NCBI GenBank assembly: GCA_000002445.1
Contig: AL929603.2
Location: 128,001 to 192,000 of the forward strand
Length of the DNA stretch: 64,000 bases
Direction of reading: 5' to 3'
From: Trypanosoma brucei
Taxonomy: Eukaryota
Part shown: piece after piece, positions 1 to 64,000 of the stretch
How positions within the stretch are numbered: the first letter of the stretch is position 1
How the letters are laid out: each line of letters begins with the position of its first letter
Program-made: the position numbers and the translations under genes
Notes under the pieces: generated by a model
The model's database searches: none
What the model was told of the DNA's origin: nothing
The model's input: the letters and a program-made list of their open reading frames with translations, nothing else

Positions 1-594
1 CACGACAACATTGTGTGAGGAGAGTCACTCATATACAGATCAGTTTTGTCTTGTGTTTTGAAGGTGATGCCGCAAGTGCTTTCGATTTTCCCAGGGTATT
101 ATTTCCTTTTATTGACATGATAGGGTCATTGCCCGCAACCGCGGAGTGGAAACAGGAAACGATGCAGGATGTCAGCGTGTTGAACCGCCTGAGCGATATT
201 TTCCTGAACTTCAGTAAAGCACAGCGCCTTCCAAATATCCATGAGGGAACAATCAACTCTCCACACACCATGCAACTTTACGGGTTCCCACCCATTTTCC
301 CACTATTTGATACCTTGTTTGTTGTGGATTGCGACACAACCACCGAAGTTGAAAATCAACGAAAAATAAACGGTGGTGATGTTGCAATTCCAAACTGCTG
401 GATCACATGATAACAAAACAGGAACAGCCCTTAATATGCTCGAGAATCCTGTCCTTCTAACATGTGATGCGAATAGGGATATGTTTTTGGGAAATTTTAT
501 GAATGAATTTGGGTGGGGAGTTATTTGTGCTCAGCATGTTGCCGTCAGAAAGATGAGACGCCAACAATTGTGCAACGATACAGCGGGCAAATGA
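1..594 (+). pseudogene. RHS (retrotransposon hot spot) pseudogene, 3' portion (copy of segment at 37905..38492); reading frame broken (15..410 then 373..594)
   Basis: Near-identical to 37905..38492 and reverse-complement of 5600..6211; protein '...VVDCDTTTEVENQRKINGGDVAIPNCWIT*' aligns to intact RHS 28384 region 'FIVVNCWAMSEMRAF'; internal stop/frameshift. Confidence 0.6.
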
Positions 595-2248
595 AGTGAG
601 GAAGATCGCAAATATGTTCATTTATTTTGGGCCAACAGTATGAAACATTACCTTGTGCAATTTAATGTTAATACCGTCGCTATGTTAGCTATTGAAAATA
701 TTGCGGGGAGGGGAAGTAACCGACATGGATGTAAATCATGAAAGAGCGGCTGTGGGAAATCAATAAAAGAGAGGAAGGAGAAGAGTAAACGGGGAAAACA
801 TCAACAAAAGAGTGTGGAAACAAATAATCACGGCAGGTGATGTCACGGTATAACTCTGTGTTAGGAGGGTTGTGGACTCTATCAAAATTAACCTCTCGGC
901 AGTAAGCACAGTTAACAACGAGCGTATGATCCCTTTTTAAAATTTGGTTACTTTAATTCGTTTTTTTTTATTACTTAACGATGTTAACATTAGATACGAT
1001 ATGCATTTTTTGTAGAAGCACATATGTGTTAATGAAAACATTGCAACATTGTTTACATCAGATATTAATACTTAGCTGCCTAACCGTAATTTCCTACAGA
1101 GCGTGTCGTTTACGGTTTTCATTTCTACCAGATGGATGTCACATATTGTGTTTAATATTTTACACTGAGTGATGTGTCCGAAATATTTTTTTTTCTTAAT
1201 CGTCGACGCCCCTTTCACCTTTTCATGTATTCTCCTAATTTTTCTCTACCATTTGTTACTTAAGGTGCGCACAGATACGAATGTATGAAGGTTTCTGTGC
1301 AAGAAGCCGAGGTGTCCAGTTCACTATTTATTTGATGGAAAGTCATTATTTTGAGTGTGCGATTCGTTGTACATCCACTGGCTACCGGCACAGCGTATGT
1401 TATCACTTGCCCTATCTTTCATATGATTACTCTAAAATGATTAGAGTTCAGCGGTATGAAAAGTGTAATAATACCCGAGAAGTGCAGTTCCAACTGTTGA
1501 TGGGTAATATTTATGTTTGATTGTCAGGTGGTGATTTACTAACATGAAGTATGCAGTTTATTATGATAGGCTGAGAAGGAGGGGAATGATGATGCGTTGA
1601 AGGACGTGAGGTAACTGATAGTATTATTATTATTATTGTTTTTTTTTGTTAACTGATGTATTCCATAACATTGAGGATGCAGTGGGACTTAGGGGTGAAG
1701 CACTTTGGGAACTGTATTTGTGTTTGCATGGATGAGCTTGAGCCAATAGAACCCGCTGTCGCGTATCAACAAGAGTGGAAATTAGTGGAACAGTTTTTGT
1801 ATGTTTCTTTGTATTGTGGTGAGCTTTCGTTGATTTCCCTCTTAACTTTCGTTGTTTATTGATTTTTGTTATTTGTTGTTTCATTCATTTTGGATCGTCA
1901 GAAATGTGAGGGTGCAATGTGTTTGTTTTTGGTTTTTTTCACACCGCCCACAGTTGGGATTGGTGATGCATGAAATTCATTATTTTTATATTTGGCATAT
2001 GATAACAAGGCAAGGGAAATATTTATACAGCTGCCGTATTTTGGAATTGTTTTCCTTAATACCAAATAAGGTATAATACCGTATAACACAAACAATAGTG
2101 AATAAATATTATCTCGCTTTATTACTTTTGTTATTATATTAAACTATTCGCACACTGTTATTTTCCTCATCGGTTATTTTACTTCAGTTATTTATATTTT
2201 CAGAGAAGTAAAGGAAAGGGAAGTTAAATTAAGTTAATAATAAAATGT

Positions 2249-3073
2249 ATGCCGAGAGCCAACAATCCTGCAGCTCCACGTGGAAACGATGCAAATCAAC
2301 AAGTGGCAGGTAATATTGAAGCAGCCATGAGGAGACCACGGGATGAAAATGTACCGCCTCCTCCTCCTCCTGCTGCTGCTGCTGCTCAGCCTCCACAAAT
2401 ACGGCAGAGAACTGAAGAGAGGCCCAATTGGACAATGAATAGTAAGGTGAGGGATGTGCTGCTGGAAGATGTGCCGCTGCAACGGTATGAGGTTCTGCGT
2501 AAAATGACACTGCATGATTTATGGAGTGGCAGAAACGGAAAATGTGAGGATTCCCATGTTTGTTGAAAATCCGGGAGAATATATTACGAACGCAAGAATT
2601 CTACATGACATACAGAATCTCCACAAGTTCAGACAGTACAAAAAGATTTGTGAGCGGTTGCCTGAAGTAGAAGGAAATCTCCTCTCTACCTTAATGGGAA
2701 GGGAAATTTACTACCTCAGTCAGTGGGAGGAGAAGGGAAGAGGGGAAATAAGGGAATTTGTTGGTCCCGTGGCGAGGGGAAGGTTGGATGGAGCACTGGA
2801 GGTCGCCAAAGAAGCAAGGAAACGAGCTGCCCAACCAGCCTGTGGTGCTGTCGAACTTAAAGGAGTGTATGATTCTATATACAATGCGAAATGGAGTTAT
2901 GTGATGCCGGGTTATGATGAAGAGCCACTTGGAATGAAAGTGTTTAATGGAAAACCGCAGCGCATTTGGACCGAAGCGGAGGTGGATATAACTCCTGAAC
3001 CTGCGAATGTTGATGCAGAGATTAAGAAGGGATCCAATGGTTTAGAGATTTTTGTTCTCACTTCGGAGAAGGT
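2249..3073 (+). pseudogene. RHS pseudogene N-terminal fragment, frameshifted (2249..2566 / 2514..3119), truncated at palindrome junction after '...VLTSEK'
   Basis: Protein 'MPRANNPAAPRGNDANQQVAGN...RPRDENVPPPPPPAAAAAQPPQIRQ...EIREFVGPVARGRLDGALEVAKEARKRAAQ...LKGVYDSIYNAKWSYVMPGY...' is homologous to N-terminus of RHS ORFs at 23277 and 46089(-). Confidence 0.7.
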
Positions 3074-3140
3074 GATTTGCGCCCCGTACCGCTATGTGAA
3101 GCAGGAGTTCGAGCTTTGAATAGTGTTACGCCCCCCGCCA

Positions 3141-3944
3141 ACCTTCTCCGAAGTGAGAACAAAAATCTCCAAACCATTGGGTCTCTCCGGCACTCGTGCA
3201 TCAACATTCGCAGGTTCAGGAGTTATATCCACCTCCGCTTCGGTCCAAATGCGCTGCGGTTTTCCATTAAACACTTTCATTCCAAGTGGCTCTTCATCAT
3301 AACCCGGCATCACATAACTCCATTTCGCATTGTATATAGAATCATACACTCCTTTAAGTTCGACAGCACCACAGGCTGGTTGGGCAGCTCGTTTCCTTGC
3401 TTCTTTGGCGACCTCCAGTGCTCCATCCAACCTTCCCCTCGCCACGGGACCAACAAATTCCCTTATTTCCCCTCTTCCCTTCTCCTCCCACTGACTGAGG
3501 TAGTAAATTTCCCTTCCCATTAAGGTAGAGAGGAGATTTCCTTCTACTTCAGGCAACCGCTCACAAATCTTTTTGTACTGTCTGAACTTGTGGAGATTCT
3601 GTATGTCATGTAGAATTCTTGCGTTCGTAATATATTCTCCCGGATTTTCAACAAACATGGGAATCCTCACATTTTCCGTTTCTGCCACTCCATAAATCAT
3701 GCAGTGTCATTTTACGCAGAACCTCATACCGTTGCAGCGGCACATCCCTCGCCTTACTATTCATCGTCCAGTTGGGCCCCTCTTCAGTTCTCTGCCGTAT
3801 TTGTGGAGGCTGAGCAGCAGCAGCAGCAGCAGGAGGCGGTACATTTTCATCCCGTGGTCTCCTCATGGCTGCTTCAATATTACCTGCCACTTGTTGATTT
3901 GCATCGTTTCCACGTGGAGCTGCAGGATTGTTGGCTCTCGGCAT
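3141..3944 (-). pseudogene. Mirror copy of RHS pseudogene N-terminal fragment (other palindrome arm)
   Basis: ORFs 3092..3700(-) and 3648..3944(-) encode the same RHS N-terminal sequence as 2249..3119(+). Confidence 0.7.
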
Positions 3945-5599
3945 ACATTTTATTATTAACTTAATTTAACTTCCCTTTCCTTTACTTCTCTGAAAATATA
4001 AATAACTGAAGTAAAATAACCGATGAGGAAAATAACAGTGTGCGAATAGTTTAATATAATAACAAAAGTAATAAAGCGAGATAATATTTATTCACTATTG
4101 TTTGTGTTATACGGTATTATACCTTATTTGGTATTAAGGAAAACAATTCCAAAATACGGCAGCTGTATAAATATTTCCCTTGCCTTGTTATCATATGCCA
4201 AATATAAAAATAATGAATTTCATGCATCACCAATCCCAACTGTGGGCGGTGTGAAAAAAACCAAAAACAAACACATTGCACCCTCACATTTCTGACGATC
4301 CAAAATGAATGAAACAACAAATAACAAAAATCAATAAACAACGAAAGTTAAGAGGGAAATCAACGAAAGCTCACCACAATACAAAGAAACATACAAAAAC
4401 TGTTCCACTAATTTCCACTCTTGTTGATACGCGACAGCGGGTTCTATTGGCTCAAGCTCATCCATGCAAACACAAATACAGTTCCCAAAGTGCTTCACCC
4501 CTAAGTCCCACTGCATCCTCAATGTTATGGAATACATCAGTTAACAAAAAAAAAACAATAATAATAATAATACTATCAGTTACCTCACGTCCTTCAACGC
4601 ATCATCATTCCCCTCCTTCTCAGCCTATCATAATAAACTGCATACTTCATGTTAGTAAATCACCACCTGACAATCAAACATAAATATTACCCATCAACAG
4701 TTGGAACTGCACTTCTCGGGTATTATTACACTTTTCATACCGCTGAACTCTAATCATTTTAGAGTAATCATATGAAAGATAGGGCAAGTGATAACATACG
4801 CTGTGCCGGTAGCCAGTGGATGTACAACGAATCGCACACTCAAAATAATGACTTTCCATCAAATAAATAGTGAACTGGACACCTCGGCTTCTTGCACAGA
4901 AACCTTCATACATTCGTATCTGTGCGCACCTTAAGTAACAAATGGTAGAGAAAAATTAGGAGAATACATGAAAAGGTGAAAGGGGCGTCGACGATTAAGA
5001 AAAAAAAATATTTCGGACACATCACTCAGTGTAAAATATTAAACACAATATGTGACATCCATCTGGTAGAAATGAAAACCGTAAACGACACGCTCTGTAG
5101 GAAATTACGGTTAGGCAGCTAAGTATTAATATCTGATGTAAACAATGTTGCAATGTTTTCATTAACACATATGTGCTTCTACAAAAAATGCATATCGTAT
5201 CTAATGTTAACATCGTTAAGTAATAAAAAAAAACGAATTAAAGTAACCAAATTTTAAAAAGGGATCATACGCTCGTTGTTAACTGTGCTTACTGCCGAGA
5301 GGTTAATTTTGATAGAGTCCACAACCCTCCTAACACAGAGTTATACCGTGACATCACCTGCCGTGATTATTTGTTTCCACACTCTTTTGTTGATGTTTTC
5401 CCCGTTTACTCTTCTCCTTCCTCTCTTTTATTGATTTCCCACAGCCGCTCTTTCATGATTTACATCCATGTCGGTTACTTCCCCTCCCCGCAATATTTTC
5501 AATAGCTAACATAGCGACGGTATTAACATTAAATTGCACAAGGTAATGTTTCATACTGTTGGCCCAAAATAAATGAACATATTTGCGATCTTCCTCACT

Positions 5600-6468
5600 T
5601 CATTTGCCCGCTGTATCGTTGCACAATTGTTGGCGTCTCATCTTTCTGACGGCAACATGCTGAGCACAAATAACTCCCCACCCAAATTCATTCATAAAAT
5701 TTCTCAAAAACATATCCCTATTCGCATCACATGTTAGAAGGACAGGATTCTCGAGCATATTAAGGGCTGTTCCTGTTTTGTTATCATGTGATCCAGCAGT
5801 TTGGAATTGCAACATCACCACCGTTTATTTTTCGTTGATTTTCAACTTCGGTGGTTGTGTCGCAATCCACAACAAACAAGGTATCAAATAGTGGGAAAAT
5901 GGGTGGGAACCCGTAAAGTTGCATGGTGTGTGGAGAGTTGATTGTTCCCTCATGGATATTTGGAAGGCGCTGTGCTTTACTGAAGTTCAGGAAAATATCG
6001 CTCAGGCGGTTCAACACGCTGACATCCTGCATCGTTTCCTGTTTCCACTCCGCGGTTGCGGGCAATGACCCTATCATGTCAATAAAAGGAAATAATACCC
6101 TGGGAAAATCGAAAGCACTTGCGGCATCACCTTCAAAACACAAGACAAAACTGATCTGTATATGAGTGACTCTCCTCACACAATGTTGTCGTGCAACGTC
6201 TCTGCGCGACTGGAAAGTTACCACCCTCAATGCGGATTCAAAGTGCAGCGTGCACACATACGTTTCGGAATCTCCTGTACGATAGATGCGACCAAGGTTG
6301 ATGAATTTATGCAGCAGCAGTCTTCCAATCCATTTGCCATATGGGCGCAACGTTCCAAGATACAACACAGACATATATACATATACATATATATATGCAT
6401 GCATGACCTCCTATAAAATATGCGGTAACAGGCAATACTCTGGCATCATGCTTTAGTTTGTGAAGGAG
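5600..6468 (-). pseudogene. RHS pseudogene, portion 3' of the insertion hot spot (continues from RIME at 6469..6983)
   Basis: ORF 5784..6404(-) '...ILLHKLKHDARVLPVTAYFIG...' aligns to post-P-loop region of RHS 28384 ('FILYKLLHYDAEELPVVAYFRG'); stop and frame change (5600..5821). Confidence 0.65.
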
Positions 6469-6983
6469 AATTTTTTTTGAATTTTCTTCGTGCCTTCGTG
6501 GGAGTTTCCCCCCACTGGCGCGGCCATCAGCCATCACCGTAGAGCCCTGAAATGCTATCGGTCTGGCGACTGTGGCAGAGTCTCCCTTTTTCATTCATCC
6601 TAACACACTCTCTATAATTTTTGTTGTATTTCCGCATATGAACGGAATACAGCAGATGGGGCGAGAAGCCTCCCACCCTGGACTCTCCCAAAGATGCCAA
6701 TTGGCAATCCTTTTTTTTTGGAGTTCCACATCACCGGACAGCAGCATCTTAGTGCGGATGATACTGCTGATGGCACGCTGGCACGTGCCCAGGGACCGAC
6801 AAATGAAAAACGGTGTCCCAGCAAGACGCTGCTGATCCCTGTACTGTATGATGCCGTAGCCGGAGCACAGCAGTGTTCCCCATGAAAGGAACGCTGCTGG
6901 CTCTTGGCTTCCCCCGATGATACGGGGTACTGGACCCTGGCACCACGTTGAGGTGGCCGGCATCGCCAGGGTGTGAAGGAGAA
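6469..6983 (-). mobile_element. RIME (~515 bp, non-autonomous ingi derivative) inserted at the RHS hot spot
   Basis: 5' end CACCCTGGCGATGCCGGCCACCTCAACGTGGTGCCAGGG (rc at 6946..6983), 3' end ...GGCACGAAGAAAATTC + A8 (rc at 6469..6492); ingi 5' ~250 bp joined to ingi 3' ~250 bp with junction inside the 2A codons (GDVE|LQKK). Confidence 0.85.
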
Positions 6984-7500
6984 GTGAGCCGATGGCCAGT
7001 GACTTACTGATTCTGGAGTTTCCAATCACAATGTAAGGATTTGGTGCGTGTCTTAGTATTCGAGTTTCCTCAGCTGGCCAAGCGCAGAGCTTTCTTTCCA
7101 CAACATTTCACAGTCTCCAGTCCTTTCTCTGAATGAGAATGTCATTGTGAATTTAAATATTAAACTGTGAGTACGACCACTCCATTTAAGATGTTGGAAC
7201 CGTTGCTTCACCTCCTTCCCGTGCGTTCCGGCTTATGTTCAAAAGTTTCCTCAATTTTGGGGACGACATTAACTTCTTCATCTTTCCACATTATATCATC
7301 AGCACGCGTTCCATCAACAAACTTCATGCCCAGCATTTGAGTTCCATTGTCCATTATAATGTCACTCCACTTTGAATTGCATACGGAGCCATATAAACTG
7401 AAAACATTATCACCTCTTGCTTCACGTCCTCTCAGACGCTTTTCTCCCAGAATAAGTGTCTGGTGTCCTGAAGCAAAATGTTGAGTATTGTTCTTGATTA
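6984..7500 (-). pseudogene. Degenerate RHS pseudogene 5' fragment upstream of RIME (degenerate P-loop 'IVIGNSRISKS')
   Basis: ORF 6595..7101(-) 'MERKLCAWPAEETRILRHAPNPYIVIGNSRISKSLAIGSLLLHTL|AMPATSTW..'; upstream 7150..7480 translates (with stops) to 'LYGSVCNSKWSDIIMDNGTQMLGMKFVDGTRADDIMWKDEEVNVVPKIEE..' matching RHS 28384 residues ~50-110. Confidence 0.65.
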
Positions 7501-8660
7501 AAATATTTGCTTTACTTTTCTAACTAATTCGGCTTCTTAGTGTTTCCTTTTAAAGGATACAAAAGCTTTATCGCAAAGGGATTCCTATACTAAAGGACGC
7601 ACATGGTTACTCAGATAGAACAGTTATAAATCTCAAATAAAGTTCAGTAACCTTTCCTTACACATTTTTTTATCCAATGAAAATATTTCCACAGTGCTCT
7701 ACTGCAGCATTGTGGCCATTAAAAAAATAGTTTTGGCGCTGCCTCAGGTATTCACTGGCATTTCCCCTCTTTTCAACGCATGTTTACAAGCAGAGGCATG
7801 CCTCATTGCTGTCACACCTTAGCGTTATTGAATCTATTTTCATACCTCCAAGGACCATACAGCATGAGATTCTATTTTCAAATACATTAATTGATCCACG
7901 AGATTTGGTATTTTATTCATTTCATCTGACTGTTGGTTTTCCTCATTCTCTGAGTTCGCAAACACCACTGAGCTAATTCCGCGCAAATGTACACATGTAA
8001 CTTCAAGGTAATATATGTTTATCACTGTTGTATTCTTTCGTATTTCTTTTGTTGGCTGCTGGTGCCCAGTAAGTTCCTATCATAAAATATGTATCATCTT
8101 ACAAGACACAGCAATAATGGTCATGATAAAGTTTCTGAATTCCCTGTATTTAATGTTGGACGCTGGTGTGAGGAATGGATTCAAAAACAAACAAACAAAT
8201 AAACAAACTGAAGCCTCCTGTTCGTAAATGAAGAGTTTGTGTTCACATCGTTGGAGAGTGTCGGCACCAGGAGATATACTTTTCTCGCTTTGCAGTGTGT
8301 GTTTCACTACAGTTTCCGTTCGTTCCGCCATATGGGAAAATAAATTGTTTTGGATATTTGAGTCTGCGCCGCCTTCCCCACTCAAAGCACCTTGCATAAT
8401 GAGTATTATTGTAGTAAATTTTGAGTTCTCATGAGGATTTCACACTTCACACGCGCAAAAAAAAATTGTTACAATGACTCGATTACTGTTGCACACATGG
8501 AAATGGTGGCTGCGATAGAAGCTTCCCTTAATTTGTGTCATTTTCGTGAGAGTTGAGTTTTAAGCAACATTGTGCCTCCTAAACCTCGATACGCATTTTA
8601 AAAAAATGAGATTAAAAAAAAGACTCACTATTTGATACAAAATGTAAGGGAACTTGGCAT

Positions 8661-8690
8661 TTAATAATAATTATTATTATTGAACACACA
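8661..8690. repeat. (AAT)n/(ATT)n microsatellite; mirror copy at 61536..61572 is a longer pure (AAT)12
   Basis: aataataattattattatt vs aataataataataataataataataataataataa. Confidence 0.8.
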
Positions 8691-9311
8691 TTCATATGTT
8701 AATTTTTTTCCATCACCGTTAGGAACGTAATCATCACAATTTAAAGAACCACCAATACGCAAATATTTCCATACGCCACTTGACTGTCTTCGAAGCGCTG
8801 CCCAATTGGTTTTGAATGTAAGTGCAATACAAAAGAACAAAAACATTTGAGAGAAAGAATTCAGTAATAAAAAATATGGTTAAAGTTCCCCATCACCTTT
8901 CTGAAACCTTTTGAACTTTGCGCATCTGCACGCTCAAGGCAAATCAAAGTTTCTCTAACCATTGATGTTTACATTATTTCCAATCGACCATGTTTCTTGA
9001 AACAGATGTTGGAAAGAAAATACAAATAGTGATGGATGAAAACCTGAATATTAATACTGACAATAATAATGGTAATAATAATGGTAATAAAAAATAAATA
9101 GATTAATTAATTAAATTACATTCCTTCAGTGCATTGCACTTATGCAGGGATTATGACTCGTACAAACCTGTCTCATAGTTATTTATGAATTCATGACAAA
9201 CAACTCGGTAATGATGCGCCATGAAATGTTTAATCAACGAATCTTACATTCCACGTATAATACGATGCAAACCGAACAAACATCAGTCACAAAAGCGATT
9301 TGTTTAAAAAT

Positions 9312-9341
9312 GATATATATATATATATATTTTTTTTTTTT
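9312..9341. repeat. (AT)9-T11 simple repeat (mirror at ~60880..60912)
   Basis: gatatatatatatatatatttttttttttt. Confidence 0.8.
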
Positions 9342-10086
9342 GCGAGCGTGTAGAAGCAAATAAATATAACACTGTGCGCAGAGGATGAAGGGTACAAACA
9401 AATGAAACAACGATAAAAAAATTATTTACAAGATTAAAAGAAAGTGCCGTTTGAATAAAGAGAAATTAAACAAGAGGTGGTGACAAATCGTATGCTTTTA
9501 ATATACTTACTGCAGATATTTAGTTTGTAACGATTAGTATTATATAAACAGCAACACATGTGATGAAACTCAGGAATATATCAACTAAACCTCAGATTGT
9601 TCGACAGACAAGCAAAAAAAAAAAAGAAAAGAAGAATAATATGAAAAAAAAAACATCTGGTGTTAATGTCGCACAACATATTTCAACAGTTGATTCACAC
9701 TACAAATTTCCTATAAACATACGATTTAAATCACCACCTGCACATTCCCTTCCGCGTATCGTTGTTTTGACTTCAAACAGCTTACAAGTATAATTTGCTG
9801 ATGCCATCTTTACATAATAAAATGAAACTATTAAAGTTTATCACAGTCCGCAAATTACGGGTTTTAGGTTGCAGTCGTCGGTTGTTCTTCCCTCTGCATA
9901 ATGGTCTCTCATTAACATACAAATATCTCTCAACAAAAATATTCACATTAGAGAGATTAGGTGATGAATGATTTGAGTCAACTCCTTCCACTTGTAACTT
10001 CATCACGGCATGGTTGCGGCTCACAACAGAAGGAAGGGTGTTTTTACTCTTAGGTTGAATGATACCTGCAGTTCCAACATAATTCG

Positions 10087-10106
10087 ATATATATATATAT
10101 ATATAT
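10087..10106. repeat. (TA)10 microsatellite (mirror 60136..60158)
   Basis: tatatatatatatatatata. Confidence 0.8.
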
Positions 10107-12213
10107 ATTCTTTATTTCTACTTTCTGCACTTCTCCACTTTCGTGTTGTCCATACAACAAATATCTCTTTACCCGATGGTGAATGAGATGTGGTGTGCTG
10201 TTTAGAAACTGAACTACATTTTTAGCTGAGAGTGGAAAAGCTGAAAAAGTGTTTTGGTTTGAAGAGTGAGTCAGTTGAAGCATTCAGCATTTGATTAACT
10301 CATAAAACATATAATTTATATTTAACCTTCCAATACCATCGCTCGAACAGAGCAGTTTCTTGTCATAAAGACATTAACCACATGCTAAAATTTTCCACGC
10401 CACCAAACCACACTTATATAAACTCGAAAAAATAAATAATAAATAAGCGGTTGCATATATCATACCACTTCTTGCAATGTAAACCGAAAATAGTGCGTCG
10501 CGGGAGTGAGCTTGAAATTAGTAAACGAAAAGATTCCTGTATCATAAAAGTCTTTCACTATTTCATGAAGTATTTCAATCTCCAACTAAACATCATGCAA
10601 AACACCTTAAAGCCACTCCACTTTCCAATATATAAAAATCCCACCAATGTTACTTTCATGTGCCATCGCAGTGCATCCTCATGCTTTCAATTTCAGTAGT
10701 TATTCACTTCCCAAGTTCCGTAAGCATTTACTGCTAATAATGTAAGCGAAACAATTTTGGAATATGATATTCAAGTGACAGTTGTTCTTCGATTTCACAT
10801 GCATCTCCCTTCAGATGCAGCGCTGCTTTTCGTCTCTTTTTTTTTTCTCAAATAAATAAATAACATTTGATATTTTACTATTTCGAATCGGTGTGGATTT
10901 GTATAACTTAAATGTGCGGCTGTCTGTAACTTATCAGTTAGCAGCAGTGTCTAATTAATTTAAGTGTGTGAGGAGGAAATCCTTTTGTTGTTGTTGTCAA
11001 ATAAAAAGTAAATTTGAAGAAATACATAATTTACCTCAGCAGTGTTTTCTGGAAAGTCATAAACATATACGGATACGGTAAGAAAAGGAAAATAAAATGA
11101 ATGAAAGGATTTGCTCTCGCCTTCAGTTCTTCTGAGGCATCATGTTGTAAGAAAGAAAATAATATTTCCCAAAACCAGTGAAATGGTTAATACACTTTCC
11201 CATGCACATGTATCACAAATGTTAATGGGTTAATGTGGTACACAACCCTTTGCTGTGCAAGGGAATTCGGATTGTATGACATCTTCACAAAAGTTTGGCC
11301 CAAATAATTCTGAAAGGAAATGTAATAAAATAAATTATGTTATTAAAAAACCAAACAAATACAACAAGTTATAATATAATATTTTAATGAAACGAGAATA
11401 TTCAATCGCACTGTTTGAGAATATAGATATACCAGTGGCAAGTGTAAAAAAGAATCATGAGACACGTAATGTGTTGTTTTATCCTCTTCCATGTAAGAAC
11501 TTGGTGGTCAAGATGCTGCTCTGATATAATTTATTGTAAAGTCACTCTGTCATTTCTTTCAGTAAAACAAATAATAATAAGAATAATGAAATATATTCAC
11601 TATACTTTAATGGTATATAAACTTCACTTCCTCATATCATTGACAGGCATACAGTACTGCAGAATGTTGAGTGCTTTTACTTTTCGGGTGTGGTTATGAG
11701 TAAAAATTAAATGTGAATGTTGTGTTTCATGTAATAACAATAAGAACGATAGAAATAGTAATAATATTAATTCAATATATATGTGTGAATGTGTAGTCAT
11801 AAAGTTAGAAGGGCATACAATATAATGATATATTCATTTGGTATGGTTGTAATATGAATGATCATAATACAATAATTACTACGCTTACAACTAAAATACA
11901 AATTTCCATTGAGAAAAAAGCTTGTCACATATACACACACGCTCACCTTCCTAACTGTTCTTTATTCTTCACAATATATGATGGGTATAACTTAGTAAAA
12001 TACGAAGCACTTAAATAACCGTAATGAAATCCTTGTATTTCTCGTATTTAAGATAGTGTAACATACAATACCATCCATGTGAATTGTTACTGGTATCTGT
12101 CCGAATAATGGTGTCTACAGTGAGCAAACTACTCGAACGGGCTGTTAAATTTAATAACGTGTTCTTAGCAATAAGTGGTTACAATTATACAAAGTGAAGC
12201 AATGGGTCACATA

Positions 12214-15200
12214 TTAACGGATATGCACCCTCTTTTTTCTCAGTTCAACATAAACATCAAACCAGCCATACACGTTCCTGAGATCAACCCAAGAAAGACA
12301 TGGCAATTCCAAAAGACTCCTGAATCCTTCTCTGAGCCTTCTGACATCATGGCTCTGACTGAGATGCAATTTTTTAATTGATTTTATTCTCCCAAGTGGT
12401 GTAATATCATTAAGATTTTTACAATAAGAAAGATTGAGCTCCTCAATGGTATGGGGTGGTTGAATTTCCCTGAGGTCTTCATCTGTAATGAGAGAATCCA
12501 TAAGGTTAAGAATGCGTAACCTCGGAAGAGTGAAAAGTGCACTAAACCCCTGCGTTAGCTCGTCGCATTCCCCTATATGCAACTCCTCCAGTGTCTTGAT
12601 ATTAGCAAGACATGAAGCATCGGTCATATCACACGATTCAAGGTTGAGTGTGACGAGGGATTTGCATCTGCTGATATAATATCCACCGTCACGCGTCGTA
12701 ACACTGGTGGATTCCAAGTTGAGCACACGAAGTCGTGGTAATTCGCTTAGTGCTTCCCAGCCTGAAGTTATGCGGTGACATCCGCTCAGATTCAATTCCT
12801 CCAGTGCCGTAAGGTTTGATATACTAGATATGTCTGTTAGTTTAAAATTGTAGCGTAGGTTGAGTGACGTAATGAATCGGGACAGACAAATTTCATCAAG
12901 TGTGTTATCGCTAATGTCAGATAAACCCAGATCCAGCGATCTAAGCCGTGGCAGTTTCCCAAGTGTCCAAGCTCCTTCCAGGGTATCACCGCAATCCCGC
13001 AATGACAATTCCTCAAGGGATGTGATGTTGGAGAGGGGTGTTGCGTCTGTTAACTCCTCGCGCGTTTCAATATTAAGCCTCACGAGAGATTTGCTCGTTC
13101 CAATAGATTCAACAGATATATCACTACCTCTCGCATTTCGCAGATGGAGAAAACGCAACCGTGACAGTGTACCAAGGGCATTCAGTCCCTTTAGGCCGTC
13201 TGAGTACTTCCTAACTATCAGCTCCTCCAGTGATTGAATCTCATACACCACCGTAACATCTGACAACTTCTCACACCGGAAAAACTGCAGTTTCACCAGC
13301 TTTTTGCAACTGCTGAGGCAAGCTATATCTTTAGCGGTGATGTTAGTATCAGATAGAATTGCTACACGTAGTAGAGGCAGCTTTCCGAGCGACTCCCAGC
13401 CTTTTCGTATTCCATTGCAAAAGTTAACATTCAGTTCCTCCAGTGTCGATAAGGAAGATAATACTGATATATCGGTTACCCATTTGCAATGTGATAAGTT
13501 GAGTGACTGCAGCGATTTTGATTCGGAAATATTTTTAGTTACATCATCATTGATATCCGTATATTTCAGATTCAGTACTCGAAGACGCGGCAGACAGGAA
13601 AATGACAGTACATCATATATTCCACACACAGAATCAAGTACCAGTTCCTCCAGCGTCGCAATGTTAGAGAGAGCTTTCACAGATATGAATCCCATTGACC
13701 TCTCAAGATTCAGTTTCACAAGTGACTTACTATTCCCAAGGATGGAACATTGTTGTGCATCACTGTCTCCCATGTAACATTCCTTCATGCTCAGGATACG
13801 TACCTTGGGAAGCTTTCCAAGAGTTTCAATACCTTTTCTGATGTTATGGCAACAATCAAGGTTCAACTCCTCAAGCATAGTAATGGTAGAAAGTGCTGTG
13901 ACGTCTGTTATATCTTTGCAAAACGCAAGGTTGAGTGTATTCAAAGACTTGCACTCGCTAACGTGCTGTATGTTTTCATCATTAATGCGTGTATTCGACA
14001 GTGTGGCCACACGCAGTTGGTGAAGTGTGCCAAATACATTCCAACCGGATGTTACATTACAGCAGTTGTCAATGTTGAGTTCCTCCAATGCTGTAAGGGA
14101 AGCTATTGCAGAAATAGATGTTATTTTCTTGCAATGCGAAAGATTTAATGATACAAGTGGGCTTGAGCATGTGCAGATATTCTCAAGGGAATTATCATCA
14201 ACTTGTGTCCGTCCCAAATCCAGTACACGAAGCTGCAGTAGCCTGCCCAGTGTTCCCATTCCAGAGGTTACTTTGTCACAGTAGTGGAGATTCAGTTCCT
14301 CAAGTGTAACAAGGTTTGAGAGAGGCGTGACACCACCGAACCCTTTGCAGTTCTCAAGACTGAGCCTTACAAATGAGTTACCATTCCCTAGTGAACCAAT
14401 AACTGAATCTTCCAACTGTACACCCTTTATGTTCAACACACAAAGCCGTGGCAACTCTCCAAGAACGCTCAGCCCTTTTCTGATGTTTGAACAACTATCA
14501 AGATTCAACTCCTCAAGCGTAGTGATGTTAGAGAGAGTTGTAACATCAAGTAACTTATTGCAGAAAGAAAGATCAAGCGTAACAAGGTTTTTGCACTTGC
14601 TGAAATGGGATATGTCTCTATCAGTAATATGTGTATTCGAGAGGATTGCCACATGTAGCTGCTGAAGTTTTTCAATTGCTTCCCATCCTGCATTTATCCT
14701 AATACAGTTGCTCAGATTCAGTTCATTCAATGCTTCGAGGCTTGAAATATGGGACACATTTGTCATTTTCCAACAATGGGAAAGGTTGAGGGACACCACT
14801 GTCTGCGATAGGCATAAACTTCTGAGAGACTCATTGTCGGTATTTGTGCCAGACAGGTCCAACATTTTAAGCTGTGGCAGGTTTCCGAGACATCCAATTC
14901 CTGCGTCAATACCCGTGCAGCCGTGAAGGCTTAGTTTTTCCAGAGTCAAAATGTTGGCGAGTGCTTCCACATTACTCAGTCCCGTGAAACTCTCCAGAGT
15001 TAACTGTAAAAGGGATTTTGAGGCACCAATACCAATAAAGTCAAGGGACGAGATGTGTACCTCCTTTACGTTAAGCACACGCAGGTATGGCAGTGTACCA
15101 AGGCAACCCACACCACTAATGATGTCAGCACATTTTTGAATATTCAGCTCCTCGAGTGTAACAATGCTGGATAAGAGTGTCATATCACCAAAGCCTGCGC

Positions 15201-16395
15201 AGTTATCAAGACTGACCTTTACAAGTAATCCACCAGTCCCAACTGAATCGAGAGATGGCTCGCTCAGGTGCACATCCTTCATGTGCAATATACGGAGTCT
15301 TGGTAATGCCCACACAACGCCTATCCCTCGTGTTATTCGGCGACAACCGTTAAGGTTCAATTCCTCAATAGCAGTGGCATTGGAGAGTGGATTGATATCT
15401 GTCAGCTGAATACAATAAGAAATGTTCAGCCTTTCAAGCGATCCACAGTCACACAAATCCTTCAGACAATTATCTTCCACAGGAACACCACTCAAGTCAA
15501 GTATACGCAGTCGCAACAACATGCCAAGTGTTCCTATTCCCTTCGTTATGTGGCAATTGCTTAGATTCAACTCTTCCAGTGCTGCAAGTTGTGAAATCGG
15601 TGTTGCGTCCGTGACATTGTTGCATTCAGATACACTCAGTTTGGACAGTTTAACACATGCACTTATTTCCTCCACACAGCTGTCGTCAATATTTGTGGAA
15701 TTTAACTCAAGACACTTTAGGTTAGTTAAGCGAGAGATTTCCCTGATATTTGTCAGTTGCATGGTGTCAGTAATAGCCAACTCCTCCAATGTTCCAACAC
15801 TGAATAAGTGACGGGCGTCATTGTTGTCAATATTGTTGCTCCTGAGACGAAGCCTTTTCAACATATCAAGGTTATTCAAAGATATCATATTCACAAGTTT
15901 ACCATGTGGATATTCAATGCGTAACTCTTCTAACTGTTTTAGCTTACTGACTCCTTGTAAGTCGAAGTTCTCATCCTTTGATAGCGCAATGGTTAATTTC
16001 TTAGCTTGAATGCGGCCACAGAGTGAGGAAAGAGCACCTTCATATAGTCCTTCGTCACTGAAGGCATTATCAGCAGCATTATATAATGTTACTCTATGTA
16101 TGCATTCAGTGTCATCACACACACCACCTTGCCTTTCGCCACTCATAGCTGTGAGATTACTCATGAAACACCTAAGTGCCTTCACACTGCTTTCCAGCCG
16201 TGTCGTTTGTTTAATCAATTTCTTATGCTCATTCAGTAATGATACCACAGTTTCATCATTACTGGCGTCACGCGTCTCTTCGGTGATTGTAATGGTGGTG
16301 AGTTTATTTTGTTCAGTAGTTGATGGTTCCTTTAAAGCTTCTGACTGCTCAGGTGATGAGCTGCGCTGTCGCTTTCTTCCTTGGTTTCCTGACAT
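12214..16395 (-). CDS. Leucine-rich repeat protein (LRRP, ESAG8-like LRR units, ~1393 aa from Met 'MSGNQGRKRQRSS'); ORF is open further upstream to 16560 but that is probably 5' UTR
   Basis: 4.2-kb uninterrupted ORF; ~45 tandem ~24-aa units of form L..L.EL(N/D)L..C..I(T/R).G......L..L; N-terminal basic NLS-like RKRQR and coiled-coil-like segment; no C-terminal RING (so not ESAG8 itself); polypyrimidine tract + AG upstream of ATG. Confidence 0.8.
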   Translation of the reverse strand: MSGNQGRKRQRSSSPEQSEALKEPSTTEQNKLTTITITEETRDASNDETVVSLLNEHKKLIKQTTRLESSVKALRCFMSNLTAMSGERQGGVCDDTECIHRVTLYNAADNAFSDEGLYEGALSSLCGRIQAKKLTIALSKDENFDLQGVSKLKQLEELRIEYPHGKLVNMISLNNLDMLKRLRLRSNNIDNNDARHLFSVGTLEELAITDTMQLTNIREISRLTNLKCLELNSTNIDDSCVEEISACVKLSKLSVSECNNVTDATPISQLAALEELNLSNCHITKGIGTLGMLLRLRILDLSGVPVEDNCLKDLCDCGSLERLNISYCIQLTDINPLSNATAIEELNLNGCRRITRGIGVVWALPRLRILHMKDVHLSEPSLDSVGTGGLLVKVSLDNCAGFGDMTLLSSIVTLEELNIQKCADIISGVGCLGTLPYLRVLNVKEVHISSLDFIGIGASKSLLQLTLESFTGLSNVEALANILTLEKLSLHGCTGIDAGIGCLGNLPQLKMLDLSGTNTDNESLRSLCLSQTVVSLNLSHCWKMTNVSHISSLEALNELNLSNCIRINAGWEAIEKLQQLHVAILSNTHITDRDISHFSKCKNLVTLDLSFCNKLLDVTTLSNITTLEELNLDSCSNIRKGLSVLGELPRLCVLNIKGVQLEDSVIGSLGNGNSFVRLSLENCKGFGGVTPLSNLVTLEELNLHYCDKVTSGMGTLGRLLQLRVLDLGRTQVDDNSLENICTCSSPLVSLNLSHCKKITSISAIASLTALEELNIDNCCNVTSGWNVFGTLHQLRVATLSNTRINDENIQHVSECKSLNTLNLAFCKDITDVTALSTITMLEELNLDCCHNIRKGIETLGKLPKVRILSMKECYMGDSDAQQCSILGNSKSLVKLNLERSMGFISVKALSNIATLEELVLDSVCGIYDVLSFSCLPRLRVLNLKYTDINDDVTKNISESKSLQSLNLSHCKWVTDISVLSSLSTLEELNVNFCNGIRKGWESLGKLPLLRVAILSDTNITAKDIACLSSCKKLVKLQFFRCEKLSDVTVVYEIQSLEELIVRKYSDGLKGLNALGTLSRLRFLHLRNARGSDISVESIGTSKSLVRLNIETREELTDATPLSNITSLEELSLRDCGDTLEGAWTLGKLPRLRSLDLGLSDISDNTLDEICLSRFITSLNLRYNFKLTDISSISNLTALEELNLSGCHRITSGWEALSELPRLRVLNLESTSVTTRDGGYYISRCKSLVTLNLESCDMTDASCLANIKTLEELHIGECDELTQGFSALFTLPRLRILNLMDSLITDEDLREIQPPHTIEELNLSYCKNLNDITPLGRIKSIKKLHLSQSHDVRRLREGFRSLLELPCLSWVDLRNVYGWFDVYVELRKKRVHIR

Positions 16396-16479
16396 TGTAG
16401 TTCCCGTTTCCGATTCCTTGAGGTGCTGAGTGTTGAGGAAATGCTTTTTCTTTTTTAATAATAGAACTAAGCGATGAAT

Positions 16480-16530
16480 CAAACGAGGGGGGGAAGTGTT
16501 ATAAGGAAGTAATTGAGGTGCATGCCAAAA
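16480..16530 (-). promoter_or_regulatory. Putative trans-splice acceptor region (polypyrimidine tract + AG) for LRRP
   Basis: Mirror of 53721..53763 'cttccttataacacttccccccctcgtttgattcatcgcttAG' ~80 nt upstream of ATG; typical kinetoplastid SL-addition context. Confidence 0.3.
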
Positions 16531-19500
16531 TGTGTTATGGTCAGTAATCCTAACCTTCATTCAGCAGTCTTTGGGCACAAAAGAAATGATAAATGTAATG
16601 AGGTTTTTTGTATATATAAAGAAATCAATAAAGTGTGGCAAAAATATACTGTTTATTATTCTCAGTTGCTTACACGCTTAGCAGCCACAAGGGATTAATT
16701 TTATTCTCGTTGTTGTATTTATGAATTACTGACCCAGTGCCTGAAGCACGCAGCAACAGTAGTTTCTGACAGTAGTATCAGGAAGTCTTTGCACTTCCCT
16801 AAACCGGAAGCTAACCTTCGCCTTCACGACCTTCCCTTGCAGAGCAACTAGCATATAATCGTGATGCATTGATGCCGCGGCATGGAAAGTAAGGTGACAC
16901 TTGCCTTCCCTTTCATTGGCTGCAATATTTTCCAAAAGCACGGCACACACAACCACAAAGCTGTTAGAATAATTCCAACCCTCACTCTCTCCACGAGCCA
17001 CCCATCTACGGTAGTGGCCTGAAATTTCAATTAATGTCATTGCGTGAGCCCAAACGCAGTGACAAAACGGAAAGCGAAGACACATGGAAACACCTCCAGG
17101 ATATGACACATACGCTTTATTTACCTCGGCCACAGAAACCAATTGAAACATCTACTGTGAAAACTGAAGGGACAACAGTAATTAGGGAGACATATGGGCA
17201 CTACGGTTTCCGATTAACTGTGGACAGGCGGAAATGTGCTGATTGAGCGTCTTAGATAATCACCGTTACGGGCGGGGAAATTCCATTCCCAAACTTTGCG
17301 TCCCGGTCCCTTTTTCCAGGTATTGAAATATCTCTATAAGAAGCTTGGCACTCGTGTTTGTGTATGCAGTGATTTGTGTTCAAATAAAACGAGTGTAAAG
17401 CACTCATATATACTAAACCGTTAAGGCATCACAAAAACGATATCGACCTAATAAAAAGAATGGTAAATATTGTCATCTTCCGAACAGTTTCTGTCCATCA
17501 TCCTTTTTCATACTCCCTCAAAAAGTAATGAACCTCCATACGCATACACAATATTATCTAGGAGCATTGGAAACAACTCCAGGCCAAGTGCAGTTTGGAT
17601 CAACTTTTTCCTGCTTCTTAAATCATTCTTTAGTATGTTGGTTAATACGAAAATATCAGCCGGGTTGTGCTCTTACATTCTGCATGAAATGGATTCAGAG
17701 CAGCTCAATATATATTTTCCCTGTTTCGCATGCTTCCTGTAGACTATCATCCTCACTCGCAAGATCACGCGCATAACTGTATTTTGTTGCATACACCTGG
17801 AAGAGTGTCTTATAGCTTAACAAAAGGGTAAGCGAAGCTATCAGGTTGAACATACACGGATGCATATGCTTTGGTTTCACATAAGCCAACTATACTGAAT
17901 ACTGGTTGTTGGTTGCTCAAACCATGTCTCCATGTCCATACACCTTACAATAGGTTAACTCCTCAGTCACTTAATGGAGTTGACAGGTCTGATGTACGGC
18001 TGTTCAATGAAGGCATGAAGTATCTGCATTCCTAATCTCTCCTTAGATTAAGTCTCGTAAATACAGTTTCCTTGAAAGAAATGTTTCACCTGTATACAGT
18101 TTATGCGGACACGGGAATTTAAGAGGGAGATTTGGACTCTCATTATTTGTTCCGCATTTGAAACGATTCCGCCATTCCCCTATGCTGCAGTTATGAAGCA
18201 GCACTGTAATCATCATGATGTGACATTATTTGATACGCAGTATTGCCGCTTACTCACAATGCCTTTTTGCAGACCCGTCTCCATTATCATTTTTCGGATT
18301 CGTGACAACCGCAACATGGATTCAAAACAGCTTTACGGACAATTTGCGAAACTGTGCGTGATGATACCGTAACTTTGCCAAACAGAGCTGGCAAACCATG
18401 TTAACGTCAGAAAGGAAACCAGTTACCCCACATCTACTCGGAGTGAGGGGGAAAGGAACTCTCAACAGAAATCACTGTAATGTGCCGAATCCACTAGAAT
18501 GATTGCACATTAACAGATGCTACTATCAAATGCACATCCCAACATAAACGACAAAAATACACAGCGGTCCTATCAGTCTAACGTAATCAAGGCGTTCTGT
18601 CACATGGCTATGATCCATGAGCTTTCATGCTTCAAATAATAAAGGAGACATTGCGTTGTGCTCAGTTTGCATGCACGCGAAGGGATGCAGTAAGGCAGTC
18701 CGGCATTTTTTTACACAAAAAAAGACCACGTGGGTCACCAGGTCTGTTCAACATTTTAATTCTTTGAGTTAACCTTCAGATTCCATTGCTATTCAGAAGA
18801 ATCCACGAAACGGTGAGCTTTACACACCATCCATAATCCCCGATATTCCAGTTGGGAGCAGCTGCTGAGTAGAGGGTGAGATGCCGCCCAGCTCTCCATT
18901 TTCGCACGTTTGCCGACTGCACATGGTCGTGAGGTTCCTTCGGTCGAATAGCTTTAAGATCCTTAATACAAATCGTGTGACCTTCCAAAGGAACAGAGTC
19001 ACTTTGCTGGCGCGTTTGTTAGCTCCATTTCTCATTTATATTTTGTATACGGAGCATACGAGTATATGAGAAATAAAGTACAGGCACCCTACTTTCAACT
19101 ATTCGCAGGATCCACCACTCTTCTAACCATGCATCCAACTCAGGCTTTTAGTCACCACAGACCTCGCTGATATAATGCCTTCAGACTTCTGCACACGTCA
19201 GCATCACTCTGTCGCATTGCGCTCTTTCCTTGAGTTTGAAAAAGTCTCTGAAGGCAGTGACGGGCCCATAACAGTCATGTCTGATTCGTTGCAACAGTTC
19301 CTCCTGTGCCGTGCCGCCATACCACACATGTCATATGCCGTAGGTTTTAGCGGATGGCTGCTCGGGAGTCTTGGCACCGCCCCCCTGCCTTTTTTACTCC
19401 GCCATTCCTTCCGCTGTGCCTTTCACCCCTTCTTTGACATTCACTGCGTTCATATGTAAGCCGCCACTCCACACTTGAAGCTGTCCAGTTTCTGAGGATT

Positions 19501-22500
19501 CGTTGCGGTAGTGACATGCTTCCAAGCGCTGGATAATATTCCTTCCGTCGTGTCACCTGCCGCGTATCCAGCATTTGAGCGTTTGAGCTGCGAGTATTTG
19601 GTTACTTTTATGTGGACTTTCTGATTTGGGGTGGCTGTGGCCTGTTGTTGGTTTTTTTTTGGTTGGCATCCCGCAGCCCTCTGTCCCTAATTCGTTGGCG
19701 CTGCCAGTTGTTGTTTTACGGACAGAAATTCCGGACAGGGTTTCTAAACGGAATTGGACGCTTCTCATATTCGCTGCTCTGACATCGTTATCATATTTAG
19801 TGGTCTCTTTTCTTACATTTCCCCACATTCCACAAACAGCGATGCCTCCCCTTGCTCGCTCACATGTCGCGGTCCATCCACCTTGCCAGTTGGTAATTGC
19901 GGTTTCAGCGCCACAACCCACACATTGTTCCGCTTTTTCTCCCCAACGTTTTTGCTTTGGGGGTGGCGGTAGTTCTTTGCGTTTCAACGCATTTCGGGGG
20001 GTTGCAGCAAAACAAAAAAAAAAAAGAATCGCGACGTCTACATCATATTCTGCCGTCACGGCTCTGTGGGAGGCATCCCTCTCTCGAAACTCAACTGGTG
20101 GTTTCTCCGCATTCCACAAAATCAACGCGACTGATGCGCAGCTGCTCTATTTTAACAGCGCCGCGCCGCTCCTCCTTTGCCGCTTCGTTTCCACCATCCT
20201 GTAGAATTGGTGGGGATGGGGGCGGGGCGGGTGCGTGACAAGTGACTTTCACAATTGGAGTCGGGCATCACGTTTGTTAAATGTGCTTTTAACGGCACCT
20301 AAAGTTAGTGGGGTGACAATGATTGCTGTTGTGTATTTGTATGTACTTAAATGACACTAGCGGCTGGGCTGTAAGTGGTTACGTGTGGTTTCCTCTTTGT
20401 GAGTTTGGAGTCAGCTGGGCAGCAAATATTCGACGCGTAGATATCACCTGTGTGTGTTGATACTCTTAGTTCTAGGCTAGCAGTTTGTTGAAACGGCACG
20501 TGAAGGAATATATTTTTTTCTTTTTCTTTAAATAGCAAATACATTGCTTTGCAAAGGTCTCATGTGCGGAGTGTTTCGTCAAGTGACTTTAACTGTGGGA
20601 TTGAAGCCGCTGATATCGTTTCTAGTGTTGCATGCAGTCGAAGAGCCATTGTTTTTTCTTGCACATTGACAGACGCTCATTTGTAAGAAGGGTTGTGTGG
20701 TTAACTTCTTTGTTCGTTCTTTTTTGAAGGATGTCTGGACCCTGTTGGTGAGGTCTTGATTATTTTCATCCTGTTTTCTTCTGCAAGCATAACTGCTCAA
20801 TGAAATAAGAAAGTTGTTTTGCCGCGGCACCATGGCGAAAATTTAGCACTGACGAGGACAGTGACAGGAAATACGGATTGGTTTCTTGTAATAACTTTCA
20901 CAAAAAGTATCATTTATAAACATGGATAAAAATAGATAGAATCAGAAGAAGTCAAAAAATAAAAAATAAAAAAACACTGAGTAGACTACGGTACAAGCTT
21001 CATAATATATTCCTACGATTCAAAAAGCTAGTTATCCGCTACAACCCATGTATTCTTCTTTTTATTTTTTGTTTGCGCAAAAAGGAAAAAAAAAGGCGAA
21101 TGACATCCTTTGTAGTGCAACAGTGCTTAACATCTGAGACATGTTAATACCGCATTCCGAGTCAAGGGACTGCCGATTACATTTCATCATCACTACACAC
21201 ACACACACAGACATACTAAATATTAGAATGATTATGTTAAGGAGATGGCGCATACGTATATTCGAGTTGTATTAGCTTTACCACATATGCGTGTTATGCA
21301 CCCTTTGTAATTCAAGTGTGAGGGTGGCGAATTATAATATGTGGTAAATATTTGTATCATATATATTTGTGTTTTTATAAGTTTCAATTTTATTTATGTT
21401 TCTATTTTTGGTTAATTTGTGCTTACATCACCAGTAACATCCTTTACTGTTTCCCTGTTTGAACATTTTGTGTTTGCATCTGAAATTCACAAACAAGTTA
21501 TAATCTGTATTAAAAAACTGTGTTCTTTACATTACCTTTTGTTTGATTCTTTTTTTTCCTTTTCCAAAGCTTCATGTAATGATGCAAAATAGAAATAATT
21601 TGATTCTATTATTCTTAGGAGGAGTGTAATATCATAGGTTTGTGATAATTTATATGTTAAGCAATATTCTGTCCAAATTATGTAGGAGGATATATATATA
21701 TATTATTTGTATTGTGACATATGGAATCCTGAAAGCATATGAAAGAAATTGCAGTAATTCTCTGTGAATTATATAAGTGTGGAAAGGCATGAAAGGAGAC
21801 CATGTGAGGAAAATTGGGAACTTATGGATTATAAGTACCATCACATTTCTGTGCAATTCCACCATGTGTTGAATTATACAAAAAGTTTCTTTTAATCACT
21901 GCTGAACTGCAAATATAGTGAAGGAAATATCTCAAAGATATTGTCCCAATGATTTGTTTGTTTGTTTATTTGTGGAAAATAGTTTCGTAATGATGTATTT
22001 GGCAAATTAAAAACTTTATGGATGATTAGTGTACACTGCTACACAAGAAACTGAATGCAGAAGGAAATGAAGTTATTTTTATTTTGTGAACGATATTGAG
22101 GAATCTTATATGTGGAATACTTCCAGCATGAGAGAATAAGAAAATATGTAAAAATGCAAAATGACTTACAGTTGTATTGTAAAGAATAATGAATGATACT
22201 CATGAGTTACAGTAACACAAGAAATAAAATAAGGAAGACACTTCTTATATTAAATTGCAACATGCGTAGTAACACTTTACCAATATGGCTTCATATACCT
22301 CATGTAGTTTATGCATATATTTCAAAAATGGAAACCCGTTGCTATCATTTTCAGATACTCAATATTTATGCGGGATTATTTCCTATTGGAAGCAGCGAGT
22401 TTATTTTTGCAGCTATGAAGTTTGGGTGAATGGATTGCACTCATCTGTCAGTAAATGAATTCGGATGTTATTTTTATTTTTTATTGCATGCAGCTGTCGC

Positions 22501-22849
22501 TTTGTGTTATGAATTCTCGAGCATGTCAAAGTTATCATCAGTAACTTCATTCATGCATATAAAAGTGTAATCAGGCATTGGAAATGTAATTGATGGTAGC
22601 AAACAACCATTCAATACCTATTTTTGAAAATGTTATATGAGTTACACTTCCTTTAAATTGTACTGCATGCAATGCCCATCATAACATATGTATGAGATTA
22701 TGTGAATTATTTTCTCTTGCTTAATACGTGTCTGGTTTGAATTGTGAAGATAATGTTTTATATTTATTTTTACTTTTGGTATTTTTTTTAATTTTGTAAG
22801 GTAAGTAAGGCACGTACTATTTTGTATGCAACCGAGTATTCTACGTTTT

Positions 22850-23290
22850 GCATAGCTTATCACTAAAACTATTGTTTCCTATTCCTCAATGTAATGTCAA
22901 ACTATTTTATTTGCTTTTCAATACATATATATCTAAGTATATTATTTTTTTTCTCTCTGAAATGATTGTGTTTTATGAATGGGAATTGTTGTTTGAGTTT
23001 TCCTCCAAACAGAAATGTTTATTCATACTGTCATACCTTATTTGTGCTAAGTTGCTGTGAGTTCTTAACACATGATAAGATTTGTATTGAATCCTAATTT
23101 TAGTAAATAGTTTCCATCTGCCATATTAATTCCTAATATTCATTGATTTTATATTTGATTTGGTTTAGAAACGTATCCATTTTAAATTCTCTCATCTTAA
23201 TTTTTTTCATTATTTATGTTACAAAGAAAGGAAATAACACAACGCACTCAATTAAGATTATTATTCAGAGAGTGAAATGAATCAACAGGT
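22850..23290. repeat. RHS upstream/5'UTR region, direct repeat with 27965..28397 (~85% identity)
   Basis: Shared strings '...cttttcaatacatatata...ggaattgttgtttgagttttcctcc...gaaatgtttattcatactgtcatacctta...tttagtaaata...catctgccatattaattcctaatattcatt...gatttggtttagaaacgtatccattttaaattctctcatcttaatttttttcattatttatgttacaaagaaaggaaataacacaacgcactcaattaagattattattc.gagagtgaaATGaatca'. Confidence 0.85.
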
Positions 23291-25022
23291 TCCTATTGAA
23301 GGAAGGGGTGACATTGAGGGAAGGAGACGAGAGCGTGAGGAGGCTGCGCGTAACGATGCGGAACCTCCAGCAGTGCAGCAACGAGTGGAGAATAACAACC
23401 AACCACAATGGAGAATTTTCAGCCGCGTTGACGCAGTTTTGCTGAATGGTCTGCCACATCCTGAAAATGTGAGTGTAAATGATTTTTTGAGGCGTAATTT
23501 ACTCGATATTATCGACTTGGATCAACGTCTCCTGAGAGCATCAATGTTTGCCTTTGTACAACGATGCGAAGAGTATATTAATGATGTTAATGCGCTCAAT
23601 CGAATATTCGCGACACCAGAGTATAAAGTGTACAAACGTTTTGTCAGCGTCTATGGTTTCCTTGAGGATGAGGGAATATTGAGTCTTCAGCGCTGGCAAC
23701 AAGCAGATGAGGTAGTAAAGGCCAGGTTACTGGTGAATATTCGTGGACTGAGAGATGGAGGGCGGCTTTGGATTATTGTCACTAACATGTTGAATGATGC
23801 ACTCGATGAAGCATTGCAAGGAGCTGTCCTAGCAGCTGGTGGTGCTGTCGAACTGAAAGGATTGTATGAATCCATATATAATGCGAAATGGAGTTATGTA
23901 ATGTCGGGTTATCGTAGAGAACCACTTGGAATGAAAGTGTTCGATGGAAGACCACAGCGCATATGGACCGAAGCGGAGGTTGATATAACTCCTGACCCTG
24001 CGAATCTTGATGCACGAGTGCCGGAGAGACCTTATGGTTTAGAGATTTTTTGTTCTCACTTCGGAGAAAGGTTGGCCAAACAACAGGTTTGCATTGGGCC
24101 ACACTGAGGGGTGCAGGGAAAAATTTAAACATGTATATATCCGTCGTGAAATTATGCGCGTGTGGTATATAATCCAACGAGGGTTGCAAGGAAGGTGGTT
24201 GGAAAAGACAGCCCACAGACCACCGATACATATTGTTATTGGCACACCTGGTATTGGTAAATCATTTGGCCTTGGATCATTTTTGCTTCATTCCCTGCTT
24301 CACTTCCATGAAGGAATGTTTGATGTTGTTGCATATTTCACAGACGGGATAGCCTACTTAATATATAACAGAAAGGGTGATGAAAGAGGGAGGGTTGTGC
24401 GGTACGAATGTTTGAGAGCTGCTGTCAACGCCATAAATAATATGAAATTTGAAAACACAGGACACATCATTATGGACATGAGGTACGCAATGCAGCAGCT
24501 TTACACTCAACTTCCCTCTGATGTTTGGAGTGTAACTATTTTCACTTCTCCGAATTGTGTCCGTTTTGATGAATGGACTAAAAATACGGGAGGCCGCCAA
24601 ATTATTATAAACTGCGATGATGTGCGTGACATAAAGGCATTTGTGGCATGGAAAAAACTGTCAATACATGCAAGGGAAAAGGTATTCAACAGAAGAAGGC
24701 ACGAATTGAGGAAGGAAATGGAAGATAAGTGTAAAGAATAGTGGAGGGACGTATTAATTCAATTGGGCTTTTGCCTCGTTATATATTTGGTTTAAGCTGT
24801 TATGAATGGCGTCTGAAAAGAGTTCATGATGCGTTGGAAACTATGAAGAAGTCGGATGAATATTCCTATAATGATATTATTAAGCATACGGCTGCCTGGA
24901 AGAACAATGAAGTTACGGAAAAGTTAGTGAAGGTTGTAAGAGTGAAGGCAGATGTTGGTGGAATCGAATCATACAGTTGCCAAGCTCCATCACTGATGAT
25001 TAGAAATATGATGATGAGTTAA
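23277..25022 (+). pseudogene. RHS pseudogene (two frameshifts: 23277..24107, 24094..24741, 24741..25022; C-terminally short)
   Basis: N-terminal RHS domain + 'ELKGLYESIYNAKWSYVMSGY', P-loop 'IVIGTPGIGKSFGLGSFLLHSLL' in second frame; reading frame broken twice. Confidence 0.75.
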
Positions 25023-27239
25023 ATTGTGCTCTTGTGTGTTAATGAAATGCGGCTTTGTAACATATGATGGATTCGATACCAAAAACTGTATTTATACTTT
25101 ACTAATGACTTATGCATTGTATACGTTTCCTTTTTCGAGTATTTCATGTGGTCACAGAATTGTTTGAATTACTTACCGCACGATGGGAATATGTGTTTAA
25201 CAATTTAATTATTATTTTAGTGGCATGAGTCAGTGAATGTTTCAGTTTATTCATTGCAGATGATTGTCTTTGATATCACAGGATTCCATTACTCAAAATA
25301 AATACATTGTGCTCTACAACATCTTGGACTCCAGTTACTTTATTTTGATGGATTTCTTTTGTTTCTTTTATGATGGGAACTGCAGGAATATTGAGGGGAT
25401 TACGGAAGTGCGGAGCGGTATGTTAAAAAATAAAATAAAAGAAAAAGAGCACAACACTGTCAACAGCTACATCGCAACAAAACGAATAAGTTTTTTTTTT
25501 GAGTGAGCATCGGACAATGCCAAATGACATTGTAGAATATTATACAAACATATCTGGTTTCGTTACATTAATTTGAAAGAACACATTGAGATGTGACAGT
25601 TTTTGTTTGTGAAGGAAAACATTGATAACATTAAATTTTGAGTAACATTTTGTTATTTTTACATTCCTCACGTTACAGTTAGTTAAGCATAATTATGTTA
25701 TATTTCCTTACTTTTTATTTTTTTACTTGGAATTTTACTTTTACTTTTATTATTTAATTCTTTCTTTCTTGAGGGTTGTGAAGTTAACTATGTTTGACAG
25801 TAGCACATAACTCACAGGGGTACCCTTATGGTTTCATGCGAAGTTTTTCTTTTCTTCATGTTTCTTTAAAATAAACTTTTTGTTTTTTTTGAGTTCCACA
25901 TGTAGCCGACTAACACTGGCAGAATCATAGGAAGGTTGAATTTAATTATTTTCTCCAAATGAGCAAAGCTATTCATCTGTTGGAAAATGTTTATATATAG
26001 CAATAGAATATATTCTGCAGTGCTTGCTGTATTTTAATTTATTTATATTATTTATTTTATTGCATGTCATTATTTTACAGTTGCTATAATGAAATCATTG
26101 TTATTGTGTCGTTTCAGGATATTGGGTCACTTATCATTTAAAGTAATTTCAAATTATGATTATATTGAAACAAGTGCATGTTAGTGAAGAATATGCTTCT
26201 TTTGATAATTCATATCTTTCTCTCTTTTAATTTTTTCATTTTCAATTTAGTGCTATAGTTTTAATTCCATGCGTATATTTAACAATGTGGTATTGTTCCA
26301 TATGGAATGTATCGCCATGGGTTACCATTCACACATTAGTTACTATATTTATGGTTAAAATGTTTATGGCTGAATGCTGCATTACATTGCTATCAAAATA
26401 TTATGAATTGGAATAAAGTGGGAAAAGAAAGCTTGCATGTAAGTGAAATTATATCAAGTGTTGTATTTCTGCTACTCGTCAACTTGATACATTTTGCATT
26501 TACCCTCCACCCCCCCAAAAAAGAAACACAAGGAGGCGAATAAATATGTTTGATGTATCCAAATGTAACCAATTGTGAAGGTGCGAGTCTCTGTTTATTT
26601 TTTTTGTGTTTTATATTCTTTGAACTGTGACTCTTTATTTCAAGACTCCGGTGTTACGCTGCTGAGTGATCCAAGAAAATAGAAGCAATATATCTGGAGG
26701 AAGTTATTAGTAATTAATTAATTAGTTTGACTCTGAGATAAAATAAAAGGAAACACAACCACTGCTTCTTGAGGAACACAATTCTTTTGTGAAGCCTCTG
26801 ATGTTGTGATGATATATAACACATTTATGGTTATTATATATTTGTATATTCCACGAGATATATTATAATGTTGAAGAAAAAAACAAGGAAGGACTTTTGA
26901 AGGGGTTTTGTATGTTCTGCTGAATAAAATGAATGAGAAATAAAAATATTAGTAGCTTAACATAACATAGAAGGAGTTTAGAAATATTATGATATGTAAT
27001 GCCTAAACTGTCTCACTTACACTTTTTTTGGAAATAGCTACAGTAACAAAAAGAAATTTACAGTATTTATAAGGAATGGAAATAGGCGGATGAAACATTA
27101 GCGGGAAGAGAAGAAAAAAAAGTAAATTATTATTTCTCTAATGGATATTTTCATGAATGTATATTCATTTACCAAAGTTCTTTCCATACTTTTTGCCTCT
27201 CATATGTTTTCCATATATTTCAAATATTTTCTTATATTT

Positions 27240-27310
27240 GATATATTTCCTTATACTTCATATATTCCCTATGTTTCTTGTTCCCTATATATTCCATATA
27301 TTCCATATTT
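27240..27310. repeat. Short degenerate tandem repeat (unit ~ATATTCCMT) in AT-rich intergenic DNA
   Basis: tatttccttatacttcatatattccctatgtttcttgttccctatatattccatatattccatattttc. Confidence 0.5.
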
Positions 27311-28383
27311 TCAGATAGAGAGAAAACATTGTAAAGCATTAGTCCATATGGCATACATTTTCAATACTTCTTTTTCACCATTATTCCACTTAGCACATTC
27401 CTCAAAAGAGGCCTAATATTGAATTATTATTCCCACAAATATATTTGCTCCCTTCCGTGAGCCTTTCGTTTCGTTTGAGTTTCACCAAGGCAGAAAAGCA
27501 GACGCATGGAAAGGTGCTCCAATACCAAAACAAAAACAAATACCTTTCATTCCTTCATATATATATTTCTTAGATTCATGATCCCATGGTTGCAAGAAAA
27601 AGAAAAAAAACACAGGATCACTTTAATGAAGGATAAAGAAAGTGAGCAGCATTTGTTCGTCGGGTGAGAGAGGTTCCTCTTTGATGTATAAGATTTTATT
27701 TTCATTGGTTTTACTTTTTACGGCGATTATTATTGTATTTTTTGATATCTCGTACTCTCATTTGCACACTGTGTACTCATTCGGAGTGTGAGAGTTGGCA
27801 TTAGAAATAGTTTTTCCACATTAATAAGTAATTACAACGTGTCATTCCGAGTGACGGCTCATGTGAGATTATGCGCAAGTTCTGATAGTTGTTTGTATTG
27901 TTTCTTAATGTGAAGAACCCTCATTATGCACATGAATACCTTTAACCAAGTATTATACATTTTACATAGCTTATGAGTAAAGCTATTGTTTCCCATTTTT
28001 CATGGCAATGCCACATTTATTTATTTGTTTTTGCTTTTCAATACATATATAAATATATTATTTTTTCTGCACTGATGGTGTACAGTAACTTGGAATTGTT
28101 GTTTGAGTTTTCCTCCCAAGAGAAATGTTTATTCATACTGTCATACCTTATCTGTGCTTAAGTTGCCGTGAAGCCCCAACACATGATAAGATTTGTGTTT
28201 AATCTCAATTTTAGTAAATATTTTTCATCTGCCATATTAATTCCTAATATTCATTTTATATTTGATTTGGTTTAGAAACGTATCCATTTTAAATTCTCTC
28301 ATCTTAATTTTTTTCATTATTTATGTTACAAAGAAAGGAAATAACACAACGCACTCAATTAAGATTATTATTCGGAGAGTGAA

Positions 28384-30411
28384 ATGAATCAGAATGGCGG
28401 TAGTGTGGGAGATACTCGGAATGTTTTAAATGGATGGTTGAATGGTGCGTACCGCCCGATGAAGAGACAAGCCGGCCGAGAAAACGAGAACCCATCAGAA
28501 ACCGGAGAGGGCAAGTCTCTCGAAGAGAAATTATATGAATCCATATACAATGCGAAATTGAGTCATATTATCATCGACGATGGAACTCAACCATTGGGAA
28601 TGAGGTTGGTTGATGGAATGCCCAATGAAGGTTTGATGTGGAAGGATGAGGAAGTTAATGTCGTGCCTGAAATTGAGGAAACTCTTGAACAGAAGCCGGA
28701 ACGCACTAAAGGAGTTGAGCTGTTGGTTCTTACCTCAGAAATGGGTTGGCCATATACAGGCTTTGCCCGGGGAAGTAACAGTGACATATTCATTCGCAGA
28801 GAAGAGCTCCGTGTATGGAATGTTGTAAGGAATGGAATTGAATTATGGCGTACACAACGTGTTATACCGGGATGTCTTTATTTACCACGATCATACGTTG
28901 CCATCGGTAATCCTGGGATTGGCAAATCTCAGAATTTGGGTTCTTTTATCCTCTACAAGTTACTGCATTATGATGCGGAAGAGTTGCCTGTTGTTGCGTA
29001 CTTCCGTGGTGTAGCCGCATATATATTTGAGAAATCAAGTGGTGGTGGCGTTGGCAGAGTTAAAAAGTACAGTAAAGGTGCAGCAATGGACTTGCTAGAG
29101 GTTATATCATCTAATACACGTGGTTATATTATTTATGACTTCGTCAACAAAGGCGAGCAGCCACCGGCAGATGTGGCTCCAAAATGGGGAAGCATTTTGA
29201 TCAGTTCACCCAATTTGAGAAATTTTGACAGCTGGCAAAAGCAACGTAAAGGCGCGTTTATTGTTGTTAACTGCTGGGCTATGAGTGAAATGCGGGCCTT
29301 CTTCTCACGTATTGGACCCAAGCTTTTTCCTCAAGCCACACCTGTTGAGTTGAGGGAAAAGTGGAACATGTATAAGGACCGTGTGGAGCGTGTCGGACCT
29401 TCACTTCGTTATGTGTTTGATGAAGTAATGTATGAACAGCAGCTTACTGCAGTGGACGGGGAATTGGGGAGTATTGTAGCAGGTAACAAGTACGGAATAT
29501 ATACTAAGGTACTGGACAACTGTGGGGAATGGAGAGAAAGTGACGCGTCTCACAAACTCGTGAAGATCGTTCGTATCAAAGCTCGAGAAGGAAACTTTTT
29601 TGACACGTATGTCTGCGTGGCGCATTCTGAATCTATAAAGAAAAGAATTTTGAATGTAGTGTTTTCCGGCATTGCTGAGGAGTGGGCACTGGTGTCTGGT
29701 ATGACGCGGGACGCATCTGTCATCGGGCATTATTTTGAGAAGAATGCAATTAAATATTTGTGTTCCCCCAAAGTGTTAACTTGTTTCGTAAGTCTAATAA
29801 CGAAACTTCCAGCAAATGAAAGGGCCAGACGCATGAGGACACGCAAAAGCATTTTGCAACACGTAAGGGATGGCCTCCTCAAAGTTGGTCGAACAAACAC
29901 AGTGCCAGGTGACATCAACTGGGCTGAGTCGGAGGGGGCTCCGGTGGAATTATATGTGCCATGCGTTTCCAACTTCCCCGTAGCGGATGCATTCTTTATT
30001 TTTGATGACAAGGAGGCTGCACAGGCTTCAGGAACCACAGGAAAGAAAACTATTGTGTTGTTGCAGTTTACTGTTGCCAGCAGCCATCACACAACAACCG
30101 ACGAATTCATTCATTTGTTACAATCCCTCTTTCCAAGTGCGGAGGGGGGAGGTCACCAGAATGAGGCTACCGTTGAACAGTTGAAGGAAATTACTGAGAT
30201 GTTTCACTGGGAAATCATTTACGTTCAGCACTTCGAATCCACAGCGATGAGGTCTGAGCAGAAGTGTGAAATTACGCAGGGTAAGGCAAAGCACCGCAGT
30301 CACCAGTTTGTGGAGGGATTCTGGAAGAACAATGTGCAGCAGTACCATGTGCAGTATGAGGATAACATAGTTACCAAAATGCTTGCGGTGGCTGCTGTGG
30401 GCCGAAGGTAA
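28384..30411 (+). CDS. RHS (retrotransposon hot spot) protein, apparently intact, 675 aa, short-N-terminus variant
   Basis: Uninterrupted ORF from ATG; 'LYESIYNAKLSHI', P-loop 'VAIGNPGIGKSQNLGSFILYKLLHYD' (GxxGxGKS); homologous along its length to other RHS fragments in the window; no ingi/RIME at the hot spot. Confidence 0.75.
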   Translation: MNQNGGSVGDTRNVLNGWLNGAYRPMKRQAGRENENPSETGEGKSLEEKLYESIYNAKLSHIIIDDGTQPLGMRLVDGMPNEGLMWKDEEVNVVPEIEETLEQKPERTKGVELLVLTSEMGWPYTGFARGSNSDIFIRREELRVWNVVRNGIELWRTQRVIPGCLYLPRSYVAIGNPGIGKSQNLGSFILYKLLHYDAEELPVVAYFRGVAAYIFEKSSGGGVGRVKKYSKGAAMDLLEVISSNTRGYIIYDFVNKGEQPPADVAPKWGSILISSPNLRNFDSWQKQRKGAFIVVNCWAMSEMRAFFSRIGPKLFPQATPVELREKWNMYKDRVERVGPSLRYVFDEVMYEQQLTAVDGELGSIVAGNKYGIYTKVLDNCGEWRESDASHKLVKIVRIKAREGNFFDTYVCVAHSESIKKRILNVVFSGIAEEWALVSGMTRDASVIGHYFEKNAIKYLCSPKVLTCFVSLITKLPANERARRMRTRKSILQHVRDGLLKVGRTNTVPGDINWAESEGAPVELYVPCVSNFPVADAFFIFDDKEAAQASGTTGKKTIVLLQFTVASSHHTTTDEFIHLLQSLFPSAEGGGHQNEATVEQLKEITEMFHWEIIYVQHFESTAMRSEQKCEITQGKAKHRSHQFVEGFWKNNVQQYHVQYEDNIVTKMLAVAAVGRR

Positions 30412-31489
30412 TTGACGAACCTCGGGCAAGCCAACAATGAAGTAATCACTGTGAAGAACGAATGAAAGGGCAAGAGGAGGCGTCACATTTTGTGTTGGAG
30501 TAATGAAGTTCAATCATCGTATATCCTGGACAGGCTTCTGGCAGCATAACGAACTTACAGTTGCGTTGGTGTAATCCTTTCGCAACTGTTTACATCCTCT
30601 CTATGATTCACCGCACGACGGAAGGCGTACGAAATCCGTGGTATCGATTGTATTTTGCGTTTGTTGTCACAATGAAATGGATAGTAACAATGGTATTACA
30701 TACATCCATTAATGGCAAGGTGGCAGCTTGTTGCGTCGTGTCTTATCATTTACATTTTTTTTATTCCTTGAATCGTTACGATTATCAAATCATTTTGTGA
30801 AAAACTAATTAAACACTGATATACAAGAGGATTGTGAGCACTGTTGTTGTATGGGTGTTAGCATTCTCATCTAGAAGGTTTCCTGTAAGTTCCCATTAAA
30901 ATCCTTATGTGTTGTGATGGCTTTCTTTATTTTCCCCCTTTCCTTCTGCCGTCCGCTGTGTTATTTTGTGACAGGCAGAATATTGATTCCCGCGTAGGGG
31001 TGCGATTGAGTAGGGATCCTCAGAGGCAAATGTGCGGAACCGTTTCGAGTTCTTAGCGCATTGCATGCAATTGTGATTCACGCTGTCTTGTTTAGGTTAG
31101 TATGGAGGGGTCATAAGTCTTGTGGTCTTCCACTGTGTTTGTTGGGGAATGTTGTGTCTTTACTGGCAGGGAAGGGGCACAACTCCTTATTAGTAGTAAG
31201 TAGGTTCTGCTTTATGGCGCTGAGCTGTCTTTTTGAGGGTGTTTGCTTTTGTGATTATCTTCCTAGAATGAGTGACTCACTGTGATGTCCTTTCCTACAG
31301 TGTAAACTGTCTCTGTCTCTGTTTCTGATTCTATTTTTGTTTATGCTTTTATCGCAAGCTTGTGAAGAATCAGGGGGCAAGTTTTCAGAAGTGTGGAATT
31401 CAATAAGGCGTTTCCATAGTAATAGGTTGCATGCGGCAATATATTTTTTGAATTGACTGCGTGGAGGCGAAAAAGGGCCAACTTGATCA

Positions 31490-32346
31490 ATTAACAGTTC
31501 TATTGAGGATGTGCTGCTGGAAGATTATGCGGGTTTGGATGAAATGAAACTGCATGAAATTTTGAATCAATACATCTCAAACACGTATAACACAGAGAAT
31601 GTGGCCATGTTTTTGTTTGTTCAGAATCCGGGAAAATATATTAATGCTAATGTTCTTGAAGAAATAGAGGATACCGACGAGTTTCAATTACCGAGAGCAG
31701 TTATTTATTTGCCTCTAATGGAATTGAAGACATGCAGCAATGGGAGGAGAGGGCAACAGCGCAAATAAGGGAATTTGTTGGTCCCGTGGCGAGGGGAATG
31801 TTGGATGGAGCATTGGATACTGCCAAAGAAGCAAGGAAACGAGCTGACCAAACAGCTGGTGGTGCCGAACTGAAAGGAGTGTATGATTCTATGTACAATG
31901 CGACATGGGGTTATGTGGAGTCGGGTCACAATGATTTACCTCTTGGCATGAAGGTGGTGGGTAATTGTGACGGCGAGCCCGAGTTGTGGACAAAAGAGGA
32001 GGTGAATGTCAGTCACACGCCTTATGACTTGTGCGACCCACTGCCTCGTCACGGTAATTTAGAGATTGCTGTGCTCACCTCGCAGAAGAGTTGGCCATAT
32101 AACTCTTTCAGCATTCCGGAACATGCAATTCAAGAGGATGCGGAGGAACCAGGAGACTACGTGTTTGACCGGGATGTGTACGTTCGTCGAGAGGTAATGA
32201 GAGTGTGGTATCTTGTGAAGCACAGGCTGGATTTGTGGCTGGAGTCAGAGCTGATCGAAAAACAGATTCCTTGCGTCCTCGTCGGCAGTGCAGGTATTGG
32301 GAAATCAGTTGGTGCTGGCTATTATATTCGACTTACGCTGGTTTAG
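31490..32346 (+). pseudogene. RHS pseudogene, 5'-truncated N-terminal part with frameshift (31511..31768 / 31732..32346), interrupted by ingi-1
   Basis: '..EIREFVGPVARGMLDGALDTAKEARKRA..LKGVYDSMYNATWGYV..' and P-loop 'VLVGSAGIGKSVGAGYYIRLTLV' immediately followed by stop and retroelement. Confidence 0.7.
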
Positions 32347-32432
32347 TGGTTATGTAGATTGGTCGTCGCAGATAGTACCGGAATCGATTCCCGCGGCCAG
32401 CGAGTATTTAGCTTACACTAAGAATGAATCTG
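32347..32432 (+). other. Unassigned ~86-bp sequence between RHS hot spot and 5'-truncated ingi-1; contains 12-nt perfect palindrome GGAATCGATTCC (32380..32391) and CCGCGG
   Basis: Matches neither RHS continuation nor canonical ingi 5' end (CACCCTGGCGATGCCGG missing). Confidence 0.4.
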
Positions 32433-32638
32433 CCTCAACGTGGTGCCAGGGTCCGGTACCCCGTATCATCGGGGGAAGCCAAGAGCCAGCAGCGTTATTC
32501 CCATAGGGAACACTGCTTTGCTCCGGCTACGGCATCATACAGCACAGGGATCAGCAGCGTCTTGCTGGGACACCGTTTTTCATTTGTCGGTCCCTGGGCA
32601 CGTGCCAGCGTGCCATCAGCAGTATCATCCGCACTAAG

Positions 32639-33571
32639 ATGCTGCTGTCCGGTGATGTGGAAGAGAATCCCGGCCCGTCGTTGCGCGGGATGCAGTGGAA
32701 CTGCGCCGGGCTATCTCAAGGAAAGAGATTAGCACTCCACAAAACCCTTGTTGATGAGCGGATCGCCTTTTGTCTGTTGAGCGAGACAAGGATGACGCCT
32801 GGAGAGGCGGCTTGCTTTAGCGTTGCTGGTTACCAACATCGCGGAATAGCTCGTAACTGCAAAGGAGGTGGTGTATCAATACTAGTGAGGGAGGACCTAC
32901 CAGTCGAGACCGGTATGGCCGTTGTTGGTCGCATTGAACAAGTGCATGCAACAATTCACCTTGCACGTGGAACGGCGCTGACTGTCACGTCGGCATACAT
33001 CCCACCAAAACACACCTTTACGGCAACTGACATAGATACGCTTCTGACAACTGACGGTGCCCAGCTCATCGGTGCAGACGCTAATGCACACGCGTTGGCA
33101 TGGGATCGCGCGAGCCCACCAAATACCAAGGGTGAAACCCTCACACAGTGGTGCATTGACAACCAGTTTCTGGTCTGCAACACTGGTGAGTGCACCAGGT
33201 ACGCGTGCCACCACGGGGAGTCCACCCCTGATGTGACACTGTCAAGGAATTGCACAGTGTACACGTGGACATCGCTGTATTCTCCCGATAGCGATCACCA
33301 TCACATATTTTTCGACGTTATCGTTGGAGACGACACAGATGCACTGAGTTGCCCGCGGCTTCGAAAGCCCATGTACGCATGGCTAAAAGCTAACTGGAGG
33401 AATTTCCGTCTCAAGGTTGACGAGCTCTGCAGGAAAATTGGTAGAGAGAAGAACGTCAACACCCTGGAACAGAAATTGAGCTCCGCCATCCGCATTGGAC
33501 ACCTGCGCTCGCGAAACTCGATGAAGAGATCGCTGGATGCGGACCCTCCCGCCGAAGGGAAAAGTTGGTAG
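32639..33571 (+). CDS. ingi ORF part 1: 2A-like peptide (DVEENPGP at 32654..32677) + AP (apurinic/apyrimidinic-like) endonuclease domain
   Basis: 'MLLSGDVEENPGPSLRGMQWNCAGLSQGKR...LLSETR...ILVRED...GADANAHALAWD...SDHHHIFF' (EEP-family endonuclease hallmarks); ends at TAG where frame shifts. Confidence 0.8.
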   Translation: MLLSGDVEENPGPSLRGMQWNCAGLSQGKRLALHKTLVDERIAFCLLSETRMTPGEAACFSVAGYQHRGIARNCKGGGVSILVREDLPVETGMAVVGRIEQVHATIHLARGTALTVTSAYIPPKHTFTATDIDTLLTTDGAQLIGADANAHALAWDRASPPNTKGETLTQWCIDNQFLVCNTGECTRYACHHGESTPDVTLSRNCTVYTWTSLYSPDSDHHHIFFDVIVGDDTDALSCPRLRKPMYAWLKANWRNFRLKVDELCRKIGREKNVNTLEQKLSSAIRIGHLRSRNSMKRSLDADPPAEGKSW

Positions 33572-36500
33572 CCACGCGTAAGCAGATCCTGGACCGTACC
33601 ACAAAGAAGAGATGGAGCACGCTATGCTCCAGACTTGCGGTGTCAGACCGCTGCAGTTGGCACATTGTCAAGAAGGTATATGCGCCACGACCACTAACCA
33701 CACCGGCTGTACTTGTAGATAACGCGGCCATCACGGACTACCGTCAAGCTGAGAGGTTCAGTAAACTGTACTCGTCCCGCGCAAGAAGGCACCCCGACTC
33801 ACACCCACCGGCACCAATAAAGACGATAGCGAGTGAGTTCAGTCCCATCACGATGGCTGAACTACGGAGATCGATCAAACTGCTACCGAGTGGATCCGCC
33901 GCCGGACCTGATTGCTTATACAACGAGGCACTACAACATCTCGGCAGAACAGCGCTGAATGTTGTTCTGTGGCTATTCAATGAGAGCCTACGAACGGGAG
34001 TCGTGCCGCCTGCATGGAAGACTGGTGTTATCATCCCCATCCTGAAGGCCGGAAAAAAGGCGGAGGACCTCGATTCTTACAGGCCAGTGACGCTCACGAG
34101 CTGTCTCTGCAAAGTCATGGAGCGCATAATTGCCGCGAGACTTAGAGACACTGTTGAGTCCCAGCTGACGCCGCAGCAATCAGGCTTTCGCCCCGGATGC
34201 TCAACGCTCGAACAACTCCTGCACGTCCGCGCTGCCCTCTGCCGTCCCACGCACCAATCTCGTACGGGTGCTGTATTCGTTGACTACGAGAAGGCATTCG
34301 ATACAGTAGACCACGACAAAATTGCGAGGGAAATGCACAGAATGAAGGTATCACCCCACATTGTGAAGTGGTGCGTATCATTTCTGAGTAACCGAACTGG
34401 CAGAGTGAGATTCAAGGAGAAGCTTTCCAGAAGCAGAACATTTGAGCGAGGAGTGCCACAAGGAACTGTCCTTGGCCCAATCATGTTCATTATTGTCATG
34501 AACTCGTTGAGCCAACGCCTTGCAGAAGTGCCGTTACTGCAGCACGGATTCTTTGCAGACGACCTAACGCTACTTGCGAGGCACACAGAAAGGGATGTCA
34601 TCAACCACACACTACAATGCGGCCTAAACGTGGTGTTACAGTGGTCAAAAGAGTACTTCATGTCTGTCAACGTAGCGAAAACAAAGTGCACACTCTTCGG
34701 GTGTATAGAGCGCCACCCCCTTACATTACAACTGGAAGGCGAAAGAATAGGAGCTGACAGGACACCGAAGCTTCTAGGAGTAACATTCCAGTGTCTGCAG
34801 GGGATGGCAACACATGCGGCCGAAACGAGACGCAAGATGGACTTCCGACTACTGCAGATAGCGGCCATCTCAGCTTCTACATGGAGGCCAAGACGACAAG
34901 TACTGAGAGCTTTTTATCTAGCACTCGTACAGGCACACACCATGTATGGCATTGAGGTATGGTACTGGGACGCTTCGGAACGAAGTCGCGACCTCCTTGC
35001 ATCAGCACAACACAAAGCCAGTCGCATCATAGCCGGCATACCGCATGGGACGCGCAAAGAGGACTCTCTGCTGGAAGCAAACCTCCTGCCACTCAAGACG
35101 ACCACTCTTGTGCGCAGCATGAAATTCATGCTGATGTGTGAGTCACGAGGCGGATGTTTGCGGCGCAGTGCTGAAGAAGTATACCACAGCAAACACCCAG
35201 TCAGAGTCTTACATTCCCGCATCATGCGGTCCTACCCCCACCTCCGCATTGAGCCACGCGAGCACCCACTAGAGACATCGACGCTCCGCCACAGCTGCCG
35301 ACCGATATTTCACACGCAGATAAAGCCTGTGTGCGCTGATGACCCTGACGATGTCAAAAGGGAGGCTTCCGAAAAGTGGATTGAACGACATTTTGCACGG
35401 AGGGGGAAGGAGCCACCGCGGCGAGAGCACTACGAATTGTGGACTGATGGATCCGTGTCCCTCGGTGAGAAGACCGGGGCAGCTGCCCTGCTCTATAGAA
35501 ACAACACGCTGATTTGCGCACCCAAAACTGGAGCAGGGGAACTCTCATGCAGTTACAGAGCGGAATGCGTAGCATTAGAGATAGGACTGCAACGGCTGCT
35601 GAAATGGCTTCCGGCATACAGAAGCACACCGAGCAGGTTGTCCATCTTCTCTGACTCGCTGTCAATGTTAACAGCACTGCAGACAGGCCCCCTAGCCGTA
35701 ACGGACCCAATTCTGAGACGACTATGGAGGCTTCTGCTTCAAGTTCAGAGAAGGAAGGTGCGTATCCGACTGCAATTTGTGTTTGGCCATTGTGGCGTGA
35801 AACGGAATGAGGTTTGCGATGAAATGGCCAAAAAGGCCGCAGATTTACCACAGTTGCGAGACACATGGATCCCCGACATCATTGCTTATGCGAAGCGAGT
35901 GCTTAGGTCGGAAGAAGTCCATGAGAACACTCATAGGTTTGGTATCACGGGCAACCACTTTCCAACAAAACATAAGGAAGAACTGACGAGGGAAGAAGAA
36001 ACGGCACTGGCACGCTTTCGGGTTGGGTCTTCAAGACACTATGGATGGATGTTGCGAAAGATCAACCCGAGTGTGCCTCCACAGTGTCGATGGTGTAACC
36101 CGCAACATGCAGCGATAGGGCCAACAATACAAACACAAAAGGCCCCAATTGTTGCGACACGCACTCTTCAGAGAACCTCCGAACCGACCAAATGTACGGA
36201 ATGTGATGCCACATACCAATGCCGCTCGAGTGCTGTAACGCATATGGTAAACAAACACGGCTTTGTGCGAGCTGATGCCCTCCGGAGGATAAAATACGGC
36301 GATGCAACACCTGCAGTGGATATCCCCCCGGAGCCCCCTCCAGTGGTGGCGATCGTTCCTCTACCATCGAGCACACGAGTCCCGATAAGACCACAGGTGC
36401 TTCATTGTACCCTCTGTGCCTCCAAATTCGCAGTGCCAGGGCGACTATTACACCACCTTAGAACAATACATGGCATAGGCAGCGGCAGTTGCCGCGTGAA

Positions 36501-37353
36501 AAGGGGGCGAGAGAACGAGGACTCAGTGCAAGGAGATGGTAAAGCCCCAGCAGCGCCAGCCTCTCAGGATACACGGAAGCTGCCGTTTCAATGTGACCTG
36601 TGCGAGGCGAGCTTCGGTACACGCTCTTCCCTGTCACTACACAAGAAATTCAAACATAAAAGCATAGTGACTGAGGACGGTGCCGTGGTGGTGGTGCAAT
36701 TCCCTCGTAAGCGTGCCCGTGAGGGAAACGTTGACGTCCCGGGGAAAGGCGAGGTGCAGTGCGGTGTGTGCCAAAAAGTGCTCAGTTGCAGGGACTCCCT
36801 CATCCGACACTGTAAGGCTTTCCACAAAGGTGAGGTAGTCGAGCTTAAATGCAGCAAAAGCACAAAATTGTGTGCCACTGATTCCCCCCATACAAACACA
36901 TCCATGTTGGTGTGCCCGACATGCGGAAGGCAGTGTGCTAGCAAAACTGGCCTCACCCTACATCAAAAGAAGATGCACGGTATGAAGGTAGAGCGCGCTG
37001 TTACCAGCCAACGCGGCGACTGCGAAGAAACGTCGCTGCACTTGATGAGCTGTCCCGGTTTGAAGAAGTTACGTGTCAGGTTTGCGGTAGAAGGTGAGTG
37101 TGTGCAGGATGTATGTTTCTCCAAAAGGCTGGCGCAGTTTCTCATTGCGGTTGAACGGAGCCGGCCGCAGGTGAAGTCCTCACCTAAGGTAACAGTCATA
37201 CAACCCACTCTTCCTTCTGCAACTTCCCCCCTTATTGCCGAGTGTGGAGCTAGCAGGAAAAGCACCGGACGCAGGAATAGTCCAGACACCCTCAGAGACA
37301 GAGGAGGTATGCTGTCAACAAGCAACAGAAACAGAAAGAGGGGGAGAGAATAA
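33565..37353 (+). CDS. ingi ORF part 2: reverse transcriptase (motifs 'YRPVTLTSCLCKVMERII', 'FVDYEKAFDTVDH', 'FADDLTLL'), RNase H-like ('ELWTDGS'), C-terminal C2H2 zinc-finger cluster; begins in -1 frame relative to part 1 (no ATG; TTG at ORF start)
   Basis: 1262-aa ORF with non-LTR RT boxes and multiple C..C...H....H fingers (e.g. 'CTECDATYQCRSSAVTHMVNKH', 'CDLCEASFGTRSSLSLHKKFKH'). Confidence 0.85.
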   Translation: MVATRKQILDRTTKKRWSTLCSRLAVSDRCSWHIVKKVYAPRPLTTPAVLVDNAAITDYRQAERFSKLYSSRARRHPDSHPPAPIKTIASEFSPITMAELRRSIKLLPSGSAAGPDCLYNEALQHLGRTALNVVLWLFNESLRTGVVPPAWKTGVIIPILKAGKKAEDLDSYRPVTLTSCLCKVMERIIAARLRDTVESQLTPQQSGFRPGCSTLEQLLHVRAALCRPTHQSRTGAVFVDYEKAFDTVDHDKIAREMHRMKVSPHIVKWCVSFLSNRTGRVRFKEKLSRSRTFERGVPQGTVLGPIMFIIVMNSLSQRLAEVPLLQHGFFADDLTLLARHTERDVINHTLQCGLNVVLQWSKEYFMSVNVAKTKCTLFGCIERHPLTLQLEGERIGADRTPKLLGVTFQCLQGMATHAAETRRKMDFRLLQIAAISASTWRPRRQVLRAFYLALVQAHTMYGIEVWYWDASERSRDLLASAQHKASRIIAGIPHGTRKEDSLLEANLLPLKTTTLVRSMKFMLMCESRGGCLRRSAEEVYHSKHPVRVLHSRIMRSYPHLRIEPREHPLETSTLRHSCRPIFHTQIKPVCADDPDDVKREASEKWIERHFARRGKEPPRREHYELWTDGSVSLGEKTGAAALLYRNNTLICAPKTGAGELSCSYRAECVALEIGLQRLLKWLPAYRSTPSRLSIFSDSLSMLTALQTGPLAVTDPILRRLWRLLLQVQRRKVRIRLQFVFGHCGVKRNEVCDEMAKKAADLPQLRDTWIPDIIAYAKRVLRSEEVHENTHRFGITGNHFPTKHKEELTREEETALARFRVGSSRHYGWMLRKINPSVPPQCRWCNPQHAAIGPTIQTQKAPIVATRTLQRTSEPTKCTECDATYQCRSSAVTHMVNKHGFVRADALRRIKYGDATPAVDIPPEPPPVVAIVPLPSSTRVPIRPQVLHCTLCASKFAVPGRLLHHLRTIHGIGSGSCRVKRGRENEDSVQGDGKAPAAPASQDTRKLPFQCDLCEASFGTRSSLSLHKKFKHKSIVTEDGAVVVVQFPRKRAREGNVDVPGKGEVQCGVCQKVLSCRDSLIRHCKAFHKGEVVELKCSKSTKLCATDSPHTNTSMLVCPTCGRQCASKTGLTLHQKKMHGMKVERAVTSQRGDCEETSLHLMSCPGLKKLRVRFAVEGECVQDVCFSKRLAQFLIAVERSRPQVKSSPKVTVIQPTLPSATSPLIAECGASRKSTGRRNSPDTLRDRGGMLSTSNRNRKRGRE

Positions 37354-37625
37354 TAAACGAATAACAAAAATCAAAACAAAAGGATTGCTAATTGACATCT
37401 TTGGGAGAGTCCAGGGTGGGAGGCTTCTCGCCCCATCTGCTGTATTCCGTTCATATGCGGAAATACAACAAAAATTATAGAGGGTGTGTTAGGATGAATG
37501 AAAAAGGGAGACTCTGCCACAGTCGCCAGACCGATAGCATCTCAGGGCTCTACGGTGATGGCTGATGGCCGCGCCAGTGAGGGGAAACTCCCACGAAGGC
37601 ACGAAGAAAATTCTAAAAAAAAAAA

Positions 37626-38492
37626 TTCTCCTTCACAAACTAAAGCATGATGCCAGAGTATTGCCTGTTACCGCATATTTTATAGGAGTTCATGCATGCA
37701 TATATATATATATATATATGTCTGTGTTGTATCTTGGAACGTTGCGCCCATATGGCAAATGGATTGGAAGACTGCTGCTGCATAAATTCATCAACCTTGG
37801 TCGCATCTATCGTACAGGAGATTCCGAAACGTATGTGTGCACGCTGCACTTTGAATCCGCATTGAGGGTGGTAACTTTCCAGTCGCGCAGAGACGTTGCA
37901 CGACAACATTGTGTGAGGAGAGTCACTCATATACAGATCAGTTTTGTCTTGTGTTTTGAAGGTGATGCCGCAAGTGCTTTCGATTTTCCCAGGGTATTAT
38001 TTCCTTTTATTGACATGATAGGGTCATTGCCCGCAACCGCGGAGTGGAAACAGGAAACGATGCAGGATGTCAGCGTGTTGAACCGCCTGAGCGATATTTT
38101 CCTGAACTTCGGTAAAGCACAGCGCCTTCCAAATATCCATGAGGGAACAATCAACTCTCCACACACCATGCAACTTTACGGGTTCCCACCCATTTTCCCA
38201 CTATTTGATACCTTGTTTGTTGTGGATTGCGACACAACCACCGAAGTTGAAAATCAACGAAAAATAAACGGTGGTGATGTTGCAATTCCAAACTGCTGGA
38301 TCACATGATAACAAAACAGGAACAGCCCTTAATATGCTCGAGAATCCTGTCCTTCTAACATGTGATGCGAATAGGGATATGTTTTTGAGAAATTTTATGA
38401 ATGAATTTGGGTGGGGAGTTATTTGTGCTCAGCATGTTGCCGTCAGAAAGATGAGACGCCAACAATTGTGCAACGATACAGCGGGCAAATGA
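37626..38492 (+). pseudogene. RHS pseudogene, portion 3' of hot spot downstream of ingi-1 (stop at 38306, frame change 38271..38492)
   Basis: 'ILLHKLKHDARVLPVTAYFIGVHACIYIYIYMS...NCWIT*' aligns to intact RHS 28384 'FILYKLLHYDAEELPVVAYFRGVAAYIFEKS...VVNCWAMSEMRAF'; contains (TA)10 at ~37700..37720. Confidence 0.7.
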
Positions 38493-39274
38493 AGTGAGGA
38501 AGATCGCAAATATGTTCATTTATTTTGGGCCAACAGTATGAAACATTACCTTGTGCAATTTAATGTTAATACCGTCGCTATGTTAGCTATTGAAAATATT
38601 GCGGGGAGGGGAAGTAACCGACATGGATGTAAATCATGAAAGAGCGGCTGTGGGAAATCAATAAAAGAGAGGAAGGAGAAGAGTAAACGGGGAAAACATC
38701 AACAAAAGAGTGTGGAAACAAATAATCACGGCAGGTGATGTCACGGTATAACTCTGTGTTAGGAGGGTTGTGGACTCTATCAAAATTAACCTCTCGGCAG
38801 TAAGCACAGTTAACAACGAGCGTATGATCCCTTTTTAAAATTTGGTTACTTTAATTCGTTTTTTTTATTACTTAACGATGTTAACATTAGATACGATATG
38901 CATTTTTTGTAGAAGCACATATGTGTTAATGAAAACATTGCAACATTGTTTACATCAGATATTAATACTTAGCTGCCTAACCGTAATTTCCTACAGAGCG
39001 TGTCGTTTACGGTTTTCATTTCTACCAGATGGATGTCACATATTGTGTTTAATATTTTACACTGAGTGATGTGCCCGAAATATTTTTTTTTCTTAATCGT
39101 CGACGCCCCTTTCACCTTTTCATGTATTCTCCTAATTTTTCTCTACCATTTGTTACATAAGGTGCGCACAGATACGATTGTATGAAGGTTTCTGTGCAAG
39201 AAGCCGAGGTGTCCAGTTCACTATTTATTTGATGGAAAGTCATTATTTTGAGTGTGCGATTCGTTGTACATTCA

Positions 39275-39787
39275 CTTTTTTTTTTTTTAAAAGTTGTCTT
39301 CGTGCCTTCGTGGGAGTTTCCCCTCACTGGCGCGGCCATCAGCCATCACCGTAGAGCCCTGAGATGCTATCGGTCTGGCGACTGTGGCAGAGTCTCCCTT
39401 TTTCATTCATCCTAACACACCCTCTATAATTTTTGTTGTATTTCCGCATATGAACGGAATACAGCAGATGGGGCGAGAAGCCTCCCACCCTGGACTCTCC
39501 CAAAGATGCCAATTGGCAATCCTTTTTTTTTCGGAGGTCCACATCACCGGACAGCAGCATCTTAGTGCGGATGATATACTGCTGATGGCACGCTGGCACG
39601 TGCCCAGTGACAGAAAAATGAAAAACGGTGTCCCAGCAAGACGCTGCTGATCCCTGTGCTGTATGATGCCGTAGCCGGAGCACAGCAGTGTTCCCCATGA
39701 AAGGAACGCTGCTGGCTCTTGGCTTCCCCCGATGATACGGGGTACTGGACCCTGGCACCACGTTGAGGTGGCCGGCATCGCCAGGGT
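39275..39787 (-). mobile_element. RIME (minus strand) inserted into RHS 3' pseudogene segment; lies directly 3' of ingi-2 separated by 10 bp TATAACAAAA
   Basis: rc 5' end CACCCTGGCGATGCCGGCCACC at 39766..39787; T14 (poly(A) on minus) at 39275..39288; the 3' segment preceding poly(A) ('GGCACGAAGACAACTTTT') is a variant of the canonical 'GGCACGAAGAAAATTC'; the RIME interrupts the RHS 3' pseudogene segment at ~39273 (copy at 1..1369 continues 'ccactggctaccggc'). Confidence 0.85.
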
Positions 39788-39797
39788 GTATAACAAA

Positions 39798-42700
39798 ATT
39801 TTTTTTTTTTTTTTAGAATTTTCTTCGTGCCTTCGTGAGAGTTTCTCCCAACTGGCGCGGCCATCAGCCATCACCGTAGAGCCCTGAGATGCTATCGGTC
39901 TGGCGACTGTGGCAGAGTCTCCCTTTTTCATTCATCCTAACACACACACTCTCTATAATTTTTGTTGTAGCTCCGCAGTTGAACGGAATACAGCAGATGG
40001 GGCGAGAAGCCCCCCTCACCCCGGACTCTCCCAAAGATGTCAATTAGCAATCCTTTTGTTTTGATTTTTGTTATTCGTTTATTATTCTCTTCTCCTCTTT
40101 CTGTTTCTGTTGCTTGTTGATTGCATACCCCCTCTGTCTCTAAGGGTGTCTGGACTATTCCTGCGTCCGATGCTTTTCCTGCTAGCTCCACATTCGGCAA
40201 TAAGGGGGGAAGTTGCAGAAGGGAGAGTGGGTTGTATGACTGTTACCTTAGGTGAGGACTTCACCTGCGGCCGGCTCCGTTCAACCGCAATGAGAAACTG
40301 CGCCAGCCTTTTGGAGAAACATACATCCTGCACACACTCACCTTCTACCGCAAACCTGACACGTAACTCCTTCAAACCGGGACAGCTCATCAAGTGCAGC
40401 GACGTTTCTTCGCAGTCGCCGCGTTGGCTGGTAACAGCGCGCTCTACCTTCATACCGTGCATCTTCTTTTGATGTAGGGTGAGGCCAGTTTTGCTAGCAC
40501 ACTGCCTTCCGCATGTCGGGCACACCAACATGGATGTGTTTGTATGCGGGGAATCAGTGGCACACAATTTTGTGCTTTTGCTGCATTTAAGCTCGACTAC
40601 CTCACCTTTGTGGAAAGCCTTACAGTGTCGGATGAGGGAGTCCCTGCAACTGAGCACTTTTTGGCACACACCGCACTGCACCTCGCCCTTCCCCGGGACG
40701 TCAACGTTTCCCTCACGGGCACGCTTACGAGGGAATTGCACCAACACCACGGTACCGTCCTCCGTCACTATGCTTTTATGTTTGAATTTCTTGTGTAGTG
40801 TCAGGGAAGAACGTGTACCGAAGCTCGCCTCGCACAGGTCACATTGAAACGGCAGCTTCCGTGTATCCTGAGAGGCTGGCGCTGCTGGGGCTTTACCATC
40901 TCCTTGCACTGAGTCCTCGTTCTCTCGCCCCCTTTTCACGCGGCAACTGCCGCTGCCTATGCCATGTATTGTTCTAAGGTGGTGTAGTAGTCTGCCTGGC
41001 ACTGCGAATTTGGAGGCACAGATGGTACAATGAAGCACCTGCGGTCTCATCGGGACTCGTGTGCTCGATGGTAGGGGAACGATCGCCACCACTGGAGGGG
41101 GCTCCGGGGGGATATCCACTGCAGGTGTTGCATCGCCGTATTTGATCCTCCGGAGGGCATCAGCTCGCACAAAGCCATGTTTGTTTACCATATGCGTTGC
41201 AGCACTCGAGCGGCATTGGTATGTGGCATCACATTCCGTACATTTGGTCGGTTCGGAGGTTCTTTGAAGAGTGCGTGTCGCAACAGTTGGGGCCGTTTGT
41301 ATTGTTGGCCCTATCTCTGCATGTTGCGGGTTGCACCATCGGCACTGTGGAGGCACACTCGGGTTGATCTTTCGCAACATCCATCCATAGTGCCTTGAAG
41401 ACCCAACCCGAAAGCGTGCCAGTGCCGTTTCTTCTTCCCTCGTCAGTTCTTCCTTATGTTTTGTTGGAAAGTGGTTGCCCGTGATACCAAACCTATGAGT
41501 GTTCTCATGGACTTCTTCCGACCTAAGCACTCGCTTCGCATAAGCAATGATGTCGGGGATCCATGTGTCTCGCAACTGTGGTAAATCTGCGGCCTTTTTG
41601 GCCATGTCATCGCAAACCTCATTCCGTTTCACGCCACAATGGCCAAACACAAATTGCAGTCGGATACGTATCTTCCTTCTCTGAACTTGAAGCAGAAGCC
41701 TCCATAGTCGTCTTAGAATTGGGTCCGTTACGGCTAGGGGGCCTGTCTGCAGTGCTGTTAACATTGACAGCGAGTCAGAGAAGATGGATAACCTGCTCGG
41801 TGTGGTTCTGTATGCCGGAAGCCATTTCAGCAGCCGTTGCAGTCCTATCTCTAATGCTACGCATTCCGCTCTGTAACTGCATGAGAGTTCCCCTGCTCCT
41901 GTCTTAGGTGCGCAAATCAGCGTGTTGTTTCTGTAGAGCAGGGCAGCTGCTCCGGACTTCTCACCGAGGGACACGGATCCATCAGTCCACAATTCGTAGT
42001 GCTCTCGCCGCGGTGGCTCCTTCCCCCTCCGTGCAAAATGCCGTTCAATCCACTTTTCGGAAGCCTCCCTTTTGACATCGTCAGGGTCATCAGCGCACAC
42101 AGGCTTTATCTGCGTGTGAAATATCGGTCGGCAGCTGTGGCGGAGCGTCGATGTCTCTAGTGGGTGCTCGCGTGGCTCAATGCGGAGGTGGGGGTAGGAC
42201 CGCATGATACGGGAATGTAGGGCTCTGACTGGGTGTTTGCTGTGGTATACTTCTTCAGCACTGCGCCGCAAACATCCGCCTCGTGACTCACACATCAGCA
42301 TGAATTTCATGCTGCGCACAAGAGTGGTCGTCTTGAGTGGCAGGAGGTTTGCTTCCAGCAGAGAGTCCTCTTTGCGCGTCCCATGCGGTATGCCGGCTAT
42401 GATGCGACTGGCTTTGTGTTGTGCTGATGCAAGGAGGTCGCGACTTCGTTCCGAAGCGTCCCAGTACCATACCTCAATGCCATACATGGTGTGTGCCTGT
42501 ACGAGTGCTAGATAAAAAGCTCTCAGTACTTGTCGTCTTGGCCCCCATGTAGAAGCTGAGATGGCTGCTATCTGCAGTAGTCGGAAGTCCATCTTGCGTC
42601 TCGTTTCGGCCGCATGTGTTGCCATCCCCTGCAGACACTGGAATGTTACTCCTAGAAGCTTCGGTGTCCTGTCAGCTCCTATTCTTTCACCGTCCAGTTG

Positions 42701-45016
42701 TAATGTAAGGGGGTGGCGCTCTATACACCCGAAGAGTGTGCACTTTGTTTTCGCTACGTTGACAGACATGAAGTACTCTTTTGACCACTGTAACACCACG
42801 TTTAGACCGCACTGTAGTGCGTGGTTGATGACATCCCTCTCTGTGTGCCTCGCAAGTAGCGTTAGGTCGTCTGCAAAGAATCCGTGCTGCAGTAACGGCA
42901 CCTCTGCAAGGCGTTGGCTCAACGAGTTCATGACAATAATGAACATGATTGGGCCAAGGACAGTTCCTTGTGGCACTCCTCGCTCAAATGTTCTGCTTCT
43001 GGAAAGCTTCTCCTTGAATCTCACTCTGCCAGTTCGGTTACTCAGAAATGATACGCACCACTTCACAATGTGGGGTGATACCTTCATTCTGTGCATTTCC
43101 CTCGCAATTTTGTCGTGGTCTACTGTATCAAATGCCTTCTCGTAGTCAACGAATACAGCACCCGTACGATATTGGTGCGTGGGACGGCAGAGGGCAGCGC
43201 GGACGTGCAGGAGTTGTTCGAGCGTTGAGCATCCGGGGCGAAAGCCTGATTGCTGCGGCGTCAGCTGGGACTCAACAGTGTCTCTAAGTCTCGCGGCAAT
43301 TATGCGCTCCATGACTTTGCAGAGACAGCTCGTGAGCGTCACAGGCCTGTAAGAATCGAGGTCCTCCGCCTTTTTTCCGGCCTTCAGGATGGGGATGATA
43401 ACACCAGTCTTCCATGCAGGCGGCACGACTCCCGTTCGTAGGCTCTCATTGAATAGCCTCAGAACAACATTCAGCGCTGTTCTACAGAGATGTTGCAGTG
43501 CCTCGTTGTATAAGCAATCAGGTCCGGCTGCGGATCCACTCGGTAGCAGTTTGATCGATCTCCGTAGTTCAGCCATCGTGATGGGACTGAACTCACTCGC
43601 TATCGTCTTTATTGGTGCCGGTGGGTGTGAGTCGGGGTGCCTTCTTGCGCGGGACGAGTACAGTTTACTGAACCTCTCAGCTTGACAGTAGTCCGTGATG
43701 GCCGCGTTATCAACAAGTACAGCCGGTGTGGTTAGTGGTCGTGGCGCATATACCTTCTTGACAATGTGCCAACTGCAGCGGTCTGACACCGCAAGTCTGG
43801 AGCATAGCGTGCTCCATCTCTTCTTTGTGGTACGGTCCAGGATCTGCTTACGCGTGGCTACCAACTTTTCCCTTCGGCGGGAGGGTCCGCATCCAGCGAT
43901 CTCTTCATCGAGTTTCGCGAGCGCAGGTGTCCAATGCGGATGGCGGAGCTCAATTTCTGTTCCAGGGTGTTGACGTTCTTCTCTCTACCAATTTTCCTGC
44001 AGAGCTCGTCAACCTTGAGACGGAAATTCCTCCAGTTAGCTTTTAGCCATGCGTACATGGGCTTTCGAAGCCGCGGGCAACTCAGTGCATCTGTGTCGTC
44101 TCCAACGATAACGTCGAAAAATATGTGATGGTGATCGCTATCGGGAGAATACAGCGATGTCCACGTGTACACTGTGCAATTCCTTGACAGTGTCACATCA
44201 GGGGTGGACTCCCCGTGGTGGCACGCGTACCTGGTGCACTCACCAGTGTTGCAGACCAGAAACTGGTTGTCAATGCACCACTGTGTGAGGGTTTCACCCT
44301 TGGTATTTGGTGGGCTCGCGCGATCCCATGCCAACGCGTGTGCGTTAGCGTCTGCACCGATGAGCTGGGCACCGTCAGTCGTCAGAAGCGTATCTAGGTC
44401 AGTTGCCGTGAAGGTGTGTTTTGGTGGGATGTATGCCGACGTGACAGTCAGCGCCGTTCCACGTGCAAGGTGAATTGTTGCATGCACTTGTTCAATGCGA
44501 CCAATAACGGCCATACCGGTCTCGACTGGTAGGTCCTCCCTCACTAGTATTGATACACCACCTCCTTTGCAGTTACGAGCTATTCCGTGATGTTGGTAGC
44601 CAGCAACGCTAAAGCAAGCCGCCTCTCCAGGCGTCATCCTTGTCTCGCTCAACAGACAAAAGGCGATCCGCTCATCAACAAGGGTTTTGTGGAGTGCTAA
44701 TCTCTTTCCTTGAGATAGCCCGGCGCAGTTCCACTGCATCCCGCGCAACGACGGGCCGGGATTCTCTTCCACATCACCGGACAGCAGCATCTTAGTGCGG
44801 ATGATACTGCTGATGGCACGCTGGCACGTGCCCAGGGACCGACAAATGAAAAACGGTGTCCCAGCAAGACGCTGCTGATCCCTGTGCTGTATGATGCCGT
44901 AGCCGGAGCACAGCAGTGTTCCCCATGAAAGGAACGCTGCTGGCTCTTGGCTTCCCCCGATGATACGGGGTACTGGACCCTGGCACCACGTTGAGGTGGC
45001 CGGCATCGCCAGGGTG
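39798..45016 (-). mobile_element. ingi non-LTR retrotransposon (ingi-2, full length ~5.22 kb, same frameshift as ingi-1), inserted at RHS hot spot
   Basis: rc 5' end CACCCTGGCGATGCCGGCCACC at 44995..45016; poly(A) as T17 at 39798..39814; ~98-99% aa identity to ingi-1. Confidence 0.9.
40082..43864 (-). CDS. ingi-2 ORF part 2 (RT / RNase H-like / C2H2 zinc fingers), 1260 aa
   Basis: Near-identical to 33565..37353 protein. Confidence 0.85.
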   Translation of the reverse strand: MVATRKQILDRTTKKRWSTLCSRLAVSDRCSWHIVKKVYAPRPLTTPAVLVDNAAITDYCQAERFSKLYSSRARRHPDSHPPAPIKTIASEFSPITMAELRRSIKLLPSGSAAGPDCLYNEALQHLCRTALNVVLRLFNESLRTGVVPPAWKTGVIIPILKAGKKAEDLDSYRPVTLTSCLCKVMERIIAARLRDTVESQLTPQQSGFRPGCSTLEQLLHVRAALCRPTHQYRTGAVFVDYEKAFDTVDHDKIAREMHRMKVSPHIVKWCVSFLSNRTGRVRFKEKLSRSRTFERGVPQGTVLGPIMFIIVMNSLSQRLAEVPLLQHGFFADDLTLLARHTERDVINHALQCGLNVVLQWSKEYFMSVNVAKTKCTLFGCIERHPLTLQLDGERIGADRTPKLLGVTFQCLQGMATHAAETRRKMDFRLLQIAAISASTWGPRRQVLRAFYLALVQAHTMYGIEVWYWDASERSRDLLASAQHKASRIIAGIPHGTRKEDSLLEANLLPLKTTTLVRSMKFMLMCESRGGCLRRSAEEVYHSKHPVRALHSRIMRSYPHLRIEPREHPLETSTLRHSCRPIFHTQIKPVCADDPDDVKREASEKWIERHFARRGKEPPRREHYELWTDGSVSLGEKSGAAALLYRNNTLICAPKTGAGELSCSYRAECVALEIGLQRLLKWLPAYRTTPSRLSIFSDSLSMLTALQTGPLAVTDPILRRLWRLLLQVQRRKIRIRLQFVFGHCGVKRNEVCDDMAKKAADLPQLRDTWIPDIIAYAKRVLRSEEVHENTHRFGITGNHFPTKHKEELTREEETALARFRVGSSRHYGWMLRKINPSVPPQCRWCNPQHAEIGPTIQTAPTVATRTLQRTSEPTKCTECDATYQCRSSAATHMVNKHGFVRADALRRIKYGDATPAVDIPPEPPPVVAIVPLPSSTRVPMRPQVLHCTICASKFAVPGRLLHHLRTIHGIGSGSCRVKRGRENEDSVQGDGKAPAAPASQDTRKLPFQCDLCEASFGTRSSLTLHKKFKHKSIVTEDGTVVLVQFPRKRAREGNVDVPGKGEVQCGVCQKVLSCRDSLIRHCKAFHKGEVVELKCSKSTKLCATDSPHTNTSMLVCPTCGRQCASKTGLTLHQKKMHGMKVERAVTSQRGDCEETSLHLMSCPGLKELRVRFAVEGECVQDVCFSKRLAQFLIAVERSRPQVKSSPKVTVIQPTLPSATSPLIAECGASRKSIGRRNSPDTLRDRGGMQSTSNRNRKRRRE

Positions 45017-46089
45017 TATAACAAAAAGGATCCCACGGAAAACGATTTACCAATACCAGGTGTACCAACAAGAACATTGGATGCCCGGTCGATATTCAGC
45101 TTGCCCATAAGCCACTGGTTAAGCCGTTCCTCAACCTTATGCCACACCCTCAGTGCTTCCCTACGGATATAAACGTCATCGTTAAAAACGTGATCCACTC
45201 CCTTCTTGTGATTAATATCATAATCCACTATGTCCGACAGGAAAAACGTGCACGGCCAACCCATTTGAGATGTAAGCACAGCAATCTCCAAGTTACCGTG
45301 ACGGGGAAGTGGTTCCTTCATAGTTTCCGGAGTGTGACTGACATCAACCTCCTCCTTCGTCCACATGTGCGGTGGCCTTCCATCGAACACTTTCATGCCA
45401 AGTCGCTCTGTATTATAACCCGACATCACATAACTCCATTTTGCATTATATATGGAATCATAAACATCTGGGAGTTCGGCACCACCGGCTGTTTGGGCAG
45501 CTCTCTCCCATACTTCCTTGGCGACCTCCAGTGCTCCATCCAACCTTCCCCTCGCCACGGGACCAACAAATTCCCTTATTTCCACTGTCCCCCTCCTTTC
45601 CCACTGCCGGAGATAGTAAATTTCCTTTTCGTCAAGGTAGTCTACCTTCTCAGACAGATCAATAGCTGTCTTCACTGTTTTAAACTCATTAGTGCCTTGT
45701 ATATCCTCAAGAATCTCGGCATCAACAATATATCTTCTGGGATTCTTAACAAAAATAGGCATCCTAACATTTTCTGCCTCAGCCACCGCAAAAGTCCCGC
45801 CAACGAACTCCTGAATAAAGTCGTTCACTGTCATTTTACGCAAACCCTCATACCGTTGCAGCAGCGCATCTTCCAGCAGCACATCCCTCACCTTACTATT
45901 CATTGTCCAATTGGGCCCCCCTTCATTTCCCTGGCGGATTTGTGGAGGCTGAGCAGCAGCAGCAGGAGGAGGAGGAGGCGGCGGTACATTTTCATCCCGT
46001 GGCCTCCTCATGGGCCCTTCAAAATTATCTGCCACTTGTTGATTTTCATTATTTCCTTGTGGAGCTGCGGGACTATTTGCTCTTGACAT
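43858..46089 (-). CDS. In-frame fusion ORF (743 aa): RHS N-terminal region incl. P-loop (46089..~45020) :: ingi-2 5' leader + 2A peptide (44752..44775) + AP endonuclease (to 43858)
   Basis: 'MSRANSPAAPQGNN...NVLVGTPGIGKSFSVGSFLLYTL|AMPATSTWCQGPVPRIIGG...MLLSGDVEENPGPSLRGMQWNCAG...'; ATG at 46089; junction at canonical hot spot. Confidence 0.8.
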   Translation of the reverse strand: MSRANSPAAPQGNNENQQVADNFEGPMRRPRDENVPPPPPPPAAAAQPPQIRQGNEGGPNWTMNSKVRDVLLEDALLQRYEGLRKMTVNDFIQEFVGGTFAVAEAENVRMPIFVKNPRRYIVDAEILEDIQGTNEFKTVKTAIDLSEKVDYLDEKEIYYLRQWERRGTVEIREFVGPVARGRLDGALEVAKEVWERAAQTAGGAELPDVYDSIYNAKWSYVMSGYNTERLGMKVFDGRPPHMWTKEEVDVSHTPETMKEPLPRHGNLEIAVLTSQMGWPCTFFLSDIVDYDINHKKGVDHVFNDDVYIRREALRVWHKVEERLNQWLMGKLNIDRASNVLVGTPGIGKSFSVGSFLLYTLAMPATSTWCQGPVPRIIGGSQEPAAFLSWGTLLCSGYGIIQHRDQQRLAGTPFFICRSLGTCQRAISSIIRTKMLLSGDVEENPGPSLRGMQWNCAGLSQGKRLALHKTLVDERIAFCLLSETRMTPGEAACFSVAGYQHHGIARNCKGGGVSILVREDLPVETGMAVIGRIEQVHATIHLARGTALTVTSAYIPPKHTFTATDLDTLLTTDGAQLIGADANAHALAWDRASPPNTKGETLTQWCIDNQFLVCNTGECTRYACHHGESTPDVTLSRNCTVYTWTSLYSPDSDHHHIFFDVIVGDDTDALSCPRLRKPMYAWLKANWRNFRLKVDELCRKIGREKNVNTLEQKLSSAIRIGHLRSRNSMKRSLDADPPAEGKSW

Positions 46090-49000
46090 AACTCTCTTAA
46101 TATTATTAACTTAACTTCCTTTCCTTTTCTTTTTTCTCTGAAATTATAAATAACTGAAGTAAAATAATAGATAAGAAAACAATAGCGGGTGAACAGTGTA
46201 ACATAATATCAAATGTGATAGAGCAAGATAATGTTTATTCACTATAGTTTGTATAATATGATATCATAATGTATTTGGTATTGAGAGGAACAATTCCAAA
46301 ATATGGCAGCTGTAAATAAATATTTCCCTTGCTTCATTATCATGTGCTAAATGTAATATATTCCTGTATCATTCTTTTTAAACCATATATAATATGGAAA
46401 CAAAAAATATTACTGCCTCATATACCTGCGTAAACACTTCGTATATATAATCAATATTTAAAGAGAGTCAAATTCTATTAATTAAAATCAAGTAAAACAA
46501 TAAACAAAAAATTTTATGGATATTAATGAAACGAAGAAAAAGAGTATCGGCACAACACATACATATACACACACAACTGCACAACTGTAAAAATGCTTCT
46601 TTGTATATCCTCTCCATTTTTACAATTCATAATATTCAGTTTCATTGATAAACTCATTGAAAATATAAATCACCTATCCCCTCCCCCGTGTATTCACTTA
46701 CTTCCGAAGGAGAATATTAAATAATGTCTGTAGGACAGGTAAAAAAAACTGATAGTCTTTTTGCATCAGATAACCAGAGAGTATTTCCGTTTACTTTCAT
46801 AATAAACAAAAACATTCTTTCACCATCAGTAGAAATAAAATTGAATTACTTGCCTACTCACTGTTCACAACTGTCAACAACTAATTCAGCGACACACATT
46901 CATATGAATCTTATGTGTCATCATTGTTTCATTCATTCACACATCTTCCATGATGGTGATGATACAACATATGAAAAATAATTGGAATAAAATTAACACA
47001 ATTAATTGAGGAAACCATGAAAGATTATTATAACATATCTTTTATTTTCCCTCCTTTCATTTACACAAATTAAATATGTAATGAGACAATTCCTTTTCAG
47101 TACGTGTCCACACTTATTGTATCATCATTGTAAGTTTCCTATTGCTCACATACACAAAGTTATTGGAATAACAAAAAAATAAAACAACACATCTAAACAA
47201 CTTGAAATAATATAACAAATAAAGGTAATAAAGAGAATGAGAGTGAGCTGACAGATAATAAAATGAAACACGTCTCGTACTTTCCTTCTAAATATTCAAT
47301 AGTTGGCGGATTACAAATAAAAACAATTACACATTATAGAAAGGAAGGGATATAATTACATTATACACCTGCATGTGGATATGTAACAGTAAGTCATAGT
47401 AGAAATGAATTGCCTAAACACAATAGTTATGGAAGATAAAATAATTCAAAATATCAATAATATTATTCTATCAACATTCCCTTCCTTCTCCATTAAGTTT
47501 CCAAATGGTTTCAAATAATAATTCACATAATTCCATACATATGTTACGATGGGCATTGCATGCAGTACAATTTAAAGGAAGTGTAACTCATATAACATTT
47601 TCAAAAAAAAAAGGTATTAAATGACTGTTTGCTACCATCAATTACATTTCCAATGCCTAATTACACTTTTATATGCATGAAAGAAGTTACTGATGATAAC
47701 TTTGACATGCTCGAGAATTCATAACACAAAGCGACAGCTGCATGCAATTAAAAATAAAACATAAAAATAACATCCGAATTCATTTACTGACAGATGAGTG
47801 CAATTCATTCACCCAAACTTCATAGCTGCAAACATAAACTCGTTGTTGCCGATAGGAAATAATCCCGCATAAATATTGAGTATCTGAAAATGATAGCAAC
47901 GGGTTTCCATTTTTGAAATATATACATAAACTACGTGAGGTATATGAAGCCATATTGGTAAAGTGTTACTACGCATGTTGCAATTTAATATCAGAAGTGT
48001 CTGCCTTATTTTATTTCTTGTGTTACTGTAACTCATGAGTATTATTCATTATTCTTTACAATACAACTGTAAGTCATTTTGCATTTTTACATATTTTCTT
48101 ATTCTCTCATACTGGAAGTATTCCACATATAAGATTCCTCAATATCGTTCACAAAATAAAAATAATTTTATTTACTTCTGCATTCAGTTTCTTGTGCAGC
48201 AGTGTGTACACTAATCATCCATAAAGTTTTTAATTTGCCAAATACATCATTACGAAACTATTTTCCACAAATAAACAAACAAACAAATCATTGGGACAAT
48301 ATCTTTGAGATATTTCCTTCACTATATTTGCAGTTCAGCAGTAATTAAAAGAAACATTTCTGTATAATTCAGCACATGGTGGAAATGCAAAGAAATGTGA
48401 TGGTACTTATAATCCATAAGTTCCCAATTTTCCTCATACGGTCTCCTTTCATGCCTTTACATCCATATATAATTCACAGAGAATTACTGCAATTTCTTTC
48501 ATATGCTTTCAGGATTCCATATGTCACAATACAAATAATATATATATATATATCCTCCTACATAATTTGGACAGAATATTGCTTAACATATAAATTATCA
48601 CAAACCTACGATATTACACTCTTCCTAAGAATAATAGAATCAAATTATTTCTATTTTGCATCATTACATGAAGCTTCGGAAAAGGAAAAAAAAAAAAGAA
48701 TAAAACAAAAGGTAATGTAAAGAACACAGTTTTTTAATACAGATTATAACTTGTTTGTGAATTTCAGATGCAAACACAAAATGTTCAAACAGGAAAACAG
48801 TAAAGGATAGTACTGGTGATGTAAGCACAAATTAACCAAAAATAGAAACATAAATAAAATTGAAACTTATAAAAACACAAATATATATGATACAAATATT
48901 TACCACATATTATAATTCGCCACCCTCACACTTGAATTACAAAGAGGACATAACACGCATATGTGGTAAAGCTAATACAACTCGAATATACGTATGCGCC

Positions 49001-52000
49001 ATCTCCTTAACATAATCATTCTAATATTTAGTATGTCTGTGTGTGTGTGTGTAGTGATGATGAAATGTAATCGGCAGTCCCTTGACTCGGAATGCGGTAT
49101 TAACATGTCTCAGATGTTAAGCACTGTTGCACTACAAAGGATGTCATTCGCCTTTTTTTTTCCTTTTTGCGCAAACAAAAAATAAAAAGAAGAATACAGG
49201 GGTTTTAGCGGATAACTAGCTTTTTGAATCGTAGGAATATATTATGAAGCTTGTACCGTAGTCTACTCAGTGTTTTTTTATTTTTTATTTTTTGACTTCT
49301 TCTGATTCTATCTATTTTTATCCATGTTTATAAATGATACTTTTTGTGAAAGTTATAACAAGAAACCAATCCGTATTTCCTGTCAATGTCCTCGTCAGTG
49401 CTAAATTTTCGCCATGGTGCCGCGGCAAAACAACTTTCTTATTTCATTGAGCAGTTATGCTTGCAGAAGAAAACAGGATGAAAATAATCAAGACCTCACC
49501 AACAGGGTCCAGACATCCTTCAAAAAAGAACGAACAAAGAAGTTAACCACACAACCCTTCTTACAAATGAGCGTCTGTCAATGTGCAAGAAAAAACAATG
49601 GCTCTTCGACTGCATGCAACACTAGAAACGATATCAGCGGCTTCAATCCCACAGTTAAAGTCACTTGACGAAACACTCCGCACATGAGACCTTTGCAAAG
49701 CAATGTATTTGCTATTTAAAAAGAAAACGCATTCCTTCACGTGCCGTTTCAACAAACTGCTAGCCTAGAACTAAGAGTATCAACACACACACAGGTGATA
49801 TCTACGCGTCGAATATTTGCTGCCCAGCTGACTCCAAACTCACAAAGAGGAAACCAGACGTAACCACTTACAGCCCAGCCGCTAGTGTCATTTAAGTACA
49901 TACAAATACACAACAGCAATCATTGTCACCCCACTAACTTTAGGTGCCGTTAAAAGCACATTTAACAAACGTGATGCCCGACTCCAATTGTGAAAGTCAC
50001 TTGTCACGCACCCGCCCCGCCCCCATCCCCACCAATTCTACAGGATGGTGGAAACGAAGCGGCAAAGGAGGAGCGGTGCGGCGCTGTTAAAATAGAGCAG
50101 CTGCGCATCAGTCGCGTTGATTTTGTGGAATGCGGAGAAACCACCAGTTGAGTTTCGAGAGAGGGATGCCTCCCACGGAGCCGTGACGGCAGAATATGAT
50201 GTAGACGTCGCGATTCTTTTTTTTTTTTTGTTTTGCTGCAACCCCCCGAAATGCGTTGAAACGCAAAGAACTACCGCCACCCCCAAAGCAAAAACGTTGG
50301 GGAGAAAAAGCGGAACAATGTGTGGGTTGTGGCGCTGAAACCGCAATTACCAACTGGCGGGGTGGATGGACCGCGACATGTGAGCGGGCAAGGGGAGGCA
50401 TCGCTGTTTGTGGAATGTGGGGAAATGTAAGAAAAGAGACCACTAAATATGATAACGATGTCAGAGCAGCGAATATGAGAAGCGTCCAATTCCGTTTAGA
50501 AACCCTGTCCGGAATTTCTGTCCGTAAAACAACAACTGGCAGCGCCAACGAATTAGGGACAGAGGGCTGCGGGGTGTGAGCAAAGAAGGAAACAACAATG
50601 GGCCACAACCACACCGAATCAGAAAGTCCACATAAAAGTAACCAAATACTCGCAGCTCAAACGCTCAAATGTTGGATACGCAGAAGGTGACACGACGGAA
50701 GGAATATTATCCAGCGCTTAGAAGCATGTCACCACCGCAACGACTCCTCAGAAACTGGACAGCTTCAAGTGTGGAGTGGCGGCTTACATATGAACGCAGT
50801 GAATGTCAAAGAAGGGGTGAAAGGCACAGCGGGAGGAATGGCAAAGCAAAAAAGGCAGGGGGGCGGTGCCAAGACTCCCGAGCAGCCATCCGCTAAAACC
50901 TACGGCATATGACATGTGTGGTATGGCCATCGCAGCGCAGGAGGAACTGTTGCAACGAATCAGACGTGACTGTTATGGGCCCGTCACTGCCTTCAGAGAC
51001 TTTTTCAAACTCAAGGAAAGAGCGGAATGCGACAGAGTGATGCTGACGTGTGCAGAAGTCTGAAGGCATTATATCAGCGAGGTCTGTGGTGACTAAAAGC
51101 CTGAGTTGGATGCATGGTTAGAAGAGTGGTGGATCCTGCGAATAGTTGAAAGTAGGGTGCCTGTACTTTATTTCTCATATACTCGTATGCTCCGTATACA
51201 AAATATAAATGAGAAATGGATCTCACAAACACGCCAGAGAAGTGGATGTGTTTCTTTGCAATGTCCAGACAATTCGCACTAAGACTCTTAAAGCTACTGG
51301 ACCGAAGGAACCTCACGACCGTGTGCAGCTGGCAAACGTGCGAAAATGGAGAGCTGGCCGGCATCTCACCCTCTACTCAGCAGTTGCTCCCAACTGGAAT
51401 ATCGGGGATTATGGATGGTGTGTAAAGCTCACCGTTTCGTGGATTCTTCTGAATAGCAATGGAATCTGAAGGTTAACTCAAAGAATTAAAATGTTGAACA
51501 GACCTGGTGACCCACGTGGTCTTTTTTGTGTAAAAAATGCCGGACTGCCTTACTGCATCCCTTCGCGTGCATGCAAACTGAGCACAACGCAATGTCTCCT
51601 TTATTATTTGAAGCATGAAAGCTCATGGATCATAGCCATGTGACAGAACGCCTTGATTACGTTAGACTGATAGGACCGCTGTGTATTTTTGTCGTTTATG
51701 TTGGGATGTGCATTTGATAGTAGCATCTGTTAATGTACAATCATTCTAGTGGATTCGGCACATTACAGTGATTTCTGTTGAGAGTTCCTTTCCCCCCTCA
51801 CTCCGAGTAGATGTGGGGTAACTGGTTTCCTTTCTGACGCTAACATGGTTTGCCAGCTCTGTTTGGCAAAGTTACGGTATCATCACGCACAGTTTCGCAA
51901 ATTGTCCGTAAAGCTGTTTTGAATCCATGTTGCGGTTGTCACGAATCAGAAAAATTATAACGGAGACGGGTCTGCAATAAGGCATTGTGAGTAAGCGGCA

Positions 52001-53720
52001 ATACTGCGTGTCAAGTAACGTCACATCATGATGATTACAGTGCTGCTTCACAACTTCAGCATAGGGGAATGGCGGAATCGTTTCAAATGCGGAACAAATA
52101 ATGAGAGTCCAAATCTCCCTCTTAAATTCCCGTGACCACATAAACTGTATGCAGGTGAAACATTTATCAAGGAAACTGTATTTACGAGACTTAATCTAAG
52201 GAGAGATTAGGAATGCAGATACTTCATGCCTTCATTGAACAGTCGTACATCAGACCTGTCAAATCCATTAAGTGACTGAGGAGTTAACCTATTTTAAGGT
52301 GTATGGACATGGAGACATGGTTAGAGCAACCAACAACCAGTATTCAGTATAGTTGGCTTATGTGAAACCAAAGCATATGCATCCGTGTATGTTCAACCTG
52401 ACAGCTTCGCTTACCCTTTTGTTAAGCTATAAGACACTCTTCCAGGTGTATGCAACAAAATACAGTTATGCGCGTGATCTTGCGAGTGAGGATGATAGTC
52501 TACAGGAAGCATGCGAAACAGGAAAAATATATTGAGCTGCTCTGAATCCATTTCATGCAGAATGTAAGAGCACAACCCGGCTGATATTTTCGTATTAACC
52601 AACATACTAAAGAATGATTTAAGAAGCAGGAAAAAGTTGATCCAAACTGCACTTGGCCTGGAGTTGTTTCCAATGCTCCTAGATAATATTGTGTATGCGT
52701 ATGGAGGTTCATTACTTTTTGAGGGAGTATGAAAAAGGATGATGGACAGAAACTGTTCGGAAGATGACAATATTTACCATTCTTTTTATTAGGTCGATAT
52801 CGTTTTTGTGATGCCTTAACGGTTTAGTATATATGAGTGCTTTACACTCGTTTTATTTGAACACAAATCACTGCATACACAAACACGAGTGCCAAGCTTC
52901 TTATAGAGATATTTCAATACCTGGAAAAAGGGACCGGGACGCAAAGTTTGGGAATGGAATTTCCCCGCCCGTAACGGTGATTATCTAAGACGCTCAATCA
53001 GCACATTTCCGCCTGTCCACAGTTAATCGGAAACCGTAGTGCCCATATGTCTCCCTAATTACTGTTGTCCCTTCAGTTTTCACAGTAGATGTTTCAATTG
53101 GTTTCTGTGGCCGAGGTAAATAAAGCGTATGTGTCATATCCTGGAGGTGTTTCCATGTGTCTTCGCTTTCCGTTTTGTCACTGCGTTTGGGCTCACGCAA
53201 TGACATTAATTGAAATTTCAGGCCACTACCATAGATGGGTGGCTCGTGGAGAGAGTGAGGATTGGGATTATTCTAACAGCTTTGTGGTTGTGTGTGCAGT
53301 GCTTTTGGAAAATATTGCAGCCAATGAAAGGGAAGGCAAGTGTCACCTTACTTTCCATGCTGCGACATCAATGCATCACGATTATATGCTAGTTGCCCTG
53401 AGAGGGAAGGCCGTGAAGGCGAAGGTTAGCTTCCGGTTTAAGGAAGTGTAGAGACTTCCTGATACTACTGTCAGAAACTACTGTTACTGCGTGCTTCAGG
53501 CACTGGGTCAGTAATTCATAAATACAACAACGAGAATAAAATTAATCCCTTGTGACTGCTAAGCGTGTAAGCAACTGAGAATAATAAACAGTATATTTTT
53601 GCCACACTTTATTGATTTCTTTATATATACAAAAAACCTCATTACATTTATCATTTCTTTTGTGCCCAAAGACTGCTGAATGAAGGTTAGGATTACTGAC
53701 CATAACACATTTTGGCATGC

Positions 53721-53763
53721 ACCTCAATTACTTCCTTATAACACTTCCCCCCCTCGTTTGATT
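53721..53763 (+). promoter_or_regulatory. Putative trans-splice acceptor: polypyrimidine tract followed by AG, ~80 nt upstream of LRRP ATG
   Basis: cttccttataacacttccccccctcgtttgattcatcgcttAG. Confidence 0.3.
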
Positions 53764-53844
53764 CATCGCTTAGCTCTATTATTAAAAAAGAAAAAGCATT
53801 TCCTCAACACTCAGCACCTCAAGGAATCGGAAACGGGAACTACA

Positions 53845-56800
53845 ATGTCAGGAAACCAAGGAAGAAAGCGACAGCGCAGCTCATCACCTGAGCAGTCAGA
53901 AGCTTTAAAGGAACCATCAACTACTGAACAAAATAAACTCACCACCATTACAATCACCGAAGAGACGCGTGACGCCAGTAATGATGAAACTGTGGTGTCG
54001 TTACTGAATGAGCATGAGAAATTGATTAAACAAACGACACGGCTGGAAAGCAGTGTGAAGGCACTTAGGTGTTTCATGAGTAATCTCACAGCTATGAGTG
54101 GCGAAAGGCAAGGTGGTGTGTGTGATGACACCGAATGCATACATAGAGTAACGTTATATAATGCTGCTGATAATGCCTTCAGTGACGAAGGACTATATGA
54201 AGGTGCTCTTTCCTCACTCTGTGGCCGCATTCAAGCTAAGAAATTAACCATCACGTTATCAAAAGGTTGGAAATTTAACTTAGAAGGAGTCAGTAAGCTA
54301 AAACAGTTGGAAGAGTTACGCATTGAATATCCGCGGGGCAAACTTGTGAATATGATATCTTTGAATAACCTTGATATGTTGAAAAGGCTTTGTCTCAGGA
54401 GCAACAATATTGACAACAATGATATTCACTGCATATTCAGTGTTGGAACACTGGAGGAGTTGGCTATTACTGACACCATGCAACTGACAAATATCAGAGG
54501 AATCTCTCGCTTAACTAACCTAAAGTGTCTTGAGTTAAATTCCACAGATATTGATGATAGCTGTATTGGGGAAATAAGTGCATGTGTTAAACTGTCCAAA
54601 CTGAGTGTATCTGAATGCAACAATATCACGGATGCAACCCCAATTTCACAACTTGCAGCGCTTGAAGAGTTGAATGTAAACAGCTGTTACCACATAACGA
54701 AGGGAATAGGAACACTTGGCATGTTGTTACGATTGCGTATGCTTGACTTGAGTGGTGTACCTGTGGAAGATAATTGTCTGAAGGATTTGTGTGACTGTGG
54801 ATCGCTTGAAAGGCTGAACCTTTCTTATTGTATTCAGCTGACAGATATCAATCCACTCTCCAGCGCCACTGCTATTGAGGAATTGAACCTTAACGGTTGT
54901 CGCCGAATAACACGAGGGATAGGCGTTGTGTGGGCATTACCAAAGCTCCGTGTATTGCACATGAAGGATGTGCAGTTGGAAGATTCAGTTATTGGTTCAC
55001 TAGGGAATGGTAACTCATTTGTAAGGCTCAGTCTTGAGAATTGCGCAGGCTTTGGTGATATGACACTCTTATCCAGCATTGTTACACTCGAGGAGCTGAA
55101 TATTCAAAAATGTGCTGACATCATTAGTGGTGTGGGTTGCCTTGGTACACTACCATACCTGCGTGTGCTTAACGTAAAGGAGGTACACATCTCGTCCCTT
55201 GACTTTACTGGTATTGGTGCCTCAAAATCCCTTTTACAGTTAACTCTGGAGAGTATCACGGGACTGATTGATGTGGAAGCACTCGCCAACATTTTGACTC
55301 TGGAAAAACTAAGCCTTCACGGCTGCACGGGTATTGACGCAGGAATTGGATGTCTCGGAAACCTGCCACAGCTTAAAATGTTGGACCTGTCTGGCACAAA
55401 TACCGACAATGAGTCTCTCAGAAGTTTATGCCTATCACAGACAATGGTGTCCCTCAACCTTTCCCATTGTTGGAAAATGACAAATGTGTCCCATATTTCA
55501 AGCCTCGAGGCATTGAATGAACTGAATTTGAACAACTGTTTTGGAATAAATGCAGGATGGGAAGCAATTGAAAAACTTCAGCAGCTACATGTGGCAATCC
55601 TCTCGAATACACATATTACTGATAGAGACATATCCCATTTCAGCAAGTGCAAAAACCTTGTTACGCTTGATCTTTCTTTCTGCAATAAGTTACTTGATGT
55701 TACAACTCTCTCTAACATCACTACGCTTGAGGAGTTGAATCTTGATAGTTGTTCAAACATCAGAAAAGGGCTGAGCGTTCTTGGAGAGTTGCCACGGCTT
55801 TGTGTGCTGAACATAAAGGGTGTAGAGTTGGAAGATTCAGTTATTGGTTCACTAGGGAATGGTAACTCATTTGTAAGGCTCAGTCTTGAGCATTGCAAAG
55901 GTTTCGGTGATGTCACGCCTCTCTCAAACCTTGTTACACTTGAGGAACTGAATCTCCACTACTGTGACAAAGTAACCTCTGGAATGGGAACACTGGGCAG
56001 GCTACTGCAGCTTCGTGTACTGGATTTGGGACGGACACAAGTTGATAATAATTCCCTTGAGAATATCTGCACAAGCTCAATCCCACTTGTGTTATTAAAT
56101 CTTTCGCATTGCAAGAAAATAACATCTATTTCTGCAATAGCTTCCCTTACAGCATTGGAGGAACTCAACATTGACAACTGCTGTAATGTAACATCCGGTT
56201 GGAATGTATTTGGCACACTTCACCAACTGCGTGTGGCCACACTGTCGAATACACGCATTAATGATGAAAACGTACGGTACGTTAGCGAGTGCAAGTCTTT
56301 GAATACACTCAACCTTGCGTTTTGCAAAGATATAACAGACGTCACAGCACTTTCTAAAATTACTATGCTTGAGGAGTTGAACCTTGATTGTTGCCATAAC
56401 ATCAGAAAAGGTATTGAAACTCTTGGAAAGCTTCCCAAGGCACGTATCCTAAGCATGAAGGAATGTTACATGGGAGACAGTGATGCGCAACAATGTTCCA
56501 TCCTTGGGAATAGTAAGTCACTTGTGAAACTGAATCTTGAGAGGTCAATGGGATTCATATCTGTGAAAGCTCTCTCTAACATTGCGACGCTGGAGGAACT
56601 GGTACTTGATCATGCACGGGAAGTATGTTGCATACCGTCATTTTCCTGTCTGCCGCGTCTTCGAGTACTGAATCTGAAATATACGGATATCAATGGTGAT
56701 GTAACTAAAAATATTTCCGAATCAAAATCGCTGCGATTACTCAACTTATCACATTGTAAATGGGTAACTGATATATCAGTATTATCTTCCCTATCGACAC

Positions 56801-58029
56801 TGGAAGAGCTGAATGTTAGCTCCTGCTATGGAATAAAAAAGGGTTGGGAGTCGCTCGGAAAGCTGCCTCTACTACGTGTAGCAATTCTATCTGATACTAA
56901 CATCACCGCTAAAGATATAGCTTGCCTCAGCAGTTGCAAAACACTTGTGAAACTGCAGTTTTCTTGGTGTGAGGAGTTGTCAGATGTTACGGTGGTGTAT
57001 GAGATTCAATCACTGGAGGAGCTGATAGTTAAGAAGTACTCAGACGGCCTAAAGGGACTAAATGCCCTTGGTACACTTCCACGGTTGCGTTTTCTCCATC
57101 TGCGAAATGTGAGAGGTAGTGATATATCTGTTGAATCTATTGGAACGAGCAAATCTCTCGTGAGGCTTAATATTGAAATGCGCGGGGAGTTAACAGACAT
57201 AACACCCCTCTCCAACATCACATCCCTTGAGGAATTGTCATTGTGGGAATGCCGTGATACCCTGGAAGGAGCTTGGACACTTGAGAGGTTACCACGGCTT
57301 AGATCGCTGGATCTGGGTTTATCTGACATTAGCGATAGCACACTTTATTATATTTGTCTGTCCCGATTCATTACGTCACTCAACCTAACCTCCAGTTGGA
57401 AACTAACAGACATATCTGGTATATCAAAGCTTACGGCGCTGGAGGAATTGAATCTGAGAGGATGTCACCGCATAACTTCAGGCTGGGAAGCACTAAGCGA
57501 ATTACCACGACTTCGTGTGCTCAACTTGGAATCCACCAGTGTTACGACGCGTGACGGTGGATATTATATCAGCAGATGCAAATCCCTCGTCACACTGAAT
57601 ATTCAATTGAGTGATATGACCGATGCTTCATGTCTTGCTAATATCAAGACACTGGAGGAGTTGCATATAGGGGAATGCGACGAGCTAACGCAGGGGTTTA
57701 GTGCACTTTTCACTCTTCCGAGGTTACGCATTCTTAACCTTATGGGTTCTCTCATTACAGATGAAGATCTCAGAGAAATTCAACCACCCCATACCATTGA
57801 GGAGCTCAATCTTTCTTATTGTAAAAATCTTAATGATATTACACCACTTGGGAGAATAAAATCAATTAAAAAATTGCATCTCAGTCAGAGCCATGATGTC
57901 AGAAGGCTCAGAGAAGGATTCAGGAGTCTTTTGGAATTGCCATGTCTTTCTTGGGTTGATCTCAGGAACGTGTATGGCTGGTTTGATGTTTATGTTGAAC
58001 TGAGAAAAAGAAGGGTACATATCCGTTAA
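53845..58029 (+). CDS. Leucine-rich repeat protein (LRRP) paralog, ~1394 aa, ~96-97% identical to 12214..16395(-)
   Basis: Same architecture; ATG at 53845 (MSGNQGRKRQRSS); differences from left copy clustered in patches. Confidence 0.8.
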   Translation: MSGNQGRKRQRSSSPEQSEALKEPSTTEQNKLTTITITEETRDASNDETVVSLLNEHEKLIKQTTRLESSVKALRCFMSNLTAMSGERQGGVCDDTECIHRVTLYNAADNAFSDEGLYEGALSSLCGRIQAKKLTITLSKGWKFNLEGVSKLKQLEELRIEYPRGKLVNMISLNNLDMLKRLCLRSNNIDNNDIHCIFSVGTLEELAITDTMQLTNIRGISRLTNLKCLELNSTDIDDSCIGEISACVKLSKLSVSECNNITDATPISQLAALEELNVNSCYHITKGIGTLGMLLRLRMLDLSGVPVEDNCLKDLCDCGSLERLNLSYCIQLTDINPLSSATAIEELNLNGCRRITRGIGVVWALPKLRVLHMKDVQLEDSVIGSLGNGNSFVRLSLENCAGFGDMTLLSSIVTLEELNIQKCADIISGVGCLGTLPYLRVLNVKEVHISSLDFTGIGASKSLLQLTLESITGLIDVEALANILTLEKLSLHGCTGIDAGIGCLGNLPQLKMLDLSGTNTDNESLRSLCLSQTMVSLNLSHCWKMTNVSHISSLEALNELNLNNCFGINAGWEAIEKLQQLHVAILSNTHITDRDISHFSKCKNLVTLDLSFCNKLLDVTTLSNITTLEELNLDSCSNIRKGLSVLGELPRLCVLNIKGVELEDSVIGSLGNGNSFVRLSLEHCKGFGDVTPLSNLVTLEELNLHYCDKVTSGMGTLGRLLQLRVLDLGRTQVDNNSLENICTSSIPLVLLNLSHCKKITSISAIASLTALEELNIDNCCNVTSGWNVFGTLHQLRVATLSNTRINDENVRYVSECKSLNTLNLAFCKDITDVTALSKITMLEELNLDCCHNIRKGIETLGKLPKARILSMKECYMGDSDAQQCSILGNSKSLVKLNLERSMGFISVKALSNIATLEELVLDHAREVCCIPSFSCLPRLRVLNLKYTDINGDVTKNISESKSLRLLNLSHCKWVTDISVLSSLSTLEELNVSSCYGIKKGWESLGKLPLLRVAILSDTNITAKDIACLSSCKTLVKLQFSWCEELSDVTVVYEIQSLEELIVKKYSDGLKGLNALGTLPRLRFLHLRNVRGSDISVESIGTSKSLVRLNIEMRGELTDITPLSNITSLEELSLWECRDTLEGAWTLERLPRLRSLDLGLSDISDSTLYYICLSRFITSLNLTSSWKLTDISGISKLTALEELNLRGCHRITSGWEALSELPRLRVLNLESTSVTTRDGGYYISRCKSLVTLNIQLSDMTDASCLANIKTLEELHIGECDELTQGFSALFTLPRLRILNLMGSLITDEDLREIQPPHTIEELNLSYCKNLNDITPLGRIKSIKKLHLSQSHDVRRLREGFRSLLELPCLSWVDLRNVYGWFDVYVELRKRRVHIR

Positions 58030-61000
58030 TATGTGACCCATTGCTTCACTTTGTATAATTGTAACCACTTATTGCTAAGAACACGTTATTAAATTTAACA
58101 GCCCGCTCGAGTAGTTTGCTCACTGTAGACACCATTATTCGGACAGATACCAGTAACAATTCACATGGATGATATTGTATGTTACACTACCTTAAATACG
58201 AGAAATACGAGGATTTCATTACAGTTATTTGAGTGTTTCGTATTTTACTAAGTCATACCAATCATATATTGTGAAGAATAAAGAACAGTTAGGAAAGTGT
58301 GTGTATGTATGCACAAGGCTTTTTTCTCAATGGAAATTTATATTTTAGTTGTAAGCGTAGTAATTATTGTATTATTCCCGTTCATATTACAACTATACCA
58401 AATGAACATATCATTATTTTATATGCCCTTCTAACTTTATGACTACACATCCACACACATATATATTGAATTATTATTACTATTTCTATCGTTCTTATTG
58501 TTATTACATGAAACACAACATTCACATTTAATTTTTACTCATAACCACACCCGAAAAGTAAAAGCACTCAACATTCTACAGTACTGTATGCCTGTCAATG
58601 ATATGAGGAAGTGAAGTTTATATACCATTAAAGTATGGTGAATATATCTCATTATTCTTATTATTATTTGTTTTACTGAAAGAAATGACAGAGTGACTTT
58701 ACAATTAATTATATCAGAGCAGCATCTTGTGCACCAAGTTCTTACATGGGAGAGGATAATACAACACATTACGTGTCTCGTGATTCTTTTTTACACTTGC
58801 CACTGGTGTATCTACATTCTCAAACAGTGCGATTGAATGTTCTCTTTTCATTAAAATATTATATTATAACTTGTTGTATTTGTTTGGTTTTGTAATAACA
58901 TAATTTATTTTATTACATTTCCTTTCAGAATTATTTGTGCCTAATATTTGTGAAGATGTCATACAATCTGAATTCCCTTGCACAGCAAAGGGTTGTGTAC
59001 CACATTAACCCATTAACATTTGTGCTACATGTGCATGGGAAAGTGTATTAAACATTTCACTGGTTTTGGGAAATATTATTTTCTTTCTTACAACATGATG
59101 CCTCAGTAGAACTGAAGGCGAGAGCAGATCCTTTCATTCATTTTATTTTCCTTTTCTCACCGTATCCGTATATGTTTATGACTTTCCAGAAAACACTGCT
59201 GAGGTAAATTATGTATTTCTTCATATTTACTTTTTATTTGACAATAACGAGCAAAGGATTTCCTCCTCACACACTTAAATTAATTAGACACTGCTGTTAG
59301 CTGATAAGTTACAGACAGCCGCACATTTAAGTTACACAAATCCACACCGATTCGAAATAGTAAAATATCAAATGTTATGTATTTATTTATTTAAGAAAAA
59401 AAAAAGAGACGAAAAGAAGCGCTGCATCTGAAGCAAGATGCATGTGAAATCGAAGAACAACTGTCACTTGAATATCATATCCCCAAATTGTTTCGCTTAC
59501 ATTATTAGCAGTAAATGCTTACGGAACTTGGGAAGTGAATAACTACTGAAATTAGAAGCATGAGGACGCACTGCGATGGCACATGAGAGAAACATTAGTG
59601 GGATTTTTATATATTGGAAAGTGGAGTGGCTTTAAGGTGTTTTACATGATGTTTAGTTGGAGATTGAAATACTTCAGAAAGTAGTGAAAGACTGTTATGA
59701 TACAGGAATCTTTTCGTTTACTAATTTCAAGCTCACTCCCGCGATGCACTATTTTCGGTTTACATTGCAAGAAGTGGTATGATATTTGCAACCGCTTATT
59801 TATTATTTATTTTTTCGAGTTTATATAAGTGTGGTTTGGTGGCGTGGAAAATTTTAGCATATGGTTAATGTCTTTGTGACAAGCAACTGCTCTGTTCGAG
59901 CGATGGTATTGGAAGGTTAAATATTAATTATATGTTTTATGAGTTATCAAATGCTGAATGCCACAACTGACTCGCTCTTCAAACAAAAACACTTTCTCAG
60001 CTTTTCCACTCTCAGCTAAAAATGTAGTTCAGTTTCTAAACAGCACACCACATCTCATTCACCATCGGGTAAAGAGATATTTGTTGTATGGTCAACACGA
60101 AAGTGGAGAAGTGCAGAAAGTATAAATAAAGAATATATATATATATATATCGAATTATGTTGGAACTGCAGGTATCATTCAACCTAAGAGCAAAAACACC
60201 TTTCCTTCTGTTGTGAGCCGCAACCATGCCGTGATGAAGTTACAAGTGGAAGGAATTGACTCAAATCATTCATCACCTAATATCTGTAATGTGAATATTT
60301 TTGTTGAGAGATATTTGTATGTTAATGAGAGACCATTATGCAGAGGGAAGAACAGCCGACGACTGCAACCTAAAACCCGTAATTTGCGGACTGTAATAAA
60401 CTTTAATAGTTTCATTTTATTATGTAAAGATGGCATCAGCAAATTATACTTGTAAGCTGTTTGAAGTCAAAACAACGATACGCGGAAGGGAATGTGCAGG
60501 TGGTGATTTAAATCGTATGTTTATGAGAAATTTGTATTGTGAATCAACTGTTGAAATATGTTGTGCGACATTAACACCAGATGTTTTTTTTTTCATATTA
60601 TTCTTCTTTTCTTTTTTTTGCTTGTCTGTCGAACAATCTGAGGTTTAGTTGATATATTCCTGAGTTTCATCACATGTGTTGCTGTTTATATAATACTAAT
60701 CGTTACAAACTAAATATCTGCAGTAAGTATAAAAACATACGATTTATTGCTACCTCTTGTTTAATTTCTCTTTATTCAAACGGCACTTTCTTTTAATCTT
60801 GTAAATAATTTTTTTATCGTTGTTTTATTTGTTTGCACACTTAATCCTCTGCGCACGCTGCAGCATTTATTTGCTTCTACATGCTCGCAAAAATATATAT
60901 ATATATATATAGATTATTTTTAAACAAATCGCTTTTGTGACTGATGTTTCTCCGGTTTGCATCGTATTATACGTGGAATGTAAGATTCGTTGATTAAACA

Positions 61001-61532
61001 TTTCATGGCGCATCATTATCGAGTTTTTTGTTATGAACCCATAATTAATCATGAGACAGGTTTGTACGAGTCATACTCCCTGCATAAATGCAATGCACTG
61101 AAGGAATGTAATTTTATTTATTTATTTATTACTACCATTATTATTGTCAGTATTAATATTCAGGTTTTCATCCATCACTATTTTATTATTTATATTTTCT
61201 TTCCAACATCTGTTTCAAGAAACATGGTCGATTGGAAATAATGTAAACATCAATGGTTAGAGAAACTTTGATTTGCTTTGACCGTGCAGATGCACACAGT
61301 TCAAAAGGTTTCAGAAAGGTGATGGGGAAGTTTAACCATATTTTTTATTACTGAATTATTTCTATAAAATGCTTTTTTTCTTTTGTATTGCACTTACATT
61401 CAAAACCAATTGGCCAGCGCTTTGAAGGCAGTCAAGTGGCGTATGGAAATATTTGCGTATTGGCGTTTTTTTAACGTGTGATGATTACGTTCCTAACGGT
61501 GATGGAAAAAAGTAACATATGAATGTGTGTTC

Positions 61533-61571
<39 letters not shown>

Positions 61572-62789
61572 TAAATGCCAAGTTCTCTTACTTTCTGTAT
61601 CAAATAGTGAGTCCTTTTTTTAATCTCATTTTTTCAAATGCGTATCGAGGTTTAGGAGGCACAATGTTGCTTAAAACTCAACTCTCACGAAAATGACACA
61701 AATTAAGGGAAGCTTCTATCGCAGCCACCATTTCCATGTGTGCAACAGTAAGCGAGTCATTGTAACAATTTTTTTTTGCGCGTGTGAAGTGTGAAATCCT
61801 CATGAGAACTCAAAATTTACCACAATAATACTCATTATGCAATGTGCTTTGAGTGGGGAGGGCGGCGCAGACTCAAATATCCAAAACAATTTATTTTCCC
61901 ATATGGCTGAGCGAACGGAAACTGTAGTGAAACACACACTGCAAAGCGAGAAAAGTATATCTCCTGGTGCCGACACTCTCCAACGATGTGAACCCAAAAC
62001 CCTTCATTTACGAACAGGAGGCTTCAGTTTGTTTATTTGTTTGTTTGTTTTTGAATCCATTCCTCACATCAGCGTCCAACATTAAATACAGGGAATTCAG
62101 AACCTTTATCATGACCATTATTGTTGTGTCTTGTAAGATGATACATATTTTATGATAGGAACTTACTGGGCACCAGCAGTCAACAAAAGAAATACGAAAG
62201 AACACAACAGTGATAAACATATATTACCTTGAAGTTACATGTGTACGTTTGCACGGAATTAGCTCAGTGATGTTTGCGAACTCAGAGAATGAGGAAAAGC
62301 GACAGTCAGATGAAATGAATAAAATACCAAATGTCGTGCATTCCTTGGAGGCATGAAAATAGATTCAATAACGCTAAGGCGTGACACAAATGAGGCATGC
62401 GTTTATCAACATCCGTTAAAAAGAGGGGAAATGTCAGTGAATACCTGAGGTAGCGCCAAAACTATTTTTTTTAATGGCCACAAAATGCTGCAGTAGAGCA
62501 GTGAGGAAATAATTTCATTGGATAGAAAAATGTGTAAGGAAAGGTTATTAAAATTATTTGAGATTTATAACTGTTCTATCTGAGTAACCATGTGCGTCCT
62601 TTAGTATAGGAATCCCTTTGCGATAAAGCTTCTATATTCTTTAAAAGGAAACGGTAAGAAGTTACATTAGCTAAAAAAGTAAAACAAATATTTTAATCAA
62701 GAACAATATTCAATATTTTGCTTCAGGACAAAAAAACACTTTTACTGGAAGAAAAGCGTCTGAGGGAACGTGAAGCAAGAGGTGATAAT

Positions 62790-63210
62790 GTTTTCAGTTT
62801 ATATAGCTCCGTATGCAATGCAAAGTGAAGTGACATTATAATGGACAACGAAACTCAAATGCTGGGCATGAAGTTTGTTGATGGAACGCGTGCTGATGAT
62901 ATAATGTGGAAAGATGAAGAAGTTAATGTCGTCCCCAAAATTGAGGAAGCTGTTGAGCATAAGCCGGAACGCACGGGAAGAAGTTGAAGCAATGGTTCCA
63001 ACATCTCAAATGGAGTGGTCGTACTCACAGTTTAATATTTAAATTCACAATGACATTCTCATTCAGAGAAAGGACTGGAGACTGTGAAATGTTGTGGAAA
63101 GAAGGCTCTGCGCTTGGCCAGCTGAGGAAACTCGAATACTAAGACACGCACCAAATCCTTACATTGTGATTGGAAACTCCAGAATCAGTAAGTCACTGGC
63201 CACCGGCTCA
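62790..63210 (+). pseudogene. Degenerate RHS pseudogene 5' fragment (mirror of 6984..7500) upstream of ingi-3
   Basis: 'LYSSVCNAK*SDIIMDNETQMLGMKFVDGTRADDIMWKDEEVNVVPKIEEAVEHKPERT' ~ RHS 28384 residues 50-110; 'IVIGNSRISKSLATGSLLLHTL' then ingi 5' end. Confidence 0.65.
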
Positions 63211-64000
63211 CTTCTCCTTCACACCCTGGCGATGCCGGCCACCTCAACGTGGTGCCAGGGTCCAGTACCCCGTATCATCGGGGGAAGCCAAGAGCCAGCA
63301 GCGTTCCTTTCATGGGGAACACTGCTGTGCTCCGGCTACGGCATCATACAGCACAGGGATCAGCAGCGTCTTGCTGGGACACCGTTTTTCATTTGTCGGT
63401 CCCTGGCCACGTGCCAGCGTGCCATCAGCAGTATATCATCCGCACTAAGATGCTGCTGTCCGGTGATGTGGAAGAGAATCCCGGCTCGTCGTTGCGCGGG
63501 ATGCAGTGGAACTGCGCCGGGCTATCTCAAGGAAAGAGATTAGCACTCCACAAAACCCTTGTTGATGAGCGGATCGCCTTTTGTCTGTTGAGCGAGACAA
63601 GGATGACGCCTGGAGAGGCGGCTTGCTTTAGCGTTGCTGGCTACCAACATCACGGAATAGCTCGTAACTGCAAAGGAGGTGGTGTATCAATACTAGTGAG
63701 GGAGGACCTACCAGTCGAGACCGGTATGGCCGTTGTTGGTCGCATTGAAAAAGTGCATGCAACAATTCACCTTGCACGTGGAACGGCGCTGACTGTCACG
63801 TCGGCATACATCCCACCAAAACACACCTTCACGGCAACTGACATAGATACGCTTCTGACAACTGACGGTGCCCAGCTCATCGGTGCAGACGCTAATGCAC
63901 ACGCGTTGGCATGGGATCGCGCGAGCCCACCAAATACCAAGGGTGAAACCCTCACACAGTGGTGCATTGACAACCAGTTTCTGGTCTGCAACACTGGTGA
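63211..64000 (+). mobile_element. ingi element 5' part (ingi-3), continues beyond window; 2A variant DVEENPGS (63464..63487)
   Basis: CACCCTGGCGATGCCGGCCACCTCAACGTGGTGCCAGGG at 63211; endonuclease ORF 'GMQWNCAGLSQGKRLALHKTLVDERIAFCLLSETRMT...' to window end; ccc ggc TCG instead of ccc ggc CCG. Confidence 0.85.

What the first reader, a model, noticed from the sequence alone, without database searches (positions are those of the whole stretch)
1..6211. Second palindrome with a 67-bp unique spacer, broken inside an RHS N-terminal region
Positions 1..3073 are the reverse complement of 3141..6211. Both arms end at the same RHS codon context, '...GLEIFVLTSEK'. Between them lies a 67-bp non-palindromic spacer (3074..3140), GATTTGCGCCCCGTACCGCTATGTGAAGCAGGAGTTCGAGCTTTGAATAGTGTTACGCCCCCCGCCAA. 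This spacer is homologous to nothing else I recognise.

The arms show small differences, including a (CCT)n(GCT)n length change and a 15-nt indel. The left arm runs off the window, so the palindrome is at least 3.1 kb per arm. On its inner side it abuts RIME(-) and RHSψ(-).

The breakpoint lies at the point where RHS proteins normally continue 'VLTSE(M/K)GWPY'. This is the signature of a hairpin-capped break or fold-back inversion inside an RHS gene.
Basis: seen in the sequence. Interest (0 to 1): 0.55.

Follow-up and report, generated by a model that had tools for sequence, protein, structure and literature searches.

The report
Recent fold-back duplication in RHS pseudogene
This is a real 6.2-kb DNA palindrome in the retrotransposon-hot-spot (RHS) gene cluster of Trypanosoma brucei chromosome 1, most likely a recent repair scar where a broken, already dead RHS pseudogene was copied back on itself with a 63-base orphan insert at the join; it is a familiar kind of rearrangement in a notoriously unstable region.

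Summary
Window 1-3073 is the reverse complement of 3141-6193 (not 6211), around a 67-nt centre that is unique in the window. The window is T. brucei TREU927 chromosome 1, inside its RHS/LRRP/ingi cluster.

Each arm holds the 3' part of one RHS pseudogene, an intergenic stretch, and the first about 825 nt of a second RHS pseudogene (RHS-b). Both RHS-b copies stop at ...LEIFVLTSEK, in the middle of the Pfam RHS_N domain and about 250 nt before the retroelement hot spot.

The arms differ in 39 alignment columns. Thirty-seven of these lie in two patches, and both versions of each patch occur in other RHS paralogues. So these are two real genomic copies, not one sequence read twice.

The right arm keeps four more RHS bases (TGGC). 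The remaining 63 nt match neither RHS nor anything else I could search, so a simple fold-back inside an intact RHS gene is excluded.

The best reading is a recent inverted duplication made by break or fork repair with strand switching and a short insertion, followed by paralogue gene conversion. No independent data cross the centre, and the origin of the insert is unknown. This is a known kind of event and of modest interest.

The parts
1..3073 (+). Left arm of the palindrome, cut by the window edge. It holds the 3' part of an RHS pseudogene (RHS-a type, ORF 15-410), intergenic DNA, and the RHS-b 5' region.
   Evidence: 1-1379 also matches a third copy at 37899-39276 at 99.5%.
2249..3073 (+). 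RHS-b pseudogene, left copy. It starts at ATG 2249, has a shared 26-nt frameshifting deletion near 2500, and is truncated after ...LEIFVLTSEK.
   Evidence: ORFs. Pfam RHS_N (PF20445) positions 1-69 of 127 and DUF7578. Paralogue alignment.
3018..3044 (+). Patch specific to the left arm: 11 substitutions in 27 nt, DAEIKKGSNG versus DARVPERPNG in the right arm at 3170-3196. It contains a BamHI site (3030-3035) that the right arm lacks.
   Evidence: The left version resembles T. b. equiperdum paralogues in L001 and L003. The right version resembles the window copy at 23808-24076.
2357..2467 (+). Second variable patch (mirror 3747-3837): a 6-nt (CCT)2 indel, 5 substitutions, and a 15-nt segment that the right arm has lost between GATGTGC direct repeats.
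   Evidence: Both states occur in paralogues.
3074..3136 (.). Orphan 63-nt centre (56% G+C), neither RHS nor arm sequence. 3085-3102 and 3113-3130 are 13/18 self-complementary, almost on the palindrome axis.
   Evidence: No match in the window, in about 90 kb of T. b. equiperdum chromosome 1, in plasmids or E. coli, in metagenome or prokaryote genome contigs, or in Rfam. Not RHS-like. Internal symmetry.
3137..3140 (-). Four further RHS bases (TGGC, the start of the GW codons) kept only by the right arm.
   Evidence: Paralogue alignments end at 3137 on this side and at 3073 on the other.
3141..6193 (-). Right arm of the palindrome. RHS-b pseudogene, right copy, runs from about 3965 down to 3141 on the minus strand, followed by intergenic DNA and the RHS-a 3' part (ORF 5784-6404).
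   Evidence: Logan contig L005 from run ERR7929157 independently covers 4247-6497 at 99.3%.
6194..6470 (-). Continuation of the right-arm unit (RHS-a 3' part). Its mirror image would lie beyond the window's left edge.
   Evidence: 4815-6720 equals the reverse complement of 37372-39276 at 98.9%.
6471..6974 (-). RIME retroelement inserted at the hot spot of RHS-a. The RHS-a 5' part follows from 6975 to about 7850 on the minus strand.
37372..39276 (+). Third copy of the outer arm sequence (ingi 3' end plus RHS 3' part plus intergenic DNA). It is cut at the base equivalent to 1379 by a retroelement poly(A) end, and serves as an outgroup for the two arms.
   Evidence: The same truncation is present in T. 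b. equiperdum (L006).

Best explanation
This is a genuine and evolutionarily recent inverted, fold-back-type duplication in the RHS/LRRP/ingi cluster of T. brucei TREU927 chromosome 1.

Proposed sequence of events:
1. A double-strand break or collapsed replication fork occurred in RHS-b, an RHS pseudogene that was already frameshifted. RHS-b lies downstream of a RIME-bearing RHS in a tandem array on the minus strand.
2. The broken 3' end, ending ...GAGAAGGTTGGC, acquired about 63 nt of non-RHS sequence. This was most likely a short stretch copied from an ectopic template, as in microhomology-mediated break-induced replication or end joining.
3. The end then switched to the complementary strand of the same or the sister duplex at a 3-nt microhomology (ACC/GGT). 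It copied back outward through RHS-b, the intergenic DNA and the upstream RHS 3' part. This created the left arm.
4. Later, short tracts were converted from other RHS paralogues, and a 15-nt slippage deletion made the two coding-region patches differ.

The element is a structural scar made of two convergent dead gene fragments. It is not a gene.

Shown: the palindrome, the shared breakpoint, the foreign centre, the paralogue-like patches and the recency.
Inferred: the break, the order of the steps, and the template switch.
For: - Palindrome of at least 3.07 kb per arm with a 67-nt centre.
- Both arms stop within 4 nt of each other in RHS-b, and the right arm keeps TGGC of the normal continuation GGTTGGCC.
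- Both arms share a private 26-nt frameshifting deletion absent from five paralogues, so they are copies of one another and the gene was dead beforehand.
- The outer 2356 nt differ by only 1 SNP and 1 T-run indel. This compares with about 0.5-1% divergence from the third copy and 4.3% between the arms of the neighbouring large palindrome.
- At the SNP the left arm carries the derived base, while the right arm, the third copy and Logan contig L005 agree.
- 37 of the 39 differing columns fall in two patches, and each variant is found in other RHS copies. This argues for two real copies with a history inside the trypanosome.
- The centre is not RHS, not vector and not E. coli.
- The window has no Ns.
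- The arm sequence from the RHS-a 3' part into the RHS-b upstream region is contiguous in an independent Illumina-derived contig.
- RHS copies in this cluster demonstrably recombine: a block is inverted between TREU927 and T. b. equiperdum.
Against: - No independent read or assembly crosses the centre. The two junction ORFs are not in the 15-billion-protein collection.
- The donor of the 63 nt was not found, so 'templated insertion' is unproven.
- 3 nt of microhomology is uninformative.
- The left arm's outer end, and therefore what the event did to the rest of the chromosome, lies outside the window.
- The fetched parts of T. b. equiperdum chromosome 1 hold no equivalent palindrome. That fits recency but gives no confirmation.
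- The near-identity of the arms could reflect arm-to-arm gene conversion rather than youth.
Confidence: 0.6

Rival explanations
1. Classical fold-back or hairpin-capped break with a native spacer. RHS-b had already been truncated after ...GGTTGGC by an older, unrelated junction. The 63 nt are simply the DNA that lay next to it. A later break just beyond them folded back on GGT/ACC and was extended.
For: The final structure is the same as in the preferred model. The right arm plus spacer reads as one continuous strand. Truncated and rearranged RHS pseudogenes are common in this window.
Against: It needs two independent events within 67 nt of each other. No copy of such a pre-existing RHS-b/63-nt junction was found in the window, in the T. 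b. equiperdum loci or in the Logan contig.
Confidence: 0.2
2. Sister-chromatid fusion, the first step of a breakage-fusion-bridge cycle. A chromatid break in RHS-b was replicated, and the two sister ends, resected by 0 and 4 nt, were joined by microhomology-mediated end joining with a 63-nt filler. The dicentric later broke, and the broken end was healed from another subtelomere.
For: The 4-nt offset between arm ends is what unequal resection of two identical ends would give. The cluster is rich in nested inverted duplications. From my own knowledge, not checked here: RHS clusters sit next to polymorphic subtelomeres, and T. brucei joins ends by microhomology rather than classical non-homologous end joining.
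Against: The outer end of the left arm and any terminal deletion are off the window. The neighbouring palindrome is about 50 times more diverged, so it does not belong to the same cycle. The filler shows no templating from the flanks.
Confidence: 0.1
3. Assembly or cloning artefact: a chimeric or fold-back clone or read, or a mis-join of two RHS copies in the Sanger-era assembly.
For: No independent data cross the centre. Long palindromes are hard to clone and sequence. The region is highly repetitive.
Against: - The arms are not identical. They differ in patches that match natural paralogue variants, so one molecule was not simply read twice.
- Only 180 nt separate the two arm-specific patches across the centre, so a single Sanger read would link them.
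- The centre is not vector, E. coli or any prokaryotic sequence searched.
- Two unrelated copies would not end within 4 nt of each other by chance.
- There are no Ns.
Confidence: 0.08
4. Inversion by homologous recombination between two pre-existing inverted RHS paralogues. This is the mechanism that flipped block 23833-32144 between strains.
For: Such inversions do occur in this cluster.
Against: Recombination between inverted repeats inverts the DNA between them. It does not create two copies truncated at the same base, sharing a private 26-nt deletion and more than 2 kb of identical non-coding flank.
Confidence: 0.02

Closest known systems
Fold-back or inverted duplications with short spacers made by break repair or template switching. 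Examples are palindromic amplification in yeast, fold-back inversions in tumours and human constitutional inverted duplications, and Leishmania linear amplicons with inverted duplications (Laffitte et al. 2014, listed in the references of PMC11739655).
   Same: Two adjacent inverted copies share one breakpoint. There is a short asymmetric centre with microhomology of a few bases at the switch point.
   Different: Here the centre is not the native sequence of the locus but a 63-nt orphan. The Leishmania events start from pre-existing inverted repeats and give extrachromosomal amplicons, whereas this one is integrated in a megabase chromosome. No copy-number or terminal-deletion data are available.
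The seven long inverted repeats of the T. brucei TREU927 genome catalogued by Tschudi et al. 2012 (PMC3447711, Table 3)
   Same: Same genome. Arms of kilobase size are nearly identical. Those repeats yield TbAGO1-bound siRNAs, and their authors noted the puzzling sequence identity.
   Different: None of the seven is on chromosome 1, so this palindrome is not in that list. Reads from ingi and RHS were pooled separately there. The catalogued repeats span several kb between listed coordinates, whereas this one has only 67 nt between its arms. siRNA output from this locus has not been examined.
RHS pseudogenes of T. brucei (Bringaud et al. 2002, cited from memory; Pfam RHS_N PF20445, RHSP PF07999)
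   Same: Both inner arm ends are RHS N-terminal regions, with RHS_N positions 1-69 and DUF7578. The next RHS outward carries a RIME exactly at the family's hot spot.
   Different: RHS-b is not interrupted by a retroelement. It is cut about 250 nt upstream of the hot spot and mirrored.
Palindromic cores of T. brucei mini- and intermediate chromosomes (Wickstead et al. 2004, listed in the references of PMC11739655)
   Same: Large-scale inverted symmetry in a trypanosome chromosome, thought to arise by fold-back or inverted duplication.
   Different: Those cores are built from 177-bp satellite repeats and organise whole small chromosomes. This is a local 6-kb event in unique and RHS sequence of a megabase chromosome.

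Membership tests
Fold-back (inverted) duplication from break or fork repair | Two adjacent copies in inverted orientation with high identity | tested here: met
   1-3073 versus 3141-6193, 39 differing columns in 3074.
Fold-back (inverted) duplication from break or fork repair | Both copies end at the same breakpoint | tested here: met
   Homology to RHS paralogues ends at 3073 on the left and 3137 on the right, a 4-nt offset.
Fold-back (inverted) duplication from break or fork repair | The spacer is the native sequence that followed the arm in the progenitor | tested here: not met
   Only 4 nt (TGGC) continue RHS. The other 63 nt score at shuffle level against nine paralogues in both orientations, and the RHS_N match ends at the break. 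This would still be met if the progenitor had itself been rearranged, which cannot be tested here.
Fold-back (inverted) duplication from break or fork repair | Short inverted microhomology at the switch point | tested here: inconclusive
   GGT/ACC, 3 nt, at the inner arm ends. This is too short to be informative.
Fold-back (inverted) duplication from break or fork repair | Spanning molecules exist in genomic DNA; copy-number step or distal loss | not testable with these tools
   No reads are available. The junction ORFs are absent from public assemblies indexed here. The Logan contig stops about 1.1 kb short of the centre.
T. brucei long inverted repeats that give siRNAs (Tschudi 2012) | Listed among the seven catalogued repeats | tested here: not met
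   Table 3 of PMC3447711 lists repeats on chromosomes 2, 7, 8, 10 and 11 only.
T. brucei long inverted repeats that give siRNAs (Tschudi 2012) | Near-identical arms of 0.4-10 kb | tested here: met
   At least 3.07 kb per arm; the outer 2356 nt differ at 2 positions.
T. brucei long inverted repeats that give siRNAs (Tschudi 2012) | Produces Argonaute-bound small RNAs | not testable with these tools
   No small-RNA data could be mapped. The literature only says that RHS genes and pseudogenes are strong siRNA sources and targets.
RHS (retrotransposon hot spot) gene family, pseudogene | RHS N-terminal domain | tested here: met
   PF20445 at E = 1.1e-20 and PF24466 at E = 2.8e-10 in ORF 2514-3119.
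RHS (retrotransposon hot spot) gene family, pseudogene | P-loop domain (RHSP) and retroelement hot spot present | tested here: not met
   RHS-b ends at profile position 69 of 127 of RHS_N, about 84 codons before the hot spot seen in the 43858-46089(-) RHS-ingi fusion. It is therefore a truncated pseudogene fragment.
Assembly or cloning artefact | Arms identical, because one molecule was read twice | tested here: not met
   39 differing columns, clustered and paralogue-like.
Assembly or cloning artefact | Vector, adaptor or host sequence at the join | tested here: not met
   No match in PLSDB plasmids, E. coli genomes or GTDB genomes.

The most novel reading that the evidence does not exclude
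The palindrome may be a strain-specific, very recent product of a breakage-fusion-bridge or fold-back cycle. It would then be the youngest of a series of such events that built the nested inverted architecture of the chromosome 1 RHS/LRRP cluster. Read-through transcription across its 67-nt centre would make a hairpin RNA with a stem of about 3 kb, and this would feed the abundant RHS-directed siRNA pool. On this reading a repair scar has become an RNAi trigger that restrains the RHS and retroelement family.
Probability: 0.12. Interest if true: 0.55.

Novelty: new member of a known kind. Interest (0 to 1): 0.3.

Why it matters
If genomic reads confirm it, this junction is a clean, datable, base-resolved example of how trypanosome RHS and subtelomere-proximal clusters rearrange. 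It shows an inverted duplication with an inserted orphan segment, followed by patchy gene conversion from paralogues.

It would also add a long inverted repeat that the published survey of this genome did not list. RHS small RNAs are abundant in T. brucei, so the palindrome is a plausible hairpin-RNA source.

It does not reveal a new mechanism or a new gene. Its main value is as an annotated structural feature and as a caution for read mapping in this region.

Tried and rejected
1. Spacer as ordinary RHS sequence. Local alignments to nine paralogues in both orientations scored no better than shuffles.
2. Spacer copied from nearby DNA. The longest exact matches in 64 kb are 10-11 nt, which is about the chance expectation. 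Nothing was found in about 90 kb of T. b. equiperdum chromosome 1.
3. Spacer as vector, host or contaminant. No hits in plasmids, E. coli, GTDB genomes or JGI metagenomes.
4. Spacer as a known RNA. Only a sub-threshold snR37 match caused by the hairpin itself.
5. Spacer as a fragment of a protein-coding gene. phmmer with the one fully open + frame against 1.84 billion proteins gave only two weak repeat-protein hits (37% identity where reported, E about 1e-5). The other open frame was not searched.
6. Fetching TREU927 DNA left of the window or other assemblies of the centre. The exact-protein look-ups failed.
7. Finding the palindrome in T. b. equiperdum. Records 24298-63047 and 65571-93879 of CM010672.1 were covered. 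They hold only the retroelement-truncated copy of the outer arm sequence and no centre. Walking further was blocked.
8. Break at the retroelement hot spot. Rejected: it lies about 250 nt upstream.
9. Literature. Bringaud 2002, Hall 2003, El-Sayed 2003 and Wen 2011 are not held. No held paper mentions this palindrome.
10. Weak self-complementarity of the spacer about the palindrome axis (13/18 matches; shuffles reach this in 0.8% of trials within 2 registers). I noticed this first and tested it afterwards, so I treat it as a hint only.

Full report
**Where the window comes from.** The 1448-aa leucine-rich-repeat ORF at 12214-16560(-) is 100% identical to XP_846402.1/CAB95333.1 of Trypanosoma brucei brucei TREU927, on a 1,064,672-bp record. 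The 675-aa ORF at 28384-30411 is RHS5a (XP_846406.1). ORF 8080-8397(-) is XP_846401.1. The window is therefore part of chromosome 1, in its RHS/LRRP/ingi cluster. From memory of the chromosome I paper, which is not held here, this is the roughly 160-kb region made of a few gene families.

The window has no Ns. It contains two full ingi elements (32433-37625(+) and 39804-44996(-)), two RIMEs and at least eight RHS N-terminal regions.

**The observation.** The palindrome is real.
- 1-3073 and 3141-6193 are reverse complements around 67 nt.
- The right end is 6193, not 6211, because the right arm is 20 nt shorter.
- The left arm is cut by the window edge.
- The right-hand unit continues to 6720, as shown by a third copy at 37372-39276.
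- A second gene for the identical LRRP protein is not on record. The LRRP to the left (XP_846398) is only 91% identical. The near-perfect symmetry therefore cannot extend through the mirror of the LRRP gene at 12214-16560, that is, not as far as about 13 kb from the centre.

**Anatomy.** Read outward from the centre, each arm contains three parts.
- About 825 nt of an RHS 5' coding region, which I call RHS-b. It has Pfam RHS_N positions 1-69 of 127 plus DUF7578.
- About 2.2 kb of upstream and intergenic DNA.
- The 3' part of the preceding RHS, whose reading frame ends in an RHS-like C-terminus (my reading of the ORFs; no Pfam family matched it).

On the right, that preceding RHS carries a RIME exactly at the family's hot spot (...SLLLHTL|AMPATSTW). 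The arms are thus a piece of a tandem RHS array, mirrored. Both RHS-b copies share a 26-nt frameshifting deletion that five paralogues lack. RHS-b was therefore already dead when it was duplicated. The break follows ...LEIFVLTSEK, where paralogues continue GWPY, about 84 codons before the retroelement hot spot.

**The differences between the arms.** There are 39 differing columns in 3074: one SNP, one T-run indel, and two patches at 2357-2467 and 3018-3044. Between and outside the patches, the arms are identical over 550 nt and about 2350 nt respectively.

In both patches, each arm's version is a variant seen in other RHS copies of the window or of T. b. equiperdum. The 15-nt indel is a deletion between GATGTGC direct repeats. 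This is the pattern of short gene-conversion tracts from paralogues plus one slippage event. It is not sequencing noise, and it is not one molecule read twice.

At the single outer SNP the left arm is derived: the right arm, the third copy and an independent contig agree with each other. The outer arms differ by about 0.08%. That compares with 0.5-1% to the third copy and 4.3% between the arms of the large neighbouring palindrome, 6724-22711 versus 47517-63473. The event is recent, or the arms are being homogenised.

**The centre.** All paralogues align to the left arm up to 3073 and to the right arm up to 3137. The right arm thus keeps TGGC of the normal GGTTGGCC, and the right arm plus centre is the likelier original strand. 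The remaining 63 nt (3074-3136, 56% G+C) matched nothing I could search:
- not the window;
- not five T. b. equiperdum chromosome 1 loci;
- not plasmids or E. coli;
- not metagenome or prokaryote contigs;
- not Rfam;
- not RHS downstream sequence in either orientation;
- not a protein in the open + frame.

Within the centre, 3085-3102 and 3113-3130 are 13/18 complementary in a register one base off the palindrome axis. Shuffles reach this in 0.8% of trials near the axis. I noticed this first and tested it afterwards, so it is only a hint. As expected, the centre folds as a long hairpin.

**Independent evidence.** A Logan contig from run ERR7929157 (L005) matches 4247-6497 at 99.3% and 1-1946 at 99.6%. 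The arm sequence, with the RHS-a 3' part running on into the RHS-b upstream region, therefore exists in independent reads. The contig stops before the coding part. Nothing independent crosses the centre, and both junction ORFs are absent from the protein collection.

In T. b. equiperdum (CM010672.1, 24298-63047 and 65571-93879) the cluster is recognisable but arranged differently. Block 23833-32144 is inverted, the two LRRP units are direct, and the ingi(+)/outer-arm-copy/ingi(-) module sits elsewhere. No palindrome centre of this type is present there.

**Mechanism.** Two copies that share a private deletion and end within 4 nt of each other must derive from each other through a strand switch at a break. 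Recombination between separate inverted RHS genes, which did invert a block between strains, cannot produce that.

A plain fold-back in an intact RHS is excluded, because the spacer is not RHS. I therefore favour a break or fork collapse in RHS-b, about 63 nt of synthesis on an unknown template or another kind of filler, and then a switch to the complementary strand at GGT/ACC with copying outward. Confidence is 0.6 for this class of event.

Three variants cannot be separated with the data in hand:
- an older junction with a native spacer (0.2);
- fusion of sister chromatids with unequal resection, as in a breakage-fusion-bridge cycle (0.1);
- an artefact (about 0.08). This is unlikely given the paralogue-like arm differences, the absence of foreign sequence, and the mere 180 nt that separate the two arm-specific patches across the centre.

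**Comparison with what is known.** The structure works like the fold-back inverted duplications described in yeast, human and Leishmania. It departs from the textbook form in its non-native centre.

It resembles the seven long inverted repeats that Tschudi et al. catalogued in this same genome and showed to give siRNAs. It is not among them: none is on chromosome 1, and RHS and ingi reads were pooled separately. RHS genes and pseudogenes are heavily represented among trypanosome siRNAs. A hairpin transcript from this locus is therefore plausible but untested.

**Verdict.** This is a new example of a known kind of rearrangement in a region known to be unstable. It is of modest interest unless the centre proves to be a templated insertion with an identifiable donor, or the locus proves to be an siRNA source.

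Noticed in passing
window 6724-22711 and 47517-63473: A much larger and older palindrome. The arms are about 16 kb at 95.7% identity, separated by 24.8 kb. Each arm carries an LRRP gene (12214-16560(-) and 53680-58029(+)) at 92.4% amino-acid identity. Its left arm begins right after the RIME that flanks the small palindrome.
   Followed up: partly
window 32433-37625(+) and 39804-44996(-): Two nearly full-length ingi elements in inverted orientation (98% identical). Each is inserted at the hot spot of an RHS gene (31732-32432(+) and 44997-46089(-)). Between them lie 2.2 kb that hold the third copy of the palindrome's outer arm sequence plus a RIME(-) at 39278-39789.
   Followed up: partly
window 39276/39277; L006 about 18281: The third copy of the outer arm sequence is cut at exactly the same base (equivalent to window 1379) by a retroelement poly(A) end in both TREU927 and T. 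b. equiperdum. That junction is therefore older than the split of the two strains, unlike the small palindrome.
   Followed up: partly
window 23833-32144 versus L001 2067-10413 (CM010672.1): This 8-kb block, which includes RHS5a, is inverted in T. b. equiperdum relative to TREU927. The breakpoints lie in RHS N-terminal regions: L001 carries a hybrid RHS whose 5' part resembles the window copy at 45347-46356. This is an inversion polymorphism caused by recombination between inverted RHS copies.
   Followed up: partly
L004 2700-9017 (CM010672.1 about 68270-74587), between window 52876 and 52860 equivalents: T. b. equiperdum has 6.3 kb of extra DNA inside the LRRP-bearing unit. It holds small called genes with adenylate-cyclase-like and DUF1181 Pfam hits, and is absent from both TREU927 arms.
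   Followed up: no
window 3085-3102 and 3113-3130: The orphan centre is itself weakly self-complementary (13 of 18) in a register 1 nt off the palindrome axis. It also carries a direct repeat TT(G/A)CGCCCC near both ends (3077-3085 and 3126-3134).
   Followed up: partly
window 63242-64000: A third ingi starts at the hot spot of the RHS pseudogene that ends the right arm of the large palindrome, where the left arm has a RIME instead. The window ends inside this ingi.
   Followed up: no

What the first reader, a model, noticed from the sequence alone, without database searches (positions are those of the whole stretch)
6724..63470. Giant inverted repeat: two ~16-kb arms, each carrying an outward-pointing LRRP gene, around a 24.8-kb RHS/ingi core
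Arms 6724..22727 and 47515..63470 are reverse complements of each other, about 97-98% identical by eye. Each arm ends in an RHS pseudogene fused to the first ~250 bp of an ingi-type element. On the left that element is a RIME; on the right it is an ingi. The LRRP genes are transcribed away from the axis at ~35121.

Minus-strand units on the left and plus-strand units on the right therefore flank a core whose genes run RHS(+), RHS(+), RHS::ingi(+) and then ingi::RHS(-). That implies two divergent strand-switch regions at about 16.5-23 kb and 46-53.8 kb, and one convergent region at about 38-39 kb. All three fall inside a single 57-kb symmetric structure.

The arms are close but not identical. 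They differ in microsatellite lengths, indels and patchy LRRP divergence. That argues for a real inverted segmental duplication that has since diverged, rather than a perfect assembly mirror. A structure like this can extrude hairpins or cruciforms and drive isochromosome-like rearrangements.
Basis: seen in the sequence. Interest (0 to 1): 0.65.

Follow-up and report, generated by a model that had tools for sequence, protein, structure and literature searches.

The report
Inverted LRRP repeat units, T. brucei chr1
Two 16-kb copies of a repeat unit carrying a leucine-rich-repeat gene lie in opposite orientation around a 24.8-kb block of RHS genes and ingi retroelements on Trypanosoma brucei chromosome 1; the repeat is real, but it is an ordinary product of recombination in a known, highly repetitive and copy-number-variable region.

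Summary
The inverted repeat is real. Window 6724-22711 is the reverse complement of 63473-47517: 16,064 aligned columns, 95.3% identity, 571 substitutions and 47 indels. The unique core is 24,805 bp.

The window is T. b. brucei TREU927 chromosome 1, in the RHS/LRRP/ingi region. Each arm carries an intact LRRP gene (XP_846402.1 and XP_846409.1, 92.4% aa identity) transcribed outward. Each arm ends in an RHS fragment interrupted at the RHS insertion hot spot, by a RIME on the left and an ingi on the right.

It is not a one-off duplication that then diverged. The arms belong to a multi-copy LRRP-unit family: a third chr1 LRRP lies left of the window, and two paralogous units are on T. equiperdum chr1. 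Over the outer 9.5 kb all copies differ by 4-6% and the nearest relative switches every few hundred bp. Differences are strongly clustered, which indicates gene conversion. Only the inner 6 kb shows the arms as clear sisters (2.5% against 7.4%).

Other junctions in the window lie at ingi/RIME ends that lack matching target-site duplications. GC- and GT-skew flip inside each arm, about 2.7-3.2 kb from its inner edge.

Cruciform extrusion across a 24.8-kb spacer is implausible; inversion of the core by homologous recombination is the realistic outcome. Interest is low to moderate.

The parts
6724..22711 (.). Left arm of the inverted repeat (LRRP unit U1, with the unit oriented on the minus strand)
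   Evidence: reverse complement of 63473-47517, 95.3% identity over 16,064 columns.
47517..63473 (.). Right arm of the inverted repeat (LRRP unit U2, oriented on the plus strand)
   Evidence: A paralogous T. equiperdum unit (L002) is contiguous across the inner edge, to window 45343.
22712..47516 (.). Unique 24,805-bp RHS/ingi core (the spacer); it is not symmetric about the repeat axis
12214..16560 (-). Intact LRRP gene of 1448 aa, identical to XP_846402.1/CAB95333.1 of T. b. brucei TREU927 chromosome 1
   Evidence: LRR Pfam families; 100% identity to P0001.
53680..58029 (+). Intact LRRP gene of 1449 aa, identical to XP_846409.1/CAB95344.1; 92.4% aa identity to the left copy, dN/dS 0.52
6955..7429 (-). 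RHS N-terminal pseudogene fragment at the outer end of the left arm, interrupted at the RHS hot spot
   Evidence: tblastn; ORF 6595-7101 reads from the RHS P-loop region into the RIME.
6471..6974 (-). RIME (ingi positions 1-230 plus 4940-5189) with an intact 12-bp target-site duplication TTCTCCTTCACA. Only its 5' half (6724-6974) lies inside the arm.
62748..63240 (+). RHS N-terminal pseudogene fragment at the outer end of the right arm
63242..64000 (+). 5' part of an ingi element inserted at the same RHS hot spot with the same 5' flank; cut by the window end. Arm homology stops at 63473, where RIME and ingi sequences part.
19500..20300 (.). Putative divergent strand-switch point inside the left arm. 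GC skew flips from - to + near 20.0 kb, and the + strand becomes GT-rich from 19.5 kb towards the core.
   Evidence: inference using the GT-rich coding-strand rule of PMC5579346. No chromatin or RNA data.
49930..50730 (.). Mirror-image putative divergent strand-switch point inside the right arm
   Evidence: inference.
23277..25022 (+). Frameshifted RHS pseudogene, the first core gene, 566 bp from the left arm/core junction
28384..30411 (+). Intact RHS5a gene of 675 aa (XP_846406.1/CAB95337.1/AAL14356.1)
31460..38609 (+). RHS N-part (31460-32343), ingi (32433-37625, frameshifted) and RHS C-part (37727-38609). The ingi flanks do not match each other, so it is a chimera.
39278..39789 (-). RIME directly downstream of the minus-strand ingi; its 3' flank has no matching target-site duplication, marking a breakpoint at the convergent point
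39804..46089 (-). ingi (39804-44996, TSD TTTTGTTATACA) fused in frame to an RHS N-part (44998-46089), giving a 743-aa RHS::endonuclease ORF at 43858-46089

Best explanation
The two arms are oppositely oriented copies of a multi-copy module of about 16-19 kb. The module lies in the RHS/LRRP/ingi-rich, copy-number-variable region of T. brucei TREU927 chromosome 1.

The module reads: [RHS-ward flank | divergent strand-switch region | LRRP gene | AT-rich spacer | RHS fragment hit by an ingi/RIME at the RHS hot spot].

The inverted arrangement arose by duplication with inversion. Homologous recombination among the abundant dispersed RHS genes and ingi/RIME elements that bound the units most likely mediated it (inferred). 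Since then the copies have exchanged sequence patchily by gene conversion, both with each other and with other LRRP units. This explains the mosaic divergence of 0-9%.

The structure is a by-product of repeat-family dynamics, not a device with its own function. Each arm supplies an LRRP gene and, by inference, its own bidirectional Pol II start region. One side drives the LRRP outward. The other drives inward, into the RHS/ingi core, where the two inward units converge at about 39 kb.

Because transcription leaves each arm in both directions, no single normal transcript should contain both arms. A long hairpin RNA is therefore not expected.

The realistic mechanical consequences are inter-arm gene conversion and occasional homologous recombination that would flip the 24.8-kb core. 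Cruciform extrusion is not a realistic outcome.
For: Shown:
- The inverted repeat is real and diverged.
- The window is TREU927 chromosome 1, and the arm LRRPs are XP_846402.1 and XP_846409.1.
- A third chr1 LRRP (XP_846398.1) and the chr2 LRRPs are 89-92% aa identical to both arm copies.
- Two paralogous units on T. equiperdum chr1 (L001, L002) align to both arms at 92-95%.
- A four-way alignment of the shared 9.5 kb gives pairwise divergences of 4.2-6.1%, with the nearest neighbour switching between 400-bp windows. Examples: L-E2 2.5% against L-R 8.0%, and L-E2 0.3% against L-R 6.1%.
- The inner 6.2 kb shows the arms as sisters: 2.48% against 7.4-7.5% to E2.
- Differences are over-dispersed: index 6.36 against 0.95 simulated (maximum 1.31 in 1000 simulations). 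The longest identical tract is 698 bp against a simulated maximum of 293 bp.
- Retroelement-bounded junctions: the left RIME has an intact 12-bp TSD, the core ingi(+) has mismatched flanks, and the RIME at 39278-39789 lacks a TSD.
- L002 is contiguous across the right arm/core junction, so the RHS(-)/LRRP(+) head-to-head layout is a shared ancestral configuration and 22711 is the true breakpoint.
- GC-skew and GT-richness flip inside each arm. GT-rich coding-strand elements direct Pol II initiation in T. brucei (PMC5579346).

Literature: RHS and LRRP genes on chr1 are highly copy-number-polymorphic between strains (PMC2481433).
Against: - No orthologous locus from a second strain could be retrieved, so conservation of this particular inverted pair is untested.
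- T. equiperdum has no annotated orthologue of either arm's LRRP. That fits copy-number polymorphism but leaves the pair seen in one assembly only.
- The recombination mechanism is inferred from junction anatomy. The inner breakpoint at 22711/47517 lies in anonymous AT-rich DNA with no element end, so its origin is not explained.
- The strand-switch positions rest on composition and ORF orientation only.
- The orientation of the third unit (U0), left of the window, is inferred and was not seen.
Confidence: 0.8

Rival explanations
1. A single, simple inverted segmental duplication of 16 kb that has since diverged only by point mutation and small indels.
For: The arms are each other's closest relatives overall: 4.19% over the outer 9.5 kb and clearly so over the inner 6.2 kb, 2.48% against 7.4%. 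Both homology edges are sharp.
Against: Divergence is far from uniform: 0-9% per window, dispersion index 6.4, and a 698-bp identical tract. In several windows each arm is much closer to a paralogous unit than to the other arm. The coding sequence (4.28%) is no more conserved than the outer non-coding DNA (4.47%), while the inner non-coding DNA is at 2.49%. This does not fit clock-like decay.
Confidence: 0.1
2. An assembly artefact, in which a repeat was mis-joined or mirrored in the reference.
For: The region is highly repetitive. No independent assembly of the orthologous locus could be examined.
Against: The arms differ at 754 alignment columns, carry distinct intact ORFs and have different outer elements, a RIME against an ingi. 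Sequence across the right junction is contiguous in an independent T. equiperdum assembly of a paralogous unit. From my own knowledge, TREU927 chromosome 1 is a finished clone-by-clone Sanger sequence, and 4.7% divergence makes the arms easy to tell apart in reads.
Confidence: 0.04
3. A selected functional palindrome. The inverted repeat would be maintained for a purpose, such as a hairpin-RNA/siRNA source like the T. brucei long inverted repeats of Tschudi et al. 2012, or a cruciform-forming element.
For: [quoted passage not shown] The inner 6 kb of the arms is kept more similar than the coding sequence.
Against: Arm identity is 95%, not >=99%. The spacer is 24.8 kb, whereas the loci in Table 3 of that paper span about 3.6-12 kb in total. 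This locus is absent from their genome-wide list of inverted repeats. Transcription inferred from ORFs and skew leaves each arm in both directions, so no transcript should contain both arms. Patchy identity is explained by conversion without invoking selection.
Confidence: 0.05

Closest known systems
The RHS/LRRP/ingi 'repetitive region' of T. brucei chromosome I (the RHS clusters of Bringaud et al. 2002 and the chromosome I sequence of Hall et al. 2003; both recalled from memory, neither paper could be read here)
   Same: Same chromosome and the same genes: RHS5a (AAL14356.1) and the LRRPs CAB95333.1/CAB95344.1. RHS pseudogenes are interrupted by RIME/ingi at one hot spot with 12-bp TSDs. The region is known to vary in copy number between strains (PMC2481433).
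   Different: I could not confirm that those papers explicitly describe this 16-kb inverted pair or its mosaic divergence. What may be new here is the measurement, not the locus.
The long inverted repeats IR1-IR7 of T. brucei (Tschudi et al. 2012, PMC3447711)
   Same: Kilobase-scale inverted repeats in megabase chromosomes of the same genome.
   Different: Those have arms of 0.4-10 kb that are >=99% identical, lie within loci spanning about 3.6-12 kb, and produce siRNAs. None is on chr1. This one has 16-kb arms at 95.3% identity and a 24.8-kb spacer. siRNA output is unknown.
Large palindromes and inverted segmental duplications homogenised by arm-to-arm gene conversion, such as the human Y-chromosome ampliconic palindromes (from my own knowledge)
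   Same: Gene-bearing arms tens of kb long around a unique spacer, with tracts of near-identity consistent with inter-arm conversion.
   Different: The Y palindromes are >99.9% identical along the whole arm. Here conversion is patchy and also involves third-party paralogues, so the arms stay about 5% apart.
Inverted-repeat-driven rearrangement in Leishmania (linear amplicons with inverted duplications; cited in PMC11739655, refs 74-75, seen)
   Same: A kinetoplastid genome in which dispersed inverted repeats are substrates for recombination.
   Different: No amplicon or rearrangement product is shown here. From my own knowledge, the Leishmania repeats are short (hundreds of bp) and near-identical.

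Membership tests
Long inverted repeat / inverted segmental duplication | Two segments that are reverse complements of each other well beyond chance, separated by unique sequence | tested here: met
   16,064 columns, 95.3% identity, spacer 24,805 bp.
Long inverted repeat / inverted segmental duplication | The arms are each other's closest relatives along their whole length (a single duplication event) | tested here: not met
   in the outer 9.5 kb the nearest neighbour switches among the other arm, E1 and E2; the criterion is met only in the inner 6.2 kb.
T. brucei RHS cluster (retrotransposon hot spot region) | RHS genes or pseudogenes with RHS_N and RHSP P-loop domains | tested here: met
   (PF20445, PF07999), (RHS5a).
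T. brucei RHS cluster (retrotransposon hot spot region) | RIME/ingi inserted at the same relative position in RHS, with a 12-bp target-site duplication | tested here: met
   TTCTCCTTCACA flanks the left RIME, the right ingi has the same 5' flank, and TTTTGTTATACA flanks ingi(-).
T. brucei siRNA-producing long inverted repeats (Tschudi 2012) | Essentially identical arms (>=99%) | tested here: not met
   95.3% against Table 3 of PMC3447711.
T. brucei siRNA-producing long inverted repeats (Tschudi 2012) | A compact locus in which arms plus spacer span about 3.6-12 kb | tested here: not met
   The span here is 56.7 kb with a 24.8-kb spacer. The spans in the paper come from its Table 3.
T. brucei siRNA-producing long inverted repeats (Tschudi 2012) | AGO1-bound 22-25 nt small RNAs from the repeat | not testable with these tools
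   No small-RNA data available.
Cruciform- or hairpin-prone palindrome | A short or absent spacer between near-identical arms | tested here: not met
   The spacer is 24,805 bp and identity is 95%. By contrast, the separate palindrome at 1-6213 has a spacer of about 67 bp.
Assembly mirror or collapsed-repeat artefact | Identical arms, or arms that cannot be told apart from a copy-paste of one sequence | tested here: not met
   754 differing columns, distinct ORFs, and a RIME against an ingi at the outer ends.
Assembly mirror or collapsed-repeat artefact | No reads spanning the arm/core junctions | not testable with these tools
   No read data. The only indirect support is L002, which is contiguous across the right junction in a paralogous unit.
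Divergent Pol II strand-switch / transcription start region of T. brucei | Genes on opposite strands pointing away from the region | tested here: met
   LRRP(-) against RHS(+) on the left, and RHS(-) against LRRP(+) on the right.
Divergent Pol II strand-switch / transcription start region of T. brucei | GT-rich sequence on the coding strand of each outgoing unit (PMC5579346) | tested here: inconclusive
   clear GT-rich blocks on the core-ward side (0.58-0.65 at 19.5-20.9 kb, mirrored on the right) but only weak blocks on the LRRP-ward side. GC skew flips at about 20.0 and 50.0 kb.
Divergent Pol II strand-switch / transcription start region of T. brucei | H2A.Z/H2B.V/H4K10ac enrichment, RPB9 occupancy and 5'-triphosphate transcripts | not testable with these tools
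   No ChIP or RNA data available.

The most novel reading that the evidence does not exclude
The left arm may be shared by two giant inverted repeats, giving a + / - / + run of LRRP units: U0 left of the window, U1 (the left arm) and U2 (the right arm). Each unit would carry its own bidirectional Pol II start region, kept similar by arm-to-arm conversion (the inner 6 kb is at 2.5%, against 7.4% to a paralogue).

This alternating array could be a recurrent recombination engine that flips the 24.8-kb RHS/ingi core. Together with the short-spacer palindrome at about 3.1 kb, it could generate the well-known size polymorphism of chromosome 1. Flipping the core would change which RHS/ingi copies lie downstream of which start region.
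Probability: 0.1. Interest if true: 0.5.

Novelty: new member of a known kind. Interest (0 to 1): 0.25.

Why it matters
The finding documents, with numbers, how one block of the T. brucei chromosome 1 RHS/LRRP region is built. Whole modules of about 16 kb containing a strand-switch region are reused in both orientations. Several junctions lie at ingi/RIME elements. Gene conversion among paralogues produces a mosaic.

This is useful for read mapping: the 754 arm-discriminating positions allow arm-specific assignment of ChIP and RNA data. It also helps interpret copy-number and size polymorphism of chromosome 1, and it warns against treating the region as unique sequence.

It does not reveal a new kind of element or mechanism. 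The one systematic survey of T. brucei inverted repeats that I could read (PMC3447711) lists only near-identical repeats of up to 10 kb and omits this one. Diverged long inverted repeats are therefore probably under-counted in that genome.

Tried and rejected
1. Retrieving the orthologous locus from another strain, to test conservation and the junctions. TREU927 proteins are not indexed in the look-up of encoding contigs. ORFs next to or across the left junction are not on record either. The T. equiperdum loci L001 and L002 turned out to be paralogous units. The LRRP of L001 is 99.3% identical to XP_846398.1, the unit left of the window. No T. equiperdum orthologue of either arm's LRRP or of RHS5a appears in the protein clusters.
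2. The last homology search, with the RHS C-part ORF, returned only short Logan contigs of at most 2.3 kb, which are useless for structure.
3. The chromosome I paper (Hall 2003) and the RHS paper (Bringaud 2002) are not held. Full-text searches for LRRP/RHS/inverted repeat found no description of this repeat.
4. I looked for a hidden gene or RNA in the 6-kb region upstream of the LRRP in each arm. There are no tRNAs, no Rfam hits, no notable tandem repeats and no convincing ORF. I did not scan its ORF fragments against Pfam.
5. I considered that the 6.3-kb insertion in L001 was a retroelement with a 17-bp TSD. Inspection shows only 7-9 bp of microhomology and a GRESAG4-like fragment, so I rejected this.
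6. I rejected the hairpin-RNA idea on geometry: the inferred transcription leaves each arm in both directions.
7. I could not determine the relative orientation of L001 and L002 in the T. equiperdum record.

Full report

Yes. A self-comparison of the window finds one long reverse-complement match. Window 6724-22711 aligns to 63473-47517 over 16,064 columns at 95.3% identity. There are 571 mismatches (371 transitions, 200 transversions) and 183 gap columns in 47 indel runs. The spacer is 24,805 bp.

The homology edges are sharp. The inner edge falls in anonymous AT-rich DNA. The outer edge falls exactly where RIME and ingi sequences part company.

**2. What is in it?**

The window is Trypanosoma brucei brucei TREU927 chromosome 1. 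The left-arm LRRP ORF (12214-16560, minus strand, 1448 aa) is 100% identical to XP_846402.1/CAB95333.1. The right-arm ORF (53680-58029, plus strand, 1449 aa) is identical to XP_846409.1/CAB95344.1. Both are recorded on a contig of 1,064,672 bp. Both ORFs are intact, full of LRR domains and 92.4% identical in protein. Their dN/dS is 0.52.

Each arm ends distally in a short RHS N-terminal fragment, 7429-6955 on the left and 62748-63240 on the right. Each fragment is cut at the RHS insertion hot spot:
- On the left the element is a RIME (6471-6974, ingi positions 1-230 plus 4940-5189) with an intact 12-bp target-site duplication, TTCTCCTTCACA.
- On the right it is an ingi with the same 5' flank, which runs off the window.

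The core contains, in order:
- a frameshifted RHS pseudogene (23277-25022, +);
- the intact RHS5a gene (28384-30411, +; XP_846406.1);
- an RHS N-part, ingi and RHS C-part (31460-38609, +);
- a RIME (39278-39789, -);
- an ingi fused in frame to an RHS N-part (39804-46089, -).

The window has no tRNA, no Rfam family and almost no tandem repeats.

**3. The arms are family members, not a lone duplicated pair**

TREU927 chromosome 1 has a third LRRP, XP_846398.1, that is not encoded in the window. I infer that it lies to the left (see section 6). Chromosome 2 has more. All of these are 89-92% identical in protein to both arm copies, barely less than the arms are to each other.

Two LRRP loci from T. 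equiperdum chromosome 1 (GCA_003543875.1; L001 and L002) align to both arms at 92-95%. This is far below the roughly 99% expected of orthologues; mean gene identity between T. b. brucei and T. b. gambiense is 99.2% (PMC2854126). They are therefore paralogous units. The LRRP of L001 is 99.3% identical to XP_846398.1.

I aligned the 9.5 kb shared by both arms (L, R) and the two T. equiperdum units (E1 from L001, E2 from L002). Pairwise divergences were:

| Pair | Divergence |
|---|---|
| L-R | 4.19% |
| L-E1 | 4.95% |
| L-E2 | 5.57% |
| R-E1 | 5.43% |
| R-E2 | 6.12% |
| E1-E2 | 5.61% |

The nearest neighbour changes from window to window. One 400-bp window has L-E2 at 2.5% against L-R at 8.0%. 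Another has L-E2 at 0.3% against L-R at 6.1%.

In the inner 6.2 kb, between the LRRP and the core, the arms are clear sisters: 2.48% against 7.4-7.5% to E2. Blocks of 0-1% alternate there with blocks of 6-8%.

Differences between the arms are strongly clustered:
- The index of dispersion in 100-column bins is 6.36, against 0.95 expected (maximum 1.31 in 1000 simulations).
- The longest identical tract is 698 bp, against a simulated maximum of 293 bp.

Coding DNA (4.28%) is no better conserved than the outer non-coding DNA (4.47%). The inner non-coding DNA is at 2.49%. This pattern indicates patchy gene conversion, both between the arms and with other family members. It does not fit clock-like decay after one event.

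**4. How the arrangement was probably built (inferred)**

Junction anatomy points to recombination at dispersed repeats.
- The core ingi(+) has a 5' flank from one RHS gene and a 3' flank from another. That 3' flank is the same RHS C-part that follows the left-arm RIME (98.9% identity). This ingi is therefore a recombinant of two elements.
- The minus-strand ingi has a proper target-site duplication (TTTTGTTATACA). It is followed directly by a RIME whose far flank does not match. This places a breakpoint at about 39.28 kb, exactly at the convergent point.
- Both core ingi copies share the same frameshift (ORF overlaps at 33565-33571 and 43858-43864) and are 98.0% identical.
- L002 is contiguous across the right arm/core junction as far as window 45343. 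The head-to-head RHS(-)/LRRP(+) layout on the right is therefore a shared, older configuration. The left inner edge at 22711 is the true breakpoint, but it shows no element end and remains unexplained.
- L002 also has an RHS downstream of its LRRP that reads through the P-loop region with no RIME or ingi. This suggests that it keeps an uninterrupted hot spot.

**5. Transcription geometry (inferred)**

ORF orientation gives LRRP(-)/RHS(+) on the left and RHS(-)/LRRP(+) on the right. GC skew flips from negative to positive at about 20.0 kb and again at about 50.0 kb. It flips from positive to negative at about 3.1 kb and across 39-45 kb.

The plus strand becomes GT-rich from 19.5 kb towards the core, and the right arm mirrors this. 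GT-rich elements on the coding strand drive directional Pol II initiation in T. brucei (PMC5579346).

The divergent switch points therefore lie inside the arms, about 2.7-3.2 kb from their inner edges. Each arm looks like a complete module with a two-way start region. With this geometry, no normal transcript contains both arms, so a long hairpin RNA is not expected. Antisense ingi RNA could arise only by read-through at the convergent point near 39 kb. ingi/RHS sequences are already known to be the main siRNA source (52% of reads; PMC3447711).

**6. Symmetry and neighbours**

The 57-kb structure is not symmetric apart from its arms. The core's own inverted ingi pair (32433-37625 against 44996-39804) is centred near 38.7 kb, not at the 35.1-kb axis.

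Window 1-~6213 forms a separate palindrome of 98.3% identity with a spacer of only about 67 bp (3074-3140). Its left arm is cut by the window start.

Window 1-1379 duplicates 37899-39276, which lies in the RHS C-part and downstream flank that follow an ingi(+). L001 shows LRRP(+), then 5.2 kb, then RHS fragment::ingi(+). From these I infer that a third unit (U0, carrying XP_846398.1) lies on the plus strand just left of the window. The left arm would then be flanked by inverted partners on both sides.

**7. Comparison with what is known**

This is the RHS/LRRP/ingi 'repetitive region' of chromosome I. Its gene families are known to vary in copy number between strains (PMC2481433). RHS5a of the original RHS paper lies in the core. 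I could not read the 2002 and 2003 papers that describe the region. I therefore cannot say whether this inverted pair was explicitly noted.

The only systematic survey of T. brucei inverted repeats that I could read lists seven. All are at least 99% identical, at most 10 kb long and compact, and none is on chromosome 1 (PMC3447711). This repeat fails those criteria on identity and spacing.

Cruciform or hairpin extrusion needs short spacers. From established knowledge, a 24.8-kb spacer and 5% divergence make it implausible here. Gene conversion and occasional recombination-mediated inversion of the core are the realistic outcomes.

**8. Verdict**

It is not a single simple duplication, not a symmetric unit and not a likely cruciform. 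It is a new, measured example of a known kind of architecture in a well-known repetitive region. Interest is low to moderate.

The main open points are whether this particular pair is conserved in other strains, and direct read support for the junctions. Neither could be tested with the tools available.

Noticed in passing
window 1-6213 (centre ~3107; spacer ~3074-3140): A separate near-perfect palindrome of 98.3% identity, with arms of at least 3.07 kb and a spacer of only about 67 bp. It is formed by two truncated RHS N-terminal pseudogenes meeting tail to tail (2249-3068 on the plus strand, 3944-3146 on the minus strand). Its left arm is cut by the window start, so it probably extends further. 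It is far more hairpin-prone than the 16-kb repeat.
   Followed up: partly
window 32433-37625 (+) and 39804-44996 (-): Two convergent ingi elements, 98.0% identical and 2.2 kb apart. They share the same frameshift (ORF overlaps at 33565-33571 and 43858-43864). Read-through at the convergent point would give antisense ingi RNA.
   Followed up: partly
window 32397-32467 and 37590-37660: The core ingi(+) has non-matching flanks. Its 5' flank comes from the RHS at 31460-32343. Its 3' flank is the same RHS C-part that follows the left-arm RIME (98.9% identity). This marks recombination between two ingi copies.
   Followed up: yes
window 39278-39804: A RIME(-) sits directly after the target-site duplication (TTTTGTTATACA) of the minus-strand ingi. 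It has no matching duplication on its other side. A rearrangement breakpoint therefore coincides with the convergent strand-switch point.
   Followed up: yes
window 43858-46089 (-): A 743-aa ORF fuses an RHS N-terminus (DUF7578, RHS_N and the start of the P-loop domain) in frame to the ingi endonuclease domain. This exact protein is not in the protein collection.
   Followed up: no
window 1-1379, 4815-6720 and 37372-39276: Three copies of the same segment (ingi 3' end, RHS C-part and downstream flank) at 98.3-99.5% identity, two on the plus strand and one on the minus strand. They are much more similar to each other than the LRRP arms are.
   Followed up: partly
window 16561-22711 and 47517-53679: The non-coding 6 kb between each LRRP and the core is less diverged between the arms (2.49%) than the LRRP coding sequence (4.28%). 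It includes tracts of 0-1% and has no recognisable gene, tRNA or Rfam RNA. The cause could be recent conversion or constraint on a start region.
   Followed up: partly
L001 1829-8144 (T. equiperdum CM010672.1): A 6.3-kb insertion upstream of the LRRP, at the point matching window ~17364-17380 (left arm) / 52860-52876 (right arm). It carries a fragment with an adenylate-cyclase receptor-type domain (PF25495). Only 7-9 bp of microhomology (ACACAAA) is present at the junctions, not a target-site duplication.
   Followed up: partly
L002 17600-19700 (T. equiperdum CM010672.1): The RHS pseudogene downstream of this paralogous LRRP reads through the P-loop region with no RIME or ingi. This looks like an unoccupied RHS hot spot and contrasts with both arms of the window and with L001.
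   Followed up: partly
window 61533-61571: An (AAT)13 microsatellite that is 21 bp longer than its counterpart in the left arm (near 8681). It is one of several length differences in simple-sequence and AT-rich runs between the arms.
   Followed up: yes

What the first reader, a model, noticed from the sequence alone, without database searches (positions are those of the whole stretch)
32433..45016. Inverted ingi pair sharing the same frameshift; its symmetry axis (~38725) is offset from the outer repeat axis (~35121)
ingi-1 (+, 32433..37625) and ingi-2 (-, 39798..45016) face each other tail-to-tail across 2.2 kb. That 2.2 kb consists of an RHS 3' pseudogene segment and a RIME. Both elements break the long ORF at the identical place, ...GAA GGG AAA AGT TGG TAG. 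These sites are 33557..33571 and the reverse complement of 43858..43872. After the break, each continues in the -1 frame for about 1260 aa.

The two copies are about 98-99% identical but not identical. Examples are R/C, G/C and W/R substitutions and a 2-aa indel near 'AAIGPTIQTQKAPIV'. The RHS sequences 5' of the two elements are different RHS subfamily members, at roughly 60% aa identity. The inverted symmetry is therefore confined to the elements themselves.

There are two explanations:
- An already-frameshifted ingi was copied and inverted by recombination or gene conversion.
- The frameshift is a feature of the source element.

The offset between the axes of the nested inverted repeats means at least two independent inversion or duplication events.
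Basis: partly seen in the sequence, partly recalled or inferred. Interest (0 to 1): 0.5.

Follow-up and report, generated by a model that had tools for sequence, protein, structure and literature searches.

The report
Two facing ingi retrotransposons sharing one deletion
Two copies of the known Trypanosoma brucei retrotransposon ingi sit tail-to-tail in two convergent RHS genes and share a 49-bp deletion, probably copied from one to the other by gene conversion; this is ordinary for this well-studied repeat cluster.

Summary
The window is T. b. brucei TREU927 chromosome 1, in the published RHS/ingi/RIME/LRRP cluster (it contains RHS5a).

The two ingi elements are real:
- ingi-1: 32433..37625 (+)
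- ingi-2: 39799..45014 (-)
- 98.0% identical, each with one ORF break ending at the same TAG

GGGAAAAGTTGGTAG is normal ingi sequence, present in all 8 outside copies that cover the site. The real lesion is a 49-bp deletion about 72 nt upstream, at CATTG 33493-33497 (ingi-1) and 43936-43932 (ingi-2). It lies between imperfect direct repeats in the endonuclease-RT linker. Ten other copies and two outgroup species read through this point in a single frame. One degenerate T. b. gambiense copy at an unrelated locus has the same deletion.

The pair is not a copied-and-inverted unit:
- The flanks differ.
- ingi-2 has its own 12-bp target-site duplication.
- ingi-1 has mismatched flanks.
- The 93 substitutions between them are synonymous-biased and often polymorphic across the family.

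The deletion lies in a 631-nt tract of perfect identity (P about 1e-4 to 6e-4). That points to short-tract gene conversion between neighbours.

Verdict: known elements and known processes. Low interest.

The parts
31732..32343 (+). RHS N-terminal pseudogene fragment upstream of ingi-1 (RHS_N domain and P-loop GSAGIGKS). It is followed by 89 nt of unassigned sequence (32344..32432).
   Evidence: Pfam RHS_N E=4e-61; tblastn to RHS5a residues 11-194; translation.
32433..37625 (+). ingi-1. It lacks the first 18 nt (CCCTGGCGATGCCGGCCA). Its poly(A) ends at 37625. The 5' flank (...AATGAATCTG) and 3' flank (TTCTCCTTCACA) do not match, so the element is recombinant.
   Evidence: Pfam RVT_1, RNase_H and zf-C2H2 on ORF2.
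33493..33497 (+). Junction (CATTG microhomology) of the 49-bp deletion in ingi-1. This is the true frameshifting lesion. It removes the codons for ...ATKVSVPRGCRATPP... in the linker between the endonuclease (APE) and reverse transcriptase (RT) domains.
   Evidence: Alignments to 8 full-type copies; read-through translations.
33557..33571 (+). GGGAAAAGTTGGTAG. This is normal ingi sequence. The TAG at 33569-33571 is only where the shifted upstream frame happens to terminate.
   Evidence: Identical string in all 8 other copies covering the site; frames.
33086..33716 (+). 631-nt tract with no difference between ingi-1 and ingi-2 (partner 43713..44343). It spans the deletion and is inferred to be a gene-conversion patch.
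   Evidence: About 8.6 differences were expected; P(0) = 1.2e-4; scan P = 2e-4 to 6e-4.
33445..37353 (+). Downstream open frame of ingi-1 (1302 codons: RT, RNase H, C2H2 zinc fingers), intact to its normal stop.
37626..39275 (+). RHS 3' fragment. It starts with TTCTCCTTCACA (37626-37637), which is the TSD of the RIME at 6471..6971 and also the 5' flank of ingi-3. It is 98.9-99.5% identical to 4815..6470 (reverse complement) and to 1..1379.
39276..39786 (-). RIME, directly downstream of ingi-2 on the minus strand. Its 3' flank is GTGAATGTACAA, which has no matching TSD, so this is a rearrangement breakpoint.
39799..45014 (-). ingi-2, full length (5216 nt with poly(A)). It is flanked by a perfect 12-bp TSD, TTTTGTTATACA (39787-39798 and 45015-45026). 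The deletion junction is at 43936-43932, the frame-terminating TAG at 43860-43858, and the downstream frame runs 43984..40082.
45015..46089 (-). RHS N-terminal part, fused in frame to the ingi-2 upstream frame (743-aa ORF 46089..43858). The insertion lies about 10 codons after the P-loop GIGKS, at the canonical RHS hot spot.
   Evidence: Pfam RHS_N, RHSP and Exo_endo_phos on a single ORF.
63224..64000 (+). ingi-3, first 777 nt only. It sits at the same RHS site and 5' flank (TTCTCCTTCACA) as the RIME at 6471..6971 in the other arm of the outer repeat. It is a mosaic: ingi-2-like up to position 587 and ingi-1-like at positions 600, 617 and 653. The deletion site lies beyond the window.
6724..22711 (.). 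Left arm of the outer inverted repeat. The right arm is 47517..63473. Overall identity is 95.7%, ranging from 89.5% to 98.5% per kb. Each arm carries an LRRP gene.

Best explanation
These are two separate ingi (Tbingi) non-LTR retrotransposon copies. Each lies in sense orientation inside one of two convergent RHS (pseudo)genes of the T. b. brucei TREU927 chromosome 1 RHS cluster. That placement alone produces the tail-to-tail symmetry confined to the elements.

Their shared frameshift is a 49-bp deletion between imperfect 19-20-nt direct repeats (exact core CATTG) in the conserved linker between the endonuclease and reverse-transcriptase domains. The quoted TAG is only the first stop met in the shifted frame.

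The deletion is shared because a short tract was copied between the neighbouring inverted elements by gene conversion. The tract is at least 49 bp and lies within 33086..33716. The donor was probably ingi-2 or an ingi-2-like copy, and the recipient ingi-1. The rest of the two elements keeps independent, family-polymorphic, selection-filtered differences. Ectopic recombination between ingi, RIME and RHS copies has also reshuffled the flanks.

Shown: the anatomy, the lesion, its ancestral state, its minority frequency, and the identity tract.
Inferred: gene conversion as the cause, and its direction.
For: - Lesion identity. 8 other copies carry 49 extra nt at this point, and one of them (L001b) reads through in a single frame there. 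Proteins P0024, P0025, P0026, P0027, P0030 and P0035, and T. grayi P0012, read ...AIRIATKVSVPRGCRATPPHWTPELAKLDEE.... T. theileri P0004 ends within the same segment (...AIRIATAAAVPRGG). The full form is therefore ancestral.
- Literature. A functional ingi is 5.25 kb with one 4,971-bp ORF encoding 1,657 aa (PMC3447711, PMC2323293).
- Separate insertions. ingi-2 has a perfect TSD. ingi-1 has mismatched flanks and an 18-nt 5' truncation. The upstream RHS parts are 57% identical.
- Divergence is not in-situ decay. The ratio is 27 nonsynonymous to 49 synonymous, against about 71% nonsynonymous expected (p = 1.4e-10). Against the private changes of other copies (179:94) Fisher p = 3e-6. About 45% of differing sites are polymorphic in other copies.
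- Conversion. A 631-nt tract with zero differences spans the deletion, where about 8.6 differences were expected (P = 1.2e-4; scan P = 2e-4 to 6e-4).
- Local exchange. ingi-3 is a mosaic of ingi-2-like and ingi-1-like segments.
- Literature. ingi and RIME are reported to recombine and cause rearrangements (PMC2854126). RHS pseudogenes are reported to arise by insertion at the hot spot and by recombination (PMC7563717).
Against: - ingi-1 and ingi-2 share about 7 substitutions found in no other sampled copy. These are spread over the whole length (776, 1170, 4115, 4173, 4401, 4475, 5158). They therefore belong to one sub-lineage, which could already have carried the deletion.
- A third deleted copy exists at an unrelated locus in T. 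b. gambiense (L003), so the allele is not private to this pair.
- The survey is small: 13 junctions, none from other TREU927 loci.
- The identity tract could partly reflect lower local variability, although weighting by family diversity still gives P = 2e-4.
- The direction of conversion rests only on the density of derived sites.
Confidence: 0.55

Rival explanations
1. Deleted source lineage. A sub-lineage of ingi already carrying the 49-bp deletion was mobilised repeatedly, in trans by intact ingi proteins as RIME is. ingi-1, ingi-2 and the T. b. gambiense copy are independent insertions that were already defective when they inserted.
For: - The same deletion occurs at an unrelated T. b. gambiense locus.
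- ingi-2 has a perfect 12-bp TSD, so it arrived by retrotransposition.
- 7 exclusive shared substitutions run along the whole element.
- Both copies have no other ORF-breaking lesion.
- RIME shows that trans-mobilisation exists in this family (PMC2323293).
Against: - The synonymous-biased, family-polymorphic differences between the two copies would need purifying selection on a lineage that cannot make the fused protein.
- The 631-nt zero-difference tract centred on the deletion is unexpected if the whole elements share one age.
- L003 does not share the flanking alleles 776T and 962A, and it has 5 differences within 50 bp upstream of the junction.
- 10 of 11 outside copies are full type.
Confidence: 0.25
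2. Whole-element duplication and inversion. One frameshifted ingi was duplicated in inverted orientation by recombination, and the two copies then diverged in place by 2%.
For: - High overall identity: 98.0%, against 95-97% to copies elsewhere.
- The same lesion and the exclusive shared substitutions.
- The region is full of inverted duplications.
Against: - Homology stops exactly at the element ends.
- The flanking RHS parts are 57% identical and the TSDs differ.
- Divergence is not neutral (27 nonsynonymous to 49 synonymous, p = 1.4e-10), and nearly half of it is at sites polymorphic elsewhere in the family, including the 6-nt indel.
- Differences are distributed unevenly.
Confidence: 0.08
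3. Recurrent deletion. The same 49-bp deletion arose independently in each copy by slippage or RT template switching between the imperfect direct repeats GAGCTCCGCCATCCGCATTG and GAGCAACGCCACCACATTG.
For: - The direct-repeat structure is present in every full-type copy.
- The T. b. gambiense copy carries the deletion on a clearly different background.
Against: - Two independent identical events in neighbouring elements are unlikely when 10 of 11 outside copies are undeleted.
- Recurrence does not explain the 631-nt identity tract.
Confidence: 0.07
4. Functional two-ORF or programmed-frameshift variant. The break is bypassed (-1 frameshifting at GGGAAAAG, or separate translation of the endonuclease and RT), and the deleted form is an active element.
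For: - There is a signature of purifying selection between the two deleted copies.
- Each has only one ORF break.
- The needed shift is -1, and an A-run precedes the stop.
Against: - In the upstream frame the codons are GGG AAA AGT. The heptamer G GGA AAA is therefore not in the X XXY YYZ register (read directly from the sequence).
- The same string occurs in all full-type copies, where no shift is needed.
- The deleted 16 codons are conserved in T. grayi and T. theileri.
- The first Met in the downstream frame is about 130 codons in.
- The selection signature is explained equally well by variation inherited or converted from intact copies.
Confidence: 0.03

Closest known systems
Tbingi (ingi), the autonomous non-LTR retrotransposon of T. 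brucei in the ingi/L1Tc clade
   Same: - The 5' end CCCTGGCG... is shared with RIME, and RIME halves sit at both ends.
- The domain order is endonuclease, RT, RNase H, C2H2 zinc finger.
- There is a poly(A) tail and a 12-bp TSD.
- With the 49 bp restored the length is about 5.26 kb.
- Identity to ingi copies of T. b. gambiense and T. b. equiperdum is 95-97%.
   Different: Both copies lack 49 bp of the endonuclease-RT linker. They therefore have two overlapping frames instead of the single 1,657-aa ORF of potentially functional copies. ingi-1 also lacks the first 18 nt.
RHS pseudogenes with ingi or RIME at the retrotransposon hot spot (Bringaud et al. 2002; summarised in PMC7563717)
   Same: ingi-2, ingi-3 and the RIME at 6471..6971 lie about 10 codons after the P-loop GIGKS. 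They are in sense orientation, and ingi-2 is in frame with the RHS N-terminus. There is a tandem ingi-RIME at one site. Flanks are mismatched, as expected from recombination. The window contains RHS5a itself.
   Different: Nothing essential. The ingi-1 5' junction is 89 nt past the canonical site.
Early multi-ORF descriptions of L1Tc and ingi/TRS1 copies (own knowledge: Martin et al. 1995; Murphy et al. 1987; Kimmel et al. 1987; papers not held here)
   Same: Copies with a frameshift read as an endonuclease ORF followed by an RT ORF in another frame.
   Different: I could not check whether the historical reference sequences carry this particular 49-bp deletion.
Concerted evolution and short-tract gene conversion among dispersed LINE copies and inverted repeats
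   Same: There is a patch of perfect identity inside otherwise diverged paralogues, and neighbouring copies are mosaics.
   Different: Here the patch carries an inactivating deletion. No experimental evidence was obtained.
Large inverted repeats and ingi/RHS as siRNA sources in T. brucei (PMC3447711)
   Same: A 5.2-kb inverted pair 2.2 kb apart could give fold-back dsRNA if it is transcribed through. ingi/RHS account for about 52% of AGO1-bound small RNAs.
   Different: This pair is 98% identical, not the 99-100% or more of the seven repeats catalogued there. No expression data were examined.

Membership tests
ingi (Tbingi) non-LTR retrotransposon | Conserved 5' signature (first ~79 nt, CCCTGGCG...) shared with RIME | tested here: met
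   ingi-2, ingi-3 and both RIMEs share the 5' end from CCCTGGCGATGCCGGCCACC.... ingi-1 lacks the first 18 nt.
ingi (Tbingi) non-LTR retrotransposon | First and last ~250 nt correspond to the two halves of RIME | tested here: met
   32433-32661 matches 39768-39538 and 37373-37625 matches 39531-39278, at 95-98%.
ingi (Tbingi) non-LTR retrotransposon | Encodes endonuclease, reverse transcriptase, RNase H and zinc-finger domains | tested here: met
   Pfam Exo_endo_phos / Exo_endo_phos_2, RVT_1, RNase_H and zf-C2H2.
ingi (Tbingi) non-LTR retrotransposon | Poly(A) tail and 12-bp target-site duplication | tested here: met
   ingi-2 has TTTTGTTATACA on both sides. ingi-1 has poly(A) but mismatched flanks.
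Potentially functional ingi | Single uninterrupted ORF of 4,971 bp / 1,657 aa (PMC3447711) | tested here: not met
   The 49-bp deletion splits the ORF in both copies.
RHS hot-spot insertion | Retroelement inserted just downstream of the P-loop codons of an RHS gene, in sense orientation | tested here: met
   ingi-2, ingi-3 and the RIME at 6471..6971 follow ...GIGKS + 10 codons. ingi-1 is 89 nt further on.
Inverted segmental duplication (palindromic copy of one locus) | Homology extends into the flanking sequence on both sides of the repeated unit | tested here: not met
   Homology ends at the element ends. The flanks are 57% identical at the amino-acid level and have different TSDs.
Programmed -1 ribosomal frameshift site | Slippery heptamer X XXY YYZ in register with the upstream frame, and dependence of the downstream ORF on the shift in all functional copies | tested here: not met
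   The upstream-frame codons are GGG AAA AGT, which is the wrong register. Full-type copies read the same string without any shift. Downstream RNA structure was not examined.
Gene-conversion tract | Segment of significantly elevated identity bounded by normally diverged sequence | tested here: met
   631 nt with no differences against about 8.6 expected; scan P = 2e-4 to 6e-4.
Gene-conversion tract | Donor-recipient relation shown by comparison with an orthologous unconverted locus | not testable with these tools
   No other T. brucei strain's chromosome 1 locus could be fetched.

The most novel reading that the evidence does not exclude
The 49-bp-deleted ingi is a transposition-competent two-ORF sub-lineage. 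The endonuclease and the RT-RNase H-zinc-finger protein are made separately, or by an unconventional -1 shift or reinitiation. The lineage is kept under purifying selection (27 nonsynonymous to 49 synonymous between two deleted copies, each with no other lesion, one with a perfect TSD). It has inserted at least at chromosome 1 of T. b. brucei and chromosome 7 of T. b. gambiense.
Probability: 0.04. Interest if true: 0.5.

Novelty: already known. Interest (0 to 1): 0.12.

Why it matters
It matters little beyond annotation.

- The usual way of locating a frameshift, by the stop codon, misplaced the lesion by about 72 nt and mistook a family-wide sequence for a diagnostic one.
- It gives a concrete case of an inactivating deletion spreading between neighbouring retrotransposon copies by short-tract conversion inside the T. 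brucei RHS cluster. This fits the known recombination-prone behaviour of ingi, RIME and RHS.
- Apart from this one deletion, the two copies are among the most intact ingi sampled. That is relevant to anyone counting potentially active elements in TREU927.

Tried and rejected
- Exact-product look-ups of the window's ingi ORF1 (310 aa) and of the LRRP ORF found nothing on record. The source was instead identified by homology and cluster look-up.
- A junction-spanning protein search returned only short annotated fragments. No model carried the deleted-type C-terminus.
- Exact DNA scans of metagenome and prokaryotic genome collections for the deleted junction and for the GGGAAAAG... string found nothing, as expected.
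- Rfam found no family at gathering threshold anywhere in the window.
- The key papers (Kimmel 1987, Bringaud 2002 and 2009, Hall 2003) are not held. I could not check whether the historical ingi reference sequences carry the deletion.
- A majority consensus of outside copies was itself frame-broken. Synonymous and nonsynonymous counts were therefore redone on the window's own frames.
- Programmed frameshifting was considered and rejected on register and on the full-type copies.
- Assembly artefact was considered unlikely: the region is Sanger BAC-based chromosome 1, the two copies differ at 105 columns, and the same deletion occurs in an independent genome.

Full report
SOURCE AND SETTING

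The window is T. brucei brucei TREU927 chromosome 1. Three ORFs match deposited proteins exactly:
- The 1448-aa ORF at 12214..16560 (-) is identical to LRRP CAB95333.1 / XP_846402.1, on a 1,064,672-bp record.
- The ORF at 53680..58029 is CAB95344.1.
- The ORF at 28384..30411 is RHS5a (CAB95337.1 / AAL14356.1).

From my own knowledge, this is the chromosome Ia RHS cluster analysed by Bringaud et al. 2002 and Hall et al. 2003. Those papers are not held here.

Self-comparison shows a patchwork of repeats:
- An outer inverted repeat, 6724..22711 against 63473..47517. It is 95.7% identical overall and 89.5-98.5% per kb. Each arm carries an LRRP gene.
- A near-perfect palindrome at 1..6193.
- Three ingi, two RIME and several RHS fragments.

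CHECKING THE OBSERVATION

The two elements:
- ingi-1 (32433..37625, +) and ingi-2 (core 39804..44996, -) align end to end at 98.0%, with 92-93 substitutions and four indel events.
- With the 18-nt 5' end CCCTGGCGATGCCGGCCA and the full poly(A), ingi-2 is 39799..45014.

The spacer:
- An RHS 3' fragment, 37626..39275. tblastn matches it to RHS5a residues 372-675.
- A minus-strand RIME, 39276..39786.

The reading frames:
- Both elements terminate the upstream frame at the same TAG (33569-33571 and 43860-43858).
- Both continue in the -1 frame for 1302 and 1300 open codons.

The RHS N-termini upstream of the two elements are 57% identical.

WHERE THE LESION REALLY IS

Both frames are open over 33445..33568, so the stop codon does not locate the mutation.

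I fetched ten loci around annotated ingi-derived gene models in T. b. equiperdum and T. b. gambiense.
- All eight copies that cover the site have the string GAAGGGAAAAGTTGGTAG unchanged.
- All eight carry 49 additional nucleotides about 72 nt upstream: CGACGAAGGTCTCCGTCCCCCGTGGCTGCAGAGCAACGCCACC(A/T)CATTG.
- With these 49 nt present, copy L001b reads straight through as ...LSSDICIATKVSVPRGCRATPPYWTPELAKLDEEIAGYGPSHRREKLVATRKQ....
- Annotated proteins P0024, P0025, P0026, P0027, P0030 and P0035 read through in the same way.

The segment is ancestral:
- T. grayi has ...GIRLATKAAVPEGNRRQSPFWTPELADLDKAI....
- T. theileri has ...AIRIATAAAVPRGG.

This agrees with the literature. A potentially functional ingi is 5.25 kb with one 4,971-bp ORF encoding 1,657 aa (PMC3447711, PMC2323293).

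The lesion in both window copies is thus a 49-bp deletion, and 49 is 1 modulo 3.
- It lies between imperfect direct repeats, GAGCTCCGCCATCCGCATTG and GAGCAACGCCACCACATTG.
- The junction is inside CATTG, at 33493-33497 in ingi-1 and 43936-43932 in ingi-2.
- GGGAAAAGTTGGTAG is normal sequence read in the wrong frame.

Programmed -1 frameshifting is not supported. The upstream-frame codons GGG AAA AGT put the heptamer out of register, and full-type copies need no shift.

HOW COMMON IS THE DELETION

Thirteen junctions were examined.
- Deleted: ingi-1, ingi-2 and L003.
- L003 is from T. b. gambiense DAL972 (FN554970.1, about 1.81 Mb, next to VSG genes). It is a degenerate copy with a further internal deletion 19 nt after the junction.
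- Full: L001a, L001b, L002, L004, L006, L007, L008 and L009 at the DNA level, plus P0027 and P0035 at the protein level.
- P0030 appears orthologous to L002.

L003 does not share the window copies' nearby alleles 776T and 962A. It differs from ingi-2 at five sites within 50 bp upstream of the junction. Its deletion is either old or independent.

No other TREU927 copy could be fetched with the tools available, and ingi-3 ends in the window before the site.

ARE THE TWO ELEMENTS A COPIED-AND-INVERTED UNIT?

The flanks say no.
- ingi-2 is bounded by a perfect 12-bp TSD (TTTTGTTATACA). It sits at the canonical RHS hot spot, about 10 codons after GIGKS, in frame with the RHS N-terminus. The 743-aa ORF carries RHS_N, RHSP and Exo_endo_phos.
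- ingi-1 lacks its first 18 nt and joins the RHS 89 nt beyond the hot spot.
- The 3' flank of ingi-1 is TTCTCCTTCACA plus an RHS 3' part. That 12-mer is the TSD of the RIME at 6471..6971 and the 5' flank of ingi-3.
- ingi-1 is therefore a recombinant with flanks from different insertion sites.

The tail-to-tail symmetry follows from sense-oriented insertion into two convergent RHS genes.

The divergence also argues against in-place decay of a duplicate.
- In the coding frames the two copies differ by 27 nonsynonymous and 49 synonymous changes. About 71% nonsynonymous are expected under neutrality (binomial p = 1.4e-10).
- Private changes of the other copies are 179:94 (Fisher p = 3e-6).
- About 45% of the differing sites, including the 6-nt indel, are polymorphic among other copies.
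- Each window copy has only this one ORF break. The outside copies have two to five. A caveat is that the T. b. equiperdum assembly may add indel errors.

The two copies do share about seven substitutions seen in no other sampled copy. They belong to one sub-lineage.

WHY THE SAME DELETION

The 105 differing columns are spread unevenly. A 631-nt stretch, 33086..33716 in ingi-1 and 43713..44343 in ingi-2, has none, and the deletion lies inside it.
- Scaling by the diversity of five other full-length copies, 8.6 differences were expected there, giving P(0) = 1.2e-4.
- The chance of any such gap in the element is 2e-4 when weighted by family diversity and 6e-4 under a uniform model.
- No pair among the other copies has an identical run longer than 308 nt.

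ingi-3 is itself a mosaic. It is ingi-2-like up to position 587 and ingi-1-like at positions 600, 617 and 653. The neighbours therefore exchange sequence.

The best reading is short-tract gene conversion that copied the deletion between the two inverted neighbours.
- The tract and the 5' 1.3 kb of ingi-2 are close to the family consensus (5 derived sites in 1284 nt).
- The 5' 653 nt of ingi-1 carry 13 derived sites.
- An ingi-2-like donor is therefore more likely. This is an inference.
- The deletion could have arisen by replication slippage or by RT template switching between the direct repeats. This is also an inference.

Published work already reports that ingi and RIME recombine and cause rearrangements (PMC2854126). 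It also reports that RHS pseudogenes arise by hot-spot insertion and recombination (PMC7563717).

RIVALS
- A deleted source lineage mobilised in trans remains possible (0.25). It is favoured by the T. b. gambiense copy, the ingi-2 TSD and the exclusive shared substitutions. The identity tract and the selection-like divergence disfavour it.
- Whole-element inverted duplication: 0.08.
- Independent recurrence: 0.07.
- A functional two-ORF or frameshifting variant: 0.03.

THE AXIS OFFSET

The offset is real: about 38715 against about 35100-35115.
- It says only that the ingi pair is not part of the outer inverted duplication.
- Multiple events are evident from the range of identities: 89.5-98.5% per kb in the outer arms, 98.0% for the ingi pair, 98.9-99.5% for the RHS 3' copies, and 100% in the arms of the left palindrome.
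- The breakpoints at element ends point the same way.

VERDICT

The elements, their insertion site and their recombination-prone behaviour are all known. The locus is a published, annotated one.

The useful corrections are three:
- The true nature and position of the lesion.
- The quoted motif is family-wide.
- There is evidence for a conversion patch.

Interest is low.

Noticed in passing
window 1..6193: A near-perfect palindrome, centred at about 3097. Its arms are 98.3% identical overall and include 100%-identical stretches of 1647 and 742 nt. It is built from RHS 3' parts with two truncated RHS N-terminal fragments (ORFs 2514..3119 + and 3700..3092 -) converging on the centre. It runs to the window edge. 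It could be a genuine recent palindrome or an assembly artefact.
   Followed up: partly
window 6471..6971 (-) and 63224..64000 (+): The two arms of the outer inverted repeat hold different elements at the same RHS site with the same 12-bp flank, TTCTCCTTCACA. One arm has a 0.5-kb RIME with a perfect TSD. The other has a full-length ingi. This implies replacement of one by the other after the duplication, or independent use of the same site. The outer repeat probably continues beyond the right end of the window.
   Followed up: partly
window 43858..46089 (-): A 743-aa ORF fuses an RHS N-terminus (DUF7578, RHS_N, start of the P-loop domain) in frame with the ingi-2 endonuclease part. The fusion includes the 2A-like peptide DVEENPGP just after the junction. 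This is the known in-frame hot-spot insertion.
   Followed up: partly
window 32344..32432: 89 nt lie between the RHS P-loop region and the truncated 5' end of ingi-1. They match nothing else in the window, and their origin is unassigned. The first 86 nt of ingi-1 also carry a cluster of 7 changes (6 private) relative to all other copies.
   Followed up: no
window 39264..39276: The 3' end of the RIME abuts the end of an RHS 3' fragment in the opposite orientation. Copies of that fragment at 1..1379 and 4815..6470 continue past this point (...TTGTACATCCAC|TGGCTACC...). No matching TSD exists in the window, so this is a rearrangement breakpoint exactly at a retroelement end.
   Followed up: partly
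window 7719..9687 vs 61500..60500 region, and the whole outer repeat: Identity between the outer repeat arms varies from 89.5% to 98.5% per kb. This suggests patchy conversion or different ages along the arms. The two LRRP genes differ in length by one codon (1448 and 1449 aa).
   Followed up: partly
protein P0032 (XP_018644078.1, Schistosoma mansoni Smp_186480, on a 13-kb contig): A 'LOW QUALITY PROTEIN' of S. mansoni is 91% identical to the T. brucei ingi endonuclease region. It clusters at 90% or more with T. b. equiperdum ingi fragments. The most likely explanation is trypanosome DNA contamination in that scaffold.
   Followed up: partly
L001 9261..13697 and 19087..20906 (T. b. equiperdum CM010677.1): Two ingi-related copies lie about 10 kb apart in direct orientation. 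They share the same 5' truncation point (around ingi position 728-838) and a RIME-like fragment between them. This looks like a tandemly duplicated unit.
   Followed up: no
window 27208..27317: A short AT-rich tandem array: 19-nt unit TTTCCTTATATTTCATATA, about 6 copies, 69% matches. It lies between RHS genes.
   Followed up: no
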